Source of the DNA: Candidatus Woesearchaeota archaeon
Lineage (GTDB): Archaea; Nanobdellota; Nanobdellia; SCGC-AAA011-G17; JACPIM01
Length of the DNA: 37,173 bases
Direction: 5' to 3'
Assembly (NCBI GenBank): GCA_964584825.1
Contig: CAZPBI010000004.1
Location: 1 to 37,173 of the forward strand
Part shown: piece after piece, positions 1 to 37,173 of the stretch
How positions within the stretch are numbered: position 1 is the first letter of the stretch
Layout: each line of letters opens with the position of its first letter
Program-made: the position numbers and the translations under genes
Notes under the pieces: generated by a model
The model's database searches: none
Told to the model about the DNA's origin: nothing
What the model saw: the letters and a program-made list of their open reading frames with translations, nothing else

Positions 1-170
1 ATAATCAATATTCGCATCAAGCCTTCCGCCCCCGCACCAGAATATCCCGTTGCAATCTTTATCCGAAACATTGAAATCAATCCTGTAATTTCCATCCCTA
101 ACTCCAATAATTTCCCCGCCATTGGGTCTTACTATATTCACATCAACAACTTGGTTTGAAGGAGGGATAG
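1..170 (-). repeat. Edge-truncated copy of the ~145-aa repeat domain shared with 1405..1835 and 4636..5520
   Basis: Reverse translation of nt 180-1 reads YPISIPPSNQVVDVNIVRPNGGEIIGVRDGNYRIDFNVSDKDCNGIFWCGGGRLDANIDY. This is colinear with PSNNPIDANTVKIDGNPDN...DGNLTIDFNVFDLDYNGSFWGIGRFDANIEA in 3233..8368. Confidence 0.7.
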
Positions 171-3018
171 AAATAGGGTATCCTAAATTATTCATATCAT
201 ATCTTACATTATAAAGGGAGGCTGTGCCTTCTGTCCACACATAGTCAAGATAATTATGTGTGGAAGTTGAGAGCGTCTGGCTTCTTATTCTAAGATTAGG
301 ATAATGGTTGCCCCTGTTATTATTTGTTATTGGATTGAAATTTGCATCCCATACACCTCCTGAAGTTCTTTTCTTATAAGCAATGTCGCCATTCCCGTGC
401 AATGAATTCGTATCCCAAAAAACATAAATATTATTGTCGGAAGTGTAAGCAATGCTTGCCCATTTATCATCATTTCCTGCTGAATTACTTATATTAATAT
501 CGGCTTCCCAAGCCGCTGAAACTCCACATGAGTTTGCACAGCGTTTATATATTATTTCATAATCCCTTTTTTTTCTGTTACCGTCAGTATTTTGTTGCCA
601 GGCAATATTAAGAGCATCACTATTATCAATGGCAATAACAGGATAGTCAATTGCTGTAGATTGAATCCCATCATTATTATTGAAATCTCCAGATACATTT
701 GTGTCTGTGTGCCAGTTTGCAGTTTGCGAGCAGTTCTTGTCAAGGTTGCACCAGTCATACATTATCTGGCTGGTAAATTGTAAACTTCTGGAGAAAACAA
801 CATGAAGATTTTTATCGCCTGATATTGCAGATGCATTATTCTTAACATCAAATGTGCCACTAATTATTATCGGGACTTCCCAGTTGACATTCCTATCACA
901 GTCTGCGTTTCCTGCACATTTTGTGTAAGTTAATGAGCTATCAAAAGTATTAACATGGAAAATATGAATATTGTCATCATTGTCTATATTCATGGATTGC
1001 GGGACAGGCGACAAGGGACTAAAGTCTACAATCTTTAGCAGAGTTGGCAGGCTCCAGTTCGCTTTTACATTGCAATCTATATGGCATGACACAAAATAAA
1101 CTCTCGGTATATTCTGCGGGTTATCCGCCACATAAGAAACAAGAAGCCCACCATTGCTGTTAATGTCTATTGATGGCATTTGGGCATTTTTTCTTGGCTC
1201 GCCAGCTCCTATGAAGGGATTAAAGCCCGTAATATCAATCGGTGCAGTCCATGTAGCTCCATTATCATCACTTTGCGTGAAGAAAACATTGTTGTCAGTA
1301 TAAACAACATACAGCCTATTGCCGTCCCTGTTCCTGATTATTTTTCTCTGATTGCCATAGGCTGTTGATAGGGCACTTGTAGAGCGGGCAGCAGGCAAAA
1401 CATTATCTATTCTGAAATTATAATCACTGGAATTTCTATCTGTTACTATGCTGTCAGTTACATTAATATCAATAAAAACATTTCTGTCGGTAATAAGGGC
1501 AATATTCCAGTCCCAATGGCAAGTAGTTCCAATGTTTTTATCTTTATTTGAAAAATTCAAATCATCGCAATATCTTCCTTTGTTGCTCCCAACAGAAGCT
1601 CTTGCCATTAAATTAAGGTCGGTAATAATCCTGAAGGAATTCCCATTAACATCCCTCGCATCAATATTCGCATCCAGACCTCCAGAACCAAAAAACACCC
1701 CATTATAATCATCATATACATTGAAATCAATCGTAATATTGCCATCAGCATAATAATCAAAAATAGGCAGGGCTTTATTATCATCATAGCTGTCTATTTT
1801 TACAACATTCACATCAGGCGGTGCATTGATTTTTATCTGCCGTATTGTTGAATAGCATGGCGCAGCCGCCCTGCATCCTGTTGTGTTATTGCTATCCACT
1901 TTACAACGCACATATCTTGTTCCTGCAGAATTTCCAGTAAGAGTCCAGTTCAAATCCACATTTGTAGTTGAAGTTGAAATCGGATTTGCATCGCCCTGAA
2001 TTATTGTAAGAACCTGGTTGCTCTGGTTTGTTGTCATATTCTGTAATGCTGTGCAGGCTGTATTGTTGCAGTCCTCCAAACTGCCGACATAATCGCCTGC
2101 CCCACCTGTTCCGCCAATAGTAACAAAGCAGTCTGCCGAAATGTTTGTGTTCAAATCATAGGAAGCATTGATGTCGGGGTGCATTAGGGTAACAGCAGTC
2201 GGGACTTTTGCATCTTTCCACCAGAGATTGTATTTAATGGTTGTATTTTTTAAAACAACTCCAAATAGGATTTTTAAATCAACAGGAGAAAATAGTTGCC
2301 CAGCTTCTGGCTGTGCAATAATTATAGGATTTGCAATATAATTAACATCATCTTTAACAAAAATACTATCAAACCACAATATCATATCATTCTGAGCAAC
2401 AATATCAAAAATTCTAAACCTATTTACATCTAAATTATTTGCTGCTAAATTTAAATTATTCAAATCATAACCCTTCTCTCCATCCTTCCAATAAGTGAGC
2501 CAATCCCCATTTTTATCAAGAGCAATATTAATATCTGTTGTTTTATAAAAAAGATTAAAATCACAATTATATGAAGTTCTATTTCTAATTAAAGGTTGTA
2601 TGAAAATTCTATTTTGGTCTGGACTATCTAAAGCATATAAAATATTAAAATCAATATAATTGCTACCTATTGGATTTATTGTAGTATAAGCAGTAAGGTG
2701 GGAGTATGTTAAATTGTCAGTATCTTCAAGCCAATTCCAAGCCATGCTATCTACACATTTTTTTGGAATTGTAAAACCACCACATTTCAATTCATAACAT
2801 ACTTCCATATTTGCTTGGTGTTGAGAAGGTGTGTTTGAAATTTGAAATCCTTGTTTTGCAATCCAATAGTTAGCATCGTTGTTGAAAACTCTATAATAAT
2901 TAGAATCTGAATTGTCAATTCCAATTCCAGCCAAAACTAAAGTAGTCAGAAATACCAGAATAATTACTAAAAGCAGTTTTGCACTTTTCAATTGTGCTTT
3001 TGTTTTTCCATCCCACAT
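1..3018 (-). CDS. Giant secreted surface protein, N-terminal ~1006 codons (ORF runs off the left window edge; absent from the ORF track, which omits edge-truncated ORFs)
   Basis: ATG at 3018-3016. N-terminus MWDGKTKAQLKSAKLLLVIILVFLTTLVLAG is a signal/anchor helix. I walked the frame from nt 1 to ~1380 and over the first ~90 codons without a stop, and the track lists no closed ORF in this frame. It has the same modules as 3233..8368: blades such as RCANSCGVSAAWEADINIS ... NIYVFWDT, and the domain DGNITIDFNVYDDYNGVFFGSGGLDANIDARD...TTCHWDWNIALITDRNVFIDINVTD. Confidence 0.8.
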   Translation of the reverse strand, partial: MWDGKTKAQLKSAKLLLVIILVFLTTLVLAGIGIDNSDSNYYRVFNNDANYWIAKQGFQISNTPSQHQANMEVCYELKCGGFTIPKKCVDSMAWNWLEDTDNLTYSHLTAYTTINPIGSNYIDFNILYALDSPDQNRIFIQPLIRNRTSYNCDFNLFYKTTDINIALDKNGDWLTYWKDGEKGYDLNNLNLAANNLDVNRFRIFDIVAQNDMILWFDSIFVKDDVNYIANPIIIAQPEAGQLFSPVDLKILFGVVLKNTTIKYNLWWKDAKVPTAVTLMHPDINASYDLNTNISADCFVTIGGTGGAGDYVGSLEDCNNTACTALQNMTTNQSNQVLTIIQGDANPISTSTTNVDLNWTLTGNSAGTRYVRCKVDSNNTTGCRAAAPCYSTIRQIKINAPPDVNVVKIDSYDDNKALPIFDYYADGNITIDFNVYDDYNGVFFGSGGLDANIDARDVNGNSFRIITDLNLMARASVGSNKGRYCDDLNFSNKDKNIGTTCHWDWNIALITDRNVFIDINVTDSIVTDRNSSDYNFRIDNVLPAARSTSALSTAYGNQRKIIRNRDGNRLYVVYTDNNVFFTQSDDNGATWTAPIDITGFNPFIGAGEPRKNAQMPSIDINSNGGLLVSYVADNPQNIPRVYFVSCHIDCNVKANWSLPTLLKIVDFSPLSPVPQSMNIDNDDNIHIFHVNTFDSSLTYTKCAGNADCDRNVNWEVPIIISGTFDVKNNASAISGDKNLHVVFSRSLQFTSQIMYDWCNLDKNCSQTANWHTDTNVSGDFNNNDGIQSTAIDYPVIAIDNSDALNIAWQQNTDGNRKKRDYEIIYKRCANSCGVSAAWEADINISNSAGNDDKWASIAYTSDNNIYVFWDTNSLHGNGDIAYKKRTSGGVWDANFNPITNNNRGNHYPNLRIRSQTLSTSTHNYLDYVWTEGTASLYNVRYDMNNLGYPISIPPSNQVVDVNIVRPNGGEIIGVRDGNYRIDFNVSDKDCNGIFWCGGGRLDANIDY
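1405..1835 (-). repeat. Complete copy of the ~145-aa repeat domain inside the truncated giant gene
   Basis: It translates to INAPPDVNVVKIDSYDDNKALPIFDYYADGNITIDFNVYDDYNGVFFGSGGLDANIDARDVNGNSFRIITDLNL...RYCDDLNFSNKDKNIGTTCHWDWNIALITDRNVFIDINVTD...SSDYNFRIDN. Nucleotide similarity to 5092..5520 is visible (e.g. gttacattaatatcaataaa...ccaatcccaatg). Confidence 0.75.
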
Positions 3019-3026
3019 CAAATCCC

Positions 3027-3116
3027 TCACAAAATTCCTAATAGCTTTAAAATAACAAAAATCAAAATTAAAAACATTAAAACAAAAACTAAATGTTCAG
3101 CAATTTTATCTATCAT
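3027..3116 (-). CDS. 29-aa single-pass membrane peptide (below ORF-track cutoff)
   Basis: MIDKIAEHLVFVLMFLILIFVILKLLGIL. The ATG overlaps the end of the 41-aa ORF, and the stop lies 8 nt before ATG 3018. It fits the tight operon spacing, but there is no other support. Confidence 0.3.
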   Translation of the reverse strand: MIDKIAEHLVFVLMFLILIFVILKLLGIL

Positions 3117-3231
3117 TTAATTTTCCTTTTTTAATTTTCTCATTGATTTCCCACCAAGTCATTTCGTCACATGAAAAATCATCACTTAATCCTTTAGTAT
3201 AAAACTTTTTTTCAAACTTTGTAAGTTTCAT
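3106..3231 (-). CDS. 41-aa hypothetical protein (below ORF-track cutoff)
   Basis: MKLTKFEKKFYTKGLSDDFSCDEMTWWEINEKIKKGKLNDR. The ATG lies 1 nt after the stop of 3233..8368. It fills an otherwise empty gap in the operon. Confidence 0.3.
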   Translation of the reverse strand: MKLTKFEKKFYTKGLSDDFSCDEMTWWEINEKIKKGKLNDR

Positions 3232-3232
3232 T

Positions 3233-6200
3233 TCACCATAACCCAATTAATTTAGTAATAATTCCTCCAGCAAAAGAAAATATTGCAAGCCAGCCAAGAG
3301 TTATGGTTTTCCCTATTCCAGGAATCTCTTGTGAAAGAGGAATAATTGGCATATTAGCTAATGATACAAATATATTTTCTTCTTGTCCTGAAAGTGTCAG
3401 CTTCTCATATATCAACTCCTGCTTGTTGTTAAGATTCAGCTCAATGTAGCCCTCTATTTTTTTCTCAATTTTTGTTGATGAATAAACTTCAAACTCCAAC
3501 TTTGTTGCTTTTTCTACTCCTACAACCTTTACATCACTAACTAATTTTACATAAGGTTGTAGTTGCTTGTCTATTGTCACAGTGAGTGGAATTTCTTTAC
3601 GAGTTTTGTTTGAAAGTGTAATTGTGTATAATTTTTTCTCTCCTGGAACAACATACAATACTTTTGTACTTACTAAATCCTCAACTAATTTTGGAGTCAA
3701 AACAACCTGATTATCACTTATAACAACCTTTTCTTCTCCTCCACCACCTTCAATTGTTTTTTCAATTGCTACTTCCCTACTAACCAATTGTGAAGAACCA
3801 ACACTGTTTAAGAAATTTGTTAAATCTGTAGAGTTAATTGGAATTTGATTTTGAATCTGTAAATTAGCCAATAAAGCATCAAATTCTGATTGTGTATAAA
3901 TTTTATTCACAGCAGCAAAACTATTTACAATTGTTGAAATTGTAGAAAGTTGTGCTTCTGTATAAACTTGTGTTAATGGTTGAGTAGTAGTAATTATTGC
4001 TCCTTCTCCTGCTCCACCTCCACCTCCTGTGCTACCTGCAGAAACACTTGCTCCAGATGAAAAGGTTATAATAAATGAATTATAATCAAATCTATTTCCT
4101 GCTAAATCATAAACTGCAAAATCTACTTTTATTGTGTCACCTCCTACTTCATTTGTATCAACAATTCCACAGCTTTTATCTACTGGAGTTAAAACCTCTC
4201 TTTGATTCTCTTTATAGAAAATATCATTCTTATAAACATTAAAATCACAATAATCTAATTTACTTAAATCATCATCAATACTTAGAGAGATGTTTATTGA
4301 AGTTGCATTCTCATCAGAAGTTGGAATTGCAGAAGTAGCATATGGTAAATTACTATCACTAAAAACATATTGTGTATTTGTATCTTCAATATTTCCTGCT
4401 CTGTCTACAGAGTTAAAATCAACTCTCCAATTGCCATCGTTCTTAACACTAAATGCTGAGGAATAAGTAATCCAAGAACCCATGCTATCATCATTCAAAT
4501 CATTTGTATCTATCCTATATCTTGTTGTATCGCAGCCACTATTATTATCACTGCAAGTTAATCTTACCAATACATTATTTTTCTGCCACAAATAATTAAA
4601 ATCAACAGAAGTAGTTGTTGGTTTAGTATTGTCAATTCCGAAATTAAAATCGCTTGAATTGGTGTCTGTTGAACCATTATTGTCTGTTACATTAATGTCG
4701 ATAAATACATTCCTGTCTGTAACATAAACAATATTCCAATCAAAATGGCAGGTTGTTCCATATTTGTTGTTGTCTTTTATCCCTGCAAAATTCAAATCAT
4801 CACAATATAATCCTGCATTACTACCAATACTCTTGCTTCTTGTTAAATTCAAATCTGTAATAATTCTTGTTGTCAATCCATTCATATCTCTAAATGCAAT
4901 ATTTGCATCTAATCTTCCAACACCCCAAAAACTTCCATTATAATCTAAATCAAAAACATTGAAATCTATCGTAAGATTTCCATCTCTGAAATATGAATAA
5001 TAATTTAATGGTTGGTTGTCAGAATTTCCATCTATTTTTATTGTATTAGAATCAATTGGATTGTTTGAAGGTGCAGAAATAGTTGGATTAACTCTGAAAT
5101 TATAATCGCTTGAATTAGTGTCAGTACTTCCATTATTATCTGTTACATTAATATCAATAAATATATTTCTATCTGTAATTAATGCAATGTTCCAATCCCA
5201 ATGACATGTTGTTCCATATTTGTTATTGTCCTTAATTCCTGCAAAATTCAAATCATTACATCTTCCACTAACCATCAAATTCAAATCAGTGATTATCCTG
5301 AAAGGAGTGCCATTTGTGTCTCTTGCTTCAATATTTGCATCAAATCTTCCTATTCCCCAGAATGAACCATTATAATCTAAATCAAATACATTGAAATCAA
5401 TTGTTAAGTTTCCATCAGTTCCATAGGTAAAACTTGGCAACGCAACATTGTCAGGATTACCGTCTATTTTTACAGTGTTAGCATCTATTGGATTGTTTGA
5501 GGGTGTAGAAACTGCTGTAAATGTTCCTAATAATCTAGTATTGAAACCAACAGTATATATTGGCTCTCTTACATAAACAAAACTTAATTTTTGTAAATTA
5601 CTTTTTGCATTAGTATCTCTTGGTGCTTGAACACCTCTTCCAAAAATATTATTTGTGTCGTATTTCATTGTTGCATTATTATCCCAAGTTCCTCCACTTG
5701 TTCTTTTTCTATAAAATACTTGATAATTACCATCACTTCTTGAATTGTTATCATACCATAACACATATACATTATTATCATAATCATGAGTTATTGTTGG
5801 TTCTCTTGCAGTTTTTCCAGAATTTCCAGCAGATATATTTAAATCATTTGCACTCCAATTACCTATAACTCCGCAATTGTTTGAACAATTTTTATAAAAT
5901 ATTTGAGTATCTGCCATACTGTTATCATCATGCCAAACAACATGAGATTTATCATCATTAGAAATTGTAATTTGCGGGAATGCAGAAGCTCCAGAATTAT
6001 TAGAAATATTTAATGTTTGCCAATTTGATAAATTTCCATTACAATCTTTTGAACATTCAGCGTAATTCAAATCACTGCCAGCTCCTCCTATTGACCATAT
6101 TAGTTTAATTCCACTAGTTGAATTTACATCTATATCATACTGTCCACTACTTGTAGCAGTAAATTTAGTTAAACCTTCTGAACCATCAAAATTCCAATCA

Positions 6201-8368
6201 AGCCCTTTTGAAATCATTGTGTATGTTAAATTACCTGCTTGATTGACCCAAGCAACATGTGCATTATTATCACTACTAATTTTAATTATTGGATATTCAT
6301 GGTTAGTTTGGTCTGTTTCTTTTCTTGAAACATTTGCATCTGCGCTCCAATTACTATAAGTTGTATTACAATCAACTGTTGTAGTACGAGAACAAGTTTT
6401 TAATACTATTTGTCTGTTTCCTGAAGGACCGGAGAATCCCCAGAAATATGCTACCCATATACCACCTGTAGAATTTATATCTATAACTGGGTCACGAGGA
6501 TTTCCAGTCATTGTATTTGGTTGCCCTGCTGCAATATTCAATACTAATGGAGAACTCCAATTTAAACCATTATCGTCACTCTGTGCAAATAAAACATTAA
6601 AATCTTCTTCCCATACTACAAATAATTTATCTGTTATTGAATCTCTAACAATTTTTCTTCCATACTGAAGAGCACCATTAGTTTTAGTATTATCTCTAAT
6701 TATTGAATTTATTTCTGTAGTAGCAGGAGCATTTGCTGTACCTAAATTGTTAGTATCAAAAAACACTCCAGCACTATTTACATCTATATAATCAATAATA
6801 TTCAATCCATTTAATCCTCCTATTTTTCTTCTAACGTTTATATAATTAGGATTTACAGAAGAAGGAGAAGATAATAGCATATAATTACTATCCCAACCCG
6901 TTGCAGAATTTCTTCTCTTATAAAAAATACGATATGTACTTGCATTATTTTTATCACTCCATACTACATGTATTACTTTATTATTATCAATTACAAAAGA
7001 GGGATATATACTTTCATCAGCTGTTGCACTTACATTCCAATCTTTCCAATTTCCAATTACAGAACAATTGTTTAAACACATTCTATGCATTATATCATTA
7101 GTTGATAAACCTAAACTGTCTTTTTCTTGTTTTGAATAAATTAAATTCCAATTACCATCAGGAGAACCTATTACTGTACTATATTGAGTATTTGCTCCAT
7201 TAACATCTGTCATGTTCAAATCAATCCAATTACTTGCACTTGCATTACAGTCTTTTGAACATTCTGCAAAATGCAAATTTCCATATGGTGTGTTATCTGA
7301 CCATGTAATTGCTTTTCCTCCTGAAGAATTTATATCAATAAATGGATTTCTAACCTCAGCATTTATAGAAATAGAAATAACAACAGCTGTAGAACAAAAT
7401 TGACCAGTGTTAGTACATTGTGAATATTTAATTTGTCTTCCGTCATACCAAGCAATATGAATATTATTATCTGTATCAACTATTACACTTGGATTACCTG
7501 CAGTGCTTGTATTTGTAAAATTATTGCTTACTAACCAATTTGAAGTTGAAGCATTGCAATCTTTTGAACAAGTTCTAATATTTACATCATTACTTCCTAC
7601 TGCTACTACCCATCCTCCTGTAGAATTTACATCAATTGAAGGATTTAATGCTCCTATTAAATTTAAATCGCTCCAAACATTTCCGTCTTGACTTAAACTA
7701 AAAATTGTTTTTGTTCCTTCATCCCAAACTACAGCAATATTTCCATCTGTAAGTGAACGAGCAACTTTGCTTCTTGGTTCTTTAGTTGAGGTAGAAGTAA
7801 AAGAAGCAGAAATAAATGGGTCTAAATCAATTTCAGAATTACTATCAGGAATTGAAACAATAACTTGAATGTTGGTATCAGAAAACTTCAGAATTGAAAC
7901 AGAAAAACCATTACTGTCAATATCAGAAAAATCCATTATTGTATTTGAGAAAGATATTTTTAACCCTTTTATAGTTATTATATCATCAGTTTTTATTTCA
8001 TATATAAAACTTTTCAAATGTCCTGTAGAAGGCTCTGTAAATTTATGTCCCCATTTACTGTAAGTTGAATAATTATTTAAATCTGTAAATTTTCCAGTCA
8101 TTCCTGCCCATGCTTTAATATTTCCTGGAATTGAACTGAAAATATAGTTGTAGTCTATTCCTGATAAACTATAAGTTATTGCATAATTTATATTTGCATC
8201 TTTACTTTTCAGCATATATTTTATATCAATCCAACCATTCATATCTGCTACATTAACATCTTGACCATAGGCATTACCTTTAGAAATTGTTTTAGCTTCT
8301 GTAAAGTTAAACATAAATAAAAAAGAGATAAAAAGCACAGCTATTAACAAATAATCAAAATATTTCAT
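3233..8368 (-). CDS. Giant (1711 aa) C-terminally anchored surface protein: BNR/sialidase-like beta-propeller, 2 tandem repeat domains, Ig-like domains, stalk
   Basis: ATG 8368 with AAGGTGAG SD and an ATGA overlap with the upstream gene. Signal peptide MKYFDYLLIAVLFISFLFMFNFTEA; C-terminal hydrophobic anchor LGWLAIFSFAGGIITKLIGLW. Residues ~190-930 form about 8 blades with strands NIHIAWYDG, VIHVVWSDKNN, SHVVWHDDN, NVYVLWYDNN and C-x3-C...NW loops (CSKDCNASTSNW, CSKDCNASASNW, CLNNCSVIGNW, CSKDCNGNLSNW, CSNNCGVIGNW), plus one canonical Asp-box (SDDNGLNW). These are followed by two ~145-aa tandem domains, two Ig-like domains with a D-x-AGN motif (SVDRAGNIED, VYDLAGNRFD) and a Gly-rich linker GSTGGGGGAGEGA. 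There are many N-x-S/T sequons. Confidence 0.9.
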   Translation of the reverse strand: MKYFDYLLIAVLFISFLFMFNFTEAKTISKGNAYGQDVNVADMNGWIDIKYMLKSKDANINYAITYSLSGIDYNYIFSSIPGNIKAWAGMTGKFTDLNNYSTYSKWGHKFTEPSTGHLKSFIYEIKTDDIITIKGLKISFSNTIMDFSDIDSNGFSVSILKFSDTNIQVIVSIPDSNSEIDLDPFISASFTSTSTKEPRSKVARSLTDGNIAVVWDEGTKTIFSLSQDGNVWSDLNLIGALNPSIDVNSTGGWVVAVGSNDVNIRTCSKDCNASTSNWLVSNNFTNTSTAGNPSVIVDTDNNIHIAWYDGRQIKYSQCTNTGQFCSTAVVISISINAEVRNPFIDINSSGGKAITWSDNTPYGNLHFAECSKDCNASASNWIDLNMTDVNGANTQYSTVIGSPDGNWNLIYSKQEKDSLGLSTNDIMHRMCLNNCSVIGNWKDWNVSATADESIYPSFVIDNNKVIHVVWSDKNNASTYRIFYKRRNSATGWDSNYMLLSSPSSVNPNYINVRRKIGGLNGLNIIDYIDVNSAGVFFDTNNLGTANAPATTEINSIIRDNTKTNGALQYGRKIVRDSITDKLFVVWEEDFNVLFAQSDDNGLNWSSPLVLNIAAGQPNTMTGNPRDPVIDINSTGGIWVAYFWGFSGPSGNRQIVLKTCSRTTTVDCNTTYSNWSADANVSRKETDQTNHEYPIIKISSDNNAHVAWVNQAGNLTYTMISKGLDWNFDGSEGLTKFTATSSGQYDIDVNSTSGIKLIWSIGGAGSDLNYAECSKDCNGNLSNWQTLNISNNSGASAFPQITISNDDKSHVVWHDDNSMADTQIFYKNCSNNCGVIGNWSANDLNISAGNSGKTAREPTITHDYDNNVYVLWYDNNSRSDGNYQVFYRKRTSGGTWDNNATMKYDTNNIFGRGVQAPRDTNAKSNLQKLSFVYVREPIYTVGFNTRLLGTFTAVSTPSNNPIDANTVKIDGNPDNVALPSFTYGTDGNLTIDFNVFDLDYNGSFWGIGRFDANIEARDTNGTPFRIITDLNLMVSGRCNDLNFAGIKDNNKYGTTCHWDWNIALITDRNIFIDINVTDNNGSTDTNSSDYNFRVNPTISAPSNNPIDSNTIKIDGNSDNQPLNYYSYFRDGNLTIDFNVFDLDYNGSFWGVGRLDANIAFRDMNGLTTRIITDLNLTRSKSIGSNAGLYCDDLNFAGIKDNNKYGTTCHFDWNIVYVTDRNVFIDINVTDNNGSTDTNSSDFNFGIDNTKPTTTSVDFNYLWQKNNVLVRLTCSDNNSGCDTTRYRIDTNDLNDDSMGSWITYSSAFSVKNDGNWRVDFNSVDRAGNIEDTNTQYVFSDSNLPYATSAIPTSDENATSINISLSIDDDLSKLDYCDFNVYKNDIFYKENQREVLTPVDKSCGIVDTNEVGGDTIKVDFAVYDLAGNRFDYNSFIITFSSGASVSAGSTGGGGGAGEGAIITTTQPLTQVYTEAQLSTISTIVNSFAAVNKIYTQSEFDALLANLQIQNQIPINSTDLTNFLNSVGSSQLVSREVAIEKTIEGGGGEEKVVISDNQVVLTPKLVEDLVSTKVLYVVPGEKKLYTITLSNKTRKEIPLTVTIDKQLQPYVKLVSDVKVVGVEKATKLEFEVYSSTKIEKKIEGYIELNLNNKQELIYEKLTLSGQEENIFVSLANMPIIPLSQEIPGIGKTITLGWLAIFSFAGGIITKLIGLW
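4636..5520 (-). repeat. Tandem in-frame duplication (period ~456 nt) encoding two ~145-aa domains
   Basis: Copy A is about 5092..5520 and copy B about 4636..5091. Proteins: SNNPIDANTVKIDGNPDN...NLTIDFNVFDLDYNGSFWGIGRFDANIEARD...GTTCHWDWNIALITDRNIFIDINVTDNNGSTDTNSSDYNF versus SNNPIDSNTIKIDGNSDN...NLTIDFNVFDLDYNGSFWGVGRLDANIAFRD...GTTCHFDWNIVYVTDRNVFIDINVTDNNGSTDTNSSDFNF. Confidence 0.9.
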
Positions 8369-8682
8369 CTTCTCACCTTAATACATTTTTTAATAGTATA
8401 AAAACTCATACTTGCCCACACTGCTGCAGCTAAAATTCCAGCAATAGATGCTTTAGTTTCATCTGAAGAAATATCATTATGATTACCATAAACTGCAAAT
8501 GCTTTATTAGAATTAATTTCTATACATACTTTTGTTACAGAAGTAGCAAAATATGCATGATAAGATTCATGTACTGCAAGAAATACCATTGTAGAGCTTA
8601 ATGCAGTCATGACTATTAATATCATTATATGAAAATTCAATAACAATCCCCTCTTTTTTCTTCCACAACTGATTCCCCTCAC
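8365..8682 (-). CDS. Small membrane protein with HExxH motif (putative membrane-embedded zinc metallopeptidase)
   Basis: The tracked start is GTG 8682; ATG 8625 (MILIVMTALSS...) is more likely. A TM helix runs straight into LAVHESYHAYF (HExxH), and there is a second hydrophobic helix IAGILAAAVWASMSFY. The stop overlaps the ATG of the giant gene (ATGA). Confidence 0.55.
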   Translation of the reverse strand: MRGISCGRKKRGLLLNFHIMILIVMTALSSTMVFLAVHESYHAYFATSVTKVCIEINSNKAFAVYGNHNDISSDETKASIAGILAAAVWASMSFYTIKKCIKVRR

Positions 8683-8712
8683 ACTATTATATTATATAAT
8701 ATATATTTTTCT

Positions 8713-9312
8713 CTATATAAATCTTTTTATTTTACTTCTAAATACATATCCCAAAATTACTAAAACAACCAAAATTGCAATAATTGTATTTGTTCCTATT
8801 TTGCCAGTTATTGCCTCATTAACTACAGGAATTTTACACAAACTTTCATCAATATATTTAAATTCAATCATATTTTTCATTTCACAATCTGAAGTTAATG
8901 GGTTTATTGTATTAACCTCAATTTCCCTGCTCTGTAAAACCCTTCCATCTTCTTTACATTCAACATTTTTCCAATCGCCTAAAATCTCTTTTCCTTCGCA
9001 TAATTTACATCTCTCATCTGCTATATCTCTATATTTTGTTTCTGAAACAATGTTGCAAGTAGATGGCTGATTGAACTGCCTAACTTGAGACTGGTGCATT
9101 TCTCCTTTTAGACAAAATTCATCTTTCCAATCAGTTAATTTTTCTGTTGCTCCATAGCAAACACAATTTGTAGTATTGGAAACACCTCCAATCCCTAGAT
9201 ATGAATAATTTGTTGGATGTATGTCTTTTACACTACTTTCACAATAAGTTGTTGCATTCACTGCTGCTAAAAATGCAATTGCAAATAGCAGAATTAAAAT
9301 TAATTTTTTCAT
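8713..9312 (-). CDS. Cys-rich type-I membrane protein (signal peptide + C-terminal anchor)
   Basis: Signal MKKLILILLFAIAFLAAVNA. C-terminal TM plus basic stop-transfer IIAILVVLVILGYVFRSKIKRFI. Internal duplication CVCYGATEKLTDWKDEFC / CKLCEGKEILGDWKNVEC. Confidence 0.8.
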   Translation of the reverse strand: MKKLILILLFAIAFLAAVNATTYCESSVKDIHPTNYSYLGIGGVSNTTNCVCYGATEKLTDWKDEFCLKGEMHQSQVRQFNQPSTCNIVSETKYRDIADERCKLCEGKEILGDWKNVECKEDGRVLQSREIEVNTINPLTSDCEMKNMIEFKYIDESLCKIPVVNEAITGKIGTNTIIAILVVLVILGYVFRSKIKRFI

Positions 9313-9509
9313 TTTATTCTCCTTTTATGTGATTTTATAGACACAATTCTTAATTCATTATTTCTTAGTTCCCTTAATTCATATTTTAACTCTTTATATC
9401 TTCTTTCATAATCTAATAATCTTCTTTCACAATCAACAATCTCATCATCAAGTAAATACATTTCTGTTCTTATTTCATTTATTCTTTTTGTAATTCTTTC
9501 TCCTTTCAT
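9309..9509 (-). CDS. 66-aa coiled-coil protein with C-terminal IKSHKRRIK tail
   Basis: ATG 9509 behind AAGGTGAG, with ATGA overlaps on both sides. Heptad-like charged sequence EIVDCERRLLDYERRYKELKYELRELRNNEL. Confidence 0.65.
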   Translation of the reverse strand: MKGERITKRINEIRTEMYLLDDEIVDCERRLLDYERRYKELKYELRELRNNELRIVSIKSHKRRIK

Positions 9510-9895
9510 TTTCTCACCTTAATTTTCAAATATCTCAAAACAATAATTACTGCTGCAAAAAACAATACTAAATGAACGACCCAACCTGCAATATCATTTA
9601 CATATAATTCAACCCCTATAATCTCTGGGAATATTGTTTTATATCCATAAATTGTTAGGAAATAATAATATCCTGAAGCAATAGTTGAATGTATTGCAGA
9701 AGCAATAGCAATATTAATGTATGTAAATTTTTTCAAATACTTAACTAAAATATATGCTGAGAGTGATGCTATGATAAATTTAGCTACAAAATATTCAGGA
9801 ACTTCCATTGGTGTAGTTAAGAATAAGTGAAACACATAATCTAAAAAAACAAACGCTGCTGCAATTAATAAAATCATTTTAGTTTGTTCTTTCAT
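9506..9895 (-). CDS. Polytopic membrane protein (about 4 TM)
   Basis: Hydrophobic helices MILLIAAAFVFLDYVFHLF, FIIASLSAYILV, IAIASAIHSTIASGYYYFL, WVVHLVLFFAAVIIVL. ATGA overlaps on both sides. Confidence 0.75.
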   Translation of the reverse strand: MKEQTKMILLIAAAFVFLDYVFHLFLTTPMEVPEYFVAKFIIASLSAYILVKYLKKFTYINIAIASAIHSTIASGYYYFLTIYGYKTIFPEIIGVELYVNDIAGWVVHLVLFFAAVIIVLRYLKIKVRK

Positions 9896-11151
9896 TTTTT
9901 CTTACTCCCAATTTTTCTGAAGAAAATCATAGCTCCTAATAATATTAAACCTCCAGAGATAGAATATAAAGCAATTTTTATAAAGTTTGTTTGTTCAATT
10001 TTCTTGCTTTCTATTTCTGGTAGTACTATACATTTATCTAATTCTGCATCATAATTTCCTGCTGGACAAATATGCTCTGTTTCTTCTATTGTAAGTGTTC
10101 TTCTGCATTTTGTCACTCCATTTTCAACAACTAAAGTTCCATCACAAACAATTGGTTCTTCTTTTAAAACAACTTCTTGTGGTATATATTTCACACATTG
10201 GTCACCTTCAACAACTCCATCACAAACAATTTTCAAATCTGGTTGAGTAACAAACACTTGCTCATTAGCATTATATATACATTCACTGCAAATATAAGCA
10301 ATCCCTGGTTGAGGGTCGCATGAATTTGTAGTAGTATTTAAAACTTGATTAGCATCACATAACACGCTTAATGTAGGCGGAACTTCCATTACATATCTAA
10401 ATTCCCATTCTTGACCTGCTGGAATTGTAACATATTCTCCTTTTTGTAATAACTTATAAGGTTCCACTGTTTGCTCTAACTTTTCTTTTGTCTGTAAATC
10501 TAATTTCAAAACAGGAGTAACATAGCAAAATGCTTTTACAGAATATCTAAAACTATCCATTCTTACAGTTGTTCCTGCTGTAAAAGTTTCTGTACCTAAT
10601 AAATATCCTTGTTGTAATCTACATAATTCATTTTCTCTATAAATTTCTATTGGCAAACTTTCAATTAATGGCATTCCTGCTTGGAAGACATTTGGAGTTT
10701 TAATTGTTATATTAGCCCAACCTGAAAAATCAACTGGTAAAGTAATTTCATTTAAACCTGTTATACTATCTAATGTTTTCCATTCATCTGCAACTTTTGC
10801 ACAATTATCTGGTGTTATATTTGGAGGAGCCTTACATAGTGGCAAAAATTCTCCTATTTTATTATTATTCAAATATACTTCCATTTTTATTGTTCTATCT
10901 CTGTCTCCTGAAGAATTATCACAAGTAGATTGAGCTTGTGAAGAACAAGCAAGAATTTTAAGTGTGCTATCAGCAACCATAAAAGGCTCTTTAACCAAAT
11001 AGTATGTATTGCTGAGAACATTAACTTCTGTTGCTTCTGTCGGAATTCCAGTTATGCTTCCAATAAATCCAAGAAAAAAAGCAGGAAAAATAAATGCACC
11101 TATTCCAGCAATTATAAATATTGCTCCATAATAATTGTATTTGTTATTCAT
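9892..11151 (-). CDS. Cys-rich membrane glycoprotein-like protein (N-terminal anchor/signal, C-terminal TM)
   Basis: The tracked start 11157 is TTG; ATG 11151 follows AGGTGG at good spacing. N-terminal helix GAIFIIAGIGAFIFPAFFLGFIG; C-terminal LYSISGGLILLGAMIFFRKIGSKKK. The C-terminal third has 4 short disulfide-hairpin-like units (CDANQVLNTTTNSC, CDGVVEGDQC, CDGTLVVENGVTKC, CPAGNYDAELDKC). Confidence 0.85.
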   Translation of the reverse strand: MNNKYNYYGAIFIIAGIGAFIFPAFFLGFIGSITGIPTEATEVNVLSNTYYLVKEPFMVADSTLKILACSSQAQSTCDNSSGDRDRTIKMEVYLNNNKIGEFLPLCKAPPNITPDNCAKVADEWKTLDSITGLNEITLPVDFSGWANITIKTPNVFQAGMPLIESLPIEIYRENELCRLQQGYLLGTETFTAGTTVRMDSFRYSVKAFCYVTPVLKLDLQTKEKLEQTVEPYKLLQKGEYVTIPAGQEWEFRYVMEVPPTLSVLCDANQVLNTTTNSCDPQPGIAYICSECIYNANEQVFVTQPDLKIVCDGVVEGDQCVKYIPQEVVLKEEPIVCDGTLVVENGVTKCRRTLTIEETEHICPAGNYDAELDKCIVLPEIESKKIEQTNFIKIALYSISGGLILLGAMIFFRKIGSKKK

Positions 11152-11269
11152 TTCCAACCACCTATATTGTAATACCTTTCTACATACCTCTTTTACCTAT
11201 TTACCTAACCTATTTGCCTATTCACCACCTTCTACACCTATCCACAACAACTTTTTTTCTTTTTTTCTT

Positions 11270-11566
11270 TCATTTTATCAATCCTGCCACAACTGTAAAC
11301 ACTATTGCTGCACTAATTGGAAATATAAATAAAGCTGTAGCAATTATTGAAATTGCCCAAGCAATCATTCCTTCTAAATGCAAATAATTTTCTACTATGT
11401 ATCTTTTTATCAAATACACTTCAACTATAAATATTATTATGTATATCAAACCCAATTCCCAAAGTTTAGAGAGAATAGAAATATATCTTCCAAAATCAAG
11501 ACCATTCTGATAGCTCATTGATTGGGCAGCAGAAATTGCTTCATTTAATGCATTTGTATCAACCAT
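11270..11566 (-). CDS. 98-aa membrane protein (2-3 TM)
   Basis: ATG behind AGGTGA. Helices LGLIYIIIFIVEVYLI and MIAWAISIIATALFIFPISAAIVFTVVAGLI. Confidence 0.65.
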   Translation of the reverse strand: MVDTNALNEAISAAQSMSYQNGLDFGRYISILSKLWELGLIYIIIFIVEVYLIKRYIVENYLHLEGMIAWAISIIATALFIFPISAAIVFTVVAGLIK

Positions 11567-11572
11567 TTTTCA

Positions 11573-11755
11573 TCACCTAATAAATCTACAAACCAATGCT
11601 TGTGCTAAAACTACTATTCCCGCAATTATGGAATATTTACTTAACTCTATAAACATATCTGTTTGCACAAAATAATTTTGAGAATACAAATATCCTATTC
11701 CTCCAATCAATAGTATTCCTCCCAAAATTAATGAATTTTTTTGTGTTAATTCCAT
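11573..11755 (-). CDS. 60-aa membrane protein (2 TM)
   Basis: ATG behind AAAGGAGA. Helices LILGGILLIGGIGYLY and YSIIAGIVVLAQALV. Confidence 0.6.
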   Translation of the reverse strand: MELTQKNSLILGGILLIGGIGYLYSQNYFVQTDMFIELSKYSIIAGIVVLAQALVCRFIR

Positions 11756-11768
11756 TTTTTCATCTCCT

Positions 11769-12644
11769 TTATGCTGTTAGATTTGATAAATTTACATCAC
11801 TAATTTCTACTAATCTTGTTTTTACAAACGCTGCTAAAAATATCACAGCAATTACGAAAGCAACAATTATCAATAGCGATTTGTCCGGAAGTACACTTGT
11901 TGGAGCAAAAAACAAGGCAAGTGTATTATTAACAATATGCGCACTCATCGGAATTATGAAGTCCTTATAGACAACTGCTAATCCTAAAAAGAAAAATCCC
12001 ATCACAAGTTGAGGTATAGCCCCGACGTACGCAGATGTCCCAATGCCCTTTGTATCACTTACGAAGCTAATAAATCCTCCAATGCTATATTCATATGCCT
12101 CCTTTCCTCTTACTGCAAAATGGAAGGCTGCAAAGACTAATGAGACAATTACAATTGAAGTAATTACAGGGTAAGGAACTTTTTTGCTGCGAAGAATTAG
12201 TGAAATTATTATCATTGCGGTAATGACTAAGAATGTCTCAGTTATGGGTTGAATTAATGTGGCAAACAGAACGCTTTCATTTCCTATACTTCCCAATTCT
12301 GCAAATGTTATGCTTCCCATCAAATTATTCAAAGCAGAAATTCCAGACATGAGAAATCCGATGGTGACAATCAAAAGTACGCCCCACACAAAACCTACTG
12401 ATAATCTACTAAATAATTTTTGTTGATTAGGAACATCAAAATATTCCCCTACTTCTTTCTTTTTGCGAGTAGCAAATATGAGAATGGTACTTCCGACAGT
12501 ACCCGCGAGTAGGAGATTCCATAAGGAAGCCTCCCTGGTTGATAATTCTGGACTAACTGTGAAAAGGAAGAGTGAACTGATAGTAACAAGAAATACTAGA
12601 TATAAAATTACATTACTTTCAAGTTTTGGCATTTTAAAAATCAC
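11769..12644 (-). CDS. CPBP/Abi (CAAX-protease-like) family intramembrane protease homologue, divergent
   Basis: Polytopic protein. It has motif 2 F-x3-H (VFAAFHFAVRG) and motif 3 H-x3-N (MSAHIVNNTL). Motif 1 is degenerate (ITETFLV instead of EExxxR). There is no Cys, so it is not an archaeosortase. The tracked start is GTG 12644; ATG 12632 (MPKLES...) behind AGGTG is likelier. Confidence 0.6.
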   Translation of the reverse strand: MIFKMPKLESNVILYLVFLVTISSLFLFTVSPELSTREASLWNLLLAGTVGSTILIFATRKKKEVGEYFDVPNQQKLFSRLSVGFVWGVLLIVTIGFLMSGISALNNLMGSITFAELGSIGNESVLFATLIQPITETFLVITAMIIISLILRSKKVPYPVITSIVIVSLVFAAFHFAVRGKEAYEYSIGGFISFVSDTKGIGTSAYVGAIPQLVMGFFFLGLAVVYKDFIIPMSAHIVNNTLALFFAPTSVLPDKSLLIIVAFVIAVIFLAAFVKTRLVEISDVNLSNLTA

Positions 12645-12818
12645 CTACATTCTTTCTACTTTTGCTTCCCACCAATGTGTTCCTTTTTTCCTTCTCCTCA
12701 TTATTTCTCTTGCTTTTTTTATTGCTTGTTTTTTGTTTGATGCAAATAGTACAGTATTTAATCTATATTCAAATTTGTATGGTTTAAGTCCTCTTGTATG
12801 TGCTTTTACATTTACCAT
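12645..12818 (-). CDS. 57-aa basic protein, N-terminus MVNVKAHTRG (below ORF-track cutoff)
   Basis: AAGGAAG SD 8 nt before ATG 12818 (an upstream ATG at 12824 is too close to the SD). MVNVKAHTRGLKPYKFEYRLNTVLFASNKKQAIKKAREIMRRRKKGTHWWEAKVERM. The stop abuts the start of the CPBP gene. Confidence 0.5.
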   Translation of the reverse strand: MVNVKAHTRGLKPYKFEYRLNTVLFASNKKQAIKKAREIMRRRKKGTHWWEAKVERM

Positions 12819-12842
12819 TTTCATAACTTCCTTTGTGTTTTA

Positions 12843-13073
12843 TTACCTCTTTACAAAATATGCATTTAAAAATTCTTCACTTACCCACATTTCTCTATCT
12901 CTTCCATTCAAATAATATCTTATTAAATATTCTTCTTCTTCATTTGTAGCATCTTTTTTATCAATATACACTTTTATGTGACTTCCTTCTCCTGGTATGG
13001 TTCCAATTAAATCATCTCCAATCTTATATGCACTATATTTGTTTGCTCTTGTATATTCTCTTACATTAATCAT
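12843..13073 (-). CDS. 76-aa protein, N-terminus MINVREYTRA
   Basis: The tracked ORF starts at 13091 inside the upstream gene. ATG 13073 lies just after that gene's stop and behind GAAAGGGGAAG. The N-terminal motif is shared with 12645..12818. Confidence 0.6.
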   Translation of the reverse strand: MINVREYTRANKYSAYKIGDDLIGTIPGEGSHIKVYIDKKDATNEEEEYLIRYYLNGRDREMWVSEEFLNAYFVKR

Positions 13074-13074
13074 T

Positions 13075-13257
13075 TTATCTTCCCCTTTCATGCTCTTTTA
13101 CAGCAATCGGTTTTATTTCAAACTTCAATTTTCTCCCACTTTTATCTACTTCAAACTCACCTTTAAATCCTTTCTTATATAATTTTTGAACTGCTTCTTG
13201 GTATTCATCCGCACTTCGTTTTCTGCTTTCTTTTCTATAACTATCAAAGAATCCCAT
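13075..13257 (-). CDS. 60-aa basic protein, C-terminal AVKEHERGR
   Basis: ATG 13257 behind AAAGGAGG. Lys/Arg/Glu-rich with no hydrophobic segment. Confidence 0.6.
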   Translation of the reverse strand: MGFFDSYRKESRKRSADEYQEAVQKLYKKGFKGEFEVDKSGRKLKFEIKPIAVKEHERGR

Positions 13258-13259
13258 GT

Positions 13260-13472
13260 TTACATCCTCCTTTCATGTGATTTGACATCTACTCCATATT
13301 CTTTGTATAAAGCTACTTTTATATTATCAACTTCAAATCCTCGTAAATCAAACTTTTCTGGATATTTTATAAGAATTCTCATGTCTTCTTCTGATAGATA
13401 TTCAACATCACTTGGGTCAGTGATTTCACTATCTCTTTCTATTATATCTGCTAAACTTGTAAATGAACTCAT
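13260..13472 (-). CDS. 70-aa acidic protein with C-terminal VDVKSHERRM tail
   Basis: ATG 13472 behind AGGAGGAGGT. The body is acidic (DSEITDPSDVEYLSEEDM). Confidence 0.65.
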   Translation of the reverse strand: MSSFTSLADIIERDSEITDPSDVEYLSEEDMRILIKYPEKFDLRGFEVDNIKVALYKEYGVDVKSHERRM

Positions 13473-13485
13473 TTTTTACCTCCTC

Positions 13486-13596
13486 CTACAAATAAATATA
13501 TATTTCCAGCCCTTTTCGCGTAACCATAATGCGAGTCATCCCACCCTGCTCAAGTAGCGCAAAACTTTTTTTGGCAGTTGAATTCTTTTTTCTCAT
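13486..13596 (-). CDS. Possible 36-aa ORF in a locally GC-rich patch
   Basis: MRKKNSTAKKSFALLEQGGMTRIMVTRKGLEIYIYL. The stop runs into the SD of 13260..13472, but there is no SD of its own. It could instead be non-coding. Confidence 0.2.
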   Translation of the reverse strand: MRKKNSTAKKSFALLEQGGMTRIMVTRKGLEIYIYL

Positions 13597-13606
13597 GCGC
13601 TATTGA

Positions 13607-13843
13607 TTAGATATAATCCTGAACGTCTGGCACGTATGCAGCCAATACTTTTATTATCAGCACTGCTATGAACAGACTTACTATAGTTCCCACTGCCAGT
13701 GGCAACGAAACTTCAGCGATGAATCCTGTAGTCGCTAACATTGGAACTATGAATGCATTTACAATGAACGTTGATACGACGGAAAGAAGCACTGCCAGAA
13801 CTATTGACTGTGTCAATATTTTTTGATAGTCAATATTTACCAT
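13607..13843 (-). CDS. 78-aa membrane protein (2 TM)
   Basis: ATG behind AAAGGAGGGT. Helices SIVLAVLLSVVSTFIVNAFIV and LPLAVGTIVSLFIAVLIIKVLAAY. Confidence 0.7.
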   Translation of the reverse strand: MVNIDYQKILTQSIVLAVLLSVVSTFIVNAFIVPMLATTGFIAEVSLPLAVGTIVSLFIAVLIIKVLAAYVPDVQDYI

Positions 13844-13848
13844 GTTTT

Positions 13849-14382
13849 TTACCCTCCTTTTTCTTCAATACCAACAATTAATTTTGGTAAGAGTAATTTT
13901 TCTTCCAATTCTCTGTCTGATATTTCCTCTTGTGTTTCCTTTTCTTTATTAACAATCTTAATCCTGTAACGTATTTCCACTCTTCGCAAAACTTCTACTA
14001 CACTCCAAGAAATTAAAGTTGCTGCAGTTCCGACAGCCATCATTTCCCCCAATGAAAACTGTAAAGAAAAATTGGAAATTGCAAGCACGACACCTCCAAA
14101 AGCACTCAGAACTAATTTTGCTTCAGGAGAAAGTTCCACAATATATGATAGCATTTCTTTTTGCAGAGCATTGTCAAAAATGCGCCAATCCGCTGCAATT
14201 CTATATGCTGCAAATAAAGTTCCAGCAGTTAAGAAACTCATAAACATGGACAACTCTATTGGAACTCTCAATAATAATAAAAAGAGAGTTTGGGCTAGCA
14301 AACCCATGCACATGAAGCTCCAAATTGTTCCTGACTTTCTCATATTCTTACCTTTAAGCATAAAGGGACTTTTTCTTTTCAT
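13849..14382 (-). CDS. Polytopic membrane protein with charged C-terminal tail
   Basis: About 4 hydrophobic helices followed by KIVNKEKETQEEISDRELEEK. The start is uncertain: ATG 14382 lacks an SD, whereas ATG 14343 (MRKSGTIW...) follows AAAGGTAAG. Confidence 0.7.
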   Translation of the reverse strand: MKRKSPFMLKGKNMRKSGTIWSFMCMGLLAQTLFLLLLRVPIELSMFMSFLTAGTLFAAYRIAADWRIFDNALQKEMLSYIVELSPEAKLVLSAFGGVVLAISNFSLQFSLGEMMAVGTAATLISWSVVEVLRRVEIRYRIKIVNKEKETQEEISDRELEEKLLLPKLIVGIEEKGG

Positions 14383-14403
14383 AGGAGAAGCCCCATAACC
14401 TAT

Positions 14404-15387
14404 TTATTTTTTCTTTCTTGTTGCGAAGTAAATTAATCCTATTACAGCAATTACTATTATCCACATTGGTACTGCTGTTGTTCCTAACATCATTGTACTT
14501 CCTAAGAACGCTTGAACTGCTCCTACTTGTGCTGCTGCTTGTGCTTGTTGTGTAGTTGTTGTTGTTCCTCCTTGAGATTGCTGAATTAATTCTTGTGGTA
14601 CTCCCAATGTTCCTGTAGACACACTTCCTTGCTTTGATGAAAAATTATTTGCTGCATCAAATTTCGCAAGACATGTGTAGTAGGTTTTTGGATATTGCAA
14701 ACCCTTAATAGTTGTTTCTGTTAGTGTTGAATCATTGCTGTCAGATGTTGAGTTTGGATAGTTTGTGCAGGTTTCTTGATATAACGTTCCATAATACACT
14801 CTCCAAAATGAATATTCTAATGGAGAACTATTACTATCTTGCAACCACTTAATTTTTACTGTTCCATTTTCCATTGGCTGAACGTAAGCCTCTGGTGGAG
14901 TTGGTGTTGAATTATCAGCAAAGAATCCAGAACTGCATACAATATTATTATCTGGTGCTAATTTGTCTGCTCCTCTGTGGACATTGTAGTCATTAACATT
15001 AACATCAATCCAATAATTTAAATCTATTGAATTGACATCAAAACTAACACTACATGTTCTTCCTGTTCTTATATTGCTGTCTGTATCACTACAATCTGTA
15101 TCTGACATCAAATTTATATCTTTGATTTTCAAGCAGTTTGAATCTGACATTGCAAGTGTTGATGTTTTACAGACATAAACATTTGCATCATGTGTTCCGC
15201 TTATATCACTATTTGTATCAGACCAAGCAAAGTTTATTGTATGTGTCCCTTTCCAATATTTTGTTGTATCAGGTTGAGATACATTACAATCTAAAGTTCC
15301 CTGCAAAGCTGTTGATGTTGTAATTAATGTTATGAAAACCATCGCCATTAATGCTGTTAATATTGCGCTTCTCCTTACACTTCCCAT
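14404..15387 (-). CDS. Type-I membrane protein: diverged copy of the giant-protein repeat domain + FN3-like domain + Thr/Gln-rich stalk + TM
   Basis: Signal/anchor ILTALMAMVFITLITTSTA. INFAWSDTN...RTCSVSFDVNSIDLNYWIDVNVNDYN resembles ...TTCHWDWNI...IFIDINVTDNN. FN3-like stretch PPEAYVQPMENGTVKIKWLQDS...FWRVYYG. GGTTTTTQQAQAAAQ stalk. C-terminal WIIVIAVIGLIYFATRKKK. Confidence 0.85.
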   Translation of the reverse strand: MGSVRRSAILTALMAMVFITLITTSTALQGTLDCNVSQPDTTKYWKGTHTINFAWSDTNSDISGTHDANVYVCKTSTLAMSDSNCLKIKDINLMSDTDCSDTDSNIRTGRTCSVSFDVNSIDLNYWIDVNVNDYNVHRGADKLAPDNNIVCSSGFFADNSTPTPPEAYVQPMENGTVKIKWLQDSNSSPLEYSFWRVYYGTLYQETCTNYPNSTSDSNDSTLTETTIKGLQYPKTYYTCLAKFDAANNFSSKQGSVSTGTLGVPQELIQQSQGGTTTTTQQAQAAAQVGAVQAFLGSTMMLGTTAVPMWIIVIAVIGLIYFATRKKK

Positions 15388-15435
15388 TTTTTGACCTCCG
15401 CTTATTTTATTATCATTTTTAATGAATGATAAATA

Positions 15436-15705
15436 TTATATTCTCTTTTTATGTGATTTAACTTTTACTTTTTTATCCCAATATCTTGATTCTTCTTTAG
15501 AAATTTTCATAAAATATGTGTCTAAACTAACTCCTTTTTTTGCACTATCTACTATTGCTTTTGCTCGCTTAATTGCAAACTCTTTTGTAGATGCTGGACC
15601 ACTCAAACTATCTCTAATTGTTTGGTCTTCTCTCCAAACAAAATAATTCCAAGCAAAAATTGACTTTTCTACTAAAATATTATATCCTTTGTATTTTATT
15701 TTCAT
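15436..15705 (-). CDS. 89-aa soluble protein with C-terminal VKVKSHKKRI tail
   Basis: ATG behind AGGAAGGAGA. There is no hydrophobic segment. Confidence 0.7.
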   Translation of the reverse strand: MKIKYKGYNILVEKSIFAWNYFVWREDQTIRDSLSGPASTKEFAIKRAKAIVDSAKKGVSLDTYFMKISKEESRYWDKKVKVKSHKKRI

Positions 15706-15707
15706 TT

Positions 15708-16217
15708 TTATCTCCTTCCTCTCTTTTTTGTTCTGTTATACAAAACTGAAACAACAAATACTGCTAAAATTACTAATATAAAATTTCCAGTTGTCATTTC
15801 AACTCCACCACCTTGAGAAATCATTGTTGTTTTAACTCCTTCAAAAACACTTCCAGTTTGTAAGGGAATGACACCTAAAAATTTAGAAGTGAATTGTTGT
15901 ATATTGTTGCCGAAAAATCCTATCACCAAACCCATTATGCCCATCACTAAGAAAACGAAATTCAAAGTTAAATTCCATCCATGACCTTTAAATATTGGAA
16001 TGGCGGGAGCCATTACAGCAAGCCCAATGAATATTATTCCGAAAAGTACTGCTCCAAGGAAAGGAAAAGCTCCAGCTAACAAAGTGAGAATAAAAACTCC
16101 TATTCCAAAAGCAATTACTGTTTGAAGTATTTGTTGAAGACTTAAATATTTTTCAAATGTTTTTCCCCCTTCTCCTCTTTCTCTATAAATAGAATCTGGA
16201 CCATATTCATATGCCAT
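15708..16217 (-). CDS. Polytopic membrane protein (4-5 TM)
   Basis: Gly/Ile/Phe-rich helices (VIAFGIGVFILTLLAGAFPFLGAVLFGIIFIGLAVMAPAIPIF ...). The ATG directly abuts the upstream stop. Confidence 0.8.
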   Translation of the reverse strand: MAYEYGPDSIYRERGEGGKTFEKYLSLQQILQTVIAFGIGVFILTLLAGAFPFLGAVLFGIIFIGLAVMAPAIPIFKGHGWNLTLNFVFLVMGIMGLVIGFFGNNIQQFTSKFLGVIPLQTGSVFEGVKTTMISQGGGVEMTTGNFILVILAVFVVSVLYNRTKKRGRR

Positions 16218-17288
16218 TTACACCACACTCCCTTTTTTTCTTACAAACAAAAATGCCCCACTAATTCCAATTACTGCAACTGCTCCTCCAAGTATAAGTC
16301 CATATTTATCTAAAAATATTCCAACACCAGATAAATCAAATTTATCACATTTAATTTTATTAACCTCTTCTTCTTGAGTTTTACATGTTCCTTCTTCACA
16401 TAATCCGCTTATATTTACATCACATACTGTTGAATGGGGACAATCACTATTTACTACACATTCCGTTTCAGTTGTTGTAGTTTGTGCATCTTCAATATTT
16501 TGTTTTTGTTGTTCAAGTACTTGAGCAATATCTTCTGTTGTTGAAGCAGCAGTTAATTGTTCAGGTTGAGATGCAACATTCACACAAACACCATCATTGC
16601 ACTTCTCTGGACATGTTTCAACAGTCTTCCAAAATTCACTATCACAATCTGTTGCTCTATATTTTTGTTGCCTAACATCTCCACTGCATTGATAAGAATC
16701 TAGTGCTTGCTCTTCACAAACTGTTGGTTTATTTATGCAACTACCATTACTGCATAATTGTCCTGATGAACAAGTATAAGGAATTGACCATTCTGTTCCT
16801 CCACTAATACAAGTTTGTAATGTTGAAGCAGTAATACATTTTTTCTCTCCTTCATTGCAAATCTTAGTTGTAGTTGAAGAGAAACTATATTTTGGTTCAG
16901 CAACATTTGGTGAAGATATTGTTTTGAAAGTAATTCCACAATTTTTTGTCAAACCAATATAATTTGTACACCATTCATTTAAAATACTTACACAAGATTG
17001 TGTTTTATATCCGCAAGTTGCAGAAAAACTACTAATACCTCCTGACATAAATGTTGGGTCTATGTTTCCTGATATTTTTAGAGTTGTATTGTCATAAGGA
17101 ACTGTAGTATTTGTAGTGCATTGGTATGCTCCATTAGCAACAATAGGGCAAAGTGCTGTTGTAATATTATAAGTAGAAATCACTCCTAAGTATCCTCCCA
17201 TTTTCAATCCCACTATCAAAAATCCCACTACTAAAAATAACAAATAATATTTTTTCATAAAACTTTTTACATCAAATTTTTTTGCCAT
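16218..17288 (-). CDS. Cys-rich membrane glycoprotein-like protein (N-terminal anchor/signal, C-terminal TM)
   Basis: YYLLFLVVGFLIVGL at the N-terminus and ILGGAVAVIGISGAFLFVRKKG at the C-terminus. About 30 Cys, including the module CVVNSDCPHSTVCDVNISGLCEEGTC. Confidence 0.85.
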   Translation of the reverse strand: MAKKFDVKSFMKKYYLLFLVVGFLIVGLKMGGYLGVISTYNITTALCPIVANGAYQCTTNTTVPYDNTTLKISGNIDPTFMSGGISSFSATCGYKTQSCVSILNEWCTNYIGLTKNCGITFKTISSPNVAEPKYSFSSTTTKICNEGEKKCITASTLQTCISGGTEWSIPYTCSSGQLCSNGSCINKPTVCEEQALDSYQCSGDVRQQKYRATDCDSEFWKTVETCPEKCNDGVCVNVASQPEQLTAASTTEDIAQVLEQQKQNIEDAQTTTTETECVVNSDCPHSTVCDVNISGLCEEGTCKTQEEEVNKIKCDKFDLSGVGIFLDKYGLILGGAVAVIGISGAFLFVRKKGSVV

Positions 17289-17353
17289 TTCAACACCATC
17301 TTTTATTCCTTACCCCTAACCTATTCCATCTAAACATACCATTCTAACATACC

Positions 17354-19066
17354 TCACTTTCTTCCTCTTCCAACAAAAGGGTCAGTAACTGGAGAGACAC
17401 CTTCTCCAACTTGTTTAATTACAGGAACATTTTTTGCCGGTCCCTTACGGAAAATTATTGCAAGAGATATGAGAGAAAGTGCTGTAATTACTATAAGCGC
17501 TATTAAAAAATAGTCCGTATCTTTTTCGCAATATCCTTTTTCACTTTCCCCAAGCAACCCCCACCAAATTGGTGTCTTCTCTGTAACCCAGTGCTCTCCT
17601 TCTTCGCATTCTATCTCACATTTACAATTTTCCAAATTTAGTTCTGTCGGAGCTTTACATTCAACTGTACAAGAATCTTTTCCACAATCATTTTGTGTAT
17701 TTTTTACAGTTCCATCAGAACAGCAATATTTATCTGTAGGAGCAGGTTTGTCATAATATCCTTCTTTATTTACACAACATTCATTTGGACATTGTTGTTT
17801 TGTAACCACTGTTTGTTTGCACTTATAATCAGCATCACAACTATAATTTATTGGGCACTCTGTATCATAATAGCATTCAACAGATTTAACAACATTAAAA
17901 CTACAAGATGAAGTTGTTGTTCCTGGGTTCAAACAAACAGGTTTAACAATTGATTTCTTTTCTTGGTCATATCTTTCAAATCTTCCACAATCTATATCTT
18001 GCTTGCAACTTACTTCTCCAGTTGCTTTACAGGTGTTTGTAATTGCATCGCACGCTGCGGTACTTCCACAATCGCTTGTTCCTGGGCAGCATTGAACTCT
18101 TGAACCTGTTTTTAATTCGCATCTTTTTTGATTAACATATTGCTTACAGACTTTATTGTCTCCGATTAAATTATATTCACTACACACTTGAACATTTGAC
18201 TCTACACAACCATACTTTTGTAAAGTTAAACTGCTACAAATAGTTTGTTGTGGACAATCTGCATCTGTTTTGCATTCTTCTTCAATATTTCCACAAATAC
18301 TTCTTTTAGAAGGATTTTCAACTAAGTAGCATTGTCCAGAAGGGATTGTAGTAGATACTGAAGTTTCAGAAGATTTAATTAATTTTTCAGAAGTATCGTA
18401 AATTGATTTGTCTGTAACATAACTACAACCAGCAGAAGTTAAAATAGAAAGTCCTGTTATACCTTTTGCATCAGATGGACATGGCGAACCTCCGCAATAC
18501 ATTAATTGTTCTCCAACTTTTGTATAACTTATTGTTCTTGATGTTGGTGTTTGAACGAAAGTACCAATTGGTTGTGAAGTATAAATTTTTTGTCCATTAT
18601 AAATTGTTTTTGGAAAACTGCCTATTGTTTCATATGAACCAGAATCACAATAGTAATATATTGCTGTTCCAAAAAAGTCTGTTTGAAATCTACAATTTGA
18701 AGCATTTTTAATTAAATAAATTTCTTTTGTTGTAGCAGTTGAAGTAAGTGTTGCATAATAAGTTCTTTCAGTAGCATCTGTAATTTTACATTGTATATCT
18801 TTGCATGTAAATGCTTGGTTAGGTGTTAATGTCACAGTAGTTTGAGTAGTTTCACGATTTCCGCAACATATATAATCAAAATTATTACAATAATATGGAG
18901 TAAATGTTGCTGTTCCTGTAACTGCTCCTAAATTAATTCCAGTAATTGACCCAATCCCACCACTAATCCATCCTAAGTTAAAAATTCCAGTAAAACCTCC
19001 AACACCTAATATAATTACAAAAAGTATTGCAAACAAAACTATTGTAGGTGTTTTAGGTTTTGCCAT
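17354..19066 (-). CDS. 570-aa Cys-rich membrane glycoprotein-like protein (candidate spike/receptor-binding or fusion protein)
   Basis: N-terminal helix IVLFAILFVIILGVGGF and C-terminal TM FLIALIVITALSLISLAIIF with a cytoplasmic tail. Repeated C-x2-D-x-[DE]-C-[PG] modules (CKTDADCPQQTIC, CKQDIDCGRF, CYYDTECPINYSC). Very high Cys content. Confidence 0.9.
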   Translation of the reverse strand: MAKPKTPTIVLFAILFVIILGVGGFTGIFNLGWISGGIGSITGINLGAVTGTATFTPYYCNNFDYICCGNRETTQTTVTLTPNQAFTCKDIQCKITDATERTYYATLTSTATTKEIYLIKNASNCRFQTDFFGTAIYYYCDSGSYETIGSFPKTIYNGQKIYTSQPIGTFVQTPTSRTISYTKVGEQLMYCGGSPCPSDAKGITGLSILTSAGCSYVTDKSIYDTSEKLIKSSETSVSTTIPSGQCYLVENPSKRSICGNIEEECKTDADCPQQTICSSLTLQKYGCVESNVQVCSEYNLIGDNKVCKQYVNQKRCELKTGSRVQCCPGTSDCGSTAACDAITNTCKATGEVSCKQDIDCGRFERYDQEKKSIVKPVCLNPGTTTSSCSFNVVKSVECYYDTECPINYSCDADYKCKQTVVTKQQCPNECCVNKEGYYDKPAPTDKYCCSDGTVKNTQNDCGKDSCTVECKAPTELNLENCKCEIECEEGEHWVTEKTPIWWGLLGESEKGYCEKDTDYFLIALIVITALSLISLAIIFRKGPAKNVPVIKQVGEGVSPVTDPFVGRGRK

Positions 19067-19067
19067 T

Positions 19068-19517
19068 CTATTTCACCTCAAATGGGGTTTTGTATTTTAT
19101 ATATTTGAATATATATAATAGAATATATATTATAATTGCAGATAATATCAAATCAAAAATTATTCCCATCAAACTAAATCCTTTACTCAAAACATTTAAT
19201 CCGACAATCCAAATAGAGTTAAGCAAAAACCATTTAGTAAAAACTTCTTGGGGTTTTAAGGTTTTAAACAAGAATTTGTGATAAATAAAACCCAAAATTG
19301 TCCACTTGACTATTTCCACTATTGCAATTACAACAAACATCCCTACTGTAACAATTCCCAATATTGTTGCGAAAAATGGAAGTAACTCCAAACCACCAGT
19401 TAAGGTGGAAAAAGTTATTCCAATAAGGTTACCAATTAGAAAAATTATAATGGAATATGCAACAGCAACTATTCCCCCAAAAATAATCCATTCACGAAAA
19501 TCAAAATCTTCTACCAT
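19068..19517 (-). CDS. Polytopic membrane protein (about 4 TM)
   Basis: ATG behind GAGGAG. Helices IIFGGIVAVAYSIIIFLIGNLIGI, LLPFFATILGIVTVGMFVVIAIV, and others. Confidence 0.8.
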   Translation of the reverse strand: MVEDFDFREWIIFGGIVAVAYSIIIFLIGNLIGITFSTLTGGLELLPFFATILGIVTVGMFVVIAIVEIVKWTILGFIYHKFLFKTLKPQEVFTKWFLLNSIWIVGLNVLSKGFSLMGIIFDLILSAIIIYILLYIFKYIKYKTPFEVK

Positions 19518-19548
19518 TATTTTCTCCTCACAAAATTTTAAATATTAA

Positions 19549-19576
19549 GGAGGCAACCAAAAAAATAATCGCCTCC
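19549..19576. terminator. Stem-loop (GGAGGC-16 nt-GCCTCC) flanked by A/T runs; possible attenuator/partial terminator after the first gene of the operon
   Basis: A perfect 6-bp GC-rich stem in AT-rich DNA, between 19608..20618 and 19068..19517. It is flanked by an A7 run on one side and a T7 run on the other, so a T-run follows the stem on either strand. Confidence 0.4.
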
Positions 19577-19607
19577 ATTTTTTTGAAATAAGGATTTAAT
19601 TTAGTAA

Positions 19608-20618
19608 CTAGTTGATGTAAATATTCTGGTCAACATTTGCTCTTCCAATCGCTGTCCCGTCTTCTGTATCTTCAATATCATATTTGAAACCGTGTCCATC
19701 AGTTGCATCAAAGTATAAGCTAGTGTCCAAGAACGCAATGTTAATATCATTTGCCAAATCATTCTGCCCAATTCCGCTCTGTATTTTAACAGTCAATGTC
19801 ACAACTTTCTTTGTCAAATCTGGTAGTGCTGAGAAATTGAATCTTGCTGCATACTTCCTACTGATGTATGTCAAAGGCAATCCAACGCTTGTTGCATCTG
19901 TTCCATCTGGGTTTTTGAATCTAACACTATTAATCCAGCTGCTGTTGTAATCTGCAACTGCTGTTATCCCAGTGTCTACTGCGTATGGGTCACCGAATGA
20001 TGCTTTGCTCGGTCCTTTGAGTGTGATTTCAATACTATCAGTCTCTCCTACTGCCATATCCCACTGAGTTCCTGATGCATTTACTGTTCCATCAGGGTTA
20101 TTTGCCCAAGCTGTCAATGCTCCTTCTTTATACATCTTAACACTCACTGATGCTGTCGGTGCTATTGGCACAACATAATTTCTATTAATCCAGCCGTACC
20201 AATCATTTGTTCCATCAAGAACAACGCTTGTGTTACCATCAACCCCTGTCGTCTGACCATCATCAAACATCGCTATTGAAAGTGTTTCTCCTGGATTCAC
20301 ACTTACTGTCGCTGTTAACAGAGAACCACTATCTAAAATAGTAGCACTATTTCTCTGTACAATTCCTTCAACATCTACAACTGCCCCAGGAACAAAATTG
20401 TCCTCAGGTGCCAGAGATAGAGTTGTTGAAGTTATTGTCTGGTATGATTGCAAACCTGTTGTAGTTGGAGTTGTAGTTGTGGTTGTTGTTGTGGTTACTG
20501 CTTCTCCTGTAGTCGTTCCTTCAGTAGGCGCTTTTAAATATCCGCCACCAAACAGAATCGCTACAACGAAAAGTCCTATGATAATCCACTTGGTATTTTG
20601 ATTTTGTCCATTTGCCAT
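19608..20618 (-). CDS. Probable major structural/surface protein: N-terminal TM anchor, poly-Thr stalk, beta-rich C-terminal domain
   Basis: First gene after the promoter region, with a strong SD (AAGGAGGT). WIIIGLFVVAILFGGGYL anchor, then TTTTTTTTTPTTTG. The nucleotide composition is visibly GC-richer than the neighbours. A stem-loop follows. Confidence 0.85.
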   Translation of the reverse strand: MANGQNQNTKWIIIGLFVVAILFGGGYLKAPTEGTTTGEAVTTTTTTTTTPTTTGLQSYQTITSTTLSLAPEDNFVPGAVVDVEGIVQRNSATILDSGSLLTATVSVNPGETLSIAMFDDGQTTGVDGNTSVVLDGTNDWYGWINRNYVVPIAPTASVSVKMYKEGALTAWANNPDGTVNASGTQWDMAVGETDSIEITLKGPSKASFGDPYAVDTGITAVADYNSSWINSVRFKNPDGTDATSVGLPLTYISRKYAARFNFSALPDLTKKVVTLTVKIQSGIGQNDLANDINIAFLDTSLYFDATDGHGFKYDIEDTEDGTAIGRANVDQNIYIN

Positions 20619-20831
20619 AAGTTTTTACCTCCTTCTTAGTATATGGAGTTATTCTTTTGTATAGAGAAGGCAAACTAATTTATTTATTAGATATATAATT
20701 AGCTTCCCCTCACACCAAAAAACAACTTCCTCCTTTCCCTACTTTTTTCACTGCCTAATAAAAGACAGTTACTTTTTTTAGGTTTAGATGGAGCTGTTGA
20801 GTAACTCCAATATATTTTATAAATCTTTCAC

Positions 20832-20873
20832 TATATAAAGGTTTTTATTTTGGAGGAGTTTTGGAGTGTTTTG
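20832..20873 (-). promoter_or_regulatory. Leftward promoter of the structural operon: TATA (TTTATATA in minus sense, 20832-20839) + A-rich spacer + tandem C-rich upstream element
   Basis: The minus-sense reading CAAAACACTCCAAAACTCCTCC-AAAATAAAAACC-TTTATATA aligns with the elements at 25388..25424 (minus) and 26040..26082 (plus). Confidence 0.5.
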
Positions 20874-20880
20874 ACTAAAA

Positions 20881-20927
20881 TGTGAAAAATTTAATATTCT
20901 CTAATAGAATATATTAAATTTCTCACA
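20881..20927. promoter_or_regulatory. 47-bp imperfect palindrome (operator candidate) between divergent promoters
   Basis: Arms are TGTGAAAAATTTAATATTCTCTA (20881-20903) and TAGAATATATTAAATTTCTCACA (20905-20927). By my count 20 of 23 positions are complementary. Confidence 0.55.
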
Positions 20928-20946
20928 CATTCAAAAAATAAATAGA

Positions 20947-20960
20947 TTTATATATAACAA
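20947..20960 (+). promoter_or_regulatory. TATA-box promoter of the AbrB-like gene (TTTATATATAACAA)
   Basis: A 14-mer identical to 26075..26088, which sits upstream of the second AbrB-like gene. It lies 42 nt before ATG 20989. Confidence 0.55.
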
Positions 20961-20988
20961 CAAATATATTTAATATTAAGGATTTACC

Positions 20989-21210
20989 ATGAATTTGATA
21001 AAAGATATTGCTGGAGAATATACGACACAAAAACTATTAAAAATCGGCGGCTCAACTGCCATAACACTCCCAAAAAATGTTCTGAAAAAAATGCATTATT
21101 CAAAAAGTAGTAAGGATATAATATACACTTTTTTAGTTCATGAACATGGGAAGGTGAATAATAAATTCTTAATTGTGACGATAGAAAATAATGACTGGGT
21201 CGAAGATTAA
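20989..21210 (+). CDS. AbrB/SpoVT (MazE-like swapped-hairpin) family DNA-binding protein
   Basis: KIGGSTAITLPKNVLKKM matches the AbrB-type core (G-x-S-x-x-[IV]-x-[IL]-P-K). This is the only plus-strand gene left of 25.3 kb. Confidence 0.6.
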   Translation: MNLIKDIAGEYTTQKLLKIGGSTAITLPKNVLKKMHYSKSSKDIIYTFLVHEHGKVNNKFLIVTIENNDWVED

Positions 21211-21274
21211 CAACGTCGCCAAGAAGTGGGCTTTGTGGAGAGCGAAACAGCAAGTAGTTCTATGAAGCAAGAAG

Positions 21275-21304
21275 CCATAACCTCAAACATTGTTTAGGTT
21301 ATGG
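21275..21304. terminator. Bidirectional terminator-like hairpin between convergent genes
   Basis: A perfect 9-bp inverted repeat CCATAACCT (21275-21283) / AGGTTATGG (21296-21304) with a 12-nt loop. It lies between 20989..21210 (+) and 21309..21704 (-). Confidence 0.5.
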
Positions 21305-21308
21305 TAAT

Positions 21309-21704
21309 TCACACACTAAACTCTCCTAATTTTTTGCTCCATCTTCTTGCTTTCTCTTTCAATTTTTTACTATACCATTTCATGTTGGTATTAATCCAAT
21401 ATTTTCCTTTTCCAAATTTCTCCCTACATAATTTTTCAATATCTACACTCCAAAACTCTTCAGGAGTTAGAGATAAGACAACAGGATTTACAACAGGCAT
21501 ACACTTAATCCCTTTTAAATAACGAGGATTAGTCTTGATTTTGTGTATGAGATAACTTGCAACATCATGCTCTCTTTCAAACACTTTAAGAGATTCTTTT
21601 TTTAATCTCAAAACCAAAACTTCTTTTTCTTTCTTTTTCTCTTCTCTATCTTTCTCTAATTTTTTTTGAATTTGAAAATATTTTTTTAATTTATCACTTT
21701 CCAT
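21309..21704 (-). CDS. 131-aa basic hypothetical protein
   Basis: The tracked start 21728 is TTG. ATG 21704 (MESDKLKKYF...) follows GAAGAGGA. Lys/Glu-rich N-terminus and a Trp/Lys-rich C-terminus. Confidence 0.6.
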   Translation of the reverse strand: MESDKLKKYFQIQKKLEKDREEKKKEKEVLVLRLKKESLKVFEREHDVASYLIHKIKTNPRYLKGIKCMPVVNPVVLSLTPEEFWSVDIEKLCREKFGKGKYWINTNMKWYSKKLKEKARRWSKKLGEFSV

Positions 21705-21930
21705 TTTTTTTATCCTCTTCAAGTTCAAGTCCCAATCTCTTTAGTTTTTCATCAACAAAAAACATACCACAAAAACATACAAACGCAAAAAATATTGCAG
21801 CATAAAACGCAAACAATGGAGAATAAAGAGCAAGAACTGCTAAAAATAAAAATACAAACACATCATTATCAAACTTCCTTTTTACTAATTGTACTCTATA
21901 CTCTTGCTTCCAATTAATTTTTTCACTCAT
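21694..21930 (-). CDS. 78-aa membrane protein (2 TM), downstream partner of the prohibitin gene
   Basis: Helices VFVFLFLAVLALYSPLFAFYAAIFFAFVCFCGMFF. It starts 4 nt after the prohibitin stop. Confidence 0.65.
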   Translation of the reverse strand: MSEKINWKQEYRVQLVKRKFDNDVFVFLFLAVLALYSPLFAFYAAIFFAFVCFCGMFFVDEKLKRLGLELEEDKKNGK

Positions 21931-21934
21931 TTTT

Positions 21935-22735
21935 TCACTTATTCATATCAGATGAAATTTGTATAAAAGGTAACACTCCACCTGTAGCAAGTGGCAATTT
22001 CCCATCCCATTTTTGAGTGGCAAGATATGTAATGTATTGTGGGCTTTTGATTAACTGTCTATTAATAATTTCAATTGCATTTGCATCTCCTTCTGCCTTT
22101 GCTGCTGCTTGTAATGCTTCAATTTTTATTCTCTCTAAATCAAATTCACTTTTCAATTTCAATTGTTGAGCAACAACTTTCTGCTCAATTGATTTGTTAA
22201 ACTCTTCCGAAAATTTAAAATCAGTAATGCTAATTGTCTCTACAACAATATTATATTGCTCTAATCTTTCTAAAATTGCTTCATCAATTTTTTGTTTTAC
22301 TAAAGGGCGTTGAGTTATTAATTCCTCTGCTTTGAAATTTGCAGTAGCAGCTTTTACTGTCTCCTGAATTGCTGGGTCAATTATTCTTACTACATAATCC
22401 TTTCCTACTTTTTGATAAATTTCGCTTACTTTATCTGGACGAAGATGATAATTCAAAGCAACAGTGGTATTTACAATTTGCAAATCCGATGATGCTGCTT
22501 CTGCTTTTGCCTCTTCCTTTAAAGTTCTTACACTAAGTATATCCACAGTTTGAGCTATTGGAATAACAAAATGTATTCCTTCGTCTAAAACATTTTTATT
22601 TACTGCACCCCATGTCAATAAGATGCCTCTTTCTCCTGGTCCAACAATTTTAACTGTTAAAGTTAAAAGTAGAATAACCATAACAAACCCAAATATTATT
22701 TTAGCAATTAATGGCATTATATCTTCTTCTTCCAT
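21935..22735 (-). CDS. SPFH/Band-7 protein of the prohibitin type
   Basis: An N-terminal TM, then GERGILLTWGAVNKNVLDEGIHFVIP. NFKAEELITQRPLV matches prohibitin RFDAGELITQRELV, and FSEEFNKSIEQKVVAQQ matches FGKEFTEAVEAKQVAQQ. The 266-aa length is prohibitin-like. Confidence 0.9.
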   Translation of the reverse strand: MEEEDIMPLIAKIIFGFVMVILLLTLTVKIVGPGERGILLTWGAVNKNVLDEGIHFVIPIAQTVDILSVRTLKEEAKAEAASSDLQIVNTTVALNYHLRPDKVSEIYQKVGKDYVVRIIDPAIQETVKAATANFKAEELITQRPLVKQKIDEAILERLEQYNIVVETISITDFKFSEEFNKSIEQKVVAQQLKLKSEFDLERIKIEALQAAAKAEGDANAIEIINRQLIKSPQYITYLATQKWDGKLPLATGGVLPFIQISSDMNK

Positions 22736-22749
22736 TTTTACTCAACTCC

Positions 22750-23634
22750 TTAAAAGGTTTCTTCTTCAAACTTCTTTAATTTTAGCAAAACATTATTTTC
22801 GTCTTTTAATTCATGTTCCCAAATTATTAATGTTTTATATCCATGCTCTGCAAATATATTCTTTCTATATTCTTCTTCTTCCTTATTACTTCTTCCAGTT
22901 AATTTTTCACCATGCCAATAATCACCAAACATTTCTATACACTTCTTTTGACCGTTAACATTTACAAAATCTGGAATACAATTGTTTATTACAGCAGTTC
23001 CATTACCAGTATATTTGTATGGTAAATTTAATTCTTCAATTAGTTGTTGTAATTTTTTTTCTTGTATATTTGGTCTAAGACACATATGTGAAAACATTTT
23101 TTTAAGATGTTCTTCTGATAATTTTCTTCCTTTTTGTGATTCACTACACTTTCTTGCTTTTTCTTTTCCTTTAGTGTTTTTATACTCTTCAGAGTTTACT
23201 GTTTGTTTTCTTTTTCTAATTGATTCTTTTCCTATTGTCTCTTTCCATTTTTTTGAACTTTTTGTACGTTTTTGATTCTCAACTGCTTCACTATTTTGCT
23301 TCCTTCCTGTTAATGTCTTACTTCTTTTTATATTAGATTCTTCAGTTTGTGTTTTTCCTCTCAATAATAAACTATGTTTTCTAAAAGTTTCTCTTCCAAC
23401 ATTTTCTATCCATTCTTCTGAGTGCTTTGTCCTGCTTTCACTTTCTCCTTGTCTTCTTACTCTGTCATCTGTTTCTGCTGTTAAGTCTTTGTTCCAAGGA
23501 ATATTTCCTTTTTTAAATGTATGCATATTTGAACTATCTTTTTTTGGTACATGTAAGTATTGTTTATATCCTCTGTGCGACTCACTGTTTTTTCTTCTAT
23601 GCTCTTCTGTTGGTTTATATCCTTTTTTAGGCAT
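22750..23634 (-). CDS. Free-standing homing-endonuclease-like protein: NUMOD3-type repeats + C-terminal Vsr-like nuclease domain
   Basis: The tracked start is TTG 23655; the ATG is at 23634 (MPKKGYKPTEEH...). There are at least 4 basic repeats of the type GYKPTEEHRRKNSESHRG / GKTQTEESNIKRSKTLTG / GRKLSEEHLKKM. The C-terminus IPDFVNVNGQKKCIEMFGDYWHGEK ... GYKTLIIWEHEL follows the Vsr pattern PD-[IF]-V ... G-x-[FY]-WHG ... GW-x-V-x-x-x-WE. Confidence 0.7.
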   Translation of the reverse strand: MPKKGYKPTEEHRRKNSESHRGYKQYLHVPKKDSSNMHTFKKGNIPWNKDLTAETDDRVRRQGESESRTKHSEEWIENVGRETFRKHSLLLRGKTQTEESNIKRSKTLTGRKQNSEAVENQKRTKSSKKWKETIGKESIRKRKQTVNSEEYKNTKGKEKARKCSESQKGRKLSEEHLKKMFSHMCLRPNIQEKKLQQLIEELNLPYKYTGNGTAVINNCIPDFVNVNGQKKCIEMFGDYWHGEKLTGRSNKEEEEYRKNIFAEHGYKTLIIWEHELKDENNVLLKLKKFEEETF

Positions 23635-23669
23635 TATTATTCTTTTCCTTCTCAACTTTACTTACTTAT

Positions 23670-23909
23670 TCACTTCTCCTTTTTTACTTCTACATTTTGT
23701 ACACTTCTTGCCATAATAATAAACACTATTCCACATACCATTACTAGAATTCCCAGTCCTGTTAATGCCAAATCAACGCCACAAGTTTTGGTGAAACATC
23801 CCTTCATGAGAAATAAAATAGCTGATAGAAAAACAGGAACAAAAATAAAAACTATTCCCAACCAAAAATAATAGTGATATATTGTATTGTTATTTTTTTC
23901 ATTTTTCAT
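23670..23909 (-). CDS. 79-aa 2-TM membrane protein, paralogue of 23916..24194
   Basis: TM1, then loop CFTKTC, then TM2 (LALTGLGILVMVCGIVFIIM). The architecture matches its neighbour. Confidence 0.65.
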   Translation of the reverse strand: MKNEKNNNTIYHYYFWLGIVFIFVPVFLSAILFLMKGCFTKTCGVDLALTGLGILVMVCGIVFIIMARSVQNVEVKKEK

Positions 23910-23915
23910 CTTTAA

Positions 23916-24194
23916 TCACTCCTCTGTTAATTTTTTTAGTTTTTTGATTTCTCTGTGTGCTATATATCCTAATACAATCAATATTATTCCTATACCAAAA
24001 ATAGTTTCTCCAATTCCAAACAATTCATAATTCCAGATGCAAACTTTGTTGGAACAAGAAATAAAATTCAACATCAAAGTAATTATTGGAATAATAACTA
24101 ATGCACTACCAACACCTAAAAATATTTGTTTGATAGTTGTTAGTGTGGTTTGTTCATTTGTTTCTGAATTAGTTGCTTTTTTCATTTTTATCAT
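23916..24194 (-). CDS. 92-aa 2-TM membrane protein, paralogue of 23670..23909
   Basis: TM1, then loop CSNKVC, then TM2 (LFGIGETIFGIGIILIVLGYI). An alternative ATG at 24185 sits behind GAGGAA. Confidence 0.65.
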   Translation of the reverse strand: MIKMKKATNSETNEQTTLTTIKQIFLGVGSALVIIPIITLMLNFISCSNKVCIWNYELFGIGETIFGIGIILIVLGYIAHREIKKLKKLTEE

Positions 24195-24715
24195 TCCTCA
24201 TATTTTTTCTTCAACTTGTTTACTTCGTGTGTCAAATTCTCATTATCTTTTTGTAATCCTATAAGTTCTGTTTTCAACATTGAAATTTCTTCTCTAGAAT
24301 CCCAAAGCGACGAAGAAAGATGAGCAATAATTACTTCATCCGAAGAATTTCCCCTTAAATTCATTTCCACGATTGAAGTAAAAGGATTATAATTCAAAAT
24401 ACTTTTTCTTTCTTTTTTAACTTCTTCTTTTGGTTGTAGAGGTTTAGATTTTACCACTTCCTTTTTAATAATTTCTTTTGATTCAATTTCTTCTGTCATA
24501 ATTTTATCTCCAAAAATTTCTTTTTGTCTGTTCTCCTCCTGCTTATAATTCACCCATAAATTTTCTTCTTTGATTTTTTTAAGTGTATCAGGAAGAGTGA
24601 ATTCAGGGTTTTTTAATTTTTCTTTTTCATAAATAGTTTGAACGAATTGTTGATATTTCATTTTTTCTCCTTCATTTTTTTTCTTAATTTCTCCCAATTT
24701 CTGAATTAAGCCCAT
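24191..24715 (-). CDS. 174-aa Lys/Glu-rich protein with C-terminal coiled coil
   Basis: ATG 24715. The C-terminus is EEISMLKTELIGLQKDNENLTHEVNKLKKKYEE. I recognised no motif. Confidence 0.65.
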   Translation of the reverse strand: MGLIQKLGEIKKKNEGEKMKYQQFVQTIYEKEKLKNPEFTLPDTLKKIKEENLWVNYKQEENRQKEIFGDKIMTEEIESKEIIKKEVVKSKPLQPKEEVKKERKSILNYNPFTSIVEMNLRGNSSDEVIIAHLSSSLWDSREEISMLKTELIGLQKDNENLTHEVNKLKKKYEE

Positions 24716-24727
24716 GATTCTTCACCT

Positions 24728-25189
24728 TCAACTTGAAATAGAAAACTTTCCCACAACTTTCATTGCCTTTCCTAAAGGAGTTTTATTATCTTCATCTTTT
24801 TCACTTTTTTCTTCTTCTATAATTTCTTCCTCATTTTCATCCTCATCCTCGCTTTCATCATCATTTTCTGGTGCTTTTTTATATTCATCTTCCCAAACAA
24901 CTTCTCCATCACTATCAAGAGTGTATGTATCACTATATTCTACCTTTAAATTATTCTTTTCAAAAAACCTAAGAATGTAGGAAAGAATTCCTGGGTGCGC
25001 TGTACGTATCGCTGAAAGTGTATAGAATTTTTCATCTACTATATATGTGATTATTGCTTCAAATTCATCTCCGCTATCTTTCAATTCAATTAAAGTTTTA
25101 TCATCCCCATATTCCCTCACTCTCCATCCATCTCTTAAAAGCAAATTTGCTAAGAAATCTATTCTTTCTTTTTCATTTTTTTCAGGCAT
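24728..25189 (-). CDS. 153-aa protein with globular N-domain and long poly-acidic C-terminal tail
   Basis: The tail is APENDDESEDEDENEEEIIEEEKSEKDEDNK. It begins 2 nt after the RHH gene stop. Confidence 0.7.
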   Translation of the reverse strand: MPEKNEKERIDFLANLLLRDGWRVREYGDDKTLIELKDSGDEFEAIITYIVDEKFYTLSAIRTAHPGILSYILRFFEKNNLKVEYSDTYTLDSDGEVVWEDEYKKAPENDDESEDEDENEEEIIEEEKSEKDEDNKTPLGKAMKVVGKFSISS

Positions 25190-25191
25190 AT

Positions 25192-25329
25192 TTATTCACC
25201 TGCTTTTTCTTCACAAAATTCTTTCATAAATTTTGTTATTTCATCTTTCATAGAAGTTTGTAATTTTGCACATTTGGATTTAAAATTAGCATGAACTTCA
25301 TCGTCAATTTCTAATAGAATTTTTTTCAT
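25192..25329 (-). CDS. 45-aa ribbon-helix-helix (Arc/MetJ/CopG-like) candidate regulator (below ORF-track cutoff)
   Basis: MKKILLEIDDEVHANFKSKCAKLQTSMKDEITKFMKEFCEEKAGE. The pattern is a beta-strand (ILLEID), helix, turn, helix. It is the first gene of the leftward 25.3-21.3 kb unit. Confidence 0.45.
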   Translation of the reverse strand: MKKILLEIDDEVHANFKSKCAKLQTSMKDEITKFMKEFCEEKAGE

Positions 25330-25387
25330 TTTAACACCTATTTTTTACCTATTTTTTATTTAATTAATATATATATAAATAATGACC

Positions 25388-25424
25388 TTTATAAATCTTT
25401 TTATTTTGGACAGGAGTTTGAAGG
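25388..25424 (-). promoter_or_regulatory. Leftward promoter (TATA 25388-25395, minus sense) with C-rich upstream element
   Basis: The minus-sense reading CCTTCAAACTCCTGTCC-AAAATAAAAAGA-TTTATAAA lies about 60 nt upstream of ATG 25329. It aligns with 20832..20873 and 26040..26082. Confidence 0.5.
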
Positions 25425-25576
25425 TATTTTTGGTTGTTTTGGCAGTGTTTAGGTAAATAACTATAACCTAAATAAGGTTTGACAGGTGTTGTATATTAGT
25501 TAGTGAGTAGGAGTTGTTTAGTTTTTAGAAGATGTAGTATAATATATATTATATATGACTATAGTATTTATTACTG

Positions 25577-25655
25577 ACTTTTTAACTTTTTAAGGTTTTT
25601 TAAAGGTGTTTTGAGAATTTCATAATGAACTTTTTAACTTTTTAACTTTTTAACC
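25577..25655 (+). repeat. Two clusters of 8-bp tandem repeats (AACTTTTT)
   Basis: ACTTTTTAACTTTTTAAGGTTTTTTAAAGG (25577-25606) and AACTTTTTAACTTTTTAACTTTTTAACC (25628-25655). Confidence 0.8.
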
Positions 25656-25746
25656 TTTACGTAATATAAAAATATACCTATAACAGATAAACGTAATGAA
25701 CGATTTATTTATACACATATTTATATATGTACTAGGTTATTTAAAA

Positions 25747-25856
25747 AACCAAGAAACCTAATTCAAGAAGGAGAAATAATCCTTCTTTTGGTGTCTTTAT
25801 TATATGAGAAGGCTTCTTTAGGTTCTTTAATATGTTATCAAACCAAGAAACCTAAT
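25747..25856 (+). repeat. Perfect 16-mer direct repeat AACCAAGAAACCTAAT, 94 bp apart
   Basis: The copies are at 25747-25762 and 25841-25856. The first is followed by the hairpin AGAAGGAgaaataaTCCTTCT. Confidence 0.8.
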
Positions 25857-25931
25857 CTCTATACTTATAAAAGAAGGGAGATTATGTATTGTTTTATTAA
25901 AATCTGGTATAATTATAATTTTTTACTTTTG

Positions 25932-26027
25932 AGGAGTAAAATTATATGATTTTCAGCAAATGGTAAAAGAAGGTAAAATTTACTTTCTTTTAGTAAAAGT
26001 AATATATTTGATAGGAGATTTACTCCT
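25932..26027. repeat. Nested inverted repeats (cruciform-capable)
   Basis: The outer 9-bp repeat is perfect: AGGAGTAAA (25932-25940) / TTTACTCCT (26019-26027). The inner one is AAAAGAAGGTAAA (25965-25977) / TTTACTTTCTTTT (25979-25991), 12 of 13 complementary. Confidence 0.7.
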
Positions 26028-26039
26028 TTTTTCACTTTT

Positions 26040-26088
26040 CAACACCTTCAAAACACCCCGAAATAATAAAAAGGTTTATATATAACAA
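26040..26088 (+). promoter_or_regulatory. Rightward promoter of the replication operon: C-rich upstream element + A-rich spacer + TTTATATATAACAA
   Basis: CAACACCTTCAAAACACCCC-GAAATAATAAAAAGG-TTTATATATAACAA. The TATA 14-mer is identical to 20947..20960. Confidence 0.55.
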
Positions 26089-26151
26089 GGTTTATAATAT
26101 AATAATAATAAATTTGAATGATTAAAATAATAAAAAAAGGAGGAAAAAATA

Positions 26152-26451
26152 ATGGTAGAGGAGGAAAAGGAAAAAACTGAGGAAGTATATGGAAAAGTAG
26201 TTTTTAGGAGGAATATGAGGAATGTTGGTAGCTCCCTTTCAATATACTTCCCAAAAGAGTTACTTGAGTACATAGATGTGAAAGAGGGCGATGAAGTGTT
26301 AGTGTGTGGAGATGTAGGAAAGCACGGACATTTCTTAGGTATTTGGAACCCTATACAACAAGAACGAATGAAAAGAGAAAGAGAGGGCAAGGAAATGAAG
26401 AGTGATATAGAAGAAAACGAGACACCAAAAGAACATGAAATTAATGAATAA
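26152..26451 (+). CDS. AbrB/SpoVT-family DNA-binding protein (cassette 1 head)
   Basis: Strong SD AAAGGAGG. VGSSLSIYFPKELLEYIDVKEGDEV is the AbrB core. The C-terminal HGHFLGIWNPIQQERMKRE is paralogous to WGKFLAVWSTAQQERKRKE of 28376..28606. Confidence 0.7.
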   Translation: MVEEEKEKTEEVYGKVVFRRNMRNVGSSLSIYFPKELLEYIDVKEGDEVLVCGDVGKHGHFLGIWNPIQQERMKREREGKEMKSDIEENETPKEHEINE

Positions 26452-26472
26452 AAGTAAAAGGAGGTGAAAATA

Positions 26473-26655
26473 ATGACAGAAAGTAAAATAATAGAAATAG
26501 AAAAAATTTTTAATGGCTTTATTGTAGATATAGAGCCACAAAAAAAGTATTATTTCAAAAGTCTTGAAGAAGTAAAAAAACATATATCTGATTTTTTAGA
26601 TATAATAGAAGGAAATCATGAAGAACGAAGAAATGATAATTGGACACATACATAA
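26473..26655 (+). CDS. 60-aa hypothetical protein
   Basis: The tracked start 26464 is GTG. ATG 26473 follows AAAGGAGGTGA. I recognised no motif. Confidence 0.55.
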   Translation: MTESKIIEIEKIFNGFIVDIEPQKKYYFKSLEEVKKHISDFLDIIEGNHEERRNDNWTHT

Positions 26656-26672
26656 ATTTTAGGAGAGAAAAA

Positions 26673-28133
26673 ATGTACCGCTATCAGGAATTATTAAAAA
26701 TTTGGATGAAATATACTGATTGTTTTTGTGTAAGTAATGAATGGTTAAAAGAACCTCTATTTTGGGTTCTTAATTCACAATTATTGAGGGCGACATTTAC
26801 TGAAGGAGGAGTTAAACGCCCTTTAAGAGAGCATTTCTTTTGCGTGCAGGGCGCACGAACAGGGAAGGGCAGAGCAATGAGAGCTGCCAAGCATATGTTT
26901 ATGTTTTTTAATAGAGAAGAAAGAGAGAAGAGAGAAAGAATAGCGAAAGAGGCATTAAATAAAATTAATTTAGAGATGATAGGATTAGATGAAAGTAAAA
27001 GTATTGAAAATACAACTACATCTACTACAACTACAAATATTGATTTAAATAGCAATGCCGAGTTTTACAATAAGTTTGATGAAAACACACTTGATGAAGA
27101 AGGTGTGTTTAATGTAAAAGAATTATCAGGTGAAGTAACTCTTGCTGCACTAGTAGGAGGAATTGAGTATGAAAGTCATAAAGGAAAAGTGAGTAAAATC
27201 ATAAAAAAAGGAATGCTTGAAAAATATAACTATCTTTGTTGGGAAGAAGGAGGAGATTTGGTTGCTCCTAGGAATTTATATGGTAATTTAAAATCAACAA
27301 TTCTAAATGCTCTTGAAGATGCTTCTCCTATTACTCGTTCTGCAAGAAAGGATTTAAATTTAGATGGTAGTATGTCTTCTTTTTATAGCCACACAAGTGT
27401 AGCAACGGGAACTGTGTTAATACCTGAAATAACAAAGGACTTCCAAGCAAGTGGAATGTTACAAAGGTTTTTATTTAGTTATAAAAACTTTACTCCTGAT
27501 GAATATGATGATTTGATAAAAAGAATAAATCTTCTTCCTGCTCAGAGAAGTGTAGCAGAAGGAAATGAATACAAACATGAATATCATCATGCATTCTATA
27601 ACAAATACTACGAAAAGGATATTTGTTTAGGTGATAAACATACATTAGAGGAATATAATGCATTCAAGATGAAAGAAGTAGAGCCGTTGAGAAAAAAGTT
27701 TGTAGGTGATAACAAAGTTCAGACAATGATGGGGTTTATAATTCAAAACACACTGCATGACCATAAAATAGCAAGTATGATTGCTTCTCTTGAAAATGAA
27801 AAAATGGTTAGTTTGGATATGTATAAGGAAGCGAATAAATACACCTATAGTAGTTTGGAAAGTATAGCAAAATTAATGGAAAGGGATTTTACTTATGCCA
27901 AATCAGAGGGTGAGATTAAAAGGCAAGATTCAATTTTGAATATAATTAAAAATAATCAACCAATAAACCAATCTAACTTACTTGAAAAGTTAAGAAACAT
28001 TCAATCAGAAGGGAAATGGGATTTTAGGTATAATTCATCATTGAAATTATTAGAAGAGATGGAAAAAGCAAGAATAATAAAAACAACAAAAGGAGGAAAA
28101 GGTAATGTTAAATTCTATTCCTTTTCAAGATAA
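26673..28133 (+). CDS. AAA+-like ATPase with C-terminal winged helix; candidate replication initiator/helicase (distant MCM/Orc-Cdc6-like)
   Basis: The tracked start 26640 is TTG. ATG 26673 follows AGGAGAG. Deviant P-loop CVQGARTGKGRA; acidic Walker-B-like YLCWEEGGD; GMLQRFLFSY resembles the MCM arginine-finger context LLSRFDL. The C-terminal LLEKLRN...LKLLEEMEKARIIKTTKGGKGNVKFY looks like a wHTH. The assignment is tentative. Confidence 0.4.
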   Translation: MYRYQELLKIWMKYTDCFCVSNEWLKEPLFWVLNSQLLRATFTEGGVKRPLREHFFCVQGARTGKGRAMRAAKHMFMFFNREEREKRERIAKEALNKINLEMIGLDESKSIENTTTSTTTTNIDLNSNAEFYNKFDENTLDEEGVFNVKELSGEVTLAALVGGIEYESHKGKVSKIIKKGMLEKYNYLCWEEGGDLVAPRNLYGNLKSTILNALEDASPITRSARKDLNLDGSMSSFYSHTSVATGTVLIPEITKDFQASGMLQRFLFSYKNFTPDEYDDLIKRINLLPAQRSVAEGNEYKHEYHHAFYNKYYEKDICLGDKHTLEEYNAFKMKEVEPLRKKFVGDNKVQTMMGFIIQNTLHDHKIASMIASLENEKMVSLDMYKEANKYTYSSLESIAKLMERDFTYAKSEGEIKRQDSILNIIKNNQPINQSNLLEKLRNIQSEGKWDFRYNSSLKLLEEMEKARIIKTTKGGKGNVKFYSFSR

Positions 28134-28375
28134 AAGTAAAGAGAATACAATACAAAATACTACTACTCATCAAAAGATTGAATAGAAAATGAAAAATTAA
28201 AAAAATAAAGATAAAAAAGGAAAAAAAATAGTGATGAATTATATGTTTTTTTCAAGATAAGGATTAATTGATTAATTATAAAAAATTAAGTATACCTATA
28301 TATTTAAATATAACCTCCTATATAATATATTAAAGGTTATAAGAGATTTATAAAATTGTATAAAGGAATGATAAG

Positions 28376-28606
28376 ATGGCGGAAGAACCAATTAGTAAAG
28401 AAGTATACAAGAAAAACTTATACGACACTGGAGGCTCACTTGCTGTAGTAATTCCAAAAAACTTTTTAGATGAACTGGAGTTAGAGTTGGGAAAAGAGAC
28501 AGAAGTAATGATGTGTATAGATGAGGGAAAGTGGGGAAAGTTTTTAGCAGTATGGAGTACCGCACAGCAAGAGAGAAAGAGAAAAGAAATGAAAGAAGAG
28601 AAATGA
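28376..28606 (+). CDS. AbrB/SpoVT-family DNA-binding protein (cassette 2 head)
   Basis: TGGSLAVVIPKNFLDELELELGKETEV is the AbrB core. TTTATAAAA lies about 27 nt upstream of the ATG, so the transcript may be near-leaderless. Confidence 0.7.
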   Translation: MAEEPISKEVYKKNLYDTGGSLAVVIPKNFLDELELELGKETEVMMCIDEGKWGKFLAVWSTAQQERKRKEMKEEK

Positions 28607-28630
28607 AAAGATTTGTGAGGAGGTAAGAAA

Positions 28631-29704
28631 ATGGTAAGTAAGGAAGAAGTATTCAAATATATTATAGATGGGGGTCTATCTACACCTGAGAAATTAGAAG
28701 AAGCATATAAAGTAGTTTGGAATGATTCATTAATAGTACATCCTGGAATGAGTGAAGAGCAACGCACAGCTTATATATTGACAATAATATTAGGAAGAGT
28801 AAAAGGTGTTTTTGGTTTGGGAGGATTTTTTATTGGTTATGGTGACCAGTTTGATGTTAATGTAAAAGCAAGAAAACGGGCACTACAACTTAATCACTAT
28901 TCTACAGAAGGTTCTACAGTAGGAAAACTCATATACAAAGATATGCCAACCAATCAAAATTTTAGGGAAGGAGAAATTATTCCTACAGAGGCAGAAAGTT
29001 TATCAAGATTGTGCTATGGAGTGTTTTGGGAAAAGAATAAGGAAGGAAAAATTCCTGATATTTCCTTATGGAAGCCGTTTAGTTTGTGGTTAAGAGAAAC
29101 CAACGATGTGTTTCCTTTATTTACTGTGTTGGAATTTAGAGCAACAGGAAAAATAACAGGAACAACACCTACTCTTAATTCAGATGGAATTTCCTACAAA
29201 ATTGTAAAAGACGAGAAGATAAACTTTCCACAAATAGCAAAACTATTTTTGAAAAACAATATCACAACACTGAAAGATTTGCCTAACTTCCAGAAAGTTG
29301 TTGGTTTTCCAATAGAGATAATTAATGCACAAGTAGTTAGGTTTACAAAAACCTCGCCTAGTAAAAAGGCAGATGTAGTAGAGTTGAGAAGTTATAGTAG
29401 AAATATTGAAGAGCTGGATACAGAAACACCAAACTATACATTATTTATCAATAAACAACTTGATTTGGATTTGCATGAAGGAGATATAGTATGGTGTGTT
29501 GTGGATAAATTTACAGGAAGAGATGGTAGTATTGGAGTAAGGGGTTATGGGTTTTGGATAGAGGAAAGTAATGCTCCTATTTCTCCTCCTCAACCTCTTA
29601 CTATTGAGAATATATCTACAAATTCTCCTATAATAGAAGGAACAACTACAGTAATTAGTGAAGAAAAAACAGAAGGCGAAAATAAGGAGGAAACAGAATG
29701 GTAG
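28631..29704 (+). CDS. 357-aa protein, possible ssDNA-binding protein (OB-like C-terminal half + acidic tail ending in Trp)
   Basis: SD GAGGAGGT. The segment AQVVRFTKTS...VVELRS...LHEGDIVWCVVDKFTGRDGSIGVRGYGFWI looks like an OB-fold. The acidic C-terminal tail EEKTEGENKEETEW is typical of SSB tails. The position matches that of SSB in phage replication modules. Confidence 0.3.
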   Translation: MVSKEEVFKYIIDGGLSTPEKLEEAYKVVWNDSLIVHPGMSEEQRTAYILTIILGRVKGVFGLGGFFIGYGDQFDVNVKARKRALQLNHYSTEGSTVGKLIYKDMPTNQNFREGEIIPTEAESLSRLCYGVFWEKNKEGKIPDISLWKPFSLWLRETNDVFPLFTVLEFRATGKITGTTPTLNSDGISYKIVKDEKINFPQIAKLFLKNNITTLKDLPNFQKVVGFPIEIINAQVVRFTKTSPSKKADVVELRSYSRNIEELDTETPNYTLFINKQLDLDLHEGDIVWCVVDKFTGRDGSIGVRGYGFWIEESNAPISPPQPLTIENISTNSPIIEGTTTVISEEKTEGENKEETEW

Positions 29705-30639
29705 AAAATGAAAAAGCAGATAATTTATTGTTTATGCCTTCACAACCACAACAAACTCAGATTGTTGGAGAGAAAAAAGAAATAACAAAAACTCCTGTAA
29801 AAGAATCAACATCAGAGGAATTGATAAAATTTACAGATGAGGATATTAGGAAATATTTATTTGATGGAGAAACAGATATGGAAAAGAAATTATGTACATT
29901 AATTTATGGGGTGGATGGGACTGGGAAATCGGGAATTGTTCTAAATTATATTGCCAAAAATTTGAAAGATGAGGAAAAGTCTGTCATAATTGATTTAGAT
30001 AGCGGTTGTCTTCCATTAATAGCAAGTTATTATCCAGAAAAAGCAAAACAAATGATTGTAAGAAATCCAATAAGTATGACTTTTTTAGAAAATGAAGTAG
30101 TTTTGGACTATAAACTTACTCTTTCAAGAATTAAGGCGATTGTTGATTTTGTTAAACGTTATCATAAGAAAGAGAAGATAAAAGCACTTACAATTGATGG
30201 AATTAGTACACTCCTAAAGTATGCAGAAAGACAAATGAGACTTGAAAAGCATATTGCACCCGATGGGGGAGTTGTAAACAGATTTTGGATGGTTCGTAAC
30301 CAAATGTTTGAAGAGATTTTAGAAGAGGCAAAAAGTATAGGTATTAATGTATTTTTTATAAGCCAAGAGGATTTTATTCCTATTCCTCAAGGAGTAGTTG
30401 ATGATTCAGGTAATCCTCAAAAATTAAGTAGCATCAAAAGTAAAGCTAACGCAATGGCTCATCAAAAAATAAGATGTTTTAGAAAAGATGATATTGATAA
30501 AGTAGAATATATAGCAATTATCGACAAGAGCAAATATAATTCTCTCTGCGACGGGAAAAGTATTGTTTTTTGTACAGTTGATAAAAAAGCAAAAACTGTT
30601 ACATTTGACACAAGTGAAATTTTCAAGGAGTTAATTTAG
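29698..30639 (+). CDS. RecA-superfamily ATPase of the Sak4/AAA_24 type (recombination/annealing helper)
   Basis: Walker A is LIYGVDGTGKSG and Walker B is ALTIDGISTL. The later FWMVRNQMFEEILEEAKSIGINVFFISQE follows the AAA_24 pattern. The ATG overlaps the previous stop. Confidence 0.55.
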   Translation: MVENEKADNLLFMPSQPQQTQIVGEKKEITKTPVKESTSEELIKFTDEDIRKYLFDGETDMEKKLCTLIYGVDGTGKSGIVLNYIAKNLKDEEKSVIIDLDSGCLPLIASYYPEKAKQMIVRNPISMTFLENEVVLDYKLTLSRIKAIVDFVKRYHKKEKIKALTIDGISTLLKYAERQMRLEKHIAPDGGVVNRFWMVRNQMFEEILEEAKSIGINVFFISQEDFIPIPQGVVDDSGNPQKLSSIKSKANAMAHQKIRCFRKDDIDKVEYIAIIDKSKYNSLCDGKSIVFCTVDKKAKTVTFDTSEIFKELI

Positions 30640-30661
30640 AAAATAAAAGGAGTTGATATAA

Positions 30662-31399
30662 ATGACAAGGTTTGAAGTAAATGCAGAAACTTTGAGTAGC
30701 TTTTTCAGTAAAATAAACCTAGATGAATTTAACATTAAGGTGTGTAAGGAAGGTTGGTTCGTAGAGGGAATCGACAGAGAGAATTTAAGCGCTGTTTTTG
30801 GAATATTGAAAAAGAATGCTTTTTTCACATACCCTACAATTGAAGAAGAAAAATTAATAGGAATTGAAAGTAAGGAAAAGTTTTTAAAATTCCTTGAAAG
30901 ATTTGATGATAAAATATCAATAGAAGTAAAGGAGAAAGTGTTATATATAATTTCACTAAATCGCCAACTGGAGATGATACTTCCACATGAAAGTATTTTG
31001 GTCAAAACCAAGCAACCTAATCTAACATATCAAGGAAATTTTACAATAAAATCAGAGGTGTTTAAACAAGCGGTAAAGAATAATCAATTACTTGAATCGA
31101 GTAAATACATACTACAAATAACAGAAGGAGAATTATCAATTGTCTCCACAAACAATGTTGATAAGATTATTGAAATAGCGAAAATAAACTACCCAAATTG
31201 TAAGGGAGTATTTGGAGATAAAATTAGAGAGGTATTTACTCCATTAAGCGGAGATGTTAAAATTTCACTTTCTACAAACTATCCCCTGCTAATAGAGTAC
31301 GAAGATAAAGTAAGTGAGTTGAAATATGTGATTGCGCCAATTGTAGAGGAGGAAAATTATGGAAAAGATAATGCCGTGGGTGGAGAAGTACCGGCCTAA
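30662..31399 (+). CDS. pcna: PCNA-type sliding clamp
   Basis: The 245-aa length is typical of PCNA. The N-terminus is MTRFEVNAETLSSFFSKINLDEFNIKVCKEGWFVEGID. The C-terminal ELKYVIAPIVEEE matches the PCNA signature (human HLKYYLAPKIEDEE). Confidence 0.85.
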   Translation: MTRFEVNAETLSSFFSKINLDEFNIKVCKEGWFVEGIDRENLSAVFGILKKNAFFTYPTIEEEKLIGIESKEKFLKFLERFDDKISIEVKEKVLYIISLNRQLEMILPHESILVKTKQPNLTYQGNFTIKSEVFKQAVKNNQLLESSKYILQITEGELSIVSTNNVDKIIEIAKINYPNCKGVFGDKIREVFTPLSGDVKISLSTNYPLLIEYEDKVSELKYVIAPIVEEENYGKDNAVGGEVPA

Positions 31400-32267
31400 A
31401 GAATTTGAGGAGGTAATAAACCTTCCAAAGTATATTCCCACAATTGTAGAAAAAAATATGCCTCATTTATTGTTAGTGGGAAGCCCTGGAACTGGGAAGA
31501 CGACAGTAGCAAGGATTATTATAAATAAATTAGGTGCGGAATATTTGGAATTAAATGCCTCTGATGAAAGAGGGATTGATGTAGTAAGGAATACAATAAA
31601 ACATTTCGCCTCTACACAATCATTTAACAATAAAATAAAAATAGTATTTTTAGACGAGTGCGATGGGATGACGCAAGAAGCAATGGAAAGCTTAAGAAAT
31701 ACAATTGAAAAATATAGTGGAGTTTGTAGGTTCATAGGCAGTGCAAATAATTTGAATAAAATTACTTCTGCTCTAAAAAGTAGATTTTCTGTTTTACAAT
31801 TTACTAATCCTCCTGAAGAAGATATAAGAAAAAGATTAGAGTATATTTTAAAACAAGAAGGTGCAATTTGTGACGATGAAATTTTGAAAAGAATAATTAA
31901 GCATTATTTTCCTGACATCCGTCAAATGATTAACGTGTTACAAATAAACGAAGATAAAGGAAAAATAGTTGAAAATAGAAATATTTTAAGTGAAAACATA
32001 ACACAAACTATTTACAATTATTTAAAAGCAAAAGCATTTCCAGCAATTAGGGAACGAATTGTTAAGAACGGAATTAATGTAAGTGAATTACTTGAGGGAT
32101 TAGAGGAAAGAATTTTTAATGATAATAGTATAACAACAGAAAAAAAGAAAAAATTGCTAATGTTTTTGTGTGAATGCAATCGTAATATATCAAGTGTTGC
32201 TATCCCAAGATTAGAATTTGAAGATTTTACATTAAAATTTATAAGTGAGTTAGGAGAAACAAAATGA
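31359..32267 (+). CDS. rfcS: Replication factor C small subunit (clamp loader AAA+)
   Basis: PWVEKYRPKEFEEVI (RFC box II), LLVGSPGTGKTT (Walker A), VFLDECDGMT (Walker B), ALKSRF (the SRC-motif position). It overlaps the PCNA gene by 41 nt. SD GAGGAGG. Confidence 0.9.
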   Translation: MEKIMPWVEKYRPKEFEEVINLPKYIPTIVEKNMPHLLLVGSPGTGKTTVARIIINKLGAEYLELNASDERGIDVVRNTIKHFASTQSFNNKIKIVFLDECDGMTQEAMESLRNTIEKYSGVCRFIGSANNLNKITSALKSRFSVLQFTNPPEEDIRKRLEYILKQEGAICDDEILKRIIKHYFPDIRQMINVLQINEDKGKIVENRNILSENITQTIYNYLKAKAFPAIRERIVKNGINVSELLEGLEERIFNDNSITTEKKKKLLMFLCECNRNISSVAIPRLEFEDFTLKFISELGETK

Positions 32268-32635
32268 CAGAAGATAAAATAAAAACCTTTGATGCATTGA
32301 GGGAATTATATGTTAATCCTAATCCCTCTATACTTCCTTTTGTAGAAAAAAATATTAATCCATATTTCTTTACTTTATATACGAGTTTTGATTATAATAA
32401 TAAACATAATACAAAACTTTTCAATAAATATTTGAATATTGATAAGAGTTTGTTTTGGAAATTGGTATTCCTCCACATAAAAAGGTGTGAGGTGTTTTAT
32501 TGGAATAAGGATTATATTAAAATGAAAAAAATAGAGGAAGATGAATTTAAGAATAAAGTAAAGAAGATATTTAATTGGAGTGAAAAAGAATGGAATTGTA
32601 ATAAGGCAGTTGTTATGAAAAAAATGAAAGAGTAA
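32264..32635 (+). CDS. 123-aa hypothetical protein translationally coupled to RFC-S (possible clamp-loader accessory subunit)
   Basis: ATGA overlap with the rfcS stop. Aromatic-rich and Lys-rich, with no motif recognised except a PIP-like EKNINPYF. Confidence 0.6.
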   Translation: MTEDKIKTFDALRELYVNPNPSILPFVEKNINPYFFTLYTSFDYNNKHNTKLFNKYLNIDKSLFWKLVFLHIKRCEVFYWNKDYIKMKKIEEDEFKNKVKKIFNWSEKEWNCNKAVVMKKMKE

Positions 32636-32753
32636 ACAGATTTAATAGGATTGTCAAATGAAGGAAGAAAGTGTTTAGAAATAGAGGAAATTAAATTTGA
32701 AAAAATAAATCCATTACAAAAAACCTTAGAGGGGTTTATATGAAGGTGGTCAA

Positions 32754-33422
32754 ATGTTTGTAACGGAAATTTTCTGCTCAACGGAAGGAGAGGGAATAAG
32801 AGTAGGAACTCCTGAGGTGTTTATAAGGTTTGCTGGATGTTCAATTGGTTGCCGTGCGTGCGATACACCTTACGCCTTAAATAAAGAAAATGGAAAAGAA
32901 ATGAGTGTAGAAGAAATTGTTGAGGAAATTGAAAAATATAAAATAAAAAATGTTGTATTGACAGGAGGTAGCCCCTTAGAACAAGAATTAGAGGAATTGA
33001 GGGAATTGATATATAAATTGAAAAGATATTATTATTATGTTGTGCTTGAAGAAAGTGGTCAAAAGTATGATAGCGAAATTTTTGATATTGTGGATTTTCT
33101 TTCTTTGGATATTAAAACCCCTAGTAGTGGAGTAAAAATTAATGAGGAAACTTTCTATTACATAATAAGTATGTTTAAGAAAAATAAATATCAATTTAAA
33201 ATGGTTGTTAGTGATGATAAAGATTGGGAGTTTGTAAAAAAGATTGTTAATAGATATGGAGATAAAAATTTTGTAGTGACCCCTTGTTGGAATATTAACC
33301 AAGAAAATGTAAATGTGGAATTAATAGAAAAAATATTGAAGGATTTGCAAGAAAATACATTACCTATCAGAATTATCGTACAGCAACATAAGTTGTTGTA
33401 CAAACATAAGAGAGGTGTATAA
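32754..33422 (+). CDS. queE: 7-carboxy-7-deazaguanine synthase (radical SAM)
   Basis: The N-terminal EIFCSTEGEGIRVGTPEVFIRFAGCSIGCRACDT carries the QueE-type C-x3-C-x2-C cluster motif and the preceding QGEG-like box. Confidence 0.85.
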   Translation: MFVTEIFCSTEGEGIRVGTPEVFIRFAGCSIGCRACDTPYALNKENGKEMSVEEIVEEIEKYKIKNVVLTGGSPLEQELEELRELIYKLKRYYYYVVLEESGQKYDSEIFDIVDFLSLDIKTPSSGVKINEETFYYIISMFKKNKYQFKMVVSDDKDWEFVKKIVNRYGDKNFVVTPCWNINQENVNVELIEKILKDLQENTLPIRIIVQQHKLLYKHKRGV

Positions 33423-33423
33423 G

Positions 33424-33600
33424 ATGATTTTATGTGAAGAATGTGGAACTTCAAACTGGGAAATAGTAATAGAAGATTTAGAAAAAAAAGGTGAAGAAGG
33501 TAAATTTTTTCTTTTACAATGTATAGAATGTAAAAGAACAGTAGCATTAGAAGGAAATCCACAAGATATTTTAAATGCTAAAAAGACGGAATTTATATGA
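33424..33600 (+). CDS. 58-aa zinc-ribbon protein
   Basis: The tracked start 33415 is GTG. ATG 33424 follows AGAGGTG. The Cys pairs are CEEC ... CIEC. Confidence 0.6.
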   Translation: MILCEECGTSNWEIVIEDLEKKGEEGKFFLLQCIECKRTVALEGNPQDILNAKKTEFI

Positions 33601-33611
33601 GGTGAAAGAAA

Positions 33612-33815
33612 ATGGAAGATATTGTAGAGAAAAAAGAAGGAAAAATAAGTTATGCAATTGAAAAAGGAGTAATCGTTCAATTAAATAAAACAACAAAAGG
33701 AACTTACTCATATGTGTTGAGAATTGGAGGTATTCCTAATTTTGCAGAGGCTTTAGACCAATTATTCGAGGCGAAAAGAAGATTAGAAGGGTTAATAAAG
33801 GAGGAAGTAAAATGA
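33612..33815 (+). CDS. 67-aa hypothetical protein
   Basis: SD GAGGTGA. The stop overlaps the queC ATG (ATGA). No motif recognised. Confidence 0.6.
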   Translation: MEDIVEKKEGKISYAIEKGVIVQLNKTTKGTYSYVLRIGGIPNFAEALDQLFEAKRRLEGLIKEEVK

Positions 33816-34552
33816 GTAAAAAAGCAGTATGTATTGTCAGCGGAGGGATGGACAGTGTAACTCTTCTACATAAAGCAGTTAAAGAATTAGGAAAAGAAAA
33901 TGTTAGTGTATTGAATTTCCATTATGGAAGCAAACATAATAATAGGGAAAGGCCTTTTGCAAAATTAAACGCAAAACTTTTAGGTGTTAAATATACAGAA
34001 ATAAATTTGGATTATATCAATAAATTATGGAAATCTGATTTATTGAAAAGTGGTGGAAAAATTCCAGAGGGGCATTATGCGCAAGATAATATGAAATTAA
34101 CTGTAGTGCCGTTTAGGAATGGAATAATGTTAGCAAATGCTGTAGGATTTGCAGAAAGTATAGGATTTAATGAAGTATGGTTAGGCAGCCATAAAGGAGA
34201 TAGGGCTCAGTATAAAGATTGTTCTAAGGAATTTACAAAAGCAATGAGTAAAGCAGCAGAGATAGGAACTGATAAAGGAATAAAAATTCTTTCTCCTTTT
34301 AATAATATAATGAAATCAGATATTGTAAAAATAGGAGTTGAATTAAAAGTTCCTTATGAAAAAACATTTAGTTGCTATGTTGGAGAAAAAAGGCCATGCT
34401 TGCGTTGTGGAACTGATGTTGAAAGAACTGAAGCATTTTATAAAAATAACATAAAAGACCCTCTTCTTACAATTAAGGAATGGGAAATAGCAGTTAGTTA
34501 TATGAAGAAAACATTAAAAGAATTTGATAAAAAACAAAAGGTAAAAATATGA
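33812..34552 (+). CDS. queC: 7-cyano-7-deazaguanine (preQ0) synthase
   Basis: PP-loop AVCIVSGGMDSVTLL. The C-terminal Cys cluster is SCYVGEKRPCLRCG. The length and order match QueC. Confidence 0.85.
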   Translation: MSKKAVCIVSGGMDSVTLLHKAVKELGKENVSVLNFHYGSKHNNRERPFAKLNAKLLGVKYTEINLDYINKLWKSDLLKSGGKIPEGHYAQDNMKLTVVPFRNGIMLANAVGFAESIGFNEVWLGSHKGDRAQYKDCSKEFTKAMSKAAEIGTDKGIKILSPFNNIMKSDIVKIGVELKVPYEKTFSCYVGEKRPCLRCGTDVERTEAFYKNNIKDPLLTIKEWEIAVSYMKKTLKEFDKKQKVKI

Positions 34553-34653
34553 AAAAGTGTTTTGTTTGTAGTGGAAGTAAAAAGACAAAAACATCTGTAA
34601 TGAGAAAGTATATTTGCAAACCGTGTTTTGAAAAGATTAAAGTGAAAAAATGA
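34549..34653 (+). CDS. 34-aa zinc-ribbon mini-protein (below ORF-track cutoff)
   Basis: MKKCFVCSGSKKTKTSVMRKYICKPCFEKIKVKK (CxxC ... CxxC). ATGA overlaps with queC upstream and the PRTase gene downstream. Confidence 0.5.
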   Translation: MKKCFVCSGSKKTKTSVMRKYICKPCFEKIKVKK

Positions 34654-35051
34654 ATAAAATGAGTAAGAAATTCATAACCTGGGAGGAAATGGACAGAGTT
34701 GTAGAGGATTTGGCAGAGAAGATTAGAAAAACAAAACATAAGTATAGTGCAATATACTTTGTTCCAAGAGGAGGAGCAATTCCTGCTGTAATGCTTTCAC
34801 ATAAATTAAATCTTCCATTTACACACTTACCAATAGATGAGAATATTTTAATTGTGGATGAAATTGTTGATGGAGGAAAGACATTATTATTCCATAAAAA
34901 GATATGTAGCAAATCCTCTAAATTTGCAAGTTGTTATGTGAAGGAATGTACTATTGAAAAACCAGACTTTTTTGTTGAGGAAATTCCAAAAAATATATGG
35001 TTGGTATTTCCATGGGAAACTGAAAAAACTTCGAGGAGAGATAACAAATGA
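34650..35051 (+). CDS. Xanthine-guanine phosphoribosyltransferase (Gpt)-like type-I PRTase
   Basis: ITWEEM, FVPRGGAIPAVMLSHKLN, the PRPP loop ILIVDEIVDGGKT and NIWLVFPWE are colinear with E. coli Gpt as I remember it (VTWDML, AVSRGGLVPGALLAREL, IVIDDLVDTGGT, DTWIEQPWD). Confidence 0.7.
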   Translation: MNKMSKKFITWEEMDRVVEDLAEKIRKTKHKYSAIYFVPRGGAIPAVMLSHKLNLPFTHLPIDENILIVDEIVDGGKTLLFHKKICSKSSKFASCYVKECTIEKPDFFVEEIPKNIWLVFPWETEKTSRRDNK

Positions 35052-35443
35052 AAGGAGAATATATTTTAAGTAAAAAGTTTGAAATTGCTGCATCACATAA
35101 GTTAGAAGATAAAAAACTAACATATGAAGAAAATAGAAAAATATTTAATCACTGTAATGATTTGCATGGCCACAGTTTTATTATAGAAATTTTGTTAAAA
35201 GGAAATAATTTAAACAATGGAATGCTGATAAATTTTAGCAAGTTAAAAGAATTTTTTGAAGAAAAAATAAAACCTTTTATAGACCATAAACATTTGAATG
35301 ATATACTTGTTTTACCTACATCAGAAAATTTAGCAAAGTTTATCTATACAATTTTTAAAGGAGAAAAAACCTTTTCAAAATTACTTTATGCAATTAGAGT
35401 ATATGAAAGTTTAAATTCATATATAGAGTATAAGGAGGAATAA
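35048..35443 (+). CDS. queD: 6-carboxy-5,6,7,8-tetrahydropterin synthase
   Basis: CNDLHGHSFIIEI (the Cys-x3-HGH catalytic/zinc motif of QueD/PTPS). The ~130-aa size fits. ATGA overlap upstream. Confidence 0.8.
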   Translation: MKGEYILSKKFEIAASHKLEDKKLTYEENRKIFNHCNDLHGHSFIIEILLKGNNLNNGMLINFSKLKEFFEEKIKPFIDHKHLNDILVLPTSENLAKFIYTIFKGEKTFSKLLYAIRVYESLNSYIEYKEE

Positions 35444-35446
35444 ATA

Positions 35447-35986
35447 ATGGAGGAAGAAATAAAAAAGATTTTAGAAGGAATAGGAGAAAATCCAGATAGA
35501 GAAGGATTAAAAGATACTCCAAAAAGAGTTGTAAAAAGTTTTGAAAAATTATATGGAGGATATAAAGATGATTATAAAAAACATTTAACAACTTTTGATG
35601 CTGAAGGTTATGATGGAGTGATTTTATTGAAAGACATTGAATTATATTCTACTTGCGAGCATCATATGCAAATTTTTGAGGGCAAGTGCCATATAGCTTA
35701 TGTCCCAAATGGAAAGATTATAGGAGTAAGTAAGTTGATTAGGATTATGGAAATATTTGCGAGGAGACTACAAATCCAAGAGCGTCTAACAAAACAAATT
35801 GCAGATGCCTTACAGGAAATTCTCAATCCTCTTGGATTGATGGTATATATTGAAGCACAACACTTCTGTATAAGAAGTAGAGGTGTAGAAAAACAAAATA
35901 GTGTAATGGTTACTTCTGTTCTAAAAGGAAAATTCTTAACGGAACCAGAAATGGAAATGAAAATTCTTCAAATGATTAAAAAATGA
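35447..35986 (+). CDS. folE: GTP cyclohydrolase I
   Basis: YSTCEHHMQIFEGKCHIAYVPNGKIIGVSKLIRIMEIFARRLQIQERLTKQIADAL matches the GCH-I core almost motif for motif. Confidence 0.9.
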   Translation: MEEEIKKILEGIGENPDREGLKDTPKRVVKSFEKLYGGYKDDYKKHLTTFDAEGYDGVILLKDIELYSTCEHHMQIFEGKCHIAYVPNGKIIGVSKLIRIMEIFARRLQIQERLTKQIADALQEILNPLGLMVYIEAQHFCIRSRGVEKQNSVMVTSVLKGKFLTEPEMEMKILQMIKK

Positions 35987-36002
35987 AAGGAGGTGTGTAA
36001 AA

Positions 36003-36134
36003 ATGGCGTTTGGTAAATATACAATTTCCTTCAAAGGATGCACAGATAGTATGGAAGATGTTTTCGGCAGTGAAGGCATTCCTCCTTCACAAATGATAAA
36101 GAGAATATGGGAATATGTAAAAGAGAAAAAATTG
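36003..36134 (+). CDS. 43-aa ORF with SWIB-like helix motif (below ORF-track cutoff)
   Basis: AGGAGGT SD. In MAFGKYTISFKGCTDSMEDVFGSEGIPPSQMIKRIWEYVKRKN, the segment V-x-G-x-x-x-x-P-x-x-x-x-x-K-x-[IL]-W-x-Y-[IV]-K resembles the first half of SWIB/MDM2 domains. This is weak. Confidence 0.3.
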
Positions 36135-36161
36135 AGCAGTAAGTAAAAGGAGGAGATAAAA

Positions 36162-36677
36162 ATGGAAGAAAAACCAAAAGAAGAAAATAGAGGAATAGAA
36201 GGAAGTCAGTGGAGTTATGGAAGTAAAATGGAAAGTTTTACAGAGGAGGAATTGAAAGAAAGGATAAAAAAAGCAATGGAGTATGAAATTCCAAATAAAA
36301 TTCGTCCTATTCCTTTTATGGGAAATGAAAGAGAATTAATCCGATATAGATACTCAGAATTAATAGCTCGTTGTCCGGTGACTGGGATTAGCGACATGTA
36401 CGACATACTGATTGACTTTATTCCCTCCAATACAATCCCAGAGTTAAAAAGTCTAAAAATTTATTTCTGGGCATATCAGCAACTTCCAATCTCTCACGAA
36501 CATTTAGCAGCAAAAGTCTATAACGACTTTACAAAAACAATAAATCCTAAAGAATGTAAACTAACATTACTTGTCAGTGAGAGAGGAGAATTAAGAACAT
36601 CAGTTGTGTTAGGAAAAATATCTCTACAAAACGGAGAAGGTTTTGATAGAGAATATATAAAACCTTATCAATGGTAA
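36162..36677 (+). CDS. queF: NADPH-dependent 7-cyano-7-deazaguanine reductase (preQ0 to preQ1), unimodular type
   Basis: The catalytic Cys context is LIARCPVTGISDMYD. QueF motif ELKSLKIYF, then SHEH. It is 171 aa with a charged N-terminal extension of about 40 aa. Confidence 0.8.
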   Translation: MEEKPKEENRGIEGSQWSYGSKMESFTEEELKERIKKAMEYEIPNKIRPIPFMGNERELIRYRYSELIARCPVTGISDMYDILIDFIPSNTIPELKSLKIYFWAYQQLPISHEHLAAKVYNDFTKTINPKECKLTLLVSERGELRTSVVLGKISLQNGEGFDREYIKPYQW

Positions 36678-36727
36678 GAAGAAAATATAGTATTAGGTAA
36701 ATGGGTTAGTGGTAAGAGGTTATTTAT

Positions 36728-37173
36728 ATGTATAGCCTAAAGGGAAGTTTAGAAAAGCAATTGGGTTATATATCCCATATTACACTAACTCCTTTAGATG
36801 TAGAGTTTAGTTTTAATGGAAAAGTGGAGAATTTTAAAATAACTCCTCCTTCTAAACTCTATATCTCTCCTAATTTTTTTAGAAGTGGTAAGTGTGAAAG
36901 ATGCGGAAAGTGTTGTAAAGTGGGGTATTGGTGTATATTTGGAGAAAAAGATATAGAAAAGGCTAAAAGTTTAGGTAATGAGGATTTAATAAAGAGAGTT
37001 AAAAAGTTAGATATAAAAATTAATAATATTCCTCATACTCTTTATGTTTTTAATATGGTGAATAATATTTGTCCATACTTGAAAATGGATGATGGTCTTT
37101 CTACTTGCCTTATACATAATTCCAAACCTCTACATTGTGAAATGCCACCAATAAAGTTGAAGAAAGGTAAGAA
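36728..37173 (+). CDS. YkgJ-type CxxCxxCC cysteine-cluster (zinc/iron-chelating) protein, partial (runs off the right edge)
   Basis: ATG 36728; the frame is open to nt 37173. It has CERCGKCCKVGYWC and a later CPYLKMDDGLSTCLIHNSKPLHCEMPP, which is the typical second half of this family. Confidence 0.6.
   Translation, partial: MYSLKGSLEKQLGYISHITLTPLDVEFSFNGKVENFKITPPSKLYISPNFFRSGKCERCGKCCKVGYWCIFGEKDIEKAKSLGNEDLIKRVKKLDIKINNIPHTLYVFNMVNNICPYLKMDDGLSTCLIHNSKPLHCEMPPIKLKKGK

Follow-up and report, generated by a model that had tools for sequence, protein, structure and literature searches.

An archaeal contig of 37,173 nt, referred to here as the window because the whole contig was analysed, raises the question of what function is served by a long run of genes on one strand that encode mainly membrane proteins. 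A preliminary description had estimated about 26 genes between nt 1 and 20618; we counted 24 ORFs with a minimum length of 45 aa, all 24 on the minus strand as described, which together give a coding share of 97%. Gene spacing was as tight as had been reported, with 14 of the 23 junctions at or below 15 nt (four are ATGA-type overlaps of 4 nt). A Shine-Dalgarno (SD) sequence (GGAGG or GGTGA) precedes most genes. The limit placed at 20618 marks only where the first gene begins downstream of 690 nt of non-coding sequence; minus-strand genes continue upstream to about 25329. At nt 1 the block is cut off by the contig end. Since sequence is missing beyond both ends of the contig, genes for a capsid or for packaging could be located there.

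Using a Kyte-Doolittle scan (19-aa window, threshold 1.6), at least one TM-like segment was found in 18 of the 24 block products, in agreement with the earlier estimate of about 18 membrane or secreted proteins, versus one marginal case among the 13 products of the plus-strand arm (Fisher p = 1e-4). Six products, of 570, 356, 327, 421, 199 and 1711 aa (44, 24, 8, 16, 10 and 22 Cys, respectively), are of type I: a signal or anchor at the N terminus, and a TM followed by a basic tail at the C terminus. The 1711-aa protein also has a truncated paralogue, no shorter than 1006 aa; the preliminary description had put the anchored ectodomain proteins at six to seven. Polytopic or 2-TM products (149, 169, 177, 129, 291, 98 and 78 aa) make up a second class, while the six soluble products (89, 70, 60, 82, 59 and 66 aa) are all 89 aa or smaller, and a doubtful 46-aa ORF comes in addition; the four encoded at 12645 to 13472 are possible nucleic-acid-binding or assembly factors. 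Of two protease-like products suggested previously, Pfam confirmed the CPBP/Rce1-like one (28.4 bits against a gathering score of 22.4), which contains the FxxxH and HxxxN motifs, retains only one Glu of the EExxxR motif and is conserved in the related contig L003 (E = 3e-32), with Rce1-like genes also present in L006 and L008; the other has only its HExxH motif and matched no family in profile searches.

Table 1. Coordinates and properties of the features of the window.
Feature	Positions	Strand	Description
Second giant surface protein, at least 1006 aa	1..3018	-	Truncated by contig end; paralogue of 1711-aa protein
Doubtful ORF, 41-46 aa	3106..3246	-	Between two giant genes
1711-aa type-I giant surface protein	3233..8368	-	Asp-box (SxDxGxxW)/BNR-like propeller regions, C-terminal TM
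Small membrane protein, 86-105 aa	8365..8682	-	HESYH (HExxH) motif at TM; putative metalloprotease
199-aa type-I membrane protein, 10 Cys	8713..9312	-	Conserved in L003 (231 aa)
66-aa soluble coiled-coil-like protein	9309..9509	-	C-terminal VSIKSHKRRIK (shared motif)
129-aa polytopic membrane protein	9506..9895	-	3 TM
421-aa type-I membrane protein, 16 Cys	9892..11157	-	Family: two copies in L003, one each in L006 and L030
Two small membrane proteins, 60 and 98 aa	11270..11755	-	1-2 TM each
291-aa, 7-TM CPBP/Rce1-like intramembrane glutamic protease	11769..12644	-	Pfam PF02517, E = 2e-6
Four small soluble proteins, 70, 60, 82 and 59 aa	12645..13472	-	V-[KR]-x-[HY]-x-R motif at terminus
78-aa protein, two hydrophobic helices	13607..13843	-	Conserved in L003
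177-aa membrane protein	13849..14382	-	2 TM; L003 counterpart 150 aa, tblastn E = 3e-24
327-aa type-I membrane protein, 8 Cys	14404..15387	-	Thr/Gln-rich stalk, TM+RKKK end
89-aa soluble basic protein	15436..15705	-	C-terminal VKVKSHKKRI (shared motif)
169-aa polytopic membrane protein	15708..16217	-	3 TM, basic C-terminal tail
356-aa type-I membrane protein, 24 Cys	16218..17288	-	Shared CxxDxDC-type knot motifs
570-aa type-I membrane protein, 44 Cys	17354..19066	-	Marker gene of element family
149-aa polytopic membrane protein	19068..19517	-	4 TM-like segments
First gene, 336 aa	19608..20618	-	N-terminal TM anchor or signal, Thr-rich linker, Cys-free beta-rich domain of ~270 aa
Leader, probable operon promoter region	20619..21308	-	690 nt non-coding; no ORF with database match
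Same-strand upstream genes	21309..25329	-	SPFH/Band-7 (21935-22735), DUF559-like endonuclease (22750-23655), three small TM proteins, coiled-coil and acidic proteins
AT-rich divergent region	25330..26640	.	24.5% GC, GC-skew sign change, ACTTTTTAACTTTTTAA repeats
Replication and DNA-modification arm	26640..37173	+	Two unknown proteins (497, 357 aa), RadB/AAA_24 ATPase, PCNA, RFC small subunit, Que/FolE genes

The remainder of the contig indicates what kind of replicon carries the block. The AT-rich divergent region is the probable origin or control region, and beyond it the plus-strand arm encodes an archaeal-type RFC small subunit (E = 2.5e-61), an archaeal-type PCNA and a RadB/Sak4-like ATPase for which the phage collection gave a single match, Methanobacterium virus PhiF1. 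Also present are genes for QueE, QueC, a PRTase, QueD, FolE and a QueF-like protein; QueC/D/E-FolE-QueF constitutes a 7-deazaguanine cluster, a pathway typical of viral anti-restriction. The combination of RFC, PCNA, the RadB-like ATPase and this cluster points to a virus-like archaeal mobile element. That we have misread an ordinary cell-envelope locus on the chromosome of some uncultivated archaeon is very improbable: although the window contains neither terminal repeats nor an integrase and its relative L003 was binned in an NCBI MAG, housekeeping genes are absent from the 37 kb, the replication and DNA-modification genes are of virus type, and integrases, primase-helicases and transposases occur in relatives. 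In addition, pattern scans of 185,579 species-representative genomes, the outcome of which depends on short peptide patterns, detected no relatives.

Relatives were found on about ten contigs of 11-37 kb. Six block families recur in L003/L004 with their order preserved (the 336-, 177- and 78-aa proteins, CPBP, and the 421- and 199-aa proteins), and in L006, L008/9, L011, L013, L014 and L028-L031 the 570-aa family lies within similar blocks of small TM and giant surface proteins that adjoin genes for a DUF5906 primase-helicase, a tyrosine integrase (L008/9 and L028) or a transposase. The block is thus a module that has been conserved within a family of virus-like mobile elements of archaea not described before, and these elements often carry a DUF5906 primase-helicase or an integrase. 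The family had no match in IMG/VR, INPHARED, PLSDB or GTDB representative genomes, nor did the 570-aa marker protein match the plasmid collection (PLSDB), in keeping with the initial view of a kind unmatched by known families; virus detection in IMG/VR relies on capsid-type hallmark genes.

The reported lack of a capsid, portal or terminase signature held in every search. Scans of all larger proteins against Pfam, PHROGs and NCBIfam revealed none of these families, fold searches returned no capsid fold, the module contains no packaging or AAA+ morphogenesis ATPase, and no terminase, portal, HK97, double-jelly-roll or MCP label was found across the related contigs. One might still suppose that the block is an accessory island for surface remodelling or host interaction in a conventional tailed or icosahedral archaeal virus, which would serve, for example, to exclude superinfection, to adhere to host cells or, in a DPANN-type host, to attach symbiont to host, and that the structural genes are in the part not sequenced. 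The incomplete contig allows this, the virus nearest to the replication-arm ATPase is tailed, giant adhesins and Cys-rich surface proteins are equally typical of cellular surface islands, and some members of the 570-aa family occur in contexts that do not resemble mobile elements. Nevertheless, we consider this explanation quite unlikely, given that the membrane module is the conserved part across the related contigs, that at least 20 kb of accessory genes would occupy over half of a 37-kb contig, and that IMG/VR contains no relatives.

Transcription of the block probably starts in the leader, which contains a TATA-like box (cctttatata) and a 23-nt inverted repeat (20881-20927) and had no match in an Rfam search. 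A strong SD (aaggaggt) precedes the first gene, and its 336-aa product is a candidate major surface or coat component. Only three homologues of this protein were found among 5.8e9 clusters, one of which heads the syntenic module in L003, and no match was obtained in Pfam, PHROG, NCBIfam or PDB; its AF2 model is poor and unreliable (pLDDT 48), with Foldseek matches limited to generic Ig-like, pilin or cohesin sandwiches.

In the 570-aa protein, a beta-rich N-terminal domain (residues 57-323) is followed by disulfide-knot repeats (330-460), then by a stem hairpin (491-515) and lastly by a TM (519-539). The protein belongs to a family of about 119 representative clusters (E <= 1e-3) in which about 26 Cys are invariant or nearly so. 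The most divergent members (L024, L025 and L027) lie in contexts that are not clearly mobile. The AF2 model (pLDDT 79, pTM 0.51) had no Foldseek match at E <= 1e-3 in PDB or BFVD, and none to Fsx1, HAP2 or viral class II proteins in particular; likewise, the NCBIfam Fsx1 profile matched no protein of the window, the 570-aa protein included. In L003, the slot after the 336-aa family gene is occupied by a fusexin-1 homologue (precomputed Pfam PF28161; NCBIfam NF053506, E = 2.9e-32), the stem and TM of which align with those of the 570-aa protein over a short, moderately significant stretch (BLASTP E = 9e-5; hhalign probability 43%). The 570-aa protein is a candidate fusogen or entry protein, from a putatively fusogenic family, and the fusexin homologue at the matching position of so close a relative makes attachment and membrane fusion the probable function of the block. 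The 356-aa protein is possibly its companion; a second gene for a Cys-rich protein also follows the 570-family gene in several relatives.

Attachment and fusion need not involve a virion. The donor surface could acquire adhesins and a fusogen and fuse with a neighboring cell, allowing the element to cross. Such transfer would fit the fusexin-1 homologue of L003, the tyrosine integrases of L008/9 and L028 and the failure to detect capsid or packaging genes, and DNA hypermodification would be equally protective for DNA entering by fusion; moreover, Fsx1 genes are known only from integrated mobile elements and fuse cells on expression (PMC9259645). It is nonetheless an unlikely explanation for the window, which lacks the integrase, HerA, VirB4 and TraG-like genes that mark the published Fsx1 elements and has a viral-looking backbone (the Sak4/RadB-like ATPase nearest an archaeal virus, and the deazaguanine cluster), while the many small 2-TM matrix-like proteins and the abundant first-gene product suggest a dedicated structure beyond a fusogen. 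Of the cell-surface island that the preliminary description had offered as its alternative, only this form, carried by a mobile element and acting through fusion of the donor-cell surface as proposed for Fsx1 elements, is retained; an ordinary chromosomal locus, with no relatives in the short-pattern scan of the 185,579 genomes, found no support.

At the distal end of the block, the 1711-aa giant, presumed to be an adhesin or receptor-binding protein, contains a 150-aa repeat domain in three copies and shares 62-65% identity with the second giant over this domain and 34% over 450 aa. The distal giants of relatives contain CARDB, NosD/beta-helix/discoidin or FG-GAP/TSP3 domains in place of the BNR-like regions of the window, and such variation is as expected of receptor-binding proteins.

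With the gene layout, the predicted membrane topology, the archaeal virus-like backbone, the conservation of the module across elements and the fusexin homologue that takes the equivalent slot in a syntenic relative all observed, we favor, with evenly balanced confidence, a module for attachment, fusion and the envelope that mediates transfer through membranes, whether in enveloped particles or through the fusion of cells. We infer particle formation and the role of each individual protein as follows. The module would supply proteins that the element places in a lipid membrane for movement between cells: the giant, rapidly exchanged distal adhesins would bind the target cell; the 570-aa protein, perhaps with the 356-, 421- and 199-aa proteins, would form the entry or fusion machine; and the small polytopic and 2-TM proteins, together with the abundant 336-aa product, would provide a membrane matrix or coat. 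The CPBP protease may mature or regulate one of the block proteins, and the small basic soluble proteins may act in DNA binding or assembly. Most likely, transfer would use particles with an envelope (pleomorphic, spindle-shaped or vesicle-like) that contain 7-deazaguanine-modified DNA; direct fusion of donor and recipient cells is less likely. The original proposal, a morphogenetic module of an enveloped, pleomorphic or vesicle-type virus or of a plasmid-vesicle system, agrees with the mobile-element backbone, the absence of capsid genes and the fusexin-bearing relative, but its morphogenetic role and the production of particles or vesicles stay conjectural.

Known systems share parts of this scheme. 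Pleolipoviridae have capsid-less vesicle-type virions with a type-I spike/fusion protein and small internal membrane proteins and are non-lytic; their genomes are 7-17 kb, however, the module of the window is about three times larger, and their conserved VP3-like, VP4-like and ATPase genes were not detected in the window by Pfam, PHROGs or a BFVD fold search. The pR1SE plasmid-vesicle system of Halorubrum lacusprofundi, which is reportedly extrachromosomal, encodes many membrane proteins but no capsid genes and is said to spread in membrane vesicles, a concept that could apply to the window. Spindle-shaped viruses (Fuselloviridae, Halspiviridae, Thaspiviridae and the DPANN viruses DNSV-1/2) resemble the window in genome size class, two-helix coat-like proteins, very large terminal adhesin genes, mostly unannotatable genes and the absence of icosahedral capsid genes, and have integrases, as do some of the related elements. 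The earlier statement that the block bears no spindle-virus signature was too strong: no homology was detected, but small hydrophobic 2-TM proteins such as that at 13607..13843 are built like the major membrane or coat proteins of spindle or pleomorphic viruses. In DPANN spindle viruses, a small hydrophobic helical coat protein occurs together with an integrase and an adhesin whose gene exceeds 1900 codons (bioRxiv 10.1101/2025.02.15.638363). Unlike these viruses, the window yielded no coat-protein sequence match in PHROGs or the phage collection, the 78-aa protein included, and no integrase or AAA+ ATPase, and it encodes far more type-I Cys-rich ectodomain proteins. Finally, the integrated mobile elements of haloarchaea that carry fusexins, for which transfer by cell-cell fusion has been proposed (Moi et al. 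2022, PMC9259645), have as their hallmark, like the window, a surface protein of type I that is large, rich in disulfides and ends in C-terminal TM(s), which number two to three in Fsx1 and in several members of the 570-aa family, and in L003/L004 a true Fsx1 homologue fills the slot of the 570-aa protein. In contrast to these elements, the window has no Fsx1 profile or fold match and no XerC/D, HerA, VirB4 or TraG, and it is low-GC and non-halophile-like, with a viral-type replication and DNA-modification arm.

Twenty-four ORFs were counted between nt 1 and 20618, slightly fewer than the ~26 genes of the preliminary description, and all 24 lie on the minus strand at a coding density of 97%. 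Their arrangement agrees with the single-strand operon proposed there, with 14 of 23 junctions at or below 15 nt, four ATGA-type overlaps and a Shine-Dalgarno sequence (GGAGG or GGTGA) at nearly all starts. Co-oriented minus-strand genes in fact extend further upstream, to ~25.3 kb, and nt 20618 comes directly after a 690-nt non-coding gap. By hydropathy scan, TM-like segments occur in 18 of the 24 block products, compared with about 18 of ~26 in the earlier reading of signal peptides and TM helices, versus one (marginal) of 13 products of the plus arm, the replication and DNA-modification genes of the opposite strand (Fisher p = 1e-4). Six products, where six to seven anchored ectodomain proteins had been predicted, are of type I, with both a C-terminal TM and a basic tail (570, 356, 327, 421, 199 and 1711 aa), all called cysteine-rich; seven others are polytopic or 2-TM proteins and six are small, soluble and basic.

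The window is an entire contig of 37,173 bp with a GC content of ~30% throughout. Because terminal repeats are absent and the contig end at nt 1 cuts a minus-strand ORF, the genome is incomplete; an exact-protein look-up to extend the contig returned only contigs shorter than 1 kb. Identical genes occur in SRR12113383 and SRR12113430. GC skew is negative from nt 1 to ~25 kb and positive thereafter, in agreement with two divergent gene arms, and the region between the arms, which contains three ACTTTTTAACTTTTTAA repeats at 25577-25659, is probably a replication origin with divergent promoters. The plus arm encodes an archaeal-type RFC small subunit (NF001679, E = 2.5e-61), a PCNA-type sliding clamp (E = 1.5e-14), a complete preQ0 pathway and a RadB/AAA_24-type ATPase, which, in a collection of 50,697 phage records, matched Methanobacterium virus PhiF1 alone (38.7% identity, E = 3e-47). 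No relatives of the replication proteins were found in IMG/VR, and the contig contains no domain of the DNA transglycosylase (TGT/DpdA) that accompanies the preQ0 genes in viral 7-deazaguanine DNA-modification systems; such a gene may lie beyond nt 37173. Since these RFC, PCNA, RadB-type ATPase and preQ0 genes occur on a contig in which no housekeeping genes, tRNAs or Rfam RNAs were found, we conclude that it is a virus-like archaeal mobile element. The minus-strand genes upstream of the block include one for a DUF559-like nuclease and one for an SPFH/Band-7 protein. The latter would not usually be expected on a virus-like element; it may have to do with how membrane microdomains are organised.

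Features of the window, with strand and distinguishing properties
Feature	Position	Strand	Properties
Giant surface protein	1-3018	minus	paralogue of the 1711-aa giant
1711-aa giant, type I	3233-8368	minus	22 Cys
Small membrane protein	8365-8682	minus	HESYH (HExxH) at end of TM segment
199-aa type-I protein	8713-9312	minus	10 Cys
421-aa type-I protein	9892-11157	minus	16 Cys
CPBP/Rce1-like protease	11769-12644	minus	PF02517
78-aa protein	13607-13843	minus	hydrophobic segments 14-32 and 49-67
327-aa type-I protein	14404-15387	minus	8 Cys
356-aa type-I protein	16218-17288	minus	24 Cys
570-aa type-I protein	17354-19066	minus	44 Cys; hydrophobic segments 9-27 and 520-538
336-aa protein	19608-20618	minus	first gene of block
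V-[KR]-x-[HY]-x-R proteins	15436-15705, 13260-13472, 13075-13257, 12843-13091, 12645-12824, 9309-9509	minus	small, soluble
Gap upstream of operon	20619-21308		690 nt, no credible ORF; TATA-like box; 23-nt near-perfect inverted repeat at 20881-20927; no Rfam match
SPFH/Band-7 protein, then small TM protein	21694-22735	minus	E = 2.7e-35 (SPFH/Band-7)
Divergent intergenic region	25330-26640		AT-rich (24.5% GC), at GC-skew sign change; many inverted repeats
preQ0 (7-deazaguanine) pathway, complete	32754-36677	plus	QueE, QueC, PRTase-like gene, QueD, FolE, QueF-like gene
Last, truncated ORF	36750-37173	plus	CxxCxxCC cysteine cluster

A search of 5.8 billion clusters gave just three homologues of the 336-aa product of the first gene, one of which lies on the low-GC (31%) NCBI MAG contig JBMXPR010000028.1 (L003), to which a further contig, L004, is near-identical. 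L003 and L004 share with the window six gene families in the same order (the 336-aa, 177-aa, 78-aa 2-TM, CPBP protease, 421-aa and 199-aa families), with two copies of the 421-aa family in L003 and a giant CARDB protein after its 199-aa family gene. No relatives of the 336-aa protein were found in IMG/VR, GTDB representatives or JGI metagenome contigs, and a profile search gave no extra members. Its AF2 model was of low confidence (pLDDT 48) and Foldseek matched it to generic Ig-like sandwiches only, too poor a basis either for assigning a fold or for judging whether it is a capsid protein.

The gene that follows the 336-aa family gene in L003 (6286-8238) encodes a 650-aa type-I protein with a single C-terminal TM and the precomputed Pfam label PF28161 (Fsx1). 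The NCBIfam model NF053506 (fusexin 1) confirms this label over residues 172-530 (E = 2.9e-32), although with a score well below the equivalog cutoff. This homologue, which L004 likewise carries, stands well apart from the halophilic Fsx1 proteins known to date. Fsx1 is an archaeal homologue of HAP2 and of viral class II fusogens that fuses cells when expressed, and it is known so far only from integrated mobile elements (PMC9259645). At the corresponding place, the window has genes for a 149-aa polytopic protein and for the 570-aa protein. With the L003 protein as positive control, NF053506 gave no hit at E <= 0.01 to the window's 570-, 356-, 327-, 421- or 199-aa proteins or to its 336-aa protein, and the three-domain class II beta-sheet fold (domains I-III) was not found in the window.

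The 570-aa protein shares with fusexins a type-I topology, in which a signal peptide, a large disulfide-bonded ectodomain and a stem precede the C-terminal TM. A word-indexed search with it gave no matches; an exhaustive HMMER search returned 119 representative clusters (50% identity), 50 of them at E <= 1e-30. Members of this family are 450-600 aa long, with ~26 invariant or nearly invariant cysteines and one to three C-terminal TMs. A fairly confident AF2 model built from 64 homologues (pLDDT 79, pTM 0.51) shows long strands in a beta-rich N-terminal region, together with disulfide knots, a hairpin in the stem and a TM helix. At E <= 1e-3, Foldseek matched it to nothing in PDB or BFVD; its nearest, weak resemblances were to single jelly rolls (E >= 0.01, TM-score < 0.3), and neither the single sequence nor a profile matched PDB sequences. 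Only the membrane-proximal stem and TM could be aligned with the L003 fusexin (BLASTP E = 9e-5; hhalign 28 columns, probability 43%). Having found no PDB sequence, Foldseek or NF053506 match, and an hhalign alignment confined to the stem, we rejected the 570-aa protein as a fusexin; we infer instead that it is a positional, and possibly functional, replacement of one.

Beyond L003 and L004, one architecture recurs around the 570-aa family gene in L006, L008/9 and L011-L031. It opens with an N-anchored beta-rich protein, after which come small TM proteins and the Cys-rich family member itself; further small proteins follow, in many cases an Rce1-like protease, and then giant surface proteins, one or several, that carry adhesion domains of various kinds. 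The blocks adjoin a DUF5906 primase-helicase in L006 and L029, tyrosine integrases in L008/9 and L028, and transposases in L013 and L030. The first N-anchored gene of L006, L009, L029 and L030 has no detectable homology to the 336-aa family, and only the architecture is common to them. The block is a module conserved across a family of elements not described before. The most divergent 570-aa family genes (L024 5935-7901, L025 10-2003 and L027 9366-11389) always have a conserved ~195-aa partner upstream, in contexts that look less mobile (UvrD helicase, type IB topoisomerase, 13-TM transporter). The preliminary description had named synteny in chromosomes of related archaea, at host-like coverage, as the mark of an ordinary cellular locus. 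We consider such a locus unlikely; neither the 336-aa nor the 570-aa family was found in GTDB species representatives, and both were equally absent from searches of IMG/VR, INPHARED and PLSDB. Phage and plasmid collections likewise gave no matches for the 78-aa and 570-aa proteins, the 497-aa plus-arm protein or the L003 fusexin.

Of the two protease-like products proposed earlier, one is solidly identified by its sequence as a CPBP/Rce1-like intramembrane protease (PF02517, 28.4 bits versus a cutoff of 22.4, E = 2e-6), in which we read the FxxxH (FAAFH) and HxxxN (HIVNN) motifs and an EExxxR motif reduced to one Glu. The second stays putative: judged by its HExxH motif, the small membrane protein is possibly a minimal membrane metalloprotease, with Met20 a likelier start than the doubtful annotated GTG. 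The two giants are paralogues: both have regions of Asp-box/BNR-like type and a 150-aa domain, 62-65% identical and present in three copies in the larger protein, which suggests a recent origin and ongoing duplication and diversification of these presumed adhesins. The differing adhesion domains in the giants of relatives fit the expectation for receptor-binding proteins. In addition, a V-[KR]-x-[HY]-x-R motif lies at the extreme C- or N-terminus of six small proteins without a Pfam family match. It was observed seven times in window proteins versus 0.49 expected from shuffling, and occurs twice in tandem in a 110-aa protein of the related module L029 (12999-13331).

Pfam, PHROGs and NCBIfam searches of essentially all window proteins had the CPBP protease as their sole match in the block. 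As the preliminary description had anticipated, no terminase large subunit, portal, HK97 MCP or packaging ATPase was recognisable in either arm of this incomplete contig, and profile and fold searches revealed no standard capsid protein. No capsid, terminase or portal label occurs among the precomputed labels of related contigs, and neither a double-jelly-roll MCP nor an FtsK/HerA-type packaging ATPase had a profile match in the window. We therefore placed the window, as far as the incomplete contig goes, in neither the Caudoviricetes/HK97 viruses nor Varidnaviria. The incomplete contig leaves room for a capsid virus of conventional type that carries the block as a large accessory island. Such a reading is disfavoured, since what all related contigs share as their conserved core is the membrane module and not a capsid module. 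Pleolipoviridae were also rejected, as their VP3-like matrix protein, VP4-like spike/fusion protein and conserved AAA+ ATPase had no PHROG or Pfam match and the 570-aa model no structural match in BFVD.

The best-supported reading is that the block is an attachment, fusion and envelope-formation module of a virus-like element, which would carry the element between archaeal cells via membranes. The envelope- or vesicle-type morphogenetic module suggested earlier accords with the conservation of the module, the lack of capsid matches and the fusexin in the L003 slot; particle formation itself is a proposal. The main rival, from which sequence data do not separate it, is particle-free transfer via cell-cell fusion, as proposed for Fsx1 elements. 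The markers of those elements (XerC/D, HerA and VirB4/TraG-type ATPases) had no Pfam match when every window protein of 100 aa or more was scanned, and we did not assign the window to the Fsx1-type integrated elements. We see a real chance, though less than an even one, that the 570-aa family is a new archaeal membrane fusogen class, swappable with fusexin-1 in the same module, and at the same time that the elements form a new enveloped or pleomorphic archaeal virus lineage. If true, a prokaryotic fusexin would for the first time have a viral context, which would speak directly to the 'virus or the egg' question of where HAP2 and class II fusogens came from. Moi et al. reported no evidence of fusexins in archaeal viruses, the presence of which would favour the view that HAP2, the gamete fusogen, arose first in viruses (PMC9259645). 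By synteny, the window supplies a fusexin-bearing module with a virus-like genomic backbone, and it points to a large unannotated protein family in the fusexin slot. If enveloped particles are made, the elements would be a new archaeal virus group overlooked by current virus-detection pipelines (none is in IMG/VR), with candidate fusogens for which cell-fusion assays are already available; spread by cell fusion would instead take fusion-dependent gene transfer beyond haloarchaea.

Of published relatives, the spindle-shaped archaeal viruses come closest by gene architecture, including those of DPANN archaea, whose adhesins exceed 1900 codons (bioRxiv 10.1101/2025.02.15.638363). The coat protein of spindle-shaped viruses is ~70-100 aa long with two hydrophobic alpha-helices. 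The earlier statement that the block has no spindle coat signature is too strong: the 78-aa protein, which is conserved in L003, has this two-helix architecture, although it gave no PHROG match and no tblastn match in the phage collection. Spindle-shaped viruses also encode a large terminal adhesin and usually an integrase. Giant surface proteins are present in the window; an integrase is not, tyrosine integrases being confined to L008/9 and L028 among the relatives. As to probable mechanism, the fusexin-carrying elements are the nearest known systems, and we place the element among the membrane-based archaeal viruses and mobile genetic elements, as a new form.

Follow-up and report, generated by a model that had tools for sequence, protein, structure and literature searches.

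The window (the whole stretch of DNA analyzed here) is an entire metagenomic contig of 37,173 bp with a G+C content of ∼30% that carries no terminal repeats and is not closed. All genes in positions 1 to 25329 are encoded on the minus strand, and all genes from position 26152 on are encoded on the plus strand. The leftward block, in which one open reading frame (ORF) has 1711 aa and another, truncated by the left end of the contig, at least 1032 aa, opens with the gene for a 45-aa protein of the ParG-type ribbon-helix-helix (RHH) family. The rightward block opens with the gene for a 99-aa AbrB-like protein, followed by a 63-aa ORF and then by the gene for a 486-aa AAA+ protein. Farther downstream, this block encodes a second AbrB-like paralog (positions 28376 to 28606), a 357-aa protein, a Sak4/AAA_24-like ATPase, a PCNA-type clamp, and a clamp loader resembling the small subunit of RFC, and its last part is a 7-deazaguanine (preQ0-type) biosynthesis gene set. 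Between the two blocks lies a noncoding gap of 822 bp (positions 25330 to 26151), which is the largest intergenic gap of the contig, more than twice as long as the next largest one, and the only place where the gene orientation switches. The initial annotation had recognized this orientation flip and the noncoding nature of the DNA between the divergent genes, and both observations hold; the segment that it delimited, 25425 to 26039, is the core of the gap, as the full gap is larger and spans 25330 to 26151. The features of this region and of the neighboring replication genes are as follows.

25192 to 25329, minus strand: ParG-type RHH protein, 45 aa (Pfam ParG score of 23.4 bits against a cut-off of 21.4, E value of 6.6e-5)
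25330 to 26151, no strand: noncoding region of 822 bp, probably a control region, from the ATG of the 45-aa leftward ORF to the ATG of the 99-aa rightward ORF
25336 to 25358, minus strand: perfect tandem 11-mer ACCTATTTTTT, 2.1 copies, in the 5′ leader that runs from the leftward TATA-like box to the RHH start codon
25385 to 25402, minus strand: leftward promoter-like motif AAAAAGATTTATAAAGG, an 18-mer that is identical in the related element L007
25535 to 25575, no strand: AT-rich low-stability tract abutting iteron cluster 1 (z = 3.2 in 40-bp windows), candidate DNA-unwinding element
25577 to 25600, plus strand: iteron cluster 1, (G)ACTTTTT AACTTTTT, then the variant AAGGTTTTTT
25628 to 25659, plus strand: iteron cluster 2, three copies of AACTTTTT and AACCTTTA, in tandem with an 8-bp period (3.9 copies), in the orientation of cluster 1
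25660 to 25740, no strand: AT-rich spacer that separates the iterons from the 96-bp units and might instead act as the unwinding element
25741 to 26030, plus strand: three degenerate tandem units of ∼96 bp, with the 17-mer AAACCAAGAAACCTAAT at 25746 and 25840
26013 to 26040, plus strand: terminator-like hairpin AGGAG-ATTTA-CTCCT followed by a T-run (one found, 0.3 expected)
26066 to 26100, plus strand: rightward promoter-like motif, duplicated (ATAAAAAGGTTTATA and ATAACAAGGTTTATA)
26152 to 26451, plus strand: AbrB/SpoVT/MazE-like DNA-binding protein, 99 aa (matches below the Pfam cut-off)
26673 to 28133, plus strand: predicted minimal MCM-like (SF6, DUF3987-like) helicase, 486 aa, with an AAA+ core and a C-terminal winged helix
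30662 to 31399, plus strand: PCNA-type sliding clamp (within 30662 to 32267)
31359 to 32267, plus strand: RFC small-subunit-like clamp loader (within 30662 to 32267)

The left-central part of the gap contains six AACTTTTT-type units in all (positions 25577 to 25659), which form two tandem clusters and are all on the plus strand; no inverted copy of AACTTTTT with one mismatch or fewer is present within 25330 to 26151. The core of the first cluster (25577 to 25593) holds two copies, the first of which reads GACTTTTT. Chance levels were estimated from 1000 first-order Markov simulations of the 822-bp region. Five copies of a single 8-mer were seen in none of the 1000 simulations (P < 0.001), so that the two clusters of 8-mers described initially, at 25577 to 25593 and 25628 to 25659, are confirmed as exceeding chance expectation. 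The direct repeat with a spacing of 94 bp, originally recorded as a 16-mer, is in fact the perfect 17-mer AAACCAAGAAACCTAAT, and a nonoverlapping repeat of 17 bp appeared in only 0.2% of the simulations (P ∼ 0.002). The flanking promoters were also recovered, as promoter-like AAAAAGRTTTATA elements at 25400 on the minus strand and at 26070 on the plus strand, and the promoter-like motif AAAAAGRTTTATAWA is found upstream of both divergent blocks and of three further operons.

Several other properties that had been listed in favor of a replication origin are real but carry little weight. Inverted repeats are present as a 9-bp pair (25914 to 25922 and 25938 to 25946) and a 13- to 14-bp pair (25964 to 25992), but perfect hairpin stems as long as these were found in 58% of the simulations. 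The 75-nt run without a single C (25484 to 25558) exists but is not unusual, as C-free runs longer than this one, of up to 130 nt, occur at least six times in the window. A skew inflection is indeed located in this region, with the cumulative G-C minimum at 25397 and the cumulative A-T minimum at 26039; however, these minima coincide with the flip in gene orientation (coding-strand bias) and therefore provide no independent evidence of an origin. As for DNA stability, the segment 25535 to 25734 is the second least stable 200-bp window, the least stable one being 28177 to 28376, and other promoter regions of the window are as AT-rich as the tract at 25535 to 25575. The small ORFs within the gap, such as a 40-aa ORF at 25913 to 26035 on the minus strand with AGGTG 7 nt before its GTG start, have no detectable support. 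A 10-bp inverted pair, GGTGTTTTGA at 25605 and 26048, could bring to mind a miniature inverted-repeat transposable element (MITE), a reading that was rejected, as pairs of this length are expected by chance.

The right half of the gap is organized differently, into the three ∼96-bp units, which contain AAGAAGG...CCTTCTT-type dyads at 25765 to 25787, 25869 to 25893 (degenerate), and 25964 to 25992, as well as three of the four copies of AAAAGAAGG found in the window. The terminator-like hairpin at 26013 to 26040 lies just upstream of the rightward promoter. These features raise the question of whether positions 25741 to 26040 specify one or more small noncoding RNAs, each beginning at the 17-mer AAACCAAGAAACCTAAT, containing a hairpin, and ending at a T-run, with 26013 to 26040 as the terminator. 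The TATA-like sequence TTTATATA at 25711, inside the AT-rich spacer, is located ∼28 bp before the first 17-mer, in the first unit, TTTT comes after a perfect 8-bp hairpin, and a terminator-like site is available at 26013. RNA folding z-scores of the right half are −2.0 on the plus strand and −2.7 on the minus strand (those of the left half are close to 0), but such values are modest, chance would be expected to produce stems this long, and the second 17-mer lacks an equally placed TATA-like sequence. Comparison with Rfam gave no match either at the gathering thresholds or at an E value of ≤1, and a tRNA scan found nothing. Noncoding RNA genes in this part of the gap therefore appear quite unlikely.

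The 486-aa AAA+ protein encoded at 26673 to 28133 showed no family match in Pfam or PHROG, and a word-indexed protein search with it retrieved only the query itself. An exhaustive HMMER search, by comparison, yielded 80 relatives, and scans of viral and genome contigs with the helicase or with its alignments revealed none. Of 40 relatives compared with Pfam, 9 had weak matches to DUF3987 (best E value of 5e-6) and 4 to the MCM P-loop domain (best E value of 7.5e-4). The family alignment was used to build an AlphaFold model (pLDDT of 88.5), in which residues 412 to 484, within the last ∼75 residues, adopt a helix-helix-helix-strand-strand winged-helix fold. A Foldseek search of the PDB with this model produced 50 top matches that were all MCM subunits, and the comparisons with MCM2-7 and archaeal MCM gave E values of ∼1e-10 with a probability of 1.0. 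The family alignment places the Walker A motif at residues 59 to 66, with Gly64 and Lys65 nearly invariant; Glu192 is invariant, and so is Arg265 in an LQRF motif, which resembles the SRF arginine finger of MCM. The AAA+ core begins at approximately residue 40, and the protein therefore has no room for the N-terminal OB-fold/zinc domain of canonical MCM, which is missing. Canonical MCM proteins are 600 to 700 aa long.

Given the MCM-only structural matches, the LQRF arginine, the winged helix, and the position of the core, the protein is, on the evidence of the model and the conserved motifs, a minimal MCM-like (SF6) helicase and not an Orc1/Cdc6-type initiator. The replication gene context invoked in the initial annotation thus stands in part: the PCNA-like and RFC-like genes are present, but the AAA+ neighbor is a helicase of this type, and the searches turned up no Orc1/Cdc6-like protein. 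In the literature, DUF3987 proteins are regarded as diverged replicative helicases of SF6 that carry a wHTH domain at the C terminus (Kazlauskas et al. 2016, PMC4889955). The 486-aa protein shares the AAA+ fold, the SRF-type finger (here LQRF), and the C-terminal wHTH domain with these DUF3987/MCM-like SF6 helicases, including Cch of SCCmec (PMC7581432). It differs from them in having no Pfam match, no N-terminal OB/zinc domain, and no recognizable primase, which was found neither fused to the helicase nor beside it in the window, and in containing a disordered insertion of ∼65 aa.

Six further elements, all distinct, encode a helicase of this family, and in each of them a noncoding region directly beside the helicase operon contains short repeats specific to that element. 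The comparison covers distinct elements with sufficient flanking sequence, all of which have such a repeat-rich region with the exception of L028 and the distant L010, in which no such array was found within the flanks at hand. Tandem arrays with a period of ∼8 bp are present in four of the six relatives, and opposed sets of repeats are seen in L001, L003, L007, L030, and L031. In L001 (the same as L013), ∼10 TAGTTTTT/AAAAACTA units with a period of 8 are split into two opposed sets, with an AbrB-like gene and the helicase gene downstream. L003 (the same as L004 to L006 and L011) has at least 15 GATAAACTG units with a period of 8 to 10 in both orientations; they occupy a 1.2-kb gap that separates the AbrB operon from the helicase operon and is not at a divergence point. 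This element also encodes a C-family (bacterial-type) polymerase.

In three relatives, the arrays directly follow the helicase stop codon. L007 has eight GGCGATTTTAA units that start 6 bp past the stop codon; its closest relative, L031, carries arrays in the same place and with a period of 8, yet their sequence, TAAATTTT, is different. The arrays of L030 (TAATCCCC, period of 8, opposed sets) also begin right after the stop codon and are flanked by convergent genes. In L012, inverted 13-mers, extending to 42 nt, flank an AT-rich center. The 15-bp repeats of L029 were considered as iterons but rejected, as they code for a pentapeptide-repeat protein. Apart from the promoter-like motif, the gap has no nucleotide similarity to the contigs retrieved for the relatives, and exact-pattern scans of viral contigs with the 17-mer and the AACTTTTT array gave only chance matches in unrelated viruses. 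The helicase is the sole protein common to the window and all these array loci; AbrB-like genes are found at four of them, and the RHH gene is found only in the window.

The identity of the two genes that border the gap suggests another role for the arrays, the main alternative to an origin and one absent from the initial annotation, namely, that the gap is solely a transcriptional switch in which the AACTTTTT units bind the ParG-type RHH protein, AbrB-like proteins, or both, thereby controlling divergent early and late promoters, while replication starts elsewhere. Both genes encode small DNA-binding proteins. The ParG protein binds arrays of ACTC boxes separated by regular AT-rich spacers of 4 bp, one dimer per box, with mostly direct boxes and an 8-bp period (PMC3130281). 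The gap resembles the parH-OF region of plasmid TP228 in having a ParG-type RHH gene at its edge and ACTT (in place of ACTC) boxes with 4-bp spacers, and since the six direct ACTT-TTTA units match the form of the ParG arrays (PMC3130281), they could serve as operators of the RHH protein or of the AbrB-like proteins. In addition, L001, L003, and L012 have AbrB-like genes along with their arrays and show again the fold signature of the 99-aa protein, and the arrays of L007 and L031 are located just upstream of the conserved promoter-like motif.

However, the window has 6 boxes as opposed to the 8 and 12 boxes at parH-OF, no ParA/ParF-type ATPase partner was found among the ORFs scanned, and no RHH protein was detected in any array-bearing relative, so that arrays of a similar kind occur in related elements that appear to lack an RHH gene. 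The distances are also unfavorable: the arrays lie at least 190 bp away from the promoter-like motifs, ∼190 to 270 bp from the leftward one and ∼420 to 490 bp from the rightward one, which is far for archaeal-type repression. A better-placed candidate operator for the RHH protein is the tandem 11-mer ACCTATTTTTT at 25336 to 25358, between the TATA-like box and the start codon. The arrays of L030, which lie between convergent genes, cannot be promoter operators. Taken together, a purely regulatory function of the gap appears unlikely, although such a function and an origin are not mutually exclusive.

The 822-bp gap is probably the replication control region of a double-stranded DNA virus, which itself is probably archaeal. 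Within it, we suggest with moderate confidence, from the sequence features and the analogy with known systems, that the left-central part, which comprises the AACTTTTT arrays at 25577 to 25659 and the AT-rich tracts, serves as an iteron-type origin for a self-loading helicase; this assignment is favored because the relatives carry their own repeat arrays beside the helicase gene. The winged-helix domain of the MCM-like helicase would recognize the 8-bp iterons, and the protein could then oligomerize on the array, melt the neighboring AT-rich DNA, and load itself with no need for a separate initiator. PCNA and RFC, both encoded by the virus, would then serve a polymerase encoded outside the window, and the forks would leave bidirectionally, co-oriented with the two divergent gene blocks. 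The ∼96-bp units at 25741 to 26030 and the promoter-proximal repeats would then probably bind the RHH and AbrB-like regulators from both edges of the gap.

This iteron-type origin is consistent with the occurrence of arrays beyond chance expectation at the one place in the contig that has a large gap and a switch in gene orientation, and with the low-stability AT-rich tract that abuts the iterons. Several observations argue against it: all six copies point in one direction and do not form opposed sets around an AT-rich center, unlike those in five relatives; none of the other elements with short tandem iterons has as small an array as the six copies seen here; two small genes and a distance of ∼1 kb separate this array from the helicase gene downstream; and the AT-richness is no higher than that of other promoter regions. 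Besides, since the contig is incomplete, another origin could be located outside it. The origin proposed in the initial annotation nevertheless provides the best explanation of the gap and has gained comparative support from the relatives, although the arguments from the C-free tract, the inverted repeats, the skew, and the initiator have failed.

Tandem 8-mers can come from replication slippage, and the arrays might accordingly be functionless repeats in an AT-rich spacer; alternatively, the region might be a packaging (pac or cos) site, as the contig is unclosed and has no terminal repeat. Contigs from the individual metagenome runs, however, cross the region without ends or length variants, and no terminase-like genes or structural start genes adjoin it. 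The recurrence of arrays beside the helicase in six other elements also argues against nonfunctional repeats, and both of these options appear very improbable.

[quoted passage not shown] The SaPI helicases belong to SF3 or SF6 and are self-loading, and Rep2 (SaPIbov1 type) is an SF6/MCM-like protein (PMC9371898, PMC7581432). Like the SaPIs, the window combines an AAA+ helicase that has a C-terminal winged helix with a nearby array of short iterons and AT-rich DNA and has no separate initiator or loader. Its six iterons fall within the range of six to twelve, ∼1 kb upstream of the helicase gene in the control region of the helicase operon, and in L007, L031, and L030, as in SaPIs, the arrays lie right after the helicase stop codon and in opposed sets. 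[quoted passage not shown] Further differences from SaPIs include the position of the array at a divergence point ∼1 kb upstream of the helicase, its 8-bp unit, the lack of a detected sequence relationship between the helicase and the SaPI Reps, and the nature of the element itself, a virus of more than 37 kb with its own PCNA and RFC and probably an archaeal host.

Archaeal chromosomal origins, in which origin recognition boxes (ORBs) or mini-ORBs flank a DNA-unwinding element next to orc1/cdc6, share with the gap an AT-rich repeat region beside replication genes and an MCM-type helicase to be loaded, and the inverted 13-mers that flank the AT-rich center in L012 add to this likeness. In contrast to such origins, the window has no Orc1/Cdc6 gene, its units are 8-bp tandem repeats and not dyad-containing ORBs of 13 to 36 bp, and no likeness between the archaeal ORB consensus and the repeats of the window could be recognized by eye.

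The assignment to an archaeal host draws on the replication proteins and the promoters. The PCNA-type clamp matches only PCNA-type clamps and not gp45 of phage T4, and it had no match in the phage collection; nucleotide and protein searches of the same collection with the gap and the helicase also gave no match. The clamp loader matches archaeal RFC-S in the PDB with an E value of 6e-45, and it shows 37 to 41% identity to gp44 of T4-like phages, so that its similarity to the two groups is about equal. The promoter-like motif resembles an archaeal BRE plus TATA box. On account of the PCNA-only clamp matches and the BRE- and TATA-like promoter motif, an archaeal host is judged probable from these sequence comparisons.

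Origins of archaeal and uncultivated viruses have almost never been defined, and the virus represented by the window cannot be grown. If the arrays are part of its origin, a short array and a single 486-aa protein would mark the start of replication and offer a simple in vitro system for initiator-free loading of an MCM-type helicase, and arrays with an 8-bp period beside the helicase gene would allow the annotation of origins across a family of metagenomic viruses. An iteron origin beside a self-loading helicase is a known kind of system; what would be added is a signature by which the origins served by minimal MCM-like helicases, a family not described before, can be recognized. If the operator function were correct instead, the array would be a neat viral example of ParG-like RHH operators, a result of less interest. 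More tentatively, and at a probability that we consider rather low, the minimal MCM-like helicases might constitute a hitherto undescribed but widespread class of initiator-helicases that load themselves and occur in uncultivated archaeal viruses and phages, with each member reading its own 8-bp-period iterons through the winged helix. Were that the case, the window would contain the first sequence-defined origin of an MCM-encoding tailed archaeal virus and a two-component system, consisting of one protein and a site of ∼100 bp, for MCM-type loading without ORC/Cdc6.

A scan of metagenomes for further representatives returned three loci, two of which are the same elements as L001 and L003; because these pairs are near-identical, no substitution pattern could be derived from them. 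The element of the window itself is present at a depth of ∼5× in four groundwater metagenome runs (Logan contigs).

Otherwise unalignable elements that encode helicases of the minimal MCM-like (SF6, DUF3987-like) family found in the window have in common a promoter-like motif, AAAAAG(A/G)TTTATA(A/T)AGG, in places as an identical 18-mer. It looks like an archaeal BRE and TATA box and is considered here a candidate promoter of the archaeal type. The motif was found at the following positions in the window and in three elements encoding relatives of the helicase (L003, L007, and L031):

25385-25402, minus strand, window: promoter-like motif
26066-26100, window: promoter-like motif
28342, window: promoter-like motif
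20828, minus strand, window: promoter-like motif
8726, minus strand, window: promoter-like motif
2567 and 4998, L007: promoter-like motif
1397, L031: promoter-like motif
2882 and 2950, L003: promoter-like motif

In the window, the same motif precedes each of two paralogous genes, both of which are the first gene of a rightward operon:

26152-26451, window: AbrB/SpoVT-like gene
28376-28606, window: AbrB/SpoVT-like gene

Another recurrent sequence, AGGTGTT, has 17 copies in the window where 4.5 would be expected, and 4 of the 17 lie within the 822-bp noncoding region between the divergent gene blocks, the candidate replication origin:

25333, 25484, 25604, and 26041, window: AGGTGTT copies

Two plus-strand copies on the left of this region face a single minus-strand copy on the right, and one of the intergenic copies serves as the Shine-Dalgarno sequence of the gene for the 45-aa ParG-type ribbon-helix-helix protein.

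At positions 12443-16184, L003, which combines a helicase of this family with the promoter-like motif, also encodes ThyX and a C-family (PolIII-alpha type) polymerase of 1563 aa that begins with a UDG domain. As of 2016, reports of C-family polymerases were limited to bacteriophages (PMC4889955). Either helicases of this family occur in elements from both domains of hosts, or the assignment of the host is uncertain. In L029, another element with a helicase relative, the gene immediately downstream of the helicase (2223-2672) codes for a pentapeptide-repeat protein and consists of 15-bp coding repeats. The helicase of the window has a Ser/Thr/Asn-rich insertion (TTTSTTTTN...) of ∼65 residues (residues ∼85-150, window positions 26925-27120), which is of low confidence and is absent from its closest relatives.

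The region 31359-32635 of the window carries, in this order, the genes for the clamp and the clamp-loader large subunit and an ORF of 123 aa. This arrangement resembles the 45-44-62 operon of T4-like phages, and, because of this likeness in gene order, the 123-aa ORF may encode a gp62-like small subunit. Farther along the plus strand (32754-36677) is a 7-deazaguanine (preQ0/queuosine-type) biosynthesis gene cluster, comprising radical-SAM QueE-like, QueC, phosphoribosyltransferase, PTPS/QueD, GTP cyclohydrolase I, and QueF-like genes, which suggests that the viral DNA is modified by the virus.

The perfect 17-mer direct repeat of the noncoding region (copies at 25746 and 25840) has a third copy inside the PCNA-like gene (31005-31021, plus strand; AAACCAAGCAACCTAAT), with 16 of 17 bases identical and, flanks included, 19 of 20 identical to copy 2. 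It lies 5 kb from both intergenic copies, in the same orientation; by a rough estimate, the chance of so close a match is ∼1-2%.

In the groundwater metagenome runs X1-X4, the 32-nt AACTTTTT array (window positions 25628-25659) was found identical in other contigs, at a depth of 27-65x versus ∼5x for the window element. There, the identical segment is part of a longer array that repeats every 8 bp and includes the variant units AACCTTGT, AACCTTTA, and AACCCTGT, and these higher-depth contigs may represent an element that occurs alongside that of the window and carries a related array.

Follow-up and report, generated by a model that had tools for sequence, protein, structure and literature searches.

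A preQ1 biosynthesis cluster next to replication genes, probably the upstream part of a viral module for DNA hypermodification with 7-deazaguanine

Genes of the segment

The window, the stretch of DNA analysed, is an entire 37,173-bp contig with a truncated gene at each end; joining the ends gives a stop codon at once, and no terminal repeat was found. From the ORF list and profile searches, positions 32754-37173 carry genes for QueE, QueC, QueD, FolE and QueF on the forward strand (Table 1). The ORFs between the Que enzymes lie close together; some overlap a neighbour by 4 nt, and most are preceded by GGAGG-type ribosome-binding sites. The first-pass annotation counted 12 ORFs in this segment where the ORF list has 11, but its assignments of the five enzymes, with QueF as the unimodular type, are borne out by the profile searches.

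Table 1. Features of the segment and of the adjoining end of the replication operon
Feature	Position	Strand	Basis or remark
PCNA-like sliding clamp, end of replication operon	30662..31399	+	weak PCNA_C match
RFC small-subunit-like clamp loader	31359..32267	+	AAA and RFC1/Gp44 lid domains
123-aa ORF between RFC and QueE	32264..32635	+	no Pfam match
QueE	32754..33422	+	Radical_SAM/Fer4_12; four NCBIfam QueE models
Mini zinc ribbon, two CxxC pairs, 61 aa from GTG	33415..33600	+	ORF list
67-aa ORF	33612..33815	+	GAGGTGA ribosome-binding site; 4-nt overlap with QueC
QueC, preQ0 synthase	33812..34552	+	PF06508 1.4e-52; TIGR00364
34-aa double-CxxC mini ORF	34549..34653	+	overlaps QueC and PRTase, 4 nt each
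Gpt-like type I phosphoribosyltransferase (PRTase), short form, 133 aa	34650..35051	+	PF00156 3.6e-07; NF006613 xanthine PRTase 2.6e-19
QueD, 6-carboxytetrahydropterin synthase	35048..35443	+	PTPS 6.6e-24; TIGR03367 4.9e-20
FolE, GTP cyclohydrolase I	35447..35986	+	PF01227 2.9e-69; TIGR00063
SWIB-like 47-aa ORF	36003..36146	+	PF02201 1.5e-05, 25.1 bits vs cut-off 25
Unimodular NADPH-type QueF (preQ0 to preQ1)	36162..36677	+	PF14489 5.7e-14; TIGR03139 1e-19
DpdM-family (YkgJ/CxxCxxCC) protein, N-terminal 148 aa	36728..37173, runs off contig end	+	PF03692 1.7e-06

Four NCBIfam QueE models match QueE with E values between 5e-38 and 6e-15, none of them reaching its curated cut-off; its CxxxCxxC motif reads CSIGCRAC, and it is homologous to the QueE proteins of loci L008, L010, L014 and L016. 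QueC, with an SGGMDS motif, exceeds the TIGR00364 cut-off (162.9 vs 150.3 bits) as FolE does that of TIGR00063 (221 bits). A DpdL identity for the QueD gene was rejected, as its CNDLHGH sequence fits CxxxHGH, the QueD signature (PMC10516641). The best solved structure for QueF is B. subtilis QueF (4F8B), to which the catalytic Cys, the Asp, the E-x-KSLK-x-Y motif and the HE all align, and Cys71, Asp78, ELKSLKIY and HEH are invariant in its clade, which takes in a cellular bacterial QueF (L117, 49% identical). The joint activities of FolE, QueD, QueE, QueC and QueF turn GTP into preQ1 as a free base, and the first-pass logic of this enzyme set is supported.

All solved-structure matches of the sliding clamp at E below 0.25 are PCNAs, with the best E values for eukaryotic PCNAs (5e-05), and its L008 counterpart is 35% identical. 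The clamp loader scores 157 bits to P. furiosus RFCS vs 103 bits to T4 gp44, and is 35-41% identical to gp44 proteins of T4-like phages. No homologue of the 123-aa ORF was found in any fetched locus. Transcription of the module would continue that of this replication operon. That continuation, and the presence of a bacterial-type QueF with an archaeal-type replisome, had been put forward as unusual, which is not supported for either: the clusters of HVTV-1, phiSM, L008 and IMG/VR loci L112/L113 also lie on a clamp, clamp-loader or polymerase operon, and halovirus HVTV-1, whose DNA carries dPreQ1 (PMC10516641), already pairs a unimodular QueF with an RFC-type clamp loader.

The small ORFs reported between the enzymes do exist, with the SWIB-like ORF being 47 aa long, not 43. 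It covers ~31 of the 74 SWIB/MDM2 profile positions, has the ribosome-binding site AAGGAGGTG and is called identically on Logan contigs L001 and L003. The mini zinc ribbon has 58 aa when counted from the ATG at 33424, the form called on Logan contig L004, and a homologue (45% identity over 42 aa) is encoded directly upstream of QueD in L008. The sole profile match of the 34-aa ORF is Gin, sub-threshold, and the 67-aa ORF has no family match in Pfam and NCBIfam profile searches. Such interleaved mini-ORFs occur in HVTV-1 and phiSM and so are not in themselves unusual, but the passengers were worth raising, and two are now assigned: the CxxCxxCC protein to the DpdM family, and the PRTase as an accessory that recurs in viral 7-deazaguanine clusters.

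The truncated last gene and the expected transglycosylase

By sequence comparison, the last gene encodes a DpdM-family metalloprotein, a putative dPreQ1 N-methyltransferase. PF03692 matches this protein and the phiSM DpdM (CEPG_00054) across the equivalent region, and pairwise BLASTP aligns the two at E 1e-07 (30% identity over 113 aa), with the metal motif being CxxCxxCC in the window protein vs CxxxCxxCC in phiSM. An exhaustive HMMER search found 106 homologues of about 220-260 aa, close phiSM DpdM relatives included, in which C56, C59, C63, C115 and C127 are invariant and C62 and C137 near-invariant; these seven conserved Cys are within the fragment, and an eighth, with a GRNW motif, falls past the contig end. 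In hhalign, the family profile aligns with the validated DpdM of Vibrio phage VH7D (99.4% probability, E 8.8e-22). The VH7D enzyme converts dPreQ1 in DNA to 7-(methylamino)methyl-7-deazaguanine (mdPreQ1); where its level is known, mdPreQ1 is very scarce, making up 0.01% of G in two Vibrio phages (PMC10516641). VH7D DpdM is the sole tested family member and is distant from the window protein. Adjacent QueF and DpdM genes recur independently in phiSM, L102, Pseudanabaena phage Pan1, L103, L114 and L116, ordered QueF-DpdM-DpdA in phiSM and DpdM-QueF-DpdA in the IMG/VR loci L103, L114 and L116. Because the truncated gene is of the DpdM family and adjoins QueF as in phiSM, mdPreQ1 is the predicted end product of the module.

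No TGT, DpdA or DUF6610 gene was found in the 37-kb window by Pfam scans of 44 ORFs (all listed coding-strand ORFs of at least 80 aa, minus 8365-8682 and the truncated 1-3096) or by tblastn with four DpdA types (best E 0.29). The earlier statement that none is recognisable is confirmed, but not its presentation as unusual biology; most likely, the transglycosylase gene is missing because the contig ends. As the window is the whole contig, with truncated end genes, and relatives have a TGT-family gene beside QueF, a DpdA is expected downstream. DpdA adjoins QueF in 13 of the 14 IMG/VR loci of the QueF clade, and in the other the contig stops ~1 kb past QueF. In L008 the replication genes come in the order of the window: first a homologue of the window's 357-aa protein, then an AAA_24 ATPase and a homologue of PCNA, and then RFC (47% identical). 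A 397-aa TGT-like gene directly follows QueF there, with QueE and PolB after it. The TGT-like protein has DSGGY, CxCPVC and LHNL motifs and matches PF01702 at 5e-04. The L014 order is QueF, TGT-like gene, PolB. The relatives that provide this synteny are just 35-60% identical.

The phosphoribosyltransferase and the reading of the module

The solved structures closest to the PRTase are 1VDM, S. solfataricus GpT and E. coli XGPRT. RGG, D70, D74, G76, T78, W117 and W122 are invariant; the PRPP-loop Asp, here D74, contacts the purine N7 in 6-oxopurine PRTases. The protein lacks ~25-29 residues aligning to 1VDM positions 53-81, a segment that in type I PRTases forms the flexible catalytic loop, and normal activity is therefore not assured. 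Homologues are encoded within the clusters of phage immuto (fdPreQ1, DpdA3), BUCT-ZZ01 (DpdA2-like), MaInes and L010, and in at least 384 IMG/VR viral loci. Among the best 80 of these loci, Que genes lie within 10 kb in 65, a DpdA is recognisable in 44 and the nearest known neighbour is FolE in 45; in one locus (L095), PRTase and FolE are fused in frame. A MazG-like NTP pyrophosphohydrolase is alongside in 40 of the best 80, a partner that also suits a nucleotide-level pathway. The clusters differ in end product, with QueC, QueF and DpdN present or absent, and guanine is the one substrate common to them, which suggests that the PRTase recycles guanine released by base exchange. It would combine the guanine freed per exchange with PRPP to give GMP, replenishing the GTP pool drained by FolE and taking away a competing TGT substrate. 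No discussion of a PRTase in viral 7-deazaguanine clusters was found in the literature searched, and its presence in such clusters is a useful general lead.

We put at roughly 0.7 the probability that the segment is the upstream portion of a viral module for hypermodifying DNA with 7-deazaguanine, in which a DpdA-type DNA-guanine transglycosylase encoded past the contig end would exchange guanine for preQ1 in the element DNA, DpdM would next methylate part of the inserted preQ1 and the PRTase would salvage guanine. DNA so modified would withstand host restriction. The original suggestion of DNA hypermodification is supported.

Alternatively, the PRTase might join preQ1 (or preQ0/CDG) to PRPP, as ToyH/TubE do in toyocamycin/tubercidin biosynthesis, with the deazaguanine nucleotide then reduced, phosphorylated and incorporated by a polymerase, so that no DNA transglycosylase is needed. 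Consistent with this are 37 kb without DpdA, a PRTase gene set among the pathway genes, the established CDG-acting PRTases of deazapurine antibiotic clusters (PMC6112128; bioRxiv 10.64898/2026.04.15.718813) and, in IMG/VR, the association of the PRTase mostly with DpdA3, the subfamily associated with full replacement of guanine (PMC10516641), and often with a nearby MazG-like NTP pyrophosphohydrolase and PolB, as in nucleotide-pool pathways; speculatively, the absent loop might also open the PRTase pocket. We nevertheless consider this route unlikely, as 22 of the 29 PRTase loci flanked by 6 kb or more in both directions retain a recognisable DpdA, DpdA adjoins QueF in all QueF-clade relatives with enough flank, and no kinase, reductase or dGTP-clearing enzyme was seen in the window. 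Furthermore, the PRTase adjoins FolE (with one fusion) and not the last pathway enzyme, its family accompanies clusters of varied C7 substituents, and DpdM is proposed to work on preQ1 already inside DNA (PMC10516641).

It is less probable still that the preQ1 raises queuosine in host tRNA through the host TGT, with the element DNA unmodified. The pathway is the canonical bacterial route to the queuosine precursor, QueF is bacterial-type, with a cellular bacterial protein in its clade, and no linked transglycosylase was seen, but the neighbouring gene is from a family connected with a DNA modification (PMC10516641), relatives join these genes to DpdA and PolB, and there are no tRNA genes in the window. 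Least probable is an element truly lacking its own transglycosylase, borrowing a host DpdA/TGT or encoding a non-homologous inserter. Several large window proteins (497 aa, 357 aa) do have no family assignment, and DpdA3 and DpdA4 were overlooked for years (PMC10516641). However, L008 has a clear counterpart of the 357-aa protein and a weak one of the 497-aa protein (E 1.7e-05, 66 aa) and also has a separate TGT-like gene, so these proteins are not transglycosylase substitutes, and contig truncation is the simpler explanation.

Comparison with known systems

ToyH/TubE clusters also have a PF00156 PRTase among FolE/QueD/QueE-type genes, but there the PRTase acts on the deazapurine itself, ribosylating it, and the actinomycete clusters in question have no genes for nucleic-acid insertion; the viral PRTase is set apart by being closest to 6-oxopurine salvage PRTases and co-occurring with DpdA. 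[quoted passage not shown] In immuto the gene lies inside the cluster between QueE and FolE, and the phage has QueF and so makes preQ1. This ~160 kb bacteriophage differs in its bimodular QueF, DpdA3, family A polymerase and NTP pyrophosphohydrolase, and in having the formyltransferase DpdN instead of DpdM.

HVTV-1 (Hutinet et al. 2019 and 2023) is an RFC/PolB virus with FolE, QueD, QueE, QueC and unimodular QueF in one operon stretch, many small ORFs interleaved, and preQ1 replacing 30% of G in its DNA (PMC10516641). Its identity to the window is low (QueF 28%, RFC 30%), and DpdA4 (DUF6610) adjoins FolE, with neither DpdM nor PRTase, whereas no DUF6610 gene was found in the window. In L008 (Logan SRR21418560), the matching replication genes are followed by QueD, QueC, FolE and QueF (60% identical), with the homologous mini zinc ribbon; L110 (IMG/VR) combines PRTase, QueF, an L008-type DpdA and PolB, and in L112/L113 PCNA and RFC homologues are joined to the cluster. 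All four differ from the window in having a TGT-like gene and no recognisable DpdM, and the PRTase is absent from L008 and L112/L113.

Cellulophaga phage phiSM (Hutinet et al. 2023, PMC10516641) shares FolE, QueD, QueE, QueC and a unimodular QueF with the window, has a homologous DpdM-family gene directly 3' of QueF, and its cluster, like that of the window, adjoins a polymerase processivity-factor gene and includes ~60-aa ORFs of unknown function. In phiSM, DpdA comes right after DpdM, within which the window contig stops; phiSM also carries a ParB-like gene and a 202-aa gene of unknown function, whereas the window has an RFC-like clamp loader and a Gpt-like PRTase, for which phiSM was not among the matches of the homologue search. 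The gene set is ordinary in kind for viruses that replace DNA guanine with a 7-deazaguanine.

Gene organization and the preQ1 pathway

The gene cluster that occupies the end of the contig, downstream of the genes for a PCNA-like clamp and an RFC-like clamp loader, most likely encodes a viral 7-deazaguanine DNA-modification system of a known kind, the mdPreQ1 type, with the transglycosylase gene located off the contig. The 37,173-bp contig constitutes the entire window, and the genes at both ends are cut. A minus-strand block that includes giant ORFs is followed by an AT-rich intergenic region of ~1 kb, where the GC skew changes sign, and then by a replication operon in which the clamp and clamp loader genes are the last. 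The intergenic region, with a GC content of about 0.25, has direct repeats: three copies of ACTTTTTAACTTTTTAA, two copies, 94 nt apart, of the 22-nt AACCAAGAAACCTAAT, and two copies of AAGGTTTATA in tandem that resemble BRE/TATA boxes. It may function as an origin, as a divergent promoter region or as both. The replication operon encodes two paralogous AbrB/SpoVT-like small proteins, one with a weak MazE_antitoxin match, and each of their genes is immediately upstream of a large unannotated gene of the replication module (encoding 497 and 357 aa, respectively).

Features of the window and of other contigs, with positions in nt
Feature	Sequence	Position	Strand	Remark
Gene block	window	1-25189	minus
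ORF, >1032 aa	window	runs off window start	minus
ORF, 1711 aa	window	3233-8368	minus
CAAX/Rce1-like membrane protease	window	11769-12644		2e-06
SPFH/Band-7 protein	window	21935-22735		2.7e-35
Intergenic region	window	25190-26150		between divergent strand blocks
Tandem AAGGTTTATA pair	window	26071/26087
Replication operon	window	26152-32635	plus
AbrB/SpoVT-like protein	window	26152-26451
AbrB/SpoVT-like protein	window	28376-28606
Modification gene cluster	window	32754-37173	plus	11 ORFs
Mini zinc-ribbon ORF	window	33415-33600
Mini zinc-ribbon ORF	L008	7954-8260
Gpt-like phosphoribosyltransferase	window	34650-35051		133 aa
SWIB-like ORF	window	36003-36146		47 aa
CxxCxxCC protein	window	36728-37173		cut by contig end
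PRTase-FolE fusion	L095	9974-10921		315 aa, in frame
phiSM-DpdA homologue	L010	8610-9584

From nt 32754 to the final base there are 11 ORFs on the same strand, separated by small gaps or overlapping by 4 nt, and most are preceded by GGAGG-type ribosome-binding sites. The interleaved ORFs reported in the first-pass annotation are present, although that annotation counted 12 ORFs rather than 11 and assigned 43 aa to the SWIB-like ORF. Its assignments of QueE, QueC, QueD, FolE and QueF were all confirmed by profile searches. The four genes for preQ0 synthesis (FolE, QueD, QueE and QueC) are clustered on one strand within 3.3 kb. QueD has the sequence CNDLHGHSF, matching the CxxxHGH signature that marks QueD, whereas the decarboxylase paralogue DpdL has LxxxHRHxF (PMC10516641); identification as DpdL is ruled out by this motif. 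QueF, which is unimodular, aligns best with B. subtilis QueF (4F8B, 34 bits) and less well with QueF-L (5JYX, 23 bits). The catalytic residues Cys71 and Asp78, in the CP-TG--D stretch, together with ELKSLKIY and the His-Glu pair, align to 4F8B and are invariant in an alignment of the clade, with Ile, instead of Leu or Tyr, at the seventh position of the motif E(S/L)K(S/A)hK(L/Y)(Y/F/W). QueF-L, the archaeosine amidinotransferase, has the QueF fold but lacks the NADPH-binding QueF motif and, as this motif is present, that identity is ruled out. With intact QueF motifs and the lower QueF-L score, the protein is identified as a true nitrile reductase, with which the pathway ends at preQ1; read from their sequences, the five enzymes together convert GTP to preQ1.

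The SWIB-like ORF matches ~31 of the 74 positions of the SWIB/MDM2 profile with a score at the Pfam threshold, has a strong AAGGAGGTG ribosome-binding site and is identical on two Logan contigs that carry window genes (L001 and L003), with no counterpart in any related cluster examined. A mini zinc-ribbon ORF is present both in the window and in L008, a related 25-kb Logan contig, with 45% identity over 42 aa. In L008, it is located just upstream of QueD and adjoins a DUF6011 ORF, and it may encode a small, conserved partner of the pathway.

The terminal gene and the absent transglycosylase

DpdM, which resembles YkgJ and DUF3109 proteins and has the motif CxxxCxxCC, is the enzyme for conversion of dPreQ1 to mdPreQ1 in DNA (Hutinet et al. 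2023, PMC10516641). Only the protein from Vibrio phage VH7D has been validated in vivo, in E. coli, and CEPG_00054 of Cellulophaga phage phiSM is a predicted DpdM (PMC10516641). The terminal ORF, of which 148 aa are visible, aligns with CEPG_00054 (30% identity over 113 aa; pairwise E 1e-07), and PF03692 matches the same region of both proteins. An exhaustive HMMER search identified 106 homologues of the terminal ORF, mostly of 220-260 aa and aligned from their N-termini, several of which are close relatives of phiSM DpdM (best 3e-36), and the DpdM family profile matches the validated VH7D protein with 99.4% probability (E 8.8e-22). All seven of the conserved cysteines that fall within the visible part are retained (C56, C59, C62, C63, C115, C127 and C137); the eighth, and the GRNW motif of the family, would fall past the end of the contig. 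Many family members, like the window protein, have the spacing CxxCxxCC rather than the CxxxCxxCC of phiSM. The link to DpdM was obtained only from the literature, the targeted pairwise comparison and the HMMER search. A word-indexed homology search with the terminal ORF had no matches, the same search with its closest homologue (P0029) returned that protein alone, and a tblastn search of phage records with the terminal ORF as query also found no match. On this sequence evidence, the terminal CxxCxxCC protein is identified as a member of the DpdM family.

QueF is encoded directly upstream of the terminal ORF, and this QueF-DpdM adjacency recurs in independent genomes. It is present at the locus that encodes the closest homologue of the terminal ORF (L102; 40% identity), in Pseudanabaena phage Pan1 and in three IMG/VR loci (L103, L114 and L116), in each of which DpdA is on the other side of QueF; in the window, DpdA would lie outside the visible sequence. 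Adjacency was looked for and not found in Vibrio phages VH7D and phi-Grn1, in which DpdM is ~34 kb from QueF. Based on the DpdM-family identity and recurrent adjacency, the predicted end product is mdPreQ1 over a background of dPreQ1, with the provisos that a single distant family member has been tested and that known mdPreQ1 levels are very low.

A DpdA-family DNA transglycosylase is the signature protein of viral 7-deazaguanine DNA-modification systems (Hutinet 2019/2023). As noted in the first-pass annotation, there is none in the window: Pfam searches of 44 window ORFs, and tblastn searches of the 37 kb with four divergent DpdA types (L008-type, L014-type, DpdA3 and DpdA4), detected no TGT, DpdA or DUF6610. 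Truncation of the contig likely explains this, because both end genes are cut and relatives carry DpdA beside QueF. A scan of IMG/VR with an alignment of the window QueF clade identified 14 loci, and in 13 a DpdA gene is the immediate neighbour of QueF (phiSM-type in nine, L008-type in three and DpdA3 in one); in the remaining locus, the contig ends about 1 kb past QueF. L008 has a QueF 60% identical to that of the window and the same order of replication genes (a homologue of the 357-aa protein, an AAA_24 ATPase, a PCNA homologue and an RFC 47% identical), followed by QueD, QueC, FolE, QueF, a 397-aa protein, QueE, PolB, a Cas4-like nuclease, a PriL-like protein and a helicase. The 397-aa protein has a weak TGT match (PF01702, 5e-04), matches ArcTGT at the zinc site and is homologous to a 367-aa protein encoded between QueF and PolB in a second relative, L014, with DSGGY, CxCPVC and LHNL motifs common to both. 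The window 497-aa and 357-aa proteins were considered as hidden transglycosylases and ruled out, as L008 has counterparts of both (that of the 497-aa protein is a weak match) plus the separate TGT-like gene.

Proteins of ~300-324 aa with no Pfam match are homologues of phiSM DpdA (CEPG_00053, likewise with no Pfam match). They are encoded in the Logan phage contig L010 and adjoining QueF in L103-L106, L109, L111 and L114-L116, and are the most frequent neighbour of QueF in the window QueF clade. Standard annotation would overlook transglycosylases of this type.

The contig is neither circular nor a complete genome, as it has no terminal repeat and a stop arises at once when its ends are joined. 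It was not found in IMG/VR, the JGI metagenomes or the GTDB genomes with QueF or the terminal ORF as single-protein queries, and scans of the same collections with two DpdM alignments (A3 and A4) returned no sequence past nt 37173. Exact-protein look-ups with QueF, FolE and QueC located window genes elsewhere only on Logan contigs of 0.9-1.6 kb, whose ends fall within the window. Genes identical to those of the window are present in the runs SRR12113383, SRR12113420 and SRR12113430.

A phosphoribosyltransferase associated with FolE

The Gpt-like phosphoribosyltransferase (PRTase), of the type I 6-oxopurine family, matches PF00156 and the xanthine PRTase model NF006613, and its closest solved structures are the P. 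horikoshii purine PRTase 1VDM, S. solfataricus GpT and E. coli XGPRT. Viral homologues and E. coli Gpt all retain the PRPP loop (VDEIVDGGKT, with an acidic pair followed by D-x-G-x-T), the R40-G41-G42 loop and W117, the aromatic residue that stacks on the base. The segment that corresponds to positions 53-81 of 1VDM, ~25-29 residues between the two matched halves of the PRTase, is missing; we take it to be the flexible catalytic loop that joins core strands two and three. A short form of about 128-140 aa predominates among the best 80 of at least 384 homologues in IMG/VR, a length that fits the same loop deletion.

Homologues are present within the 7-deazaguanine clusters of Flavobacterium phage immuto (fdPreQ1, with DpdA3), Synechococcus phage BUCT-ZZ01 (with a DpdA2-like gene) and the Logan phage contig L010, and adjoining FolE in the cluster of Brevundimonas phage MaInes. 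The PRTase accompanies clusters that differ in end product and, with such recurrence, is not a stray passenger. For the best 80 of the at least 384 IMG/VR loci, Que genes are within 10 kb in 65, a recognizable DpdA is present in 44 and FolE is the nearest known neighbour in 45; for the 29 of these with at least 6 kb on both sides, the values are 27 for Que genes and 22 for DpdA. One locus, L095 (IMGVR_UViG_3300009715_000259), encodes an in-frame fusion, residues 10-141 being PRTase and 138-315 FolE, and this is, by sequence, a Rosetta-stone link between the two proteins. Same-strand neighbours within 5 kb in the 80 loci (L018-L097) include a MazG/PRA-PH-like NTP pyrophosphohydrolase (40), PolB (37), unannotated families of 117 aa (32) and 241 aa (25) and thioredoxin (22), counts that are not independent, as many loci may be closely related. 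No link of the PRTase to the 7-deazaguanine pathway was found in the literature searched.

In the scheme that we propose, GTP is converted to preQ1 by FolE, QueD, QueE, QueC and QueF, as their sequences show, and a DpdA, expected downstream from synteny, would exchange guanine in the element DNA for preQ1, part of which would then be N-methylated by DpdM, a step also suggested by synteny. Each base exchange would free a guanine that, based on family, neighbourhood and parsimony, the PRTase would convert to GMP, feeding the GTP used by FolE and removing the competing base. We infer this salvage role from several features of the PRTase: it is close to 6-oxopurine salvage enzymes, it is encoded beside FolE and in one case fused to it, the Asp of its PRPP loop is invariant, and the clusters in which it occurs differ in end product but share guanine as a substrate.

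In the main alternative, the PRTase, rather than salvaging guanine, would attach ribose to the deazaguanine base, the type of reaction performed by TubE and ToyH. Such an activity seems unlikely, as does the pre-replicative, nucleotide-level route to deazaguanine DNA, alongside or replacing DpdA, that it would open, for which we see only an outside chance. This route would account for the complete replacement of guanine in some phages and for the lack of a visible transglycosylase in the window, and the association of the PRTase with DpdA3, and with a MazG-like pyrophosphohydrolase in 40 of the best 80 of at least 384 loci, and the missing loop segment are consistent with it; the co-occurrence of PRTase and DpdA, in 22 of 29 loci with flanks of at least 6 kb, argues against it. 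We retain base exchange by a DpdA, with salvage of the released guanine, as the preferred reading.

The nature of the element and known systems

The element is a putative virus, possibly an archaeal one. The window RFC scores higher against archaeal RFCS (157 bits) than against T4 gp44 (103 bits), although gp44 clamp loaders of T4-like phages are 35-41% identical to it, and PCNAs are the only matches of the clamp. The bacterial-type QueF has cellular bacterial relatives that are 49% identical. BRE/TATA-like boxes are only marginally enriched in the window, sigma-70 promoters and intrinsic terminators are no more frequent than expected by chance, and no tRNA genes were found there. Cluster names and NCBI contexts gave no hint of host or lineage. 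There were no PHROG matches for six proteins of the structural region and three of the replication region, and no Pfam capsid, portal or terminase match in the minus-strand block. The SPFH/Band-7 protein and CAAX/Rce1-like membrane protease, both encoded among the presumed structural genes, would be unusual cargo for a tailed virus.

The apparent anomaly of a pathway with no inserter becomes a checkable prediction for this element: extension of the contig would reveal the remainder of dpdM and then, within one or two genes, a TGT-family gene, and the element DNA should carry dPreQ1 and mdPreQ1. If the host is archaeal, DpdM-type modification would be extended to archaeal viruses. The lasting value of the finding is the PRTase, a lead that is general beyond this element, as a widespread partner of viral Que/DpdA clusters, with at least 384 IMG/VR loci and usually beside FolE. 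Recycling of expelled guanine would close a metabolic loop whose importance should be greatest in genomes with extensive modification; action on deazaguanines would call for revision of the present view, in which every modification of this type is introduced after replication.

Continuation of a clamp and clamp-loader operon into the cluster, and a unimodular QueF alongside archaeal-type replisome genes, were initially regarded as unusual, but both have precedent in Halovirus HVTV-1, which has a unimodular QueF and mini-ORFs interleaved in a cluster carried by an RFC/PolB operon. The immuto cluster resembles that of the window in having the PRTase. In phiSM, the order is FolE, two unknown genes, QueF, DpdM, DpdA, a ParB-like gene, QueC, QueD, QueE, a small ORF and the clamp, and the window module, with the QueF-DpdM core common to both, is predicted to work like the phiSM system.

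Follow-up and report, generated by a model that had tools for sequence, protein, structure and literature searches.

The gene cluster

The window, meaning the whole 37,173-nucleotide stretch of DNA analysed here, carries towards its right end a gene cluster on the forward strand in which all four preQ0 genes, folE, queD, queE and queC, were found with Pfam and NCBIfam models. The cluster begins with queE (32754-33422; Pfam Radical_SAM/Fer4_12), whose matches to the QueE models of NCBIfam (1e-38 to 1e-28) all fall short of the model cut-offs. A 61-aa ORF with two CxxC pairs (33415-33600; sole match a sub-threshold one to DUF7836) overlaps the end of queE and is followed by a 67-aa ORF without a family match (33612-33815). 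Next come queC (33812-34552; Pfam QueC 1.4e-52; TIGR00364 162.9 bits, cut-off 150.3), a 34-aa ORF that could encode a zinc ribbon (34549-34653), and a 133-aa mini phosphoribosyltransferase (PRTase) of the xanthine-guanine (XGPRT) type (34650-35051; Pfam PF00156), which has a second in-frame ATG at 34659. Downstream lie queD, encoding 6-carboxy-tetrahydropterin synthase (35048-35443; Pfam PTPS 6.6e-24), and folE, encoding GTP cyclohydrolase I, which consumes GTP at the entry to the pathway (35447-35986; Pfam 2.9e-69). A 47-aa ORF, in part SWIB/MDM2-like (36003-36146; Pfam SWIB 25.1 bits, cut-off 25), a unimodular QueF-like protein (36162-36677; Pfam QueF 5.7e-14; TIGR03139 70.5 bits, below the cut-off of 86.9) and a CxxCxxCC cysteine-cluster protein (36728-37173; Pfam PF03692 1.7e-6), whose frame is open to the contig end, complete the series.

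Judging by its sequence, the QueF-like protein is probably a preQ0 reductase forming preQ1, with an amidinotransferase as a possible alternative. Aligned with B. subtilis QueF, it appears to have the E-x-K-S-x-K motif, the His-Glu pair and the catalytic Cys. No close relative of this protein was found in IMG/VR. The rest of the 37-kb element has almost no Pfam or PHROG matches, and a scan of genome contigs for relatives of the window returned three loci, none of them close.

An earlier note on this DNA had described queC, the 34-aa ORF, the PRTase gene and queD as chained by ATGA overlaps, and expected the four products to be made together. Direct reading of the sequence confirmed the start/stop overlaps at 34549-34552, 34650-34653 and 35048-35051, and added another between the 67-aa ORF and queC (33812-33815). 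Co-translation of the embedded PRTase with the que genes is probable. A scan of the cluster for internal promoters and terminators gave counts at chance level, which speak neither for nor against such signals.

The 34-aa ORF, which contains two CxxC pairs, is in all probability a genuine gene. ATGA overlaps flank it on both sides, as the earlier note had stated, and it scores 18.9 bits with Pfam Gin, below the cut-off of 27; about 7% of random 34-codon stretches are stop-free at this base composition. A conserved counterpart in related loci was not found. Small CxxC ORFs lie near the PRTase gene in 7 of the 80 viral loci described below and are mutually dissimilar by eye. The 34-aa ORF is missing from the most similar arrangement (L104). 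The zinc ribbon was thus rejected as a conserved partner of the PRTase.

Fold and active site of the phosphoribosyltransferase

The assignment as a Gpt-like PRTase, first made by eye, is backed by several lines of evidence. The protein scores 30.1 bits with PF00156 (cut-off 26.3), its best match in a PDB sequence search, at E 1e-15, is the purine PRTase of P. horikoshii (1vdm), and a match to E. coli XGPRT has E 5e-8. With the XGPRT equivalog model NF006613 of NCBIfam it scores 69.3 bits, in two stretches, compared to a cut-off of 138. An AlphaFold2 model (pLDDT 90.8) has S. solfataricus HGXPRT as its top Foldseek match, together with 1vdm and E. coli XGPRT (E ~1e-11, TM ~0.8). On this modelled structure, we are confident of an XGPRT/HGXPRT-like fold.

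The stretch LIVDEIVDGGKT (residues 66-78) aligns with the PRPP motif of E. coli XGPRT. Taken from residue 65, ILIVDEIVDGGKT (residues 65-78) is a type I PRPP-binding motif, with a hydrophobic strand, two acidic residues and D-(T/S/G)-G-x-T, and was aligned to E. coli D88-T96. The FPWE near the C-terminus (residues 120-123) aligns with the W134...P138-W139-D140 region. Residue by residue, R40-G41-G42 corresponds to R37-G38-G39 of the E. coli enzyme, D70/E71 to D88/D89, D74 to D92, K98 to K115, W117 to W134, and P121-W122-E123 to P138-W139-D140. Across the mini-PRTase family these positions vary little or not at all: R40-G41-G42 is invariant, and D74 is kept in 113 of 114 family representatives. 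We take Trp134, Lys115 and Asp92 of E. coli XGPRT, equivalent to W117, K98 and D74, to form the 6-oxopurine pocket, in which the Asp presumably contacts N7, as in other 6-oxopurine PRTases. The pocket positions, D74, K98 and W117 among them, are the same whether the predicted end product of a locus is CDG, preQ0 or preQ1, in keeping with a shared substrate, for example guanine.

Compared to the well-known enzymes E. coli Gpt (1A95), S. solfataricus HGXPRT (4Z1O/5BQO) and P. horikoshii PH0095 (1VDM), the window PRTase shares the type I PRT fold (TM ~0.8), the RGG PPi loop, the PRPP motif, the equivalents of Asp92, Lys115 and Trp134, and the P-W-D/E motif. Unlike them, it is virus-encoded, lies inside a que operon, is ~20-30 residues shorter and lacks a loop. 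The missing segment is equivalent to residues ~55-83 of E. coli XGPRT and comprises a beta-hairpin and the flexible loop, which presumably carries Arg69 of the E. coli enzyme. This deletion runs through the family and accounts for the ~20-30 residues by which mini-PRTases are shorter; the median distance from RGG to the acidic pair is 32 residues, versus 51 in E. coli XGPRT. To our knowledge, all type I PRTases characterised so far have such a flexible loop, which closes over the active site. Because it is absent here, catalysis could be weak or altered. Full-length XGPRT-like proteins fill the same genomic position in Brevundimonas, Synechococcus and Cellulophaga phages, and the Brevundimonas and Synechococcus cases suggest that the genomic association is with enzyme activity and not with the deletion. 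From its sequences, the mini-PRTase family would represent the smallest type I PRT scaffold that is apparently functional, and as such is of interest for enzymology and nucleotide-analogue biocatalysis.

Distribution among viruses

Loop-less XGPRT-type PRTases occur in no fewer than 376 viral contigs and in about 65 cultured phage records. The closest relative of the window PRTase anywhere is ~47% identical, and its 90% cluster has a single member. The co-occurrence of Gpt-like PRTases with viral que genes, for which the earlier note had suggested a survey, is widespread: 63 of 80 viral loci with a PRTase homologue carry preQ0-pathway genes within 10 kb. FolE stands out among these genes. It lies within 10 kb of the PRTase gene in 57 of the 80 IMG/VR loci, while only 0.8% of cultured phage records have FolE at all, a ~90-fold enrichment (binomial P ~1e-100) by which co-location by chance was rejected. 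FolE is also the que-family gene nearest to the PRTase in 47 of 66 loci, and usually its immediate neighbour (gap of at most 300 nt in 43/57). The remaining 17 loci, many of them on truncated contigs, have no que gene within the sequence present, and a 150-aa PRTase relative without FolE adjoins a ribonucleotide reductase (RNR) gene.

Among cultured phages, same-clade PRTases are annotated in immuto_2-6A (gp211), Cellulophaga phage phiST (gp064), Campylobacter phage CP220 (YP_009169316), Brevundimonas phage MaInes (MAINES_00780) and Synechococcus phage BUCT-ZZ01 (XGPRT). The cultured-phage homologues show 27-38% identity and have FolE, QueD, QueE and DpdA-like neighbours; in other respects the window element and those phages are unrelated. 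The 'PRT' box drawn beside 'GTP Ch' in the Far-T4 contig maps of Roux 2015 belongs with these homologues. PRTases of the clade are thus present in immuto, phiST and CP220, all three lineages in which 100% replacement of G was reported by Cui et al., who were unable to reconstitute DpdA3 activity. Other genes of nucleotide metabolism recur nearby. A MazG/PRA-PH-like NTP pyrophosphohydrolase was found in 38 of the 80 loci and in phiST (gp039), P-loop nucleotide kinases lie beside DpdA3 in immuto, CP220 and phiST, RNR is near the PRTase in phiST and MaInes, and HD hydrolases accompany the modification genes in relatives. One locus (L001) has an IMPDH/GMPR-like gene.

In some phages the association goes as far as fusion. 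Gp36 of Pseudomonas phage NP1 consists of a mini-PRT domain (hhalign probability 98.7%, E 5e-16) joined to FolE (Pfam 7.5e-71). In 35 phage records, which span six host genera, such fusions are entered as 'GTP cyclohydrolase' features; they are carried by NP1-like (Queuovirinae) and other siphophages and annotated simply as GTP cyclohydrolase I. The fused domain is N-terminal to FolE and loop-less, has all the motifs (PRGG, IDDLIDSGST, the lysine and WIVFPWE), and is not detected by Pfam. In the window the two are separate genes, with queD between them. The NP1-like siphophages with the fusion also carry DpdA and Gat-QueC and belong to the 9g type of system, for which modification of ~25% of G is reported.

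The PRTase is a recurrent further component of viral 7-deazaguanine clusters. The earlier note did not recall a PRTase being described in them, and the literature agrees as far as its searchable text goes: the key deazaguanine-DNA papers that are searchable never mention a PRTase, and the homologues have no assigned role there.

Transglycosylase genes

The signature protein of viral 7-deazaguanine DNA modification is, according to Cui et al., a transglycosylase of the DpdA family. No DpdA was found in the 37-kb window by tblastn with three DpdA-like proteins, a DSGG motif scan, or an iterated DpdA-like HMM, and Pfam searches of 30 window ORFs, including the largest, revealed no TGT and no DUF6610. 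Because the contig is a truncated fragment, which ends ~0.5 kb after the cluster and has ORFs running off both ends, this absence is uninformative.

The suggestion of the earlier note that the PRTase would explain the missing transglycosylase is not supported, since the window is a fragment and relatives pair the PRTase with DpdA-like genes. Such a gene is present in 42 of the 63 que-bearing PRTase loci and in 29 of the 34 loci with all four preQ0 genes, and the loci without one are almost all truncated contigs. Every cultured lineage checked, namely immuto, Brevundimonas MaInes, BUCT-ZZ01, CP220 and NP1, has a DpdA-like gene, and from size and position we infer one in phiST (gp042). The DpdA-like genes that the PRTase accompanies, and does not replace, fall into several subfamilies. 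In three loci that extend for 8 kb or more on both sides, the PRTase is present and no DpdA-like gene lies within 10 kb; two carry QueD-QueE-FolE-PRT (L051 and L084) and the third only QueE (L053).

Possible function

We propose that the PRTase is a minimal salvage enzyme for 6-oxopurines, of the xanthine-guanine type, which supplies the 7-deazaguanine pathway of the virus and recycles excised guanine, a reading to which we give about an even chance. Each preQ0 costs one GTP, and each base exchange frees one guanine. The PRTase would, despite its missing loop, be active and convert guanine, possibly also xanthine or hypoxanthine, with PRPP into GMP, which host kinases would turn into GTP. This GTP would feed the co-expressed FolE and hence QueD, QueE, QueC and QueF. 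As every deazaguanine inserted by a DpdA-type exchange would expel one guanine, the PRTase could close a cycle from excised guanine through GMP and GTP to new deazaguanine. Moreover, by keeping free guanine low, it would leave less guanine to compete for re-insertion. If true, this would explain how phages meet the GTP demand of large-scale replacement and push base exchange to completion. A mere boost of the GMP/GTP supply had been mentioned before as a mundane alternative; it is favoured by the FolE preference, the 35 fusions and the invariant pocket, in the sharper form of a supply linked to FolE. The fusion does not imply channelling, since GMP is not a direct substrate of FolE.

The idea behind the pre-replicative route of the earlier note, that the PRTase joins PRPP to CDG, preQ0 or preQ1, as TubE or ToyH do with deazapurines, and that kinases and ribonucleotide reductase turn the nucleotide into a dNTP incorporated at replication, seems unlikely to us. 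It has a precedent in TubE, for which CDG:PRPP transferase activity is proven and whose gene is clustered with FolE, QueD and QueE homologues. The TubE authors aligned TubE with S. solfataricus HGXPRT (4Z1O, written '4Z10' in the supplement), the top structural match of the window PRTase as well, which indicates that the fold can handle 7-deazapurines. The missing loop could make room for a C7 substituent, and no DpdA-like gene was found in the window itself or, within 10 kb of the PRTase, in the three well-flanked loci. Yet DpdA-like genes accompany the PRTase almost everywhere, making it redundant as an insertion route, and the mini-PRT fused to FolE occurs in NP1-like siphophages with DpdA and Gat-QueC, whose type of system reportedly modifies about a quarter of G. 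The near-invariant D74 with its presumed N7 contact and a pocket that does not co-vary with the cluster end product also speak against deazapurine substrates. Furthermore, the product with PRPP is a ribonucleotide, so that several further permissive enzymes are needed, and the preferred neighbour of the PRTase is FolE and not the last base-forming enzyme.

Such a route also draws support from immuto, phiST and CP220, with clade PRTases, complete G replacement and a DpdA3 whose activity could not be reconstituted, and from the MazG-like NTPase, P-loop kinase and RNR neighbours, which resemble a pre-replicative tool kit. The mini-PRTase might there be the viral counterpart of TubE and, with the MazG-like enzyme and the P-loop kinase beside DpdA3, form the nucleotide-pool route behind the 100% replacement. 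We consider this doubtful. In a possible variant, DpdA3 would exchange the base on dGMP and the PRTase would salvage the guanine. A nucleotide-pool route would overturn the current view of 7-deazaguanine DNA modification as wholly post-replicative, and activity of the PRTase on deazaguanines would reopen the question of pre- versus post-replicative modification.

The protein could also be a non-catalytic PRT module that binds PRPP, a guanine nucleotide or a purine base and tunes FolE or the pathway flux, much as the PRT folds of PurR and PyrR serve as sensors. The family-wide deletion of hairpin and loop, the position of the fused domain as an N-terminal appendage of FolE, a typical site for a regulatory domain, and the failure of Pfam to recognise that domain are in line with regulation. 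The conservation, however, extends beyond the binding patch to all the chemistry residues (RGG PPi loop, acidic pair, Asp74, stacking Trp and Lys98), and loop-bearing XGPRT-like proteins occupy the same niche in Brevundimonas, Synechococcus and Cellulophaga phages. A regulatory function is, in our view, quite improbable. Finally, the PRTase might be a generic nucleotide-salvage gene that merely shares an early or nucleotide-metabolism module, without any specific tie to deazaguanine synthesis. Purine and pyrimidine salvage genes are frequent in phages, and the 17 loci without a que gene, many truncated, and the relative beside RNR would suit such a gene. It is disfavoured, and very improbable indeed, given the FolE enrichment, the immediate neighbours, the fusion records, and the start/stop overlaps that bind the PRTase to queC and queD in the window. 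Salvage of guanine in the service of the deazaguanine pathway is the reading that we prefer.

Comparison with known systems

TubE, of the tubercidin pathway, is the precedent for a deazapurine PRTase and acts on CDG. Like the window PRTase, TubE and ToyH (toyocamycin, Streptomyces) are encoded with FolE, QueD and QueE (and QueC) homologues. The connection between TubE and the window PRTase runs through the common HGXPRT reference. TubE has 194 aa and belongs to a secondary-metabolite cluster with GMP-reductase, decarboxylase and Nudix genes and no enzyme for nucleic-acid insertion, whereas the cluster in the window is a viral one for DNA modification, with DpdA in its relatives. Tailoring genes of the TubE/ToyH type (GMP reductase-like, decarboxylase or AdSS/AdSL, phosphatase or Nudix) were not found in the window.

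Pre-replicative tool kits are known from T4 (dCTPase, dCMP hydroxymethylase and dNMP kinase) and S-2L (DatZ, MazZ and PurZ). Relatives of the window resemble them in their MazG-like NTPase, P-loop nucleotide kinases and HD hydrolases. The MazG-like, kinase and HD partners are not in the window.

The modification of DNA with 7-deazaguanines is a major counter-defence of phages, and its gene set, FolE, QueD, QueE, QueC, DpdA and tailoring enzymes, is regarded as defined. The loop-less PRTase extends this set, and PRTases of its clade occur in each of the three phages for which replacement of all G is known.

A conserved phosphoribosyltransferase in a deazaguanine gene string

The 133-aa phosphoribosyltransferase (PRTase; window 34650-35051, +) is a true component of viral 7-deazaguanine clusters, conserved and as yet unexplained. 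The evidence leans towards a part in guanine-nucleotide supply and recycling, and the enzyme bears directly on how complete G replacement is achieved.

The PRTase lies in a compact plus-strand gene string, running from 32.7 kb to the end of the window. In order, this holds queE (32754-33422), a 61-aa CxxC ORF (33415-33600), a 67-aa ORF (33612-33815), queC (33812-34552), a 34-aa CxxC…CxxC putative zinc-ribbon ORF (34549-34653), the PRTase, queD (35048-35443), folE (35447-35986), a 47-aa SWIB-like ORF (36003-36146) and a QueF-like gene (36162-36677). The Pfam and NCBIfam assignments of queC, queD and folE are strong; queE matches radical-SAM Pfam families, with all NCBIfam QueE models below cut-off. 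Since the QueF-like protein appears to keep the catalytic Cys, E-x-K-S-x-K and His-Glu in an alignment with B. subtilis QueF, preQ1 is the predicted end product of the cluster, though the protein scores below the equivalog cut-off. The SWIB-like ORF of the que cluster matches the SWIB/MDM2 domain over part of its length (25.1 bits, cut-off 25). Directly 3′ of the QueF-like gene, a gene for a CxxCxxCC cysteine-cluster protein (36728-37173, +; PF03692, phrog_32498) runs off the contig; such proteins are not known from deazaguanine clusters.

The ATGA overlaps that the earlier note read between queC, the zinc ribbon, the PRTase and queD are present in the window, and an additional one joins the 67-aa ORF to queC. 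A consensus scan found no promoter or terminator signals above chance inside the que block, and this fits a single translationally coupled unit. The 34-aa ORF probably represents a real gene, because it fits its gap exactly, has coupled starts and stops, and an open frame is improbable by chance (only ~7% of random 34-codon stretches are open at the window's composition). No link with the PRTase emerged: in only 7 of 80 surveyed loci does the enzyme have a comparable small CxxC ORF nearby, and these ORFs are mutually dissimilar by eye.

Fold, pocket and missing loop

The PRTase matches Pfam PF00156 (30.1 bits, over cut-off) and PHROG 8995 ‘phosphoribosyl transferase’ (2e-17). Its best solved relatives are the P. 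horikoshii purine PRTase (1e-15), S. solfataricus GpT-1/GpT-2, and the XGPRTs of E. coli and Yersinia. The AlphaFold2 model (30 homologues) is confident, with a pLDDT of 90.8, and in structure comparison it comes closest to S. solfataricus HGXPRT, the P. horikoshii enzyme and E. coli XGPRT (E ~1e-11, TM ~0.8). In an alignment with E. coli XGPRT, whose sequence was verified against 1A95, R40-G41-G42 equals R37-G38-G39, D70-E71 equals D88-D89, D74 equals D92, K98 equals K115, W117 equals W134, and P121-W122-E123 equals P138-W139-D140. We take the aligned positions to be the PPi loop, the PRPP acidic pair, the Asp beside N7, the Lys at O6 and the stacking Trp. Judged from its sequence, the pocket is of the guanine/xanthine PRTase type.

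‘FTHLPID’ replaces the equivalent of E. coli XGPRT residues ~55-83, a beta-hairpin with the flexible loop whose closure covers the active site of type I PRTases. The earlier description ‘Gpt-like’ thus holds for fold and pocket, but the protein stays below the XPRT equivalog threshold (69 vs 138 bits) and one defining structural element is missing.

A word-indexed search gave 155 relatives, the closest 39-45% identical, 126-144 aa long and mostly from marine metagenomes. When 1.84 billion cluster representatives were screened exhaustively with HMMER, 885 clusters reached E ≤ 1e-10; nearly all of the top 150 are 115-150 aa. The nearest relatives in this screen are ≤47% identical, and the window PRTase is therefore without close relatives. 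In the top clusters of this short form (mini-PRT), the median spacing between RGG and the acidic pair is 32 residues (E. coli, 51), and the D74-equivalent is Asp in 113 of 114. Relatives are encoded on at least 376 IMG/VR viral contigs. The viral form is a known kind of enzyme in a known system, set apart by its missing loop, its restriction to viruses and, in some cases, its fusion to FolE.

Genomic company in metagenomic viruses

Among the best 80 of the at least 376 IMG/VR loci, surveyed ±10 kb around the PRTase, the association with que genes extends to the relatives: 63 of 80 loci hold a preQ0-pathway gene. FolE is found in 57, QueE in 54, QueD in 49 and QueC in 38 of the 80, always on the strand of the PRTase. 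Compared with a FolE baseline of 406 in 50,697 cultured phage records (0.8%), the enrichment of FolE (57/80) is overwhelming (binomial P ~1e-100). In 47 of 66 loci no pathway gene is closer to the PRTase than FolE, and the FolE gap is ≤300 nt in 43 of 57. The same gene company recurs on independent metagenome contigs, except for a 150-aa relative that adjoins RNR without nearby que genes.

Genes resembling DpdA, the transglycosylase that inserts 7-deazaguanine into DNA, were searched with an iterated DpdA/TGT-like HMM, seeded with neighbours of weak TGT/ArcTGT similarity and the annotated DpdA of Flavobacterium phage immuto_2-6A (immuto). They occur in 42 of 63 que-bearing loci, and 18 of the 21 without one have <8 kb on one side. 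The earlier note had the PRTase explain a missing transglycosylase; among the relatives it does not stand in for one, as a DpdA-like gene accompanies the complete set of four preQ0 genes in 29 of 34 loci. The DpdA-like proteins of 32 loci group with immuto gp206 (DpdA3); other groups are a ~393-aa ‘GDSGG(Y/F)Q’ type, an ‘LDSGAF’ type and an ‘ADSGGLQ’ type.

The arrangement nearest to the window's is found on a MAG contig (L104; ligase-QueD-QueE-QueC-PRT-Hjc-like resolvase), whose PRTase shares the window's ‘DGG’ PRPP motif; the zinc-ribbon ORF is missing there. Six immuto-like loci show QueD-QueE-FolE-PRT-MazG-like without QueC, QueF or a DpdA-like gene. In L051 and L084 the PRTase has flanks of 8 kb or more on either side, while L047, L057, L061 and L070 are truncated on one side; contigs of the L051/L084 type are possibly a CDG-ending variant.

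A QueE-like radical-SAM gene beside the PRTase (L009/L010, 441-2213; 590 aa) contains an intein (Hint/Vint matches). An IMPDH/GMP-reductase-family gene (L001, 3878-4666) lies just upstream of QueD-QueE-QueC-FolE-PRT-DpdA-like-HD; ToyE and TubD, tailoring enzymes of the toyocamycin and tubercidin pathways, are GMP-reductase homologues. On large phage contigs a HIT-family nucleotide hydrolase/transferase gene directly follows a 169-aa PRTase (L098/L099, 7500-7874), and a YhhQ/Vut_1 transporter and an amidase lie between FolE and the PRTase in L050 (3808-6092).

Cultured phages and the FolE fusion

In cultured phages, the homologues are annotated but unexplained. Immuto encodes QueD, QueE, PRTase gp211, FolE, a MazG-like ‘hydrolase’, DpdA, a formyltransferase, a kinase and QueF. 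Brevundimonas phages have QueC-QueD-QueE-x-DpdA3-like-pol-RNR-dNMP kinase-FolE-XPRT, with a full-length PRTase, and Synechococcus phage BUCT-ZZ01 has QueE-XGPRT-x-QueD-FolE, then a DpdA-like gene. In Campylobacter phages, including CP220, the PRTase adjoins a hypothetical gene and a radical-SAM QueE. Cellulophaga phage phiST gp064, retrieved by a BFVD fold search, is 27% identical (E 3e-11) and lies near RNase H and RNR.

For immuto, phiST and CP220, a 100% replacement of G has been reported and attributed to DpdA3; reconstitution of DpdA3 failed, and all such modification was concluded to be post-replicative (Cui et al. 2023). All three phages encode a PRTase of the same clade as the window enzyme. 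A P-loop nucleotide kinase (AAA_28/AAA_18) lies beside DpdA3 in each (immuto gp203-gp211, CP220 gp055-gp057, phiST gp038-gp042, the DpdA3-sized gp042 being the putative phiST DpdA3). In CP220 an HD+kinase protein is also beside DpdA3, and a MazG/PRA-PH-like NTP pyrophosphohydrolase follows FolE in immuto and phiST.

In tblastn, the phiST PRTase matched inside genes annotated ‘GTP cyclohydrolase’. Pseudomonas phage NP1 gp36 (L108, 4809-5702; 297 aa) joins a mini-PRT domain to a complete FolE domain (Pfam 7.5e-71). The N-terminal domain, with PRGG, FFIDDLIDSGST, K and RWIVFPWE, matches the family profile at a hhalign probability of 98.7% (E 5e-16); Pfam did not flag this part of gp36. The fusion occurs in 35 phage records (NP1 and 34 others), all annotated as GTP cyclohydrolase, from phages of Pseudomonas, Stenotrophomonas, Xanthomonas, Variovorax, Vibrio and Sphingomonas. 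In NP1 its neighbours are QueE, Gat-QueC, QueD and a DpdA annotated ‘queuine tRNA-ribosyltransferase’. Hutinet 2019 gives the sequence of one fusion-bearing phage, Quinobequin-P09.

Neither ‘phosphoribosyl’ nor ‘PRTase’ appears in the main text of Hutinet 2019, of Cui 2023 or of the iggy/Queuovirinae paper. Our limited literature search found no paper on DpdA with a phosphoribosyltransferase in a phage context, and a description elsewhere is possible. The Far-T4 contig maps of Roux et al. 2015 show an uncommented ‘PRT’ box beside ‘GTP Ch’.

Proposed role of the enzyme

FolE consumes guanine nucleotide, and TGT chemistry frees one guanine per insertion. We give guanine (6-oxopurine) salvage about an even chance of being the role of the PRTase. 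This reading is favoured because FolE, as neighbour or fusion partner, together with a DpdA-type exchanger is the common denominator of the PRTase contexts, because the guanine/xanthine-type pocket stays the same whether CDG, preQ0 or preQ1 is the predicted end point of the cluster, and because full-length XGPRT-like enzymes occupy the same niche in some phages. Fold, motifs, linkage and fusion are observed; activity without the loop, substrate and physiological role are inferred. The PRTase would convert guanine and PRPP to GMP, host kinases would raise GMP to GTP, and GTP would feed FolE. Such salvage would close a cycle with base exchange and also cut competing free guanine.

For a deazapurine PRTase, on which the nucleotide-pool route of the earlier note would rest, there is a biochemical precedent in the CDG-specific TubE and the hypothetical ToyH of Streptomyces, and the PRTase shares its fold with TubE's nearest structure. 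PRTases in all three ‘100%’ phages point the same way, as does a conserved accessory set that looks like a pre-replicative tool kit: MazG/PRA-PH-like proteins in 38 of 80 loci and phiST gp039, the kinases beside DpdA3 (immuto gp203, CP220 gp057, phiST gp041), the HD+kinase protein of CP220, and DCD- or HD-type genes elsewhere. Three full-flank loci have a PRTase without a DpdA-like gene within 10 kb (two QueD-QueE-FolE-PRT, one with QueE only). This route nevertheless appears unlikely, given that DpdA co-occurs almost everywhere, that the N7-side Asp is invariant, that the fusion is found in 9g-type systems with partial modification, and that the PRTase adjoins the first, not the last, pathway enzyme. 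DpdA3 acting on a nucleotide is one idea for a candidate activity. A binding-only or regulatory module, suggested by the absence of the loop and by the placement N-terminal to FolE in the fusion, is quite unlikely against fully conserved catalytic residues and full-length homologues in the same niche. That the PRTase is a salvage gene unlinked to the modification is highly improbable, contradicted by the co-location statistics and FolE fusions. Of the earlier note, the observation is borne out, and the interpretation is borne out in part.

The rest of the element

The window is a fragment of a very novel virus or mobile element: on the minus strand an open frame (at least 1032 aa) reaches position 1, on the plus strand another reaches the last base, and the window has no terminal repeats. 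At 1-8368 (-), a 1711-aa protein (3233-8368) and the 5′-truncated ORF (at least 1032 aa) have diverged repeats of ~430-456 nt in common; both are without Pfam or PHROG matches, as are nearly all other ORFs of the window. A replication block (26640-32267, +) holds an AAA_24 ATPase, a PCNA-sized ORF and an RFC-like clamp loader (‘WVEKYRP’). An SPFH/Band-7 protein (21935-22735, -) and a CAAX-protease-like protein (11769-12644, -) are also encoded. The GC content is 31%, and AAAGGAGG ribosome-binding sites are strong. An AT-rich intergenic motif, TATAAAT…CTATATAAA…TTTTTATTTTGGA, is repeated at 8700-8736, 20818-20854 and 25374-25410, and is a candidate promoter of the element.
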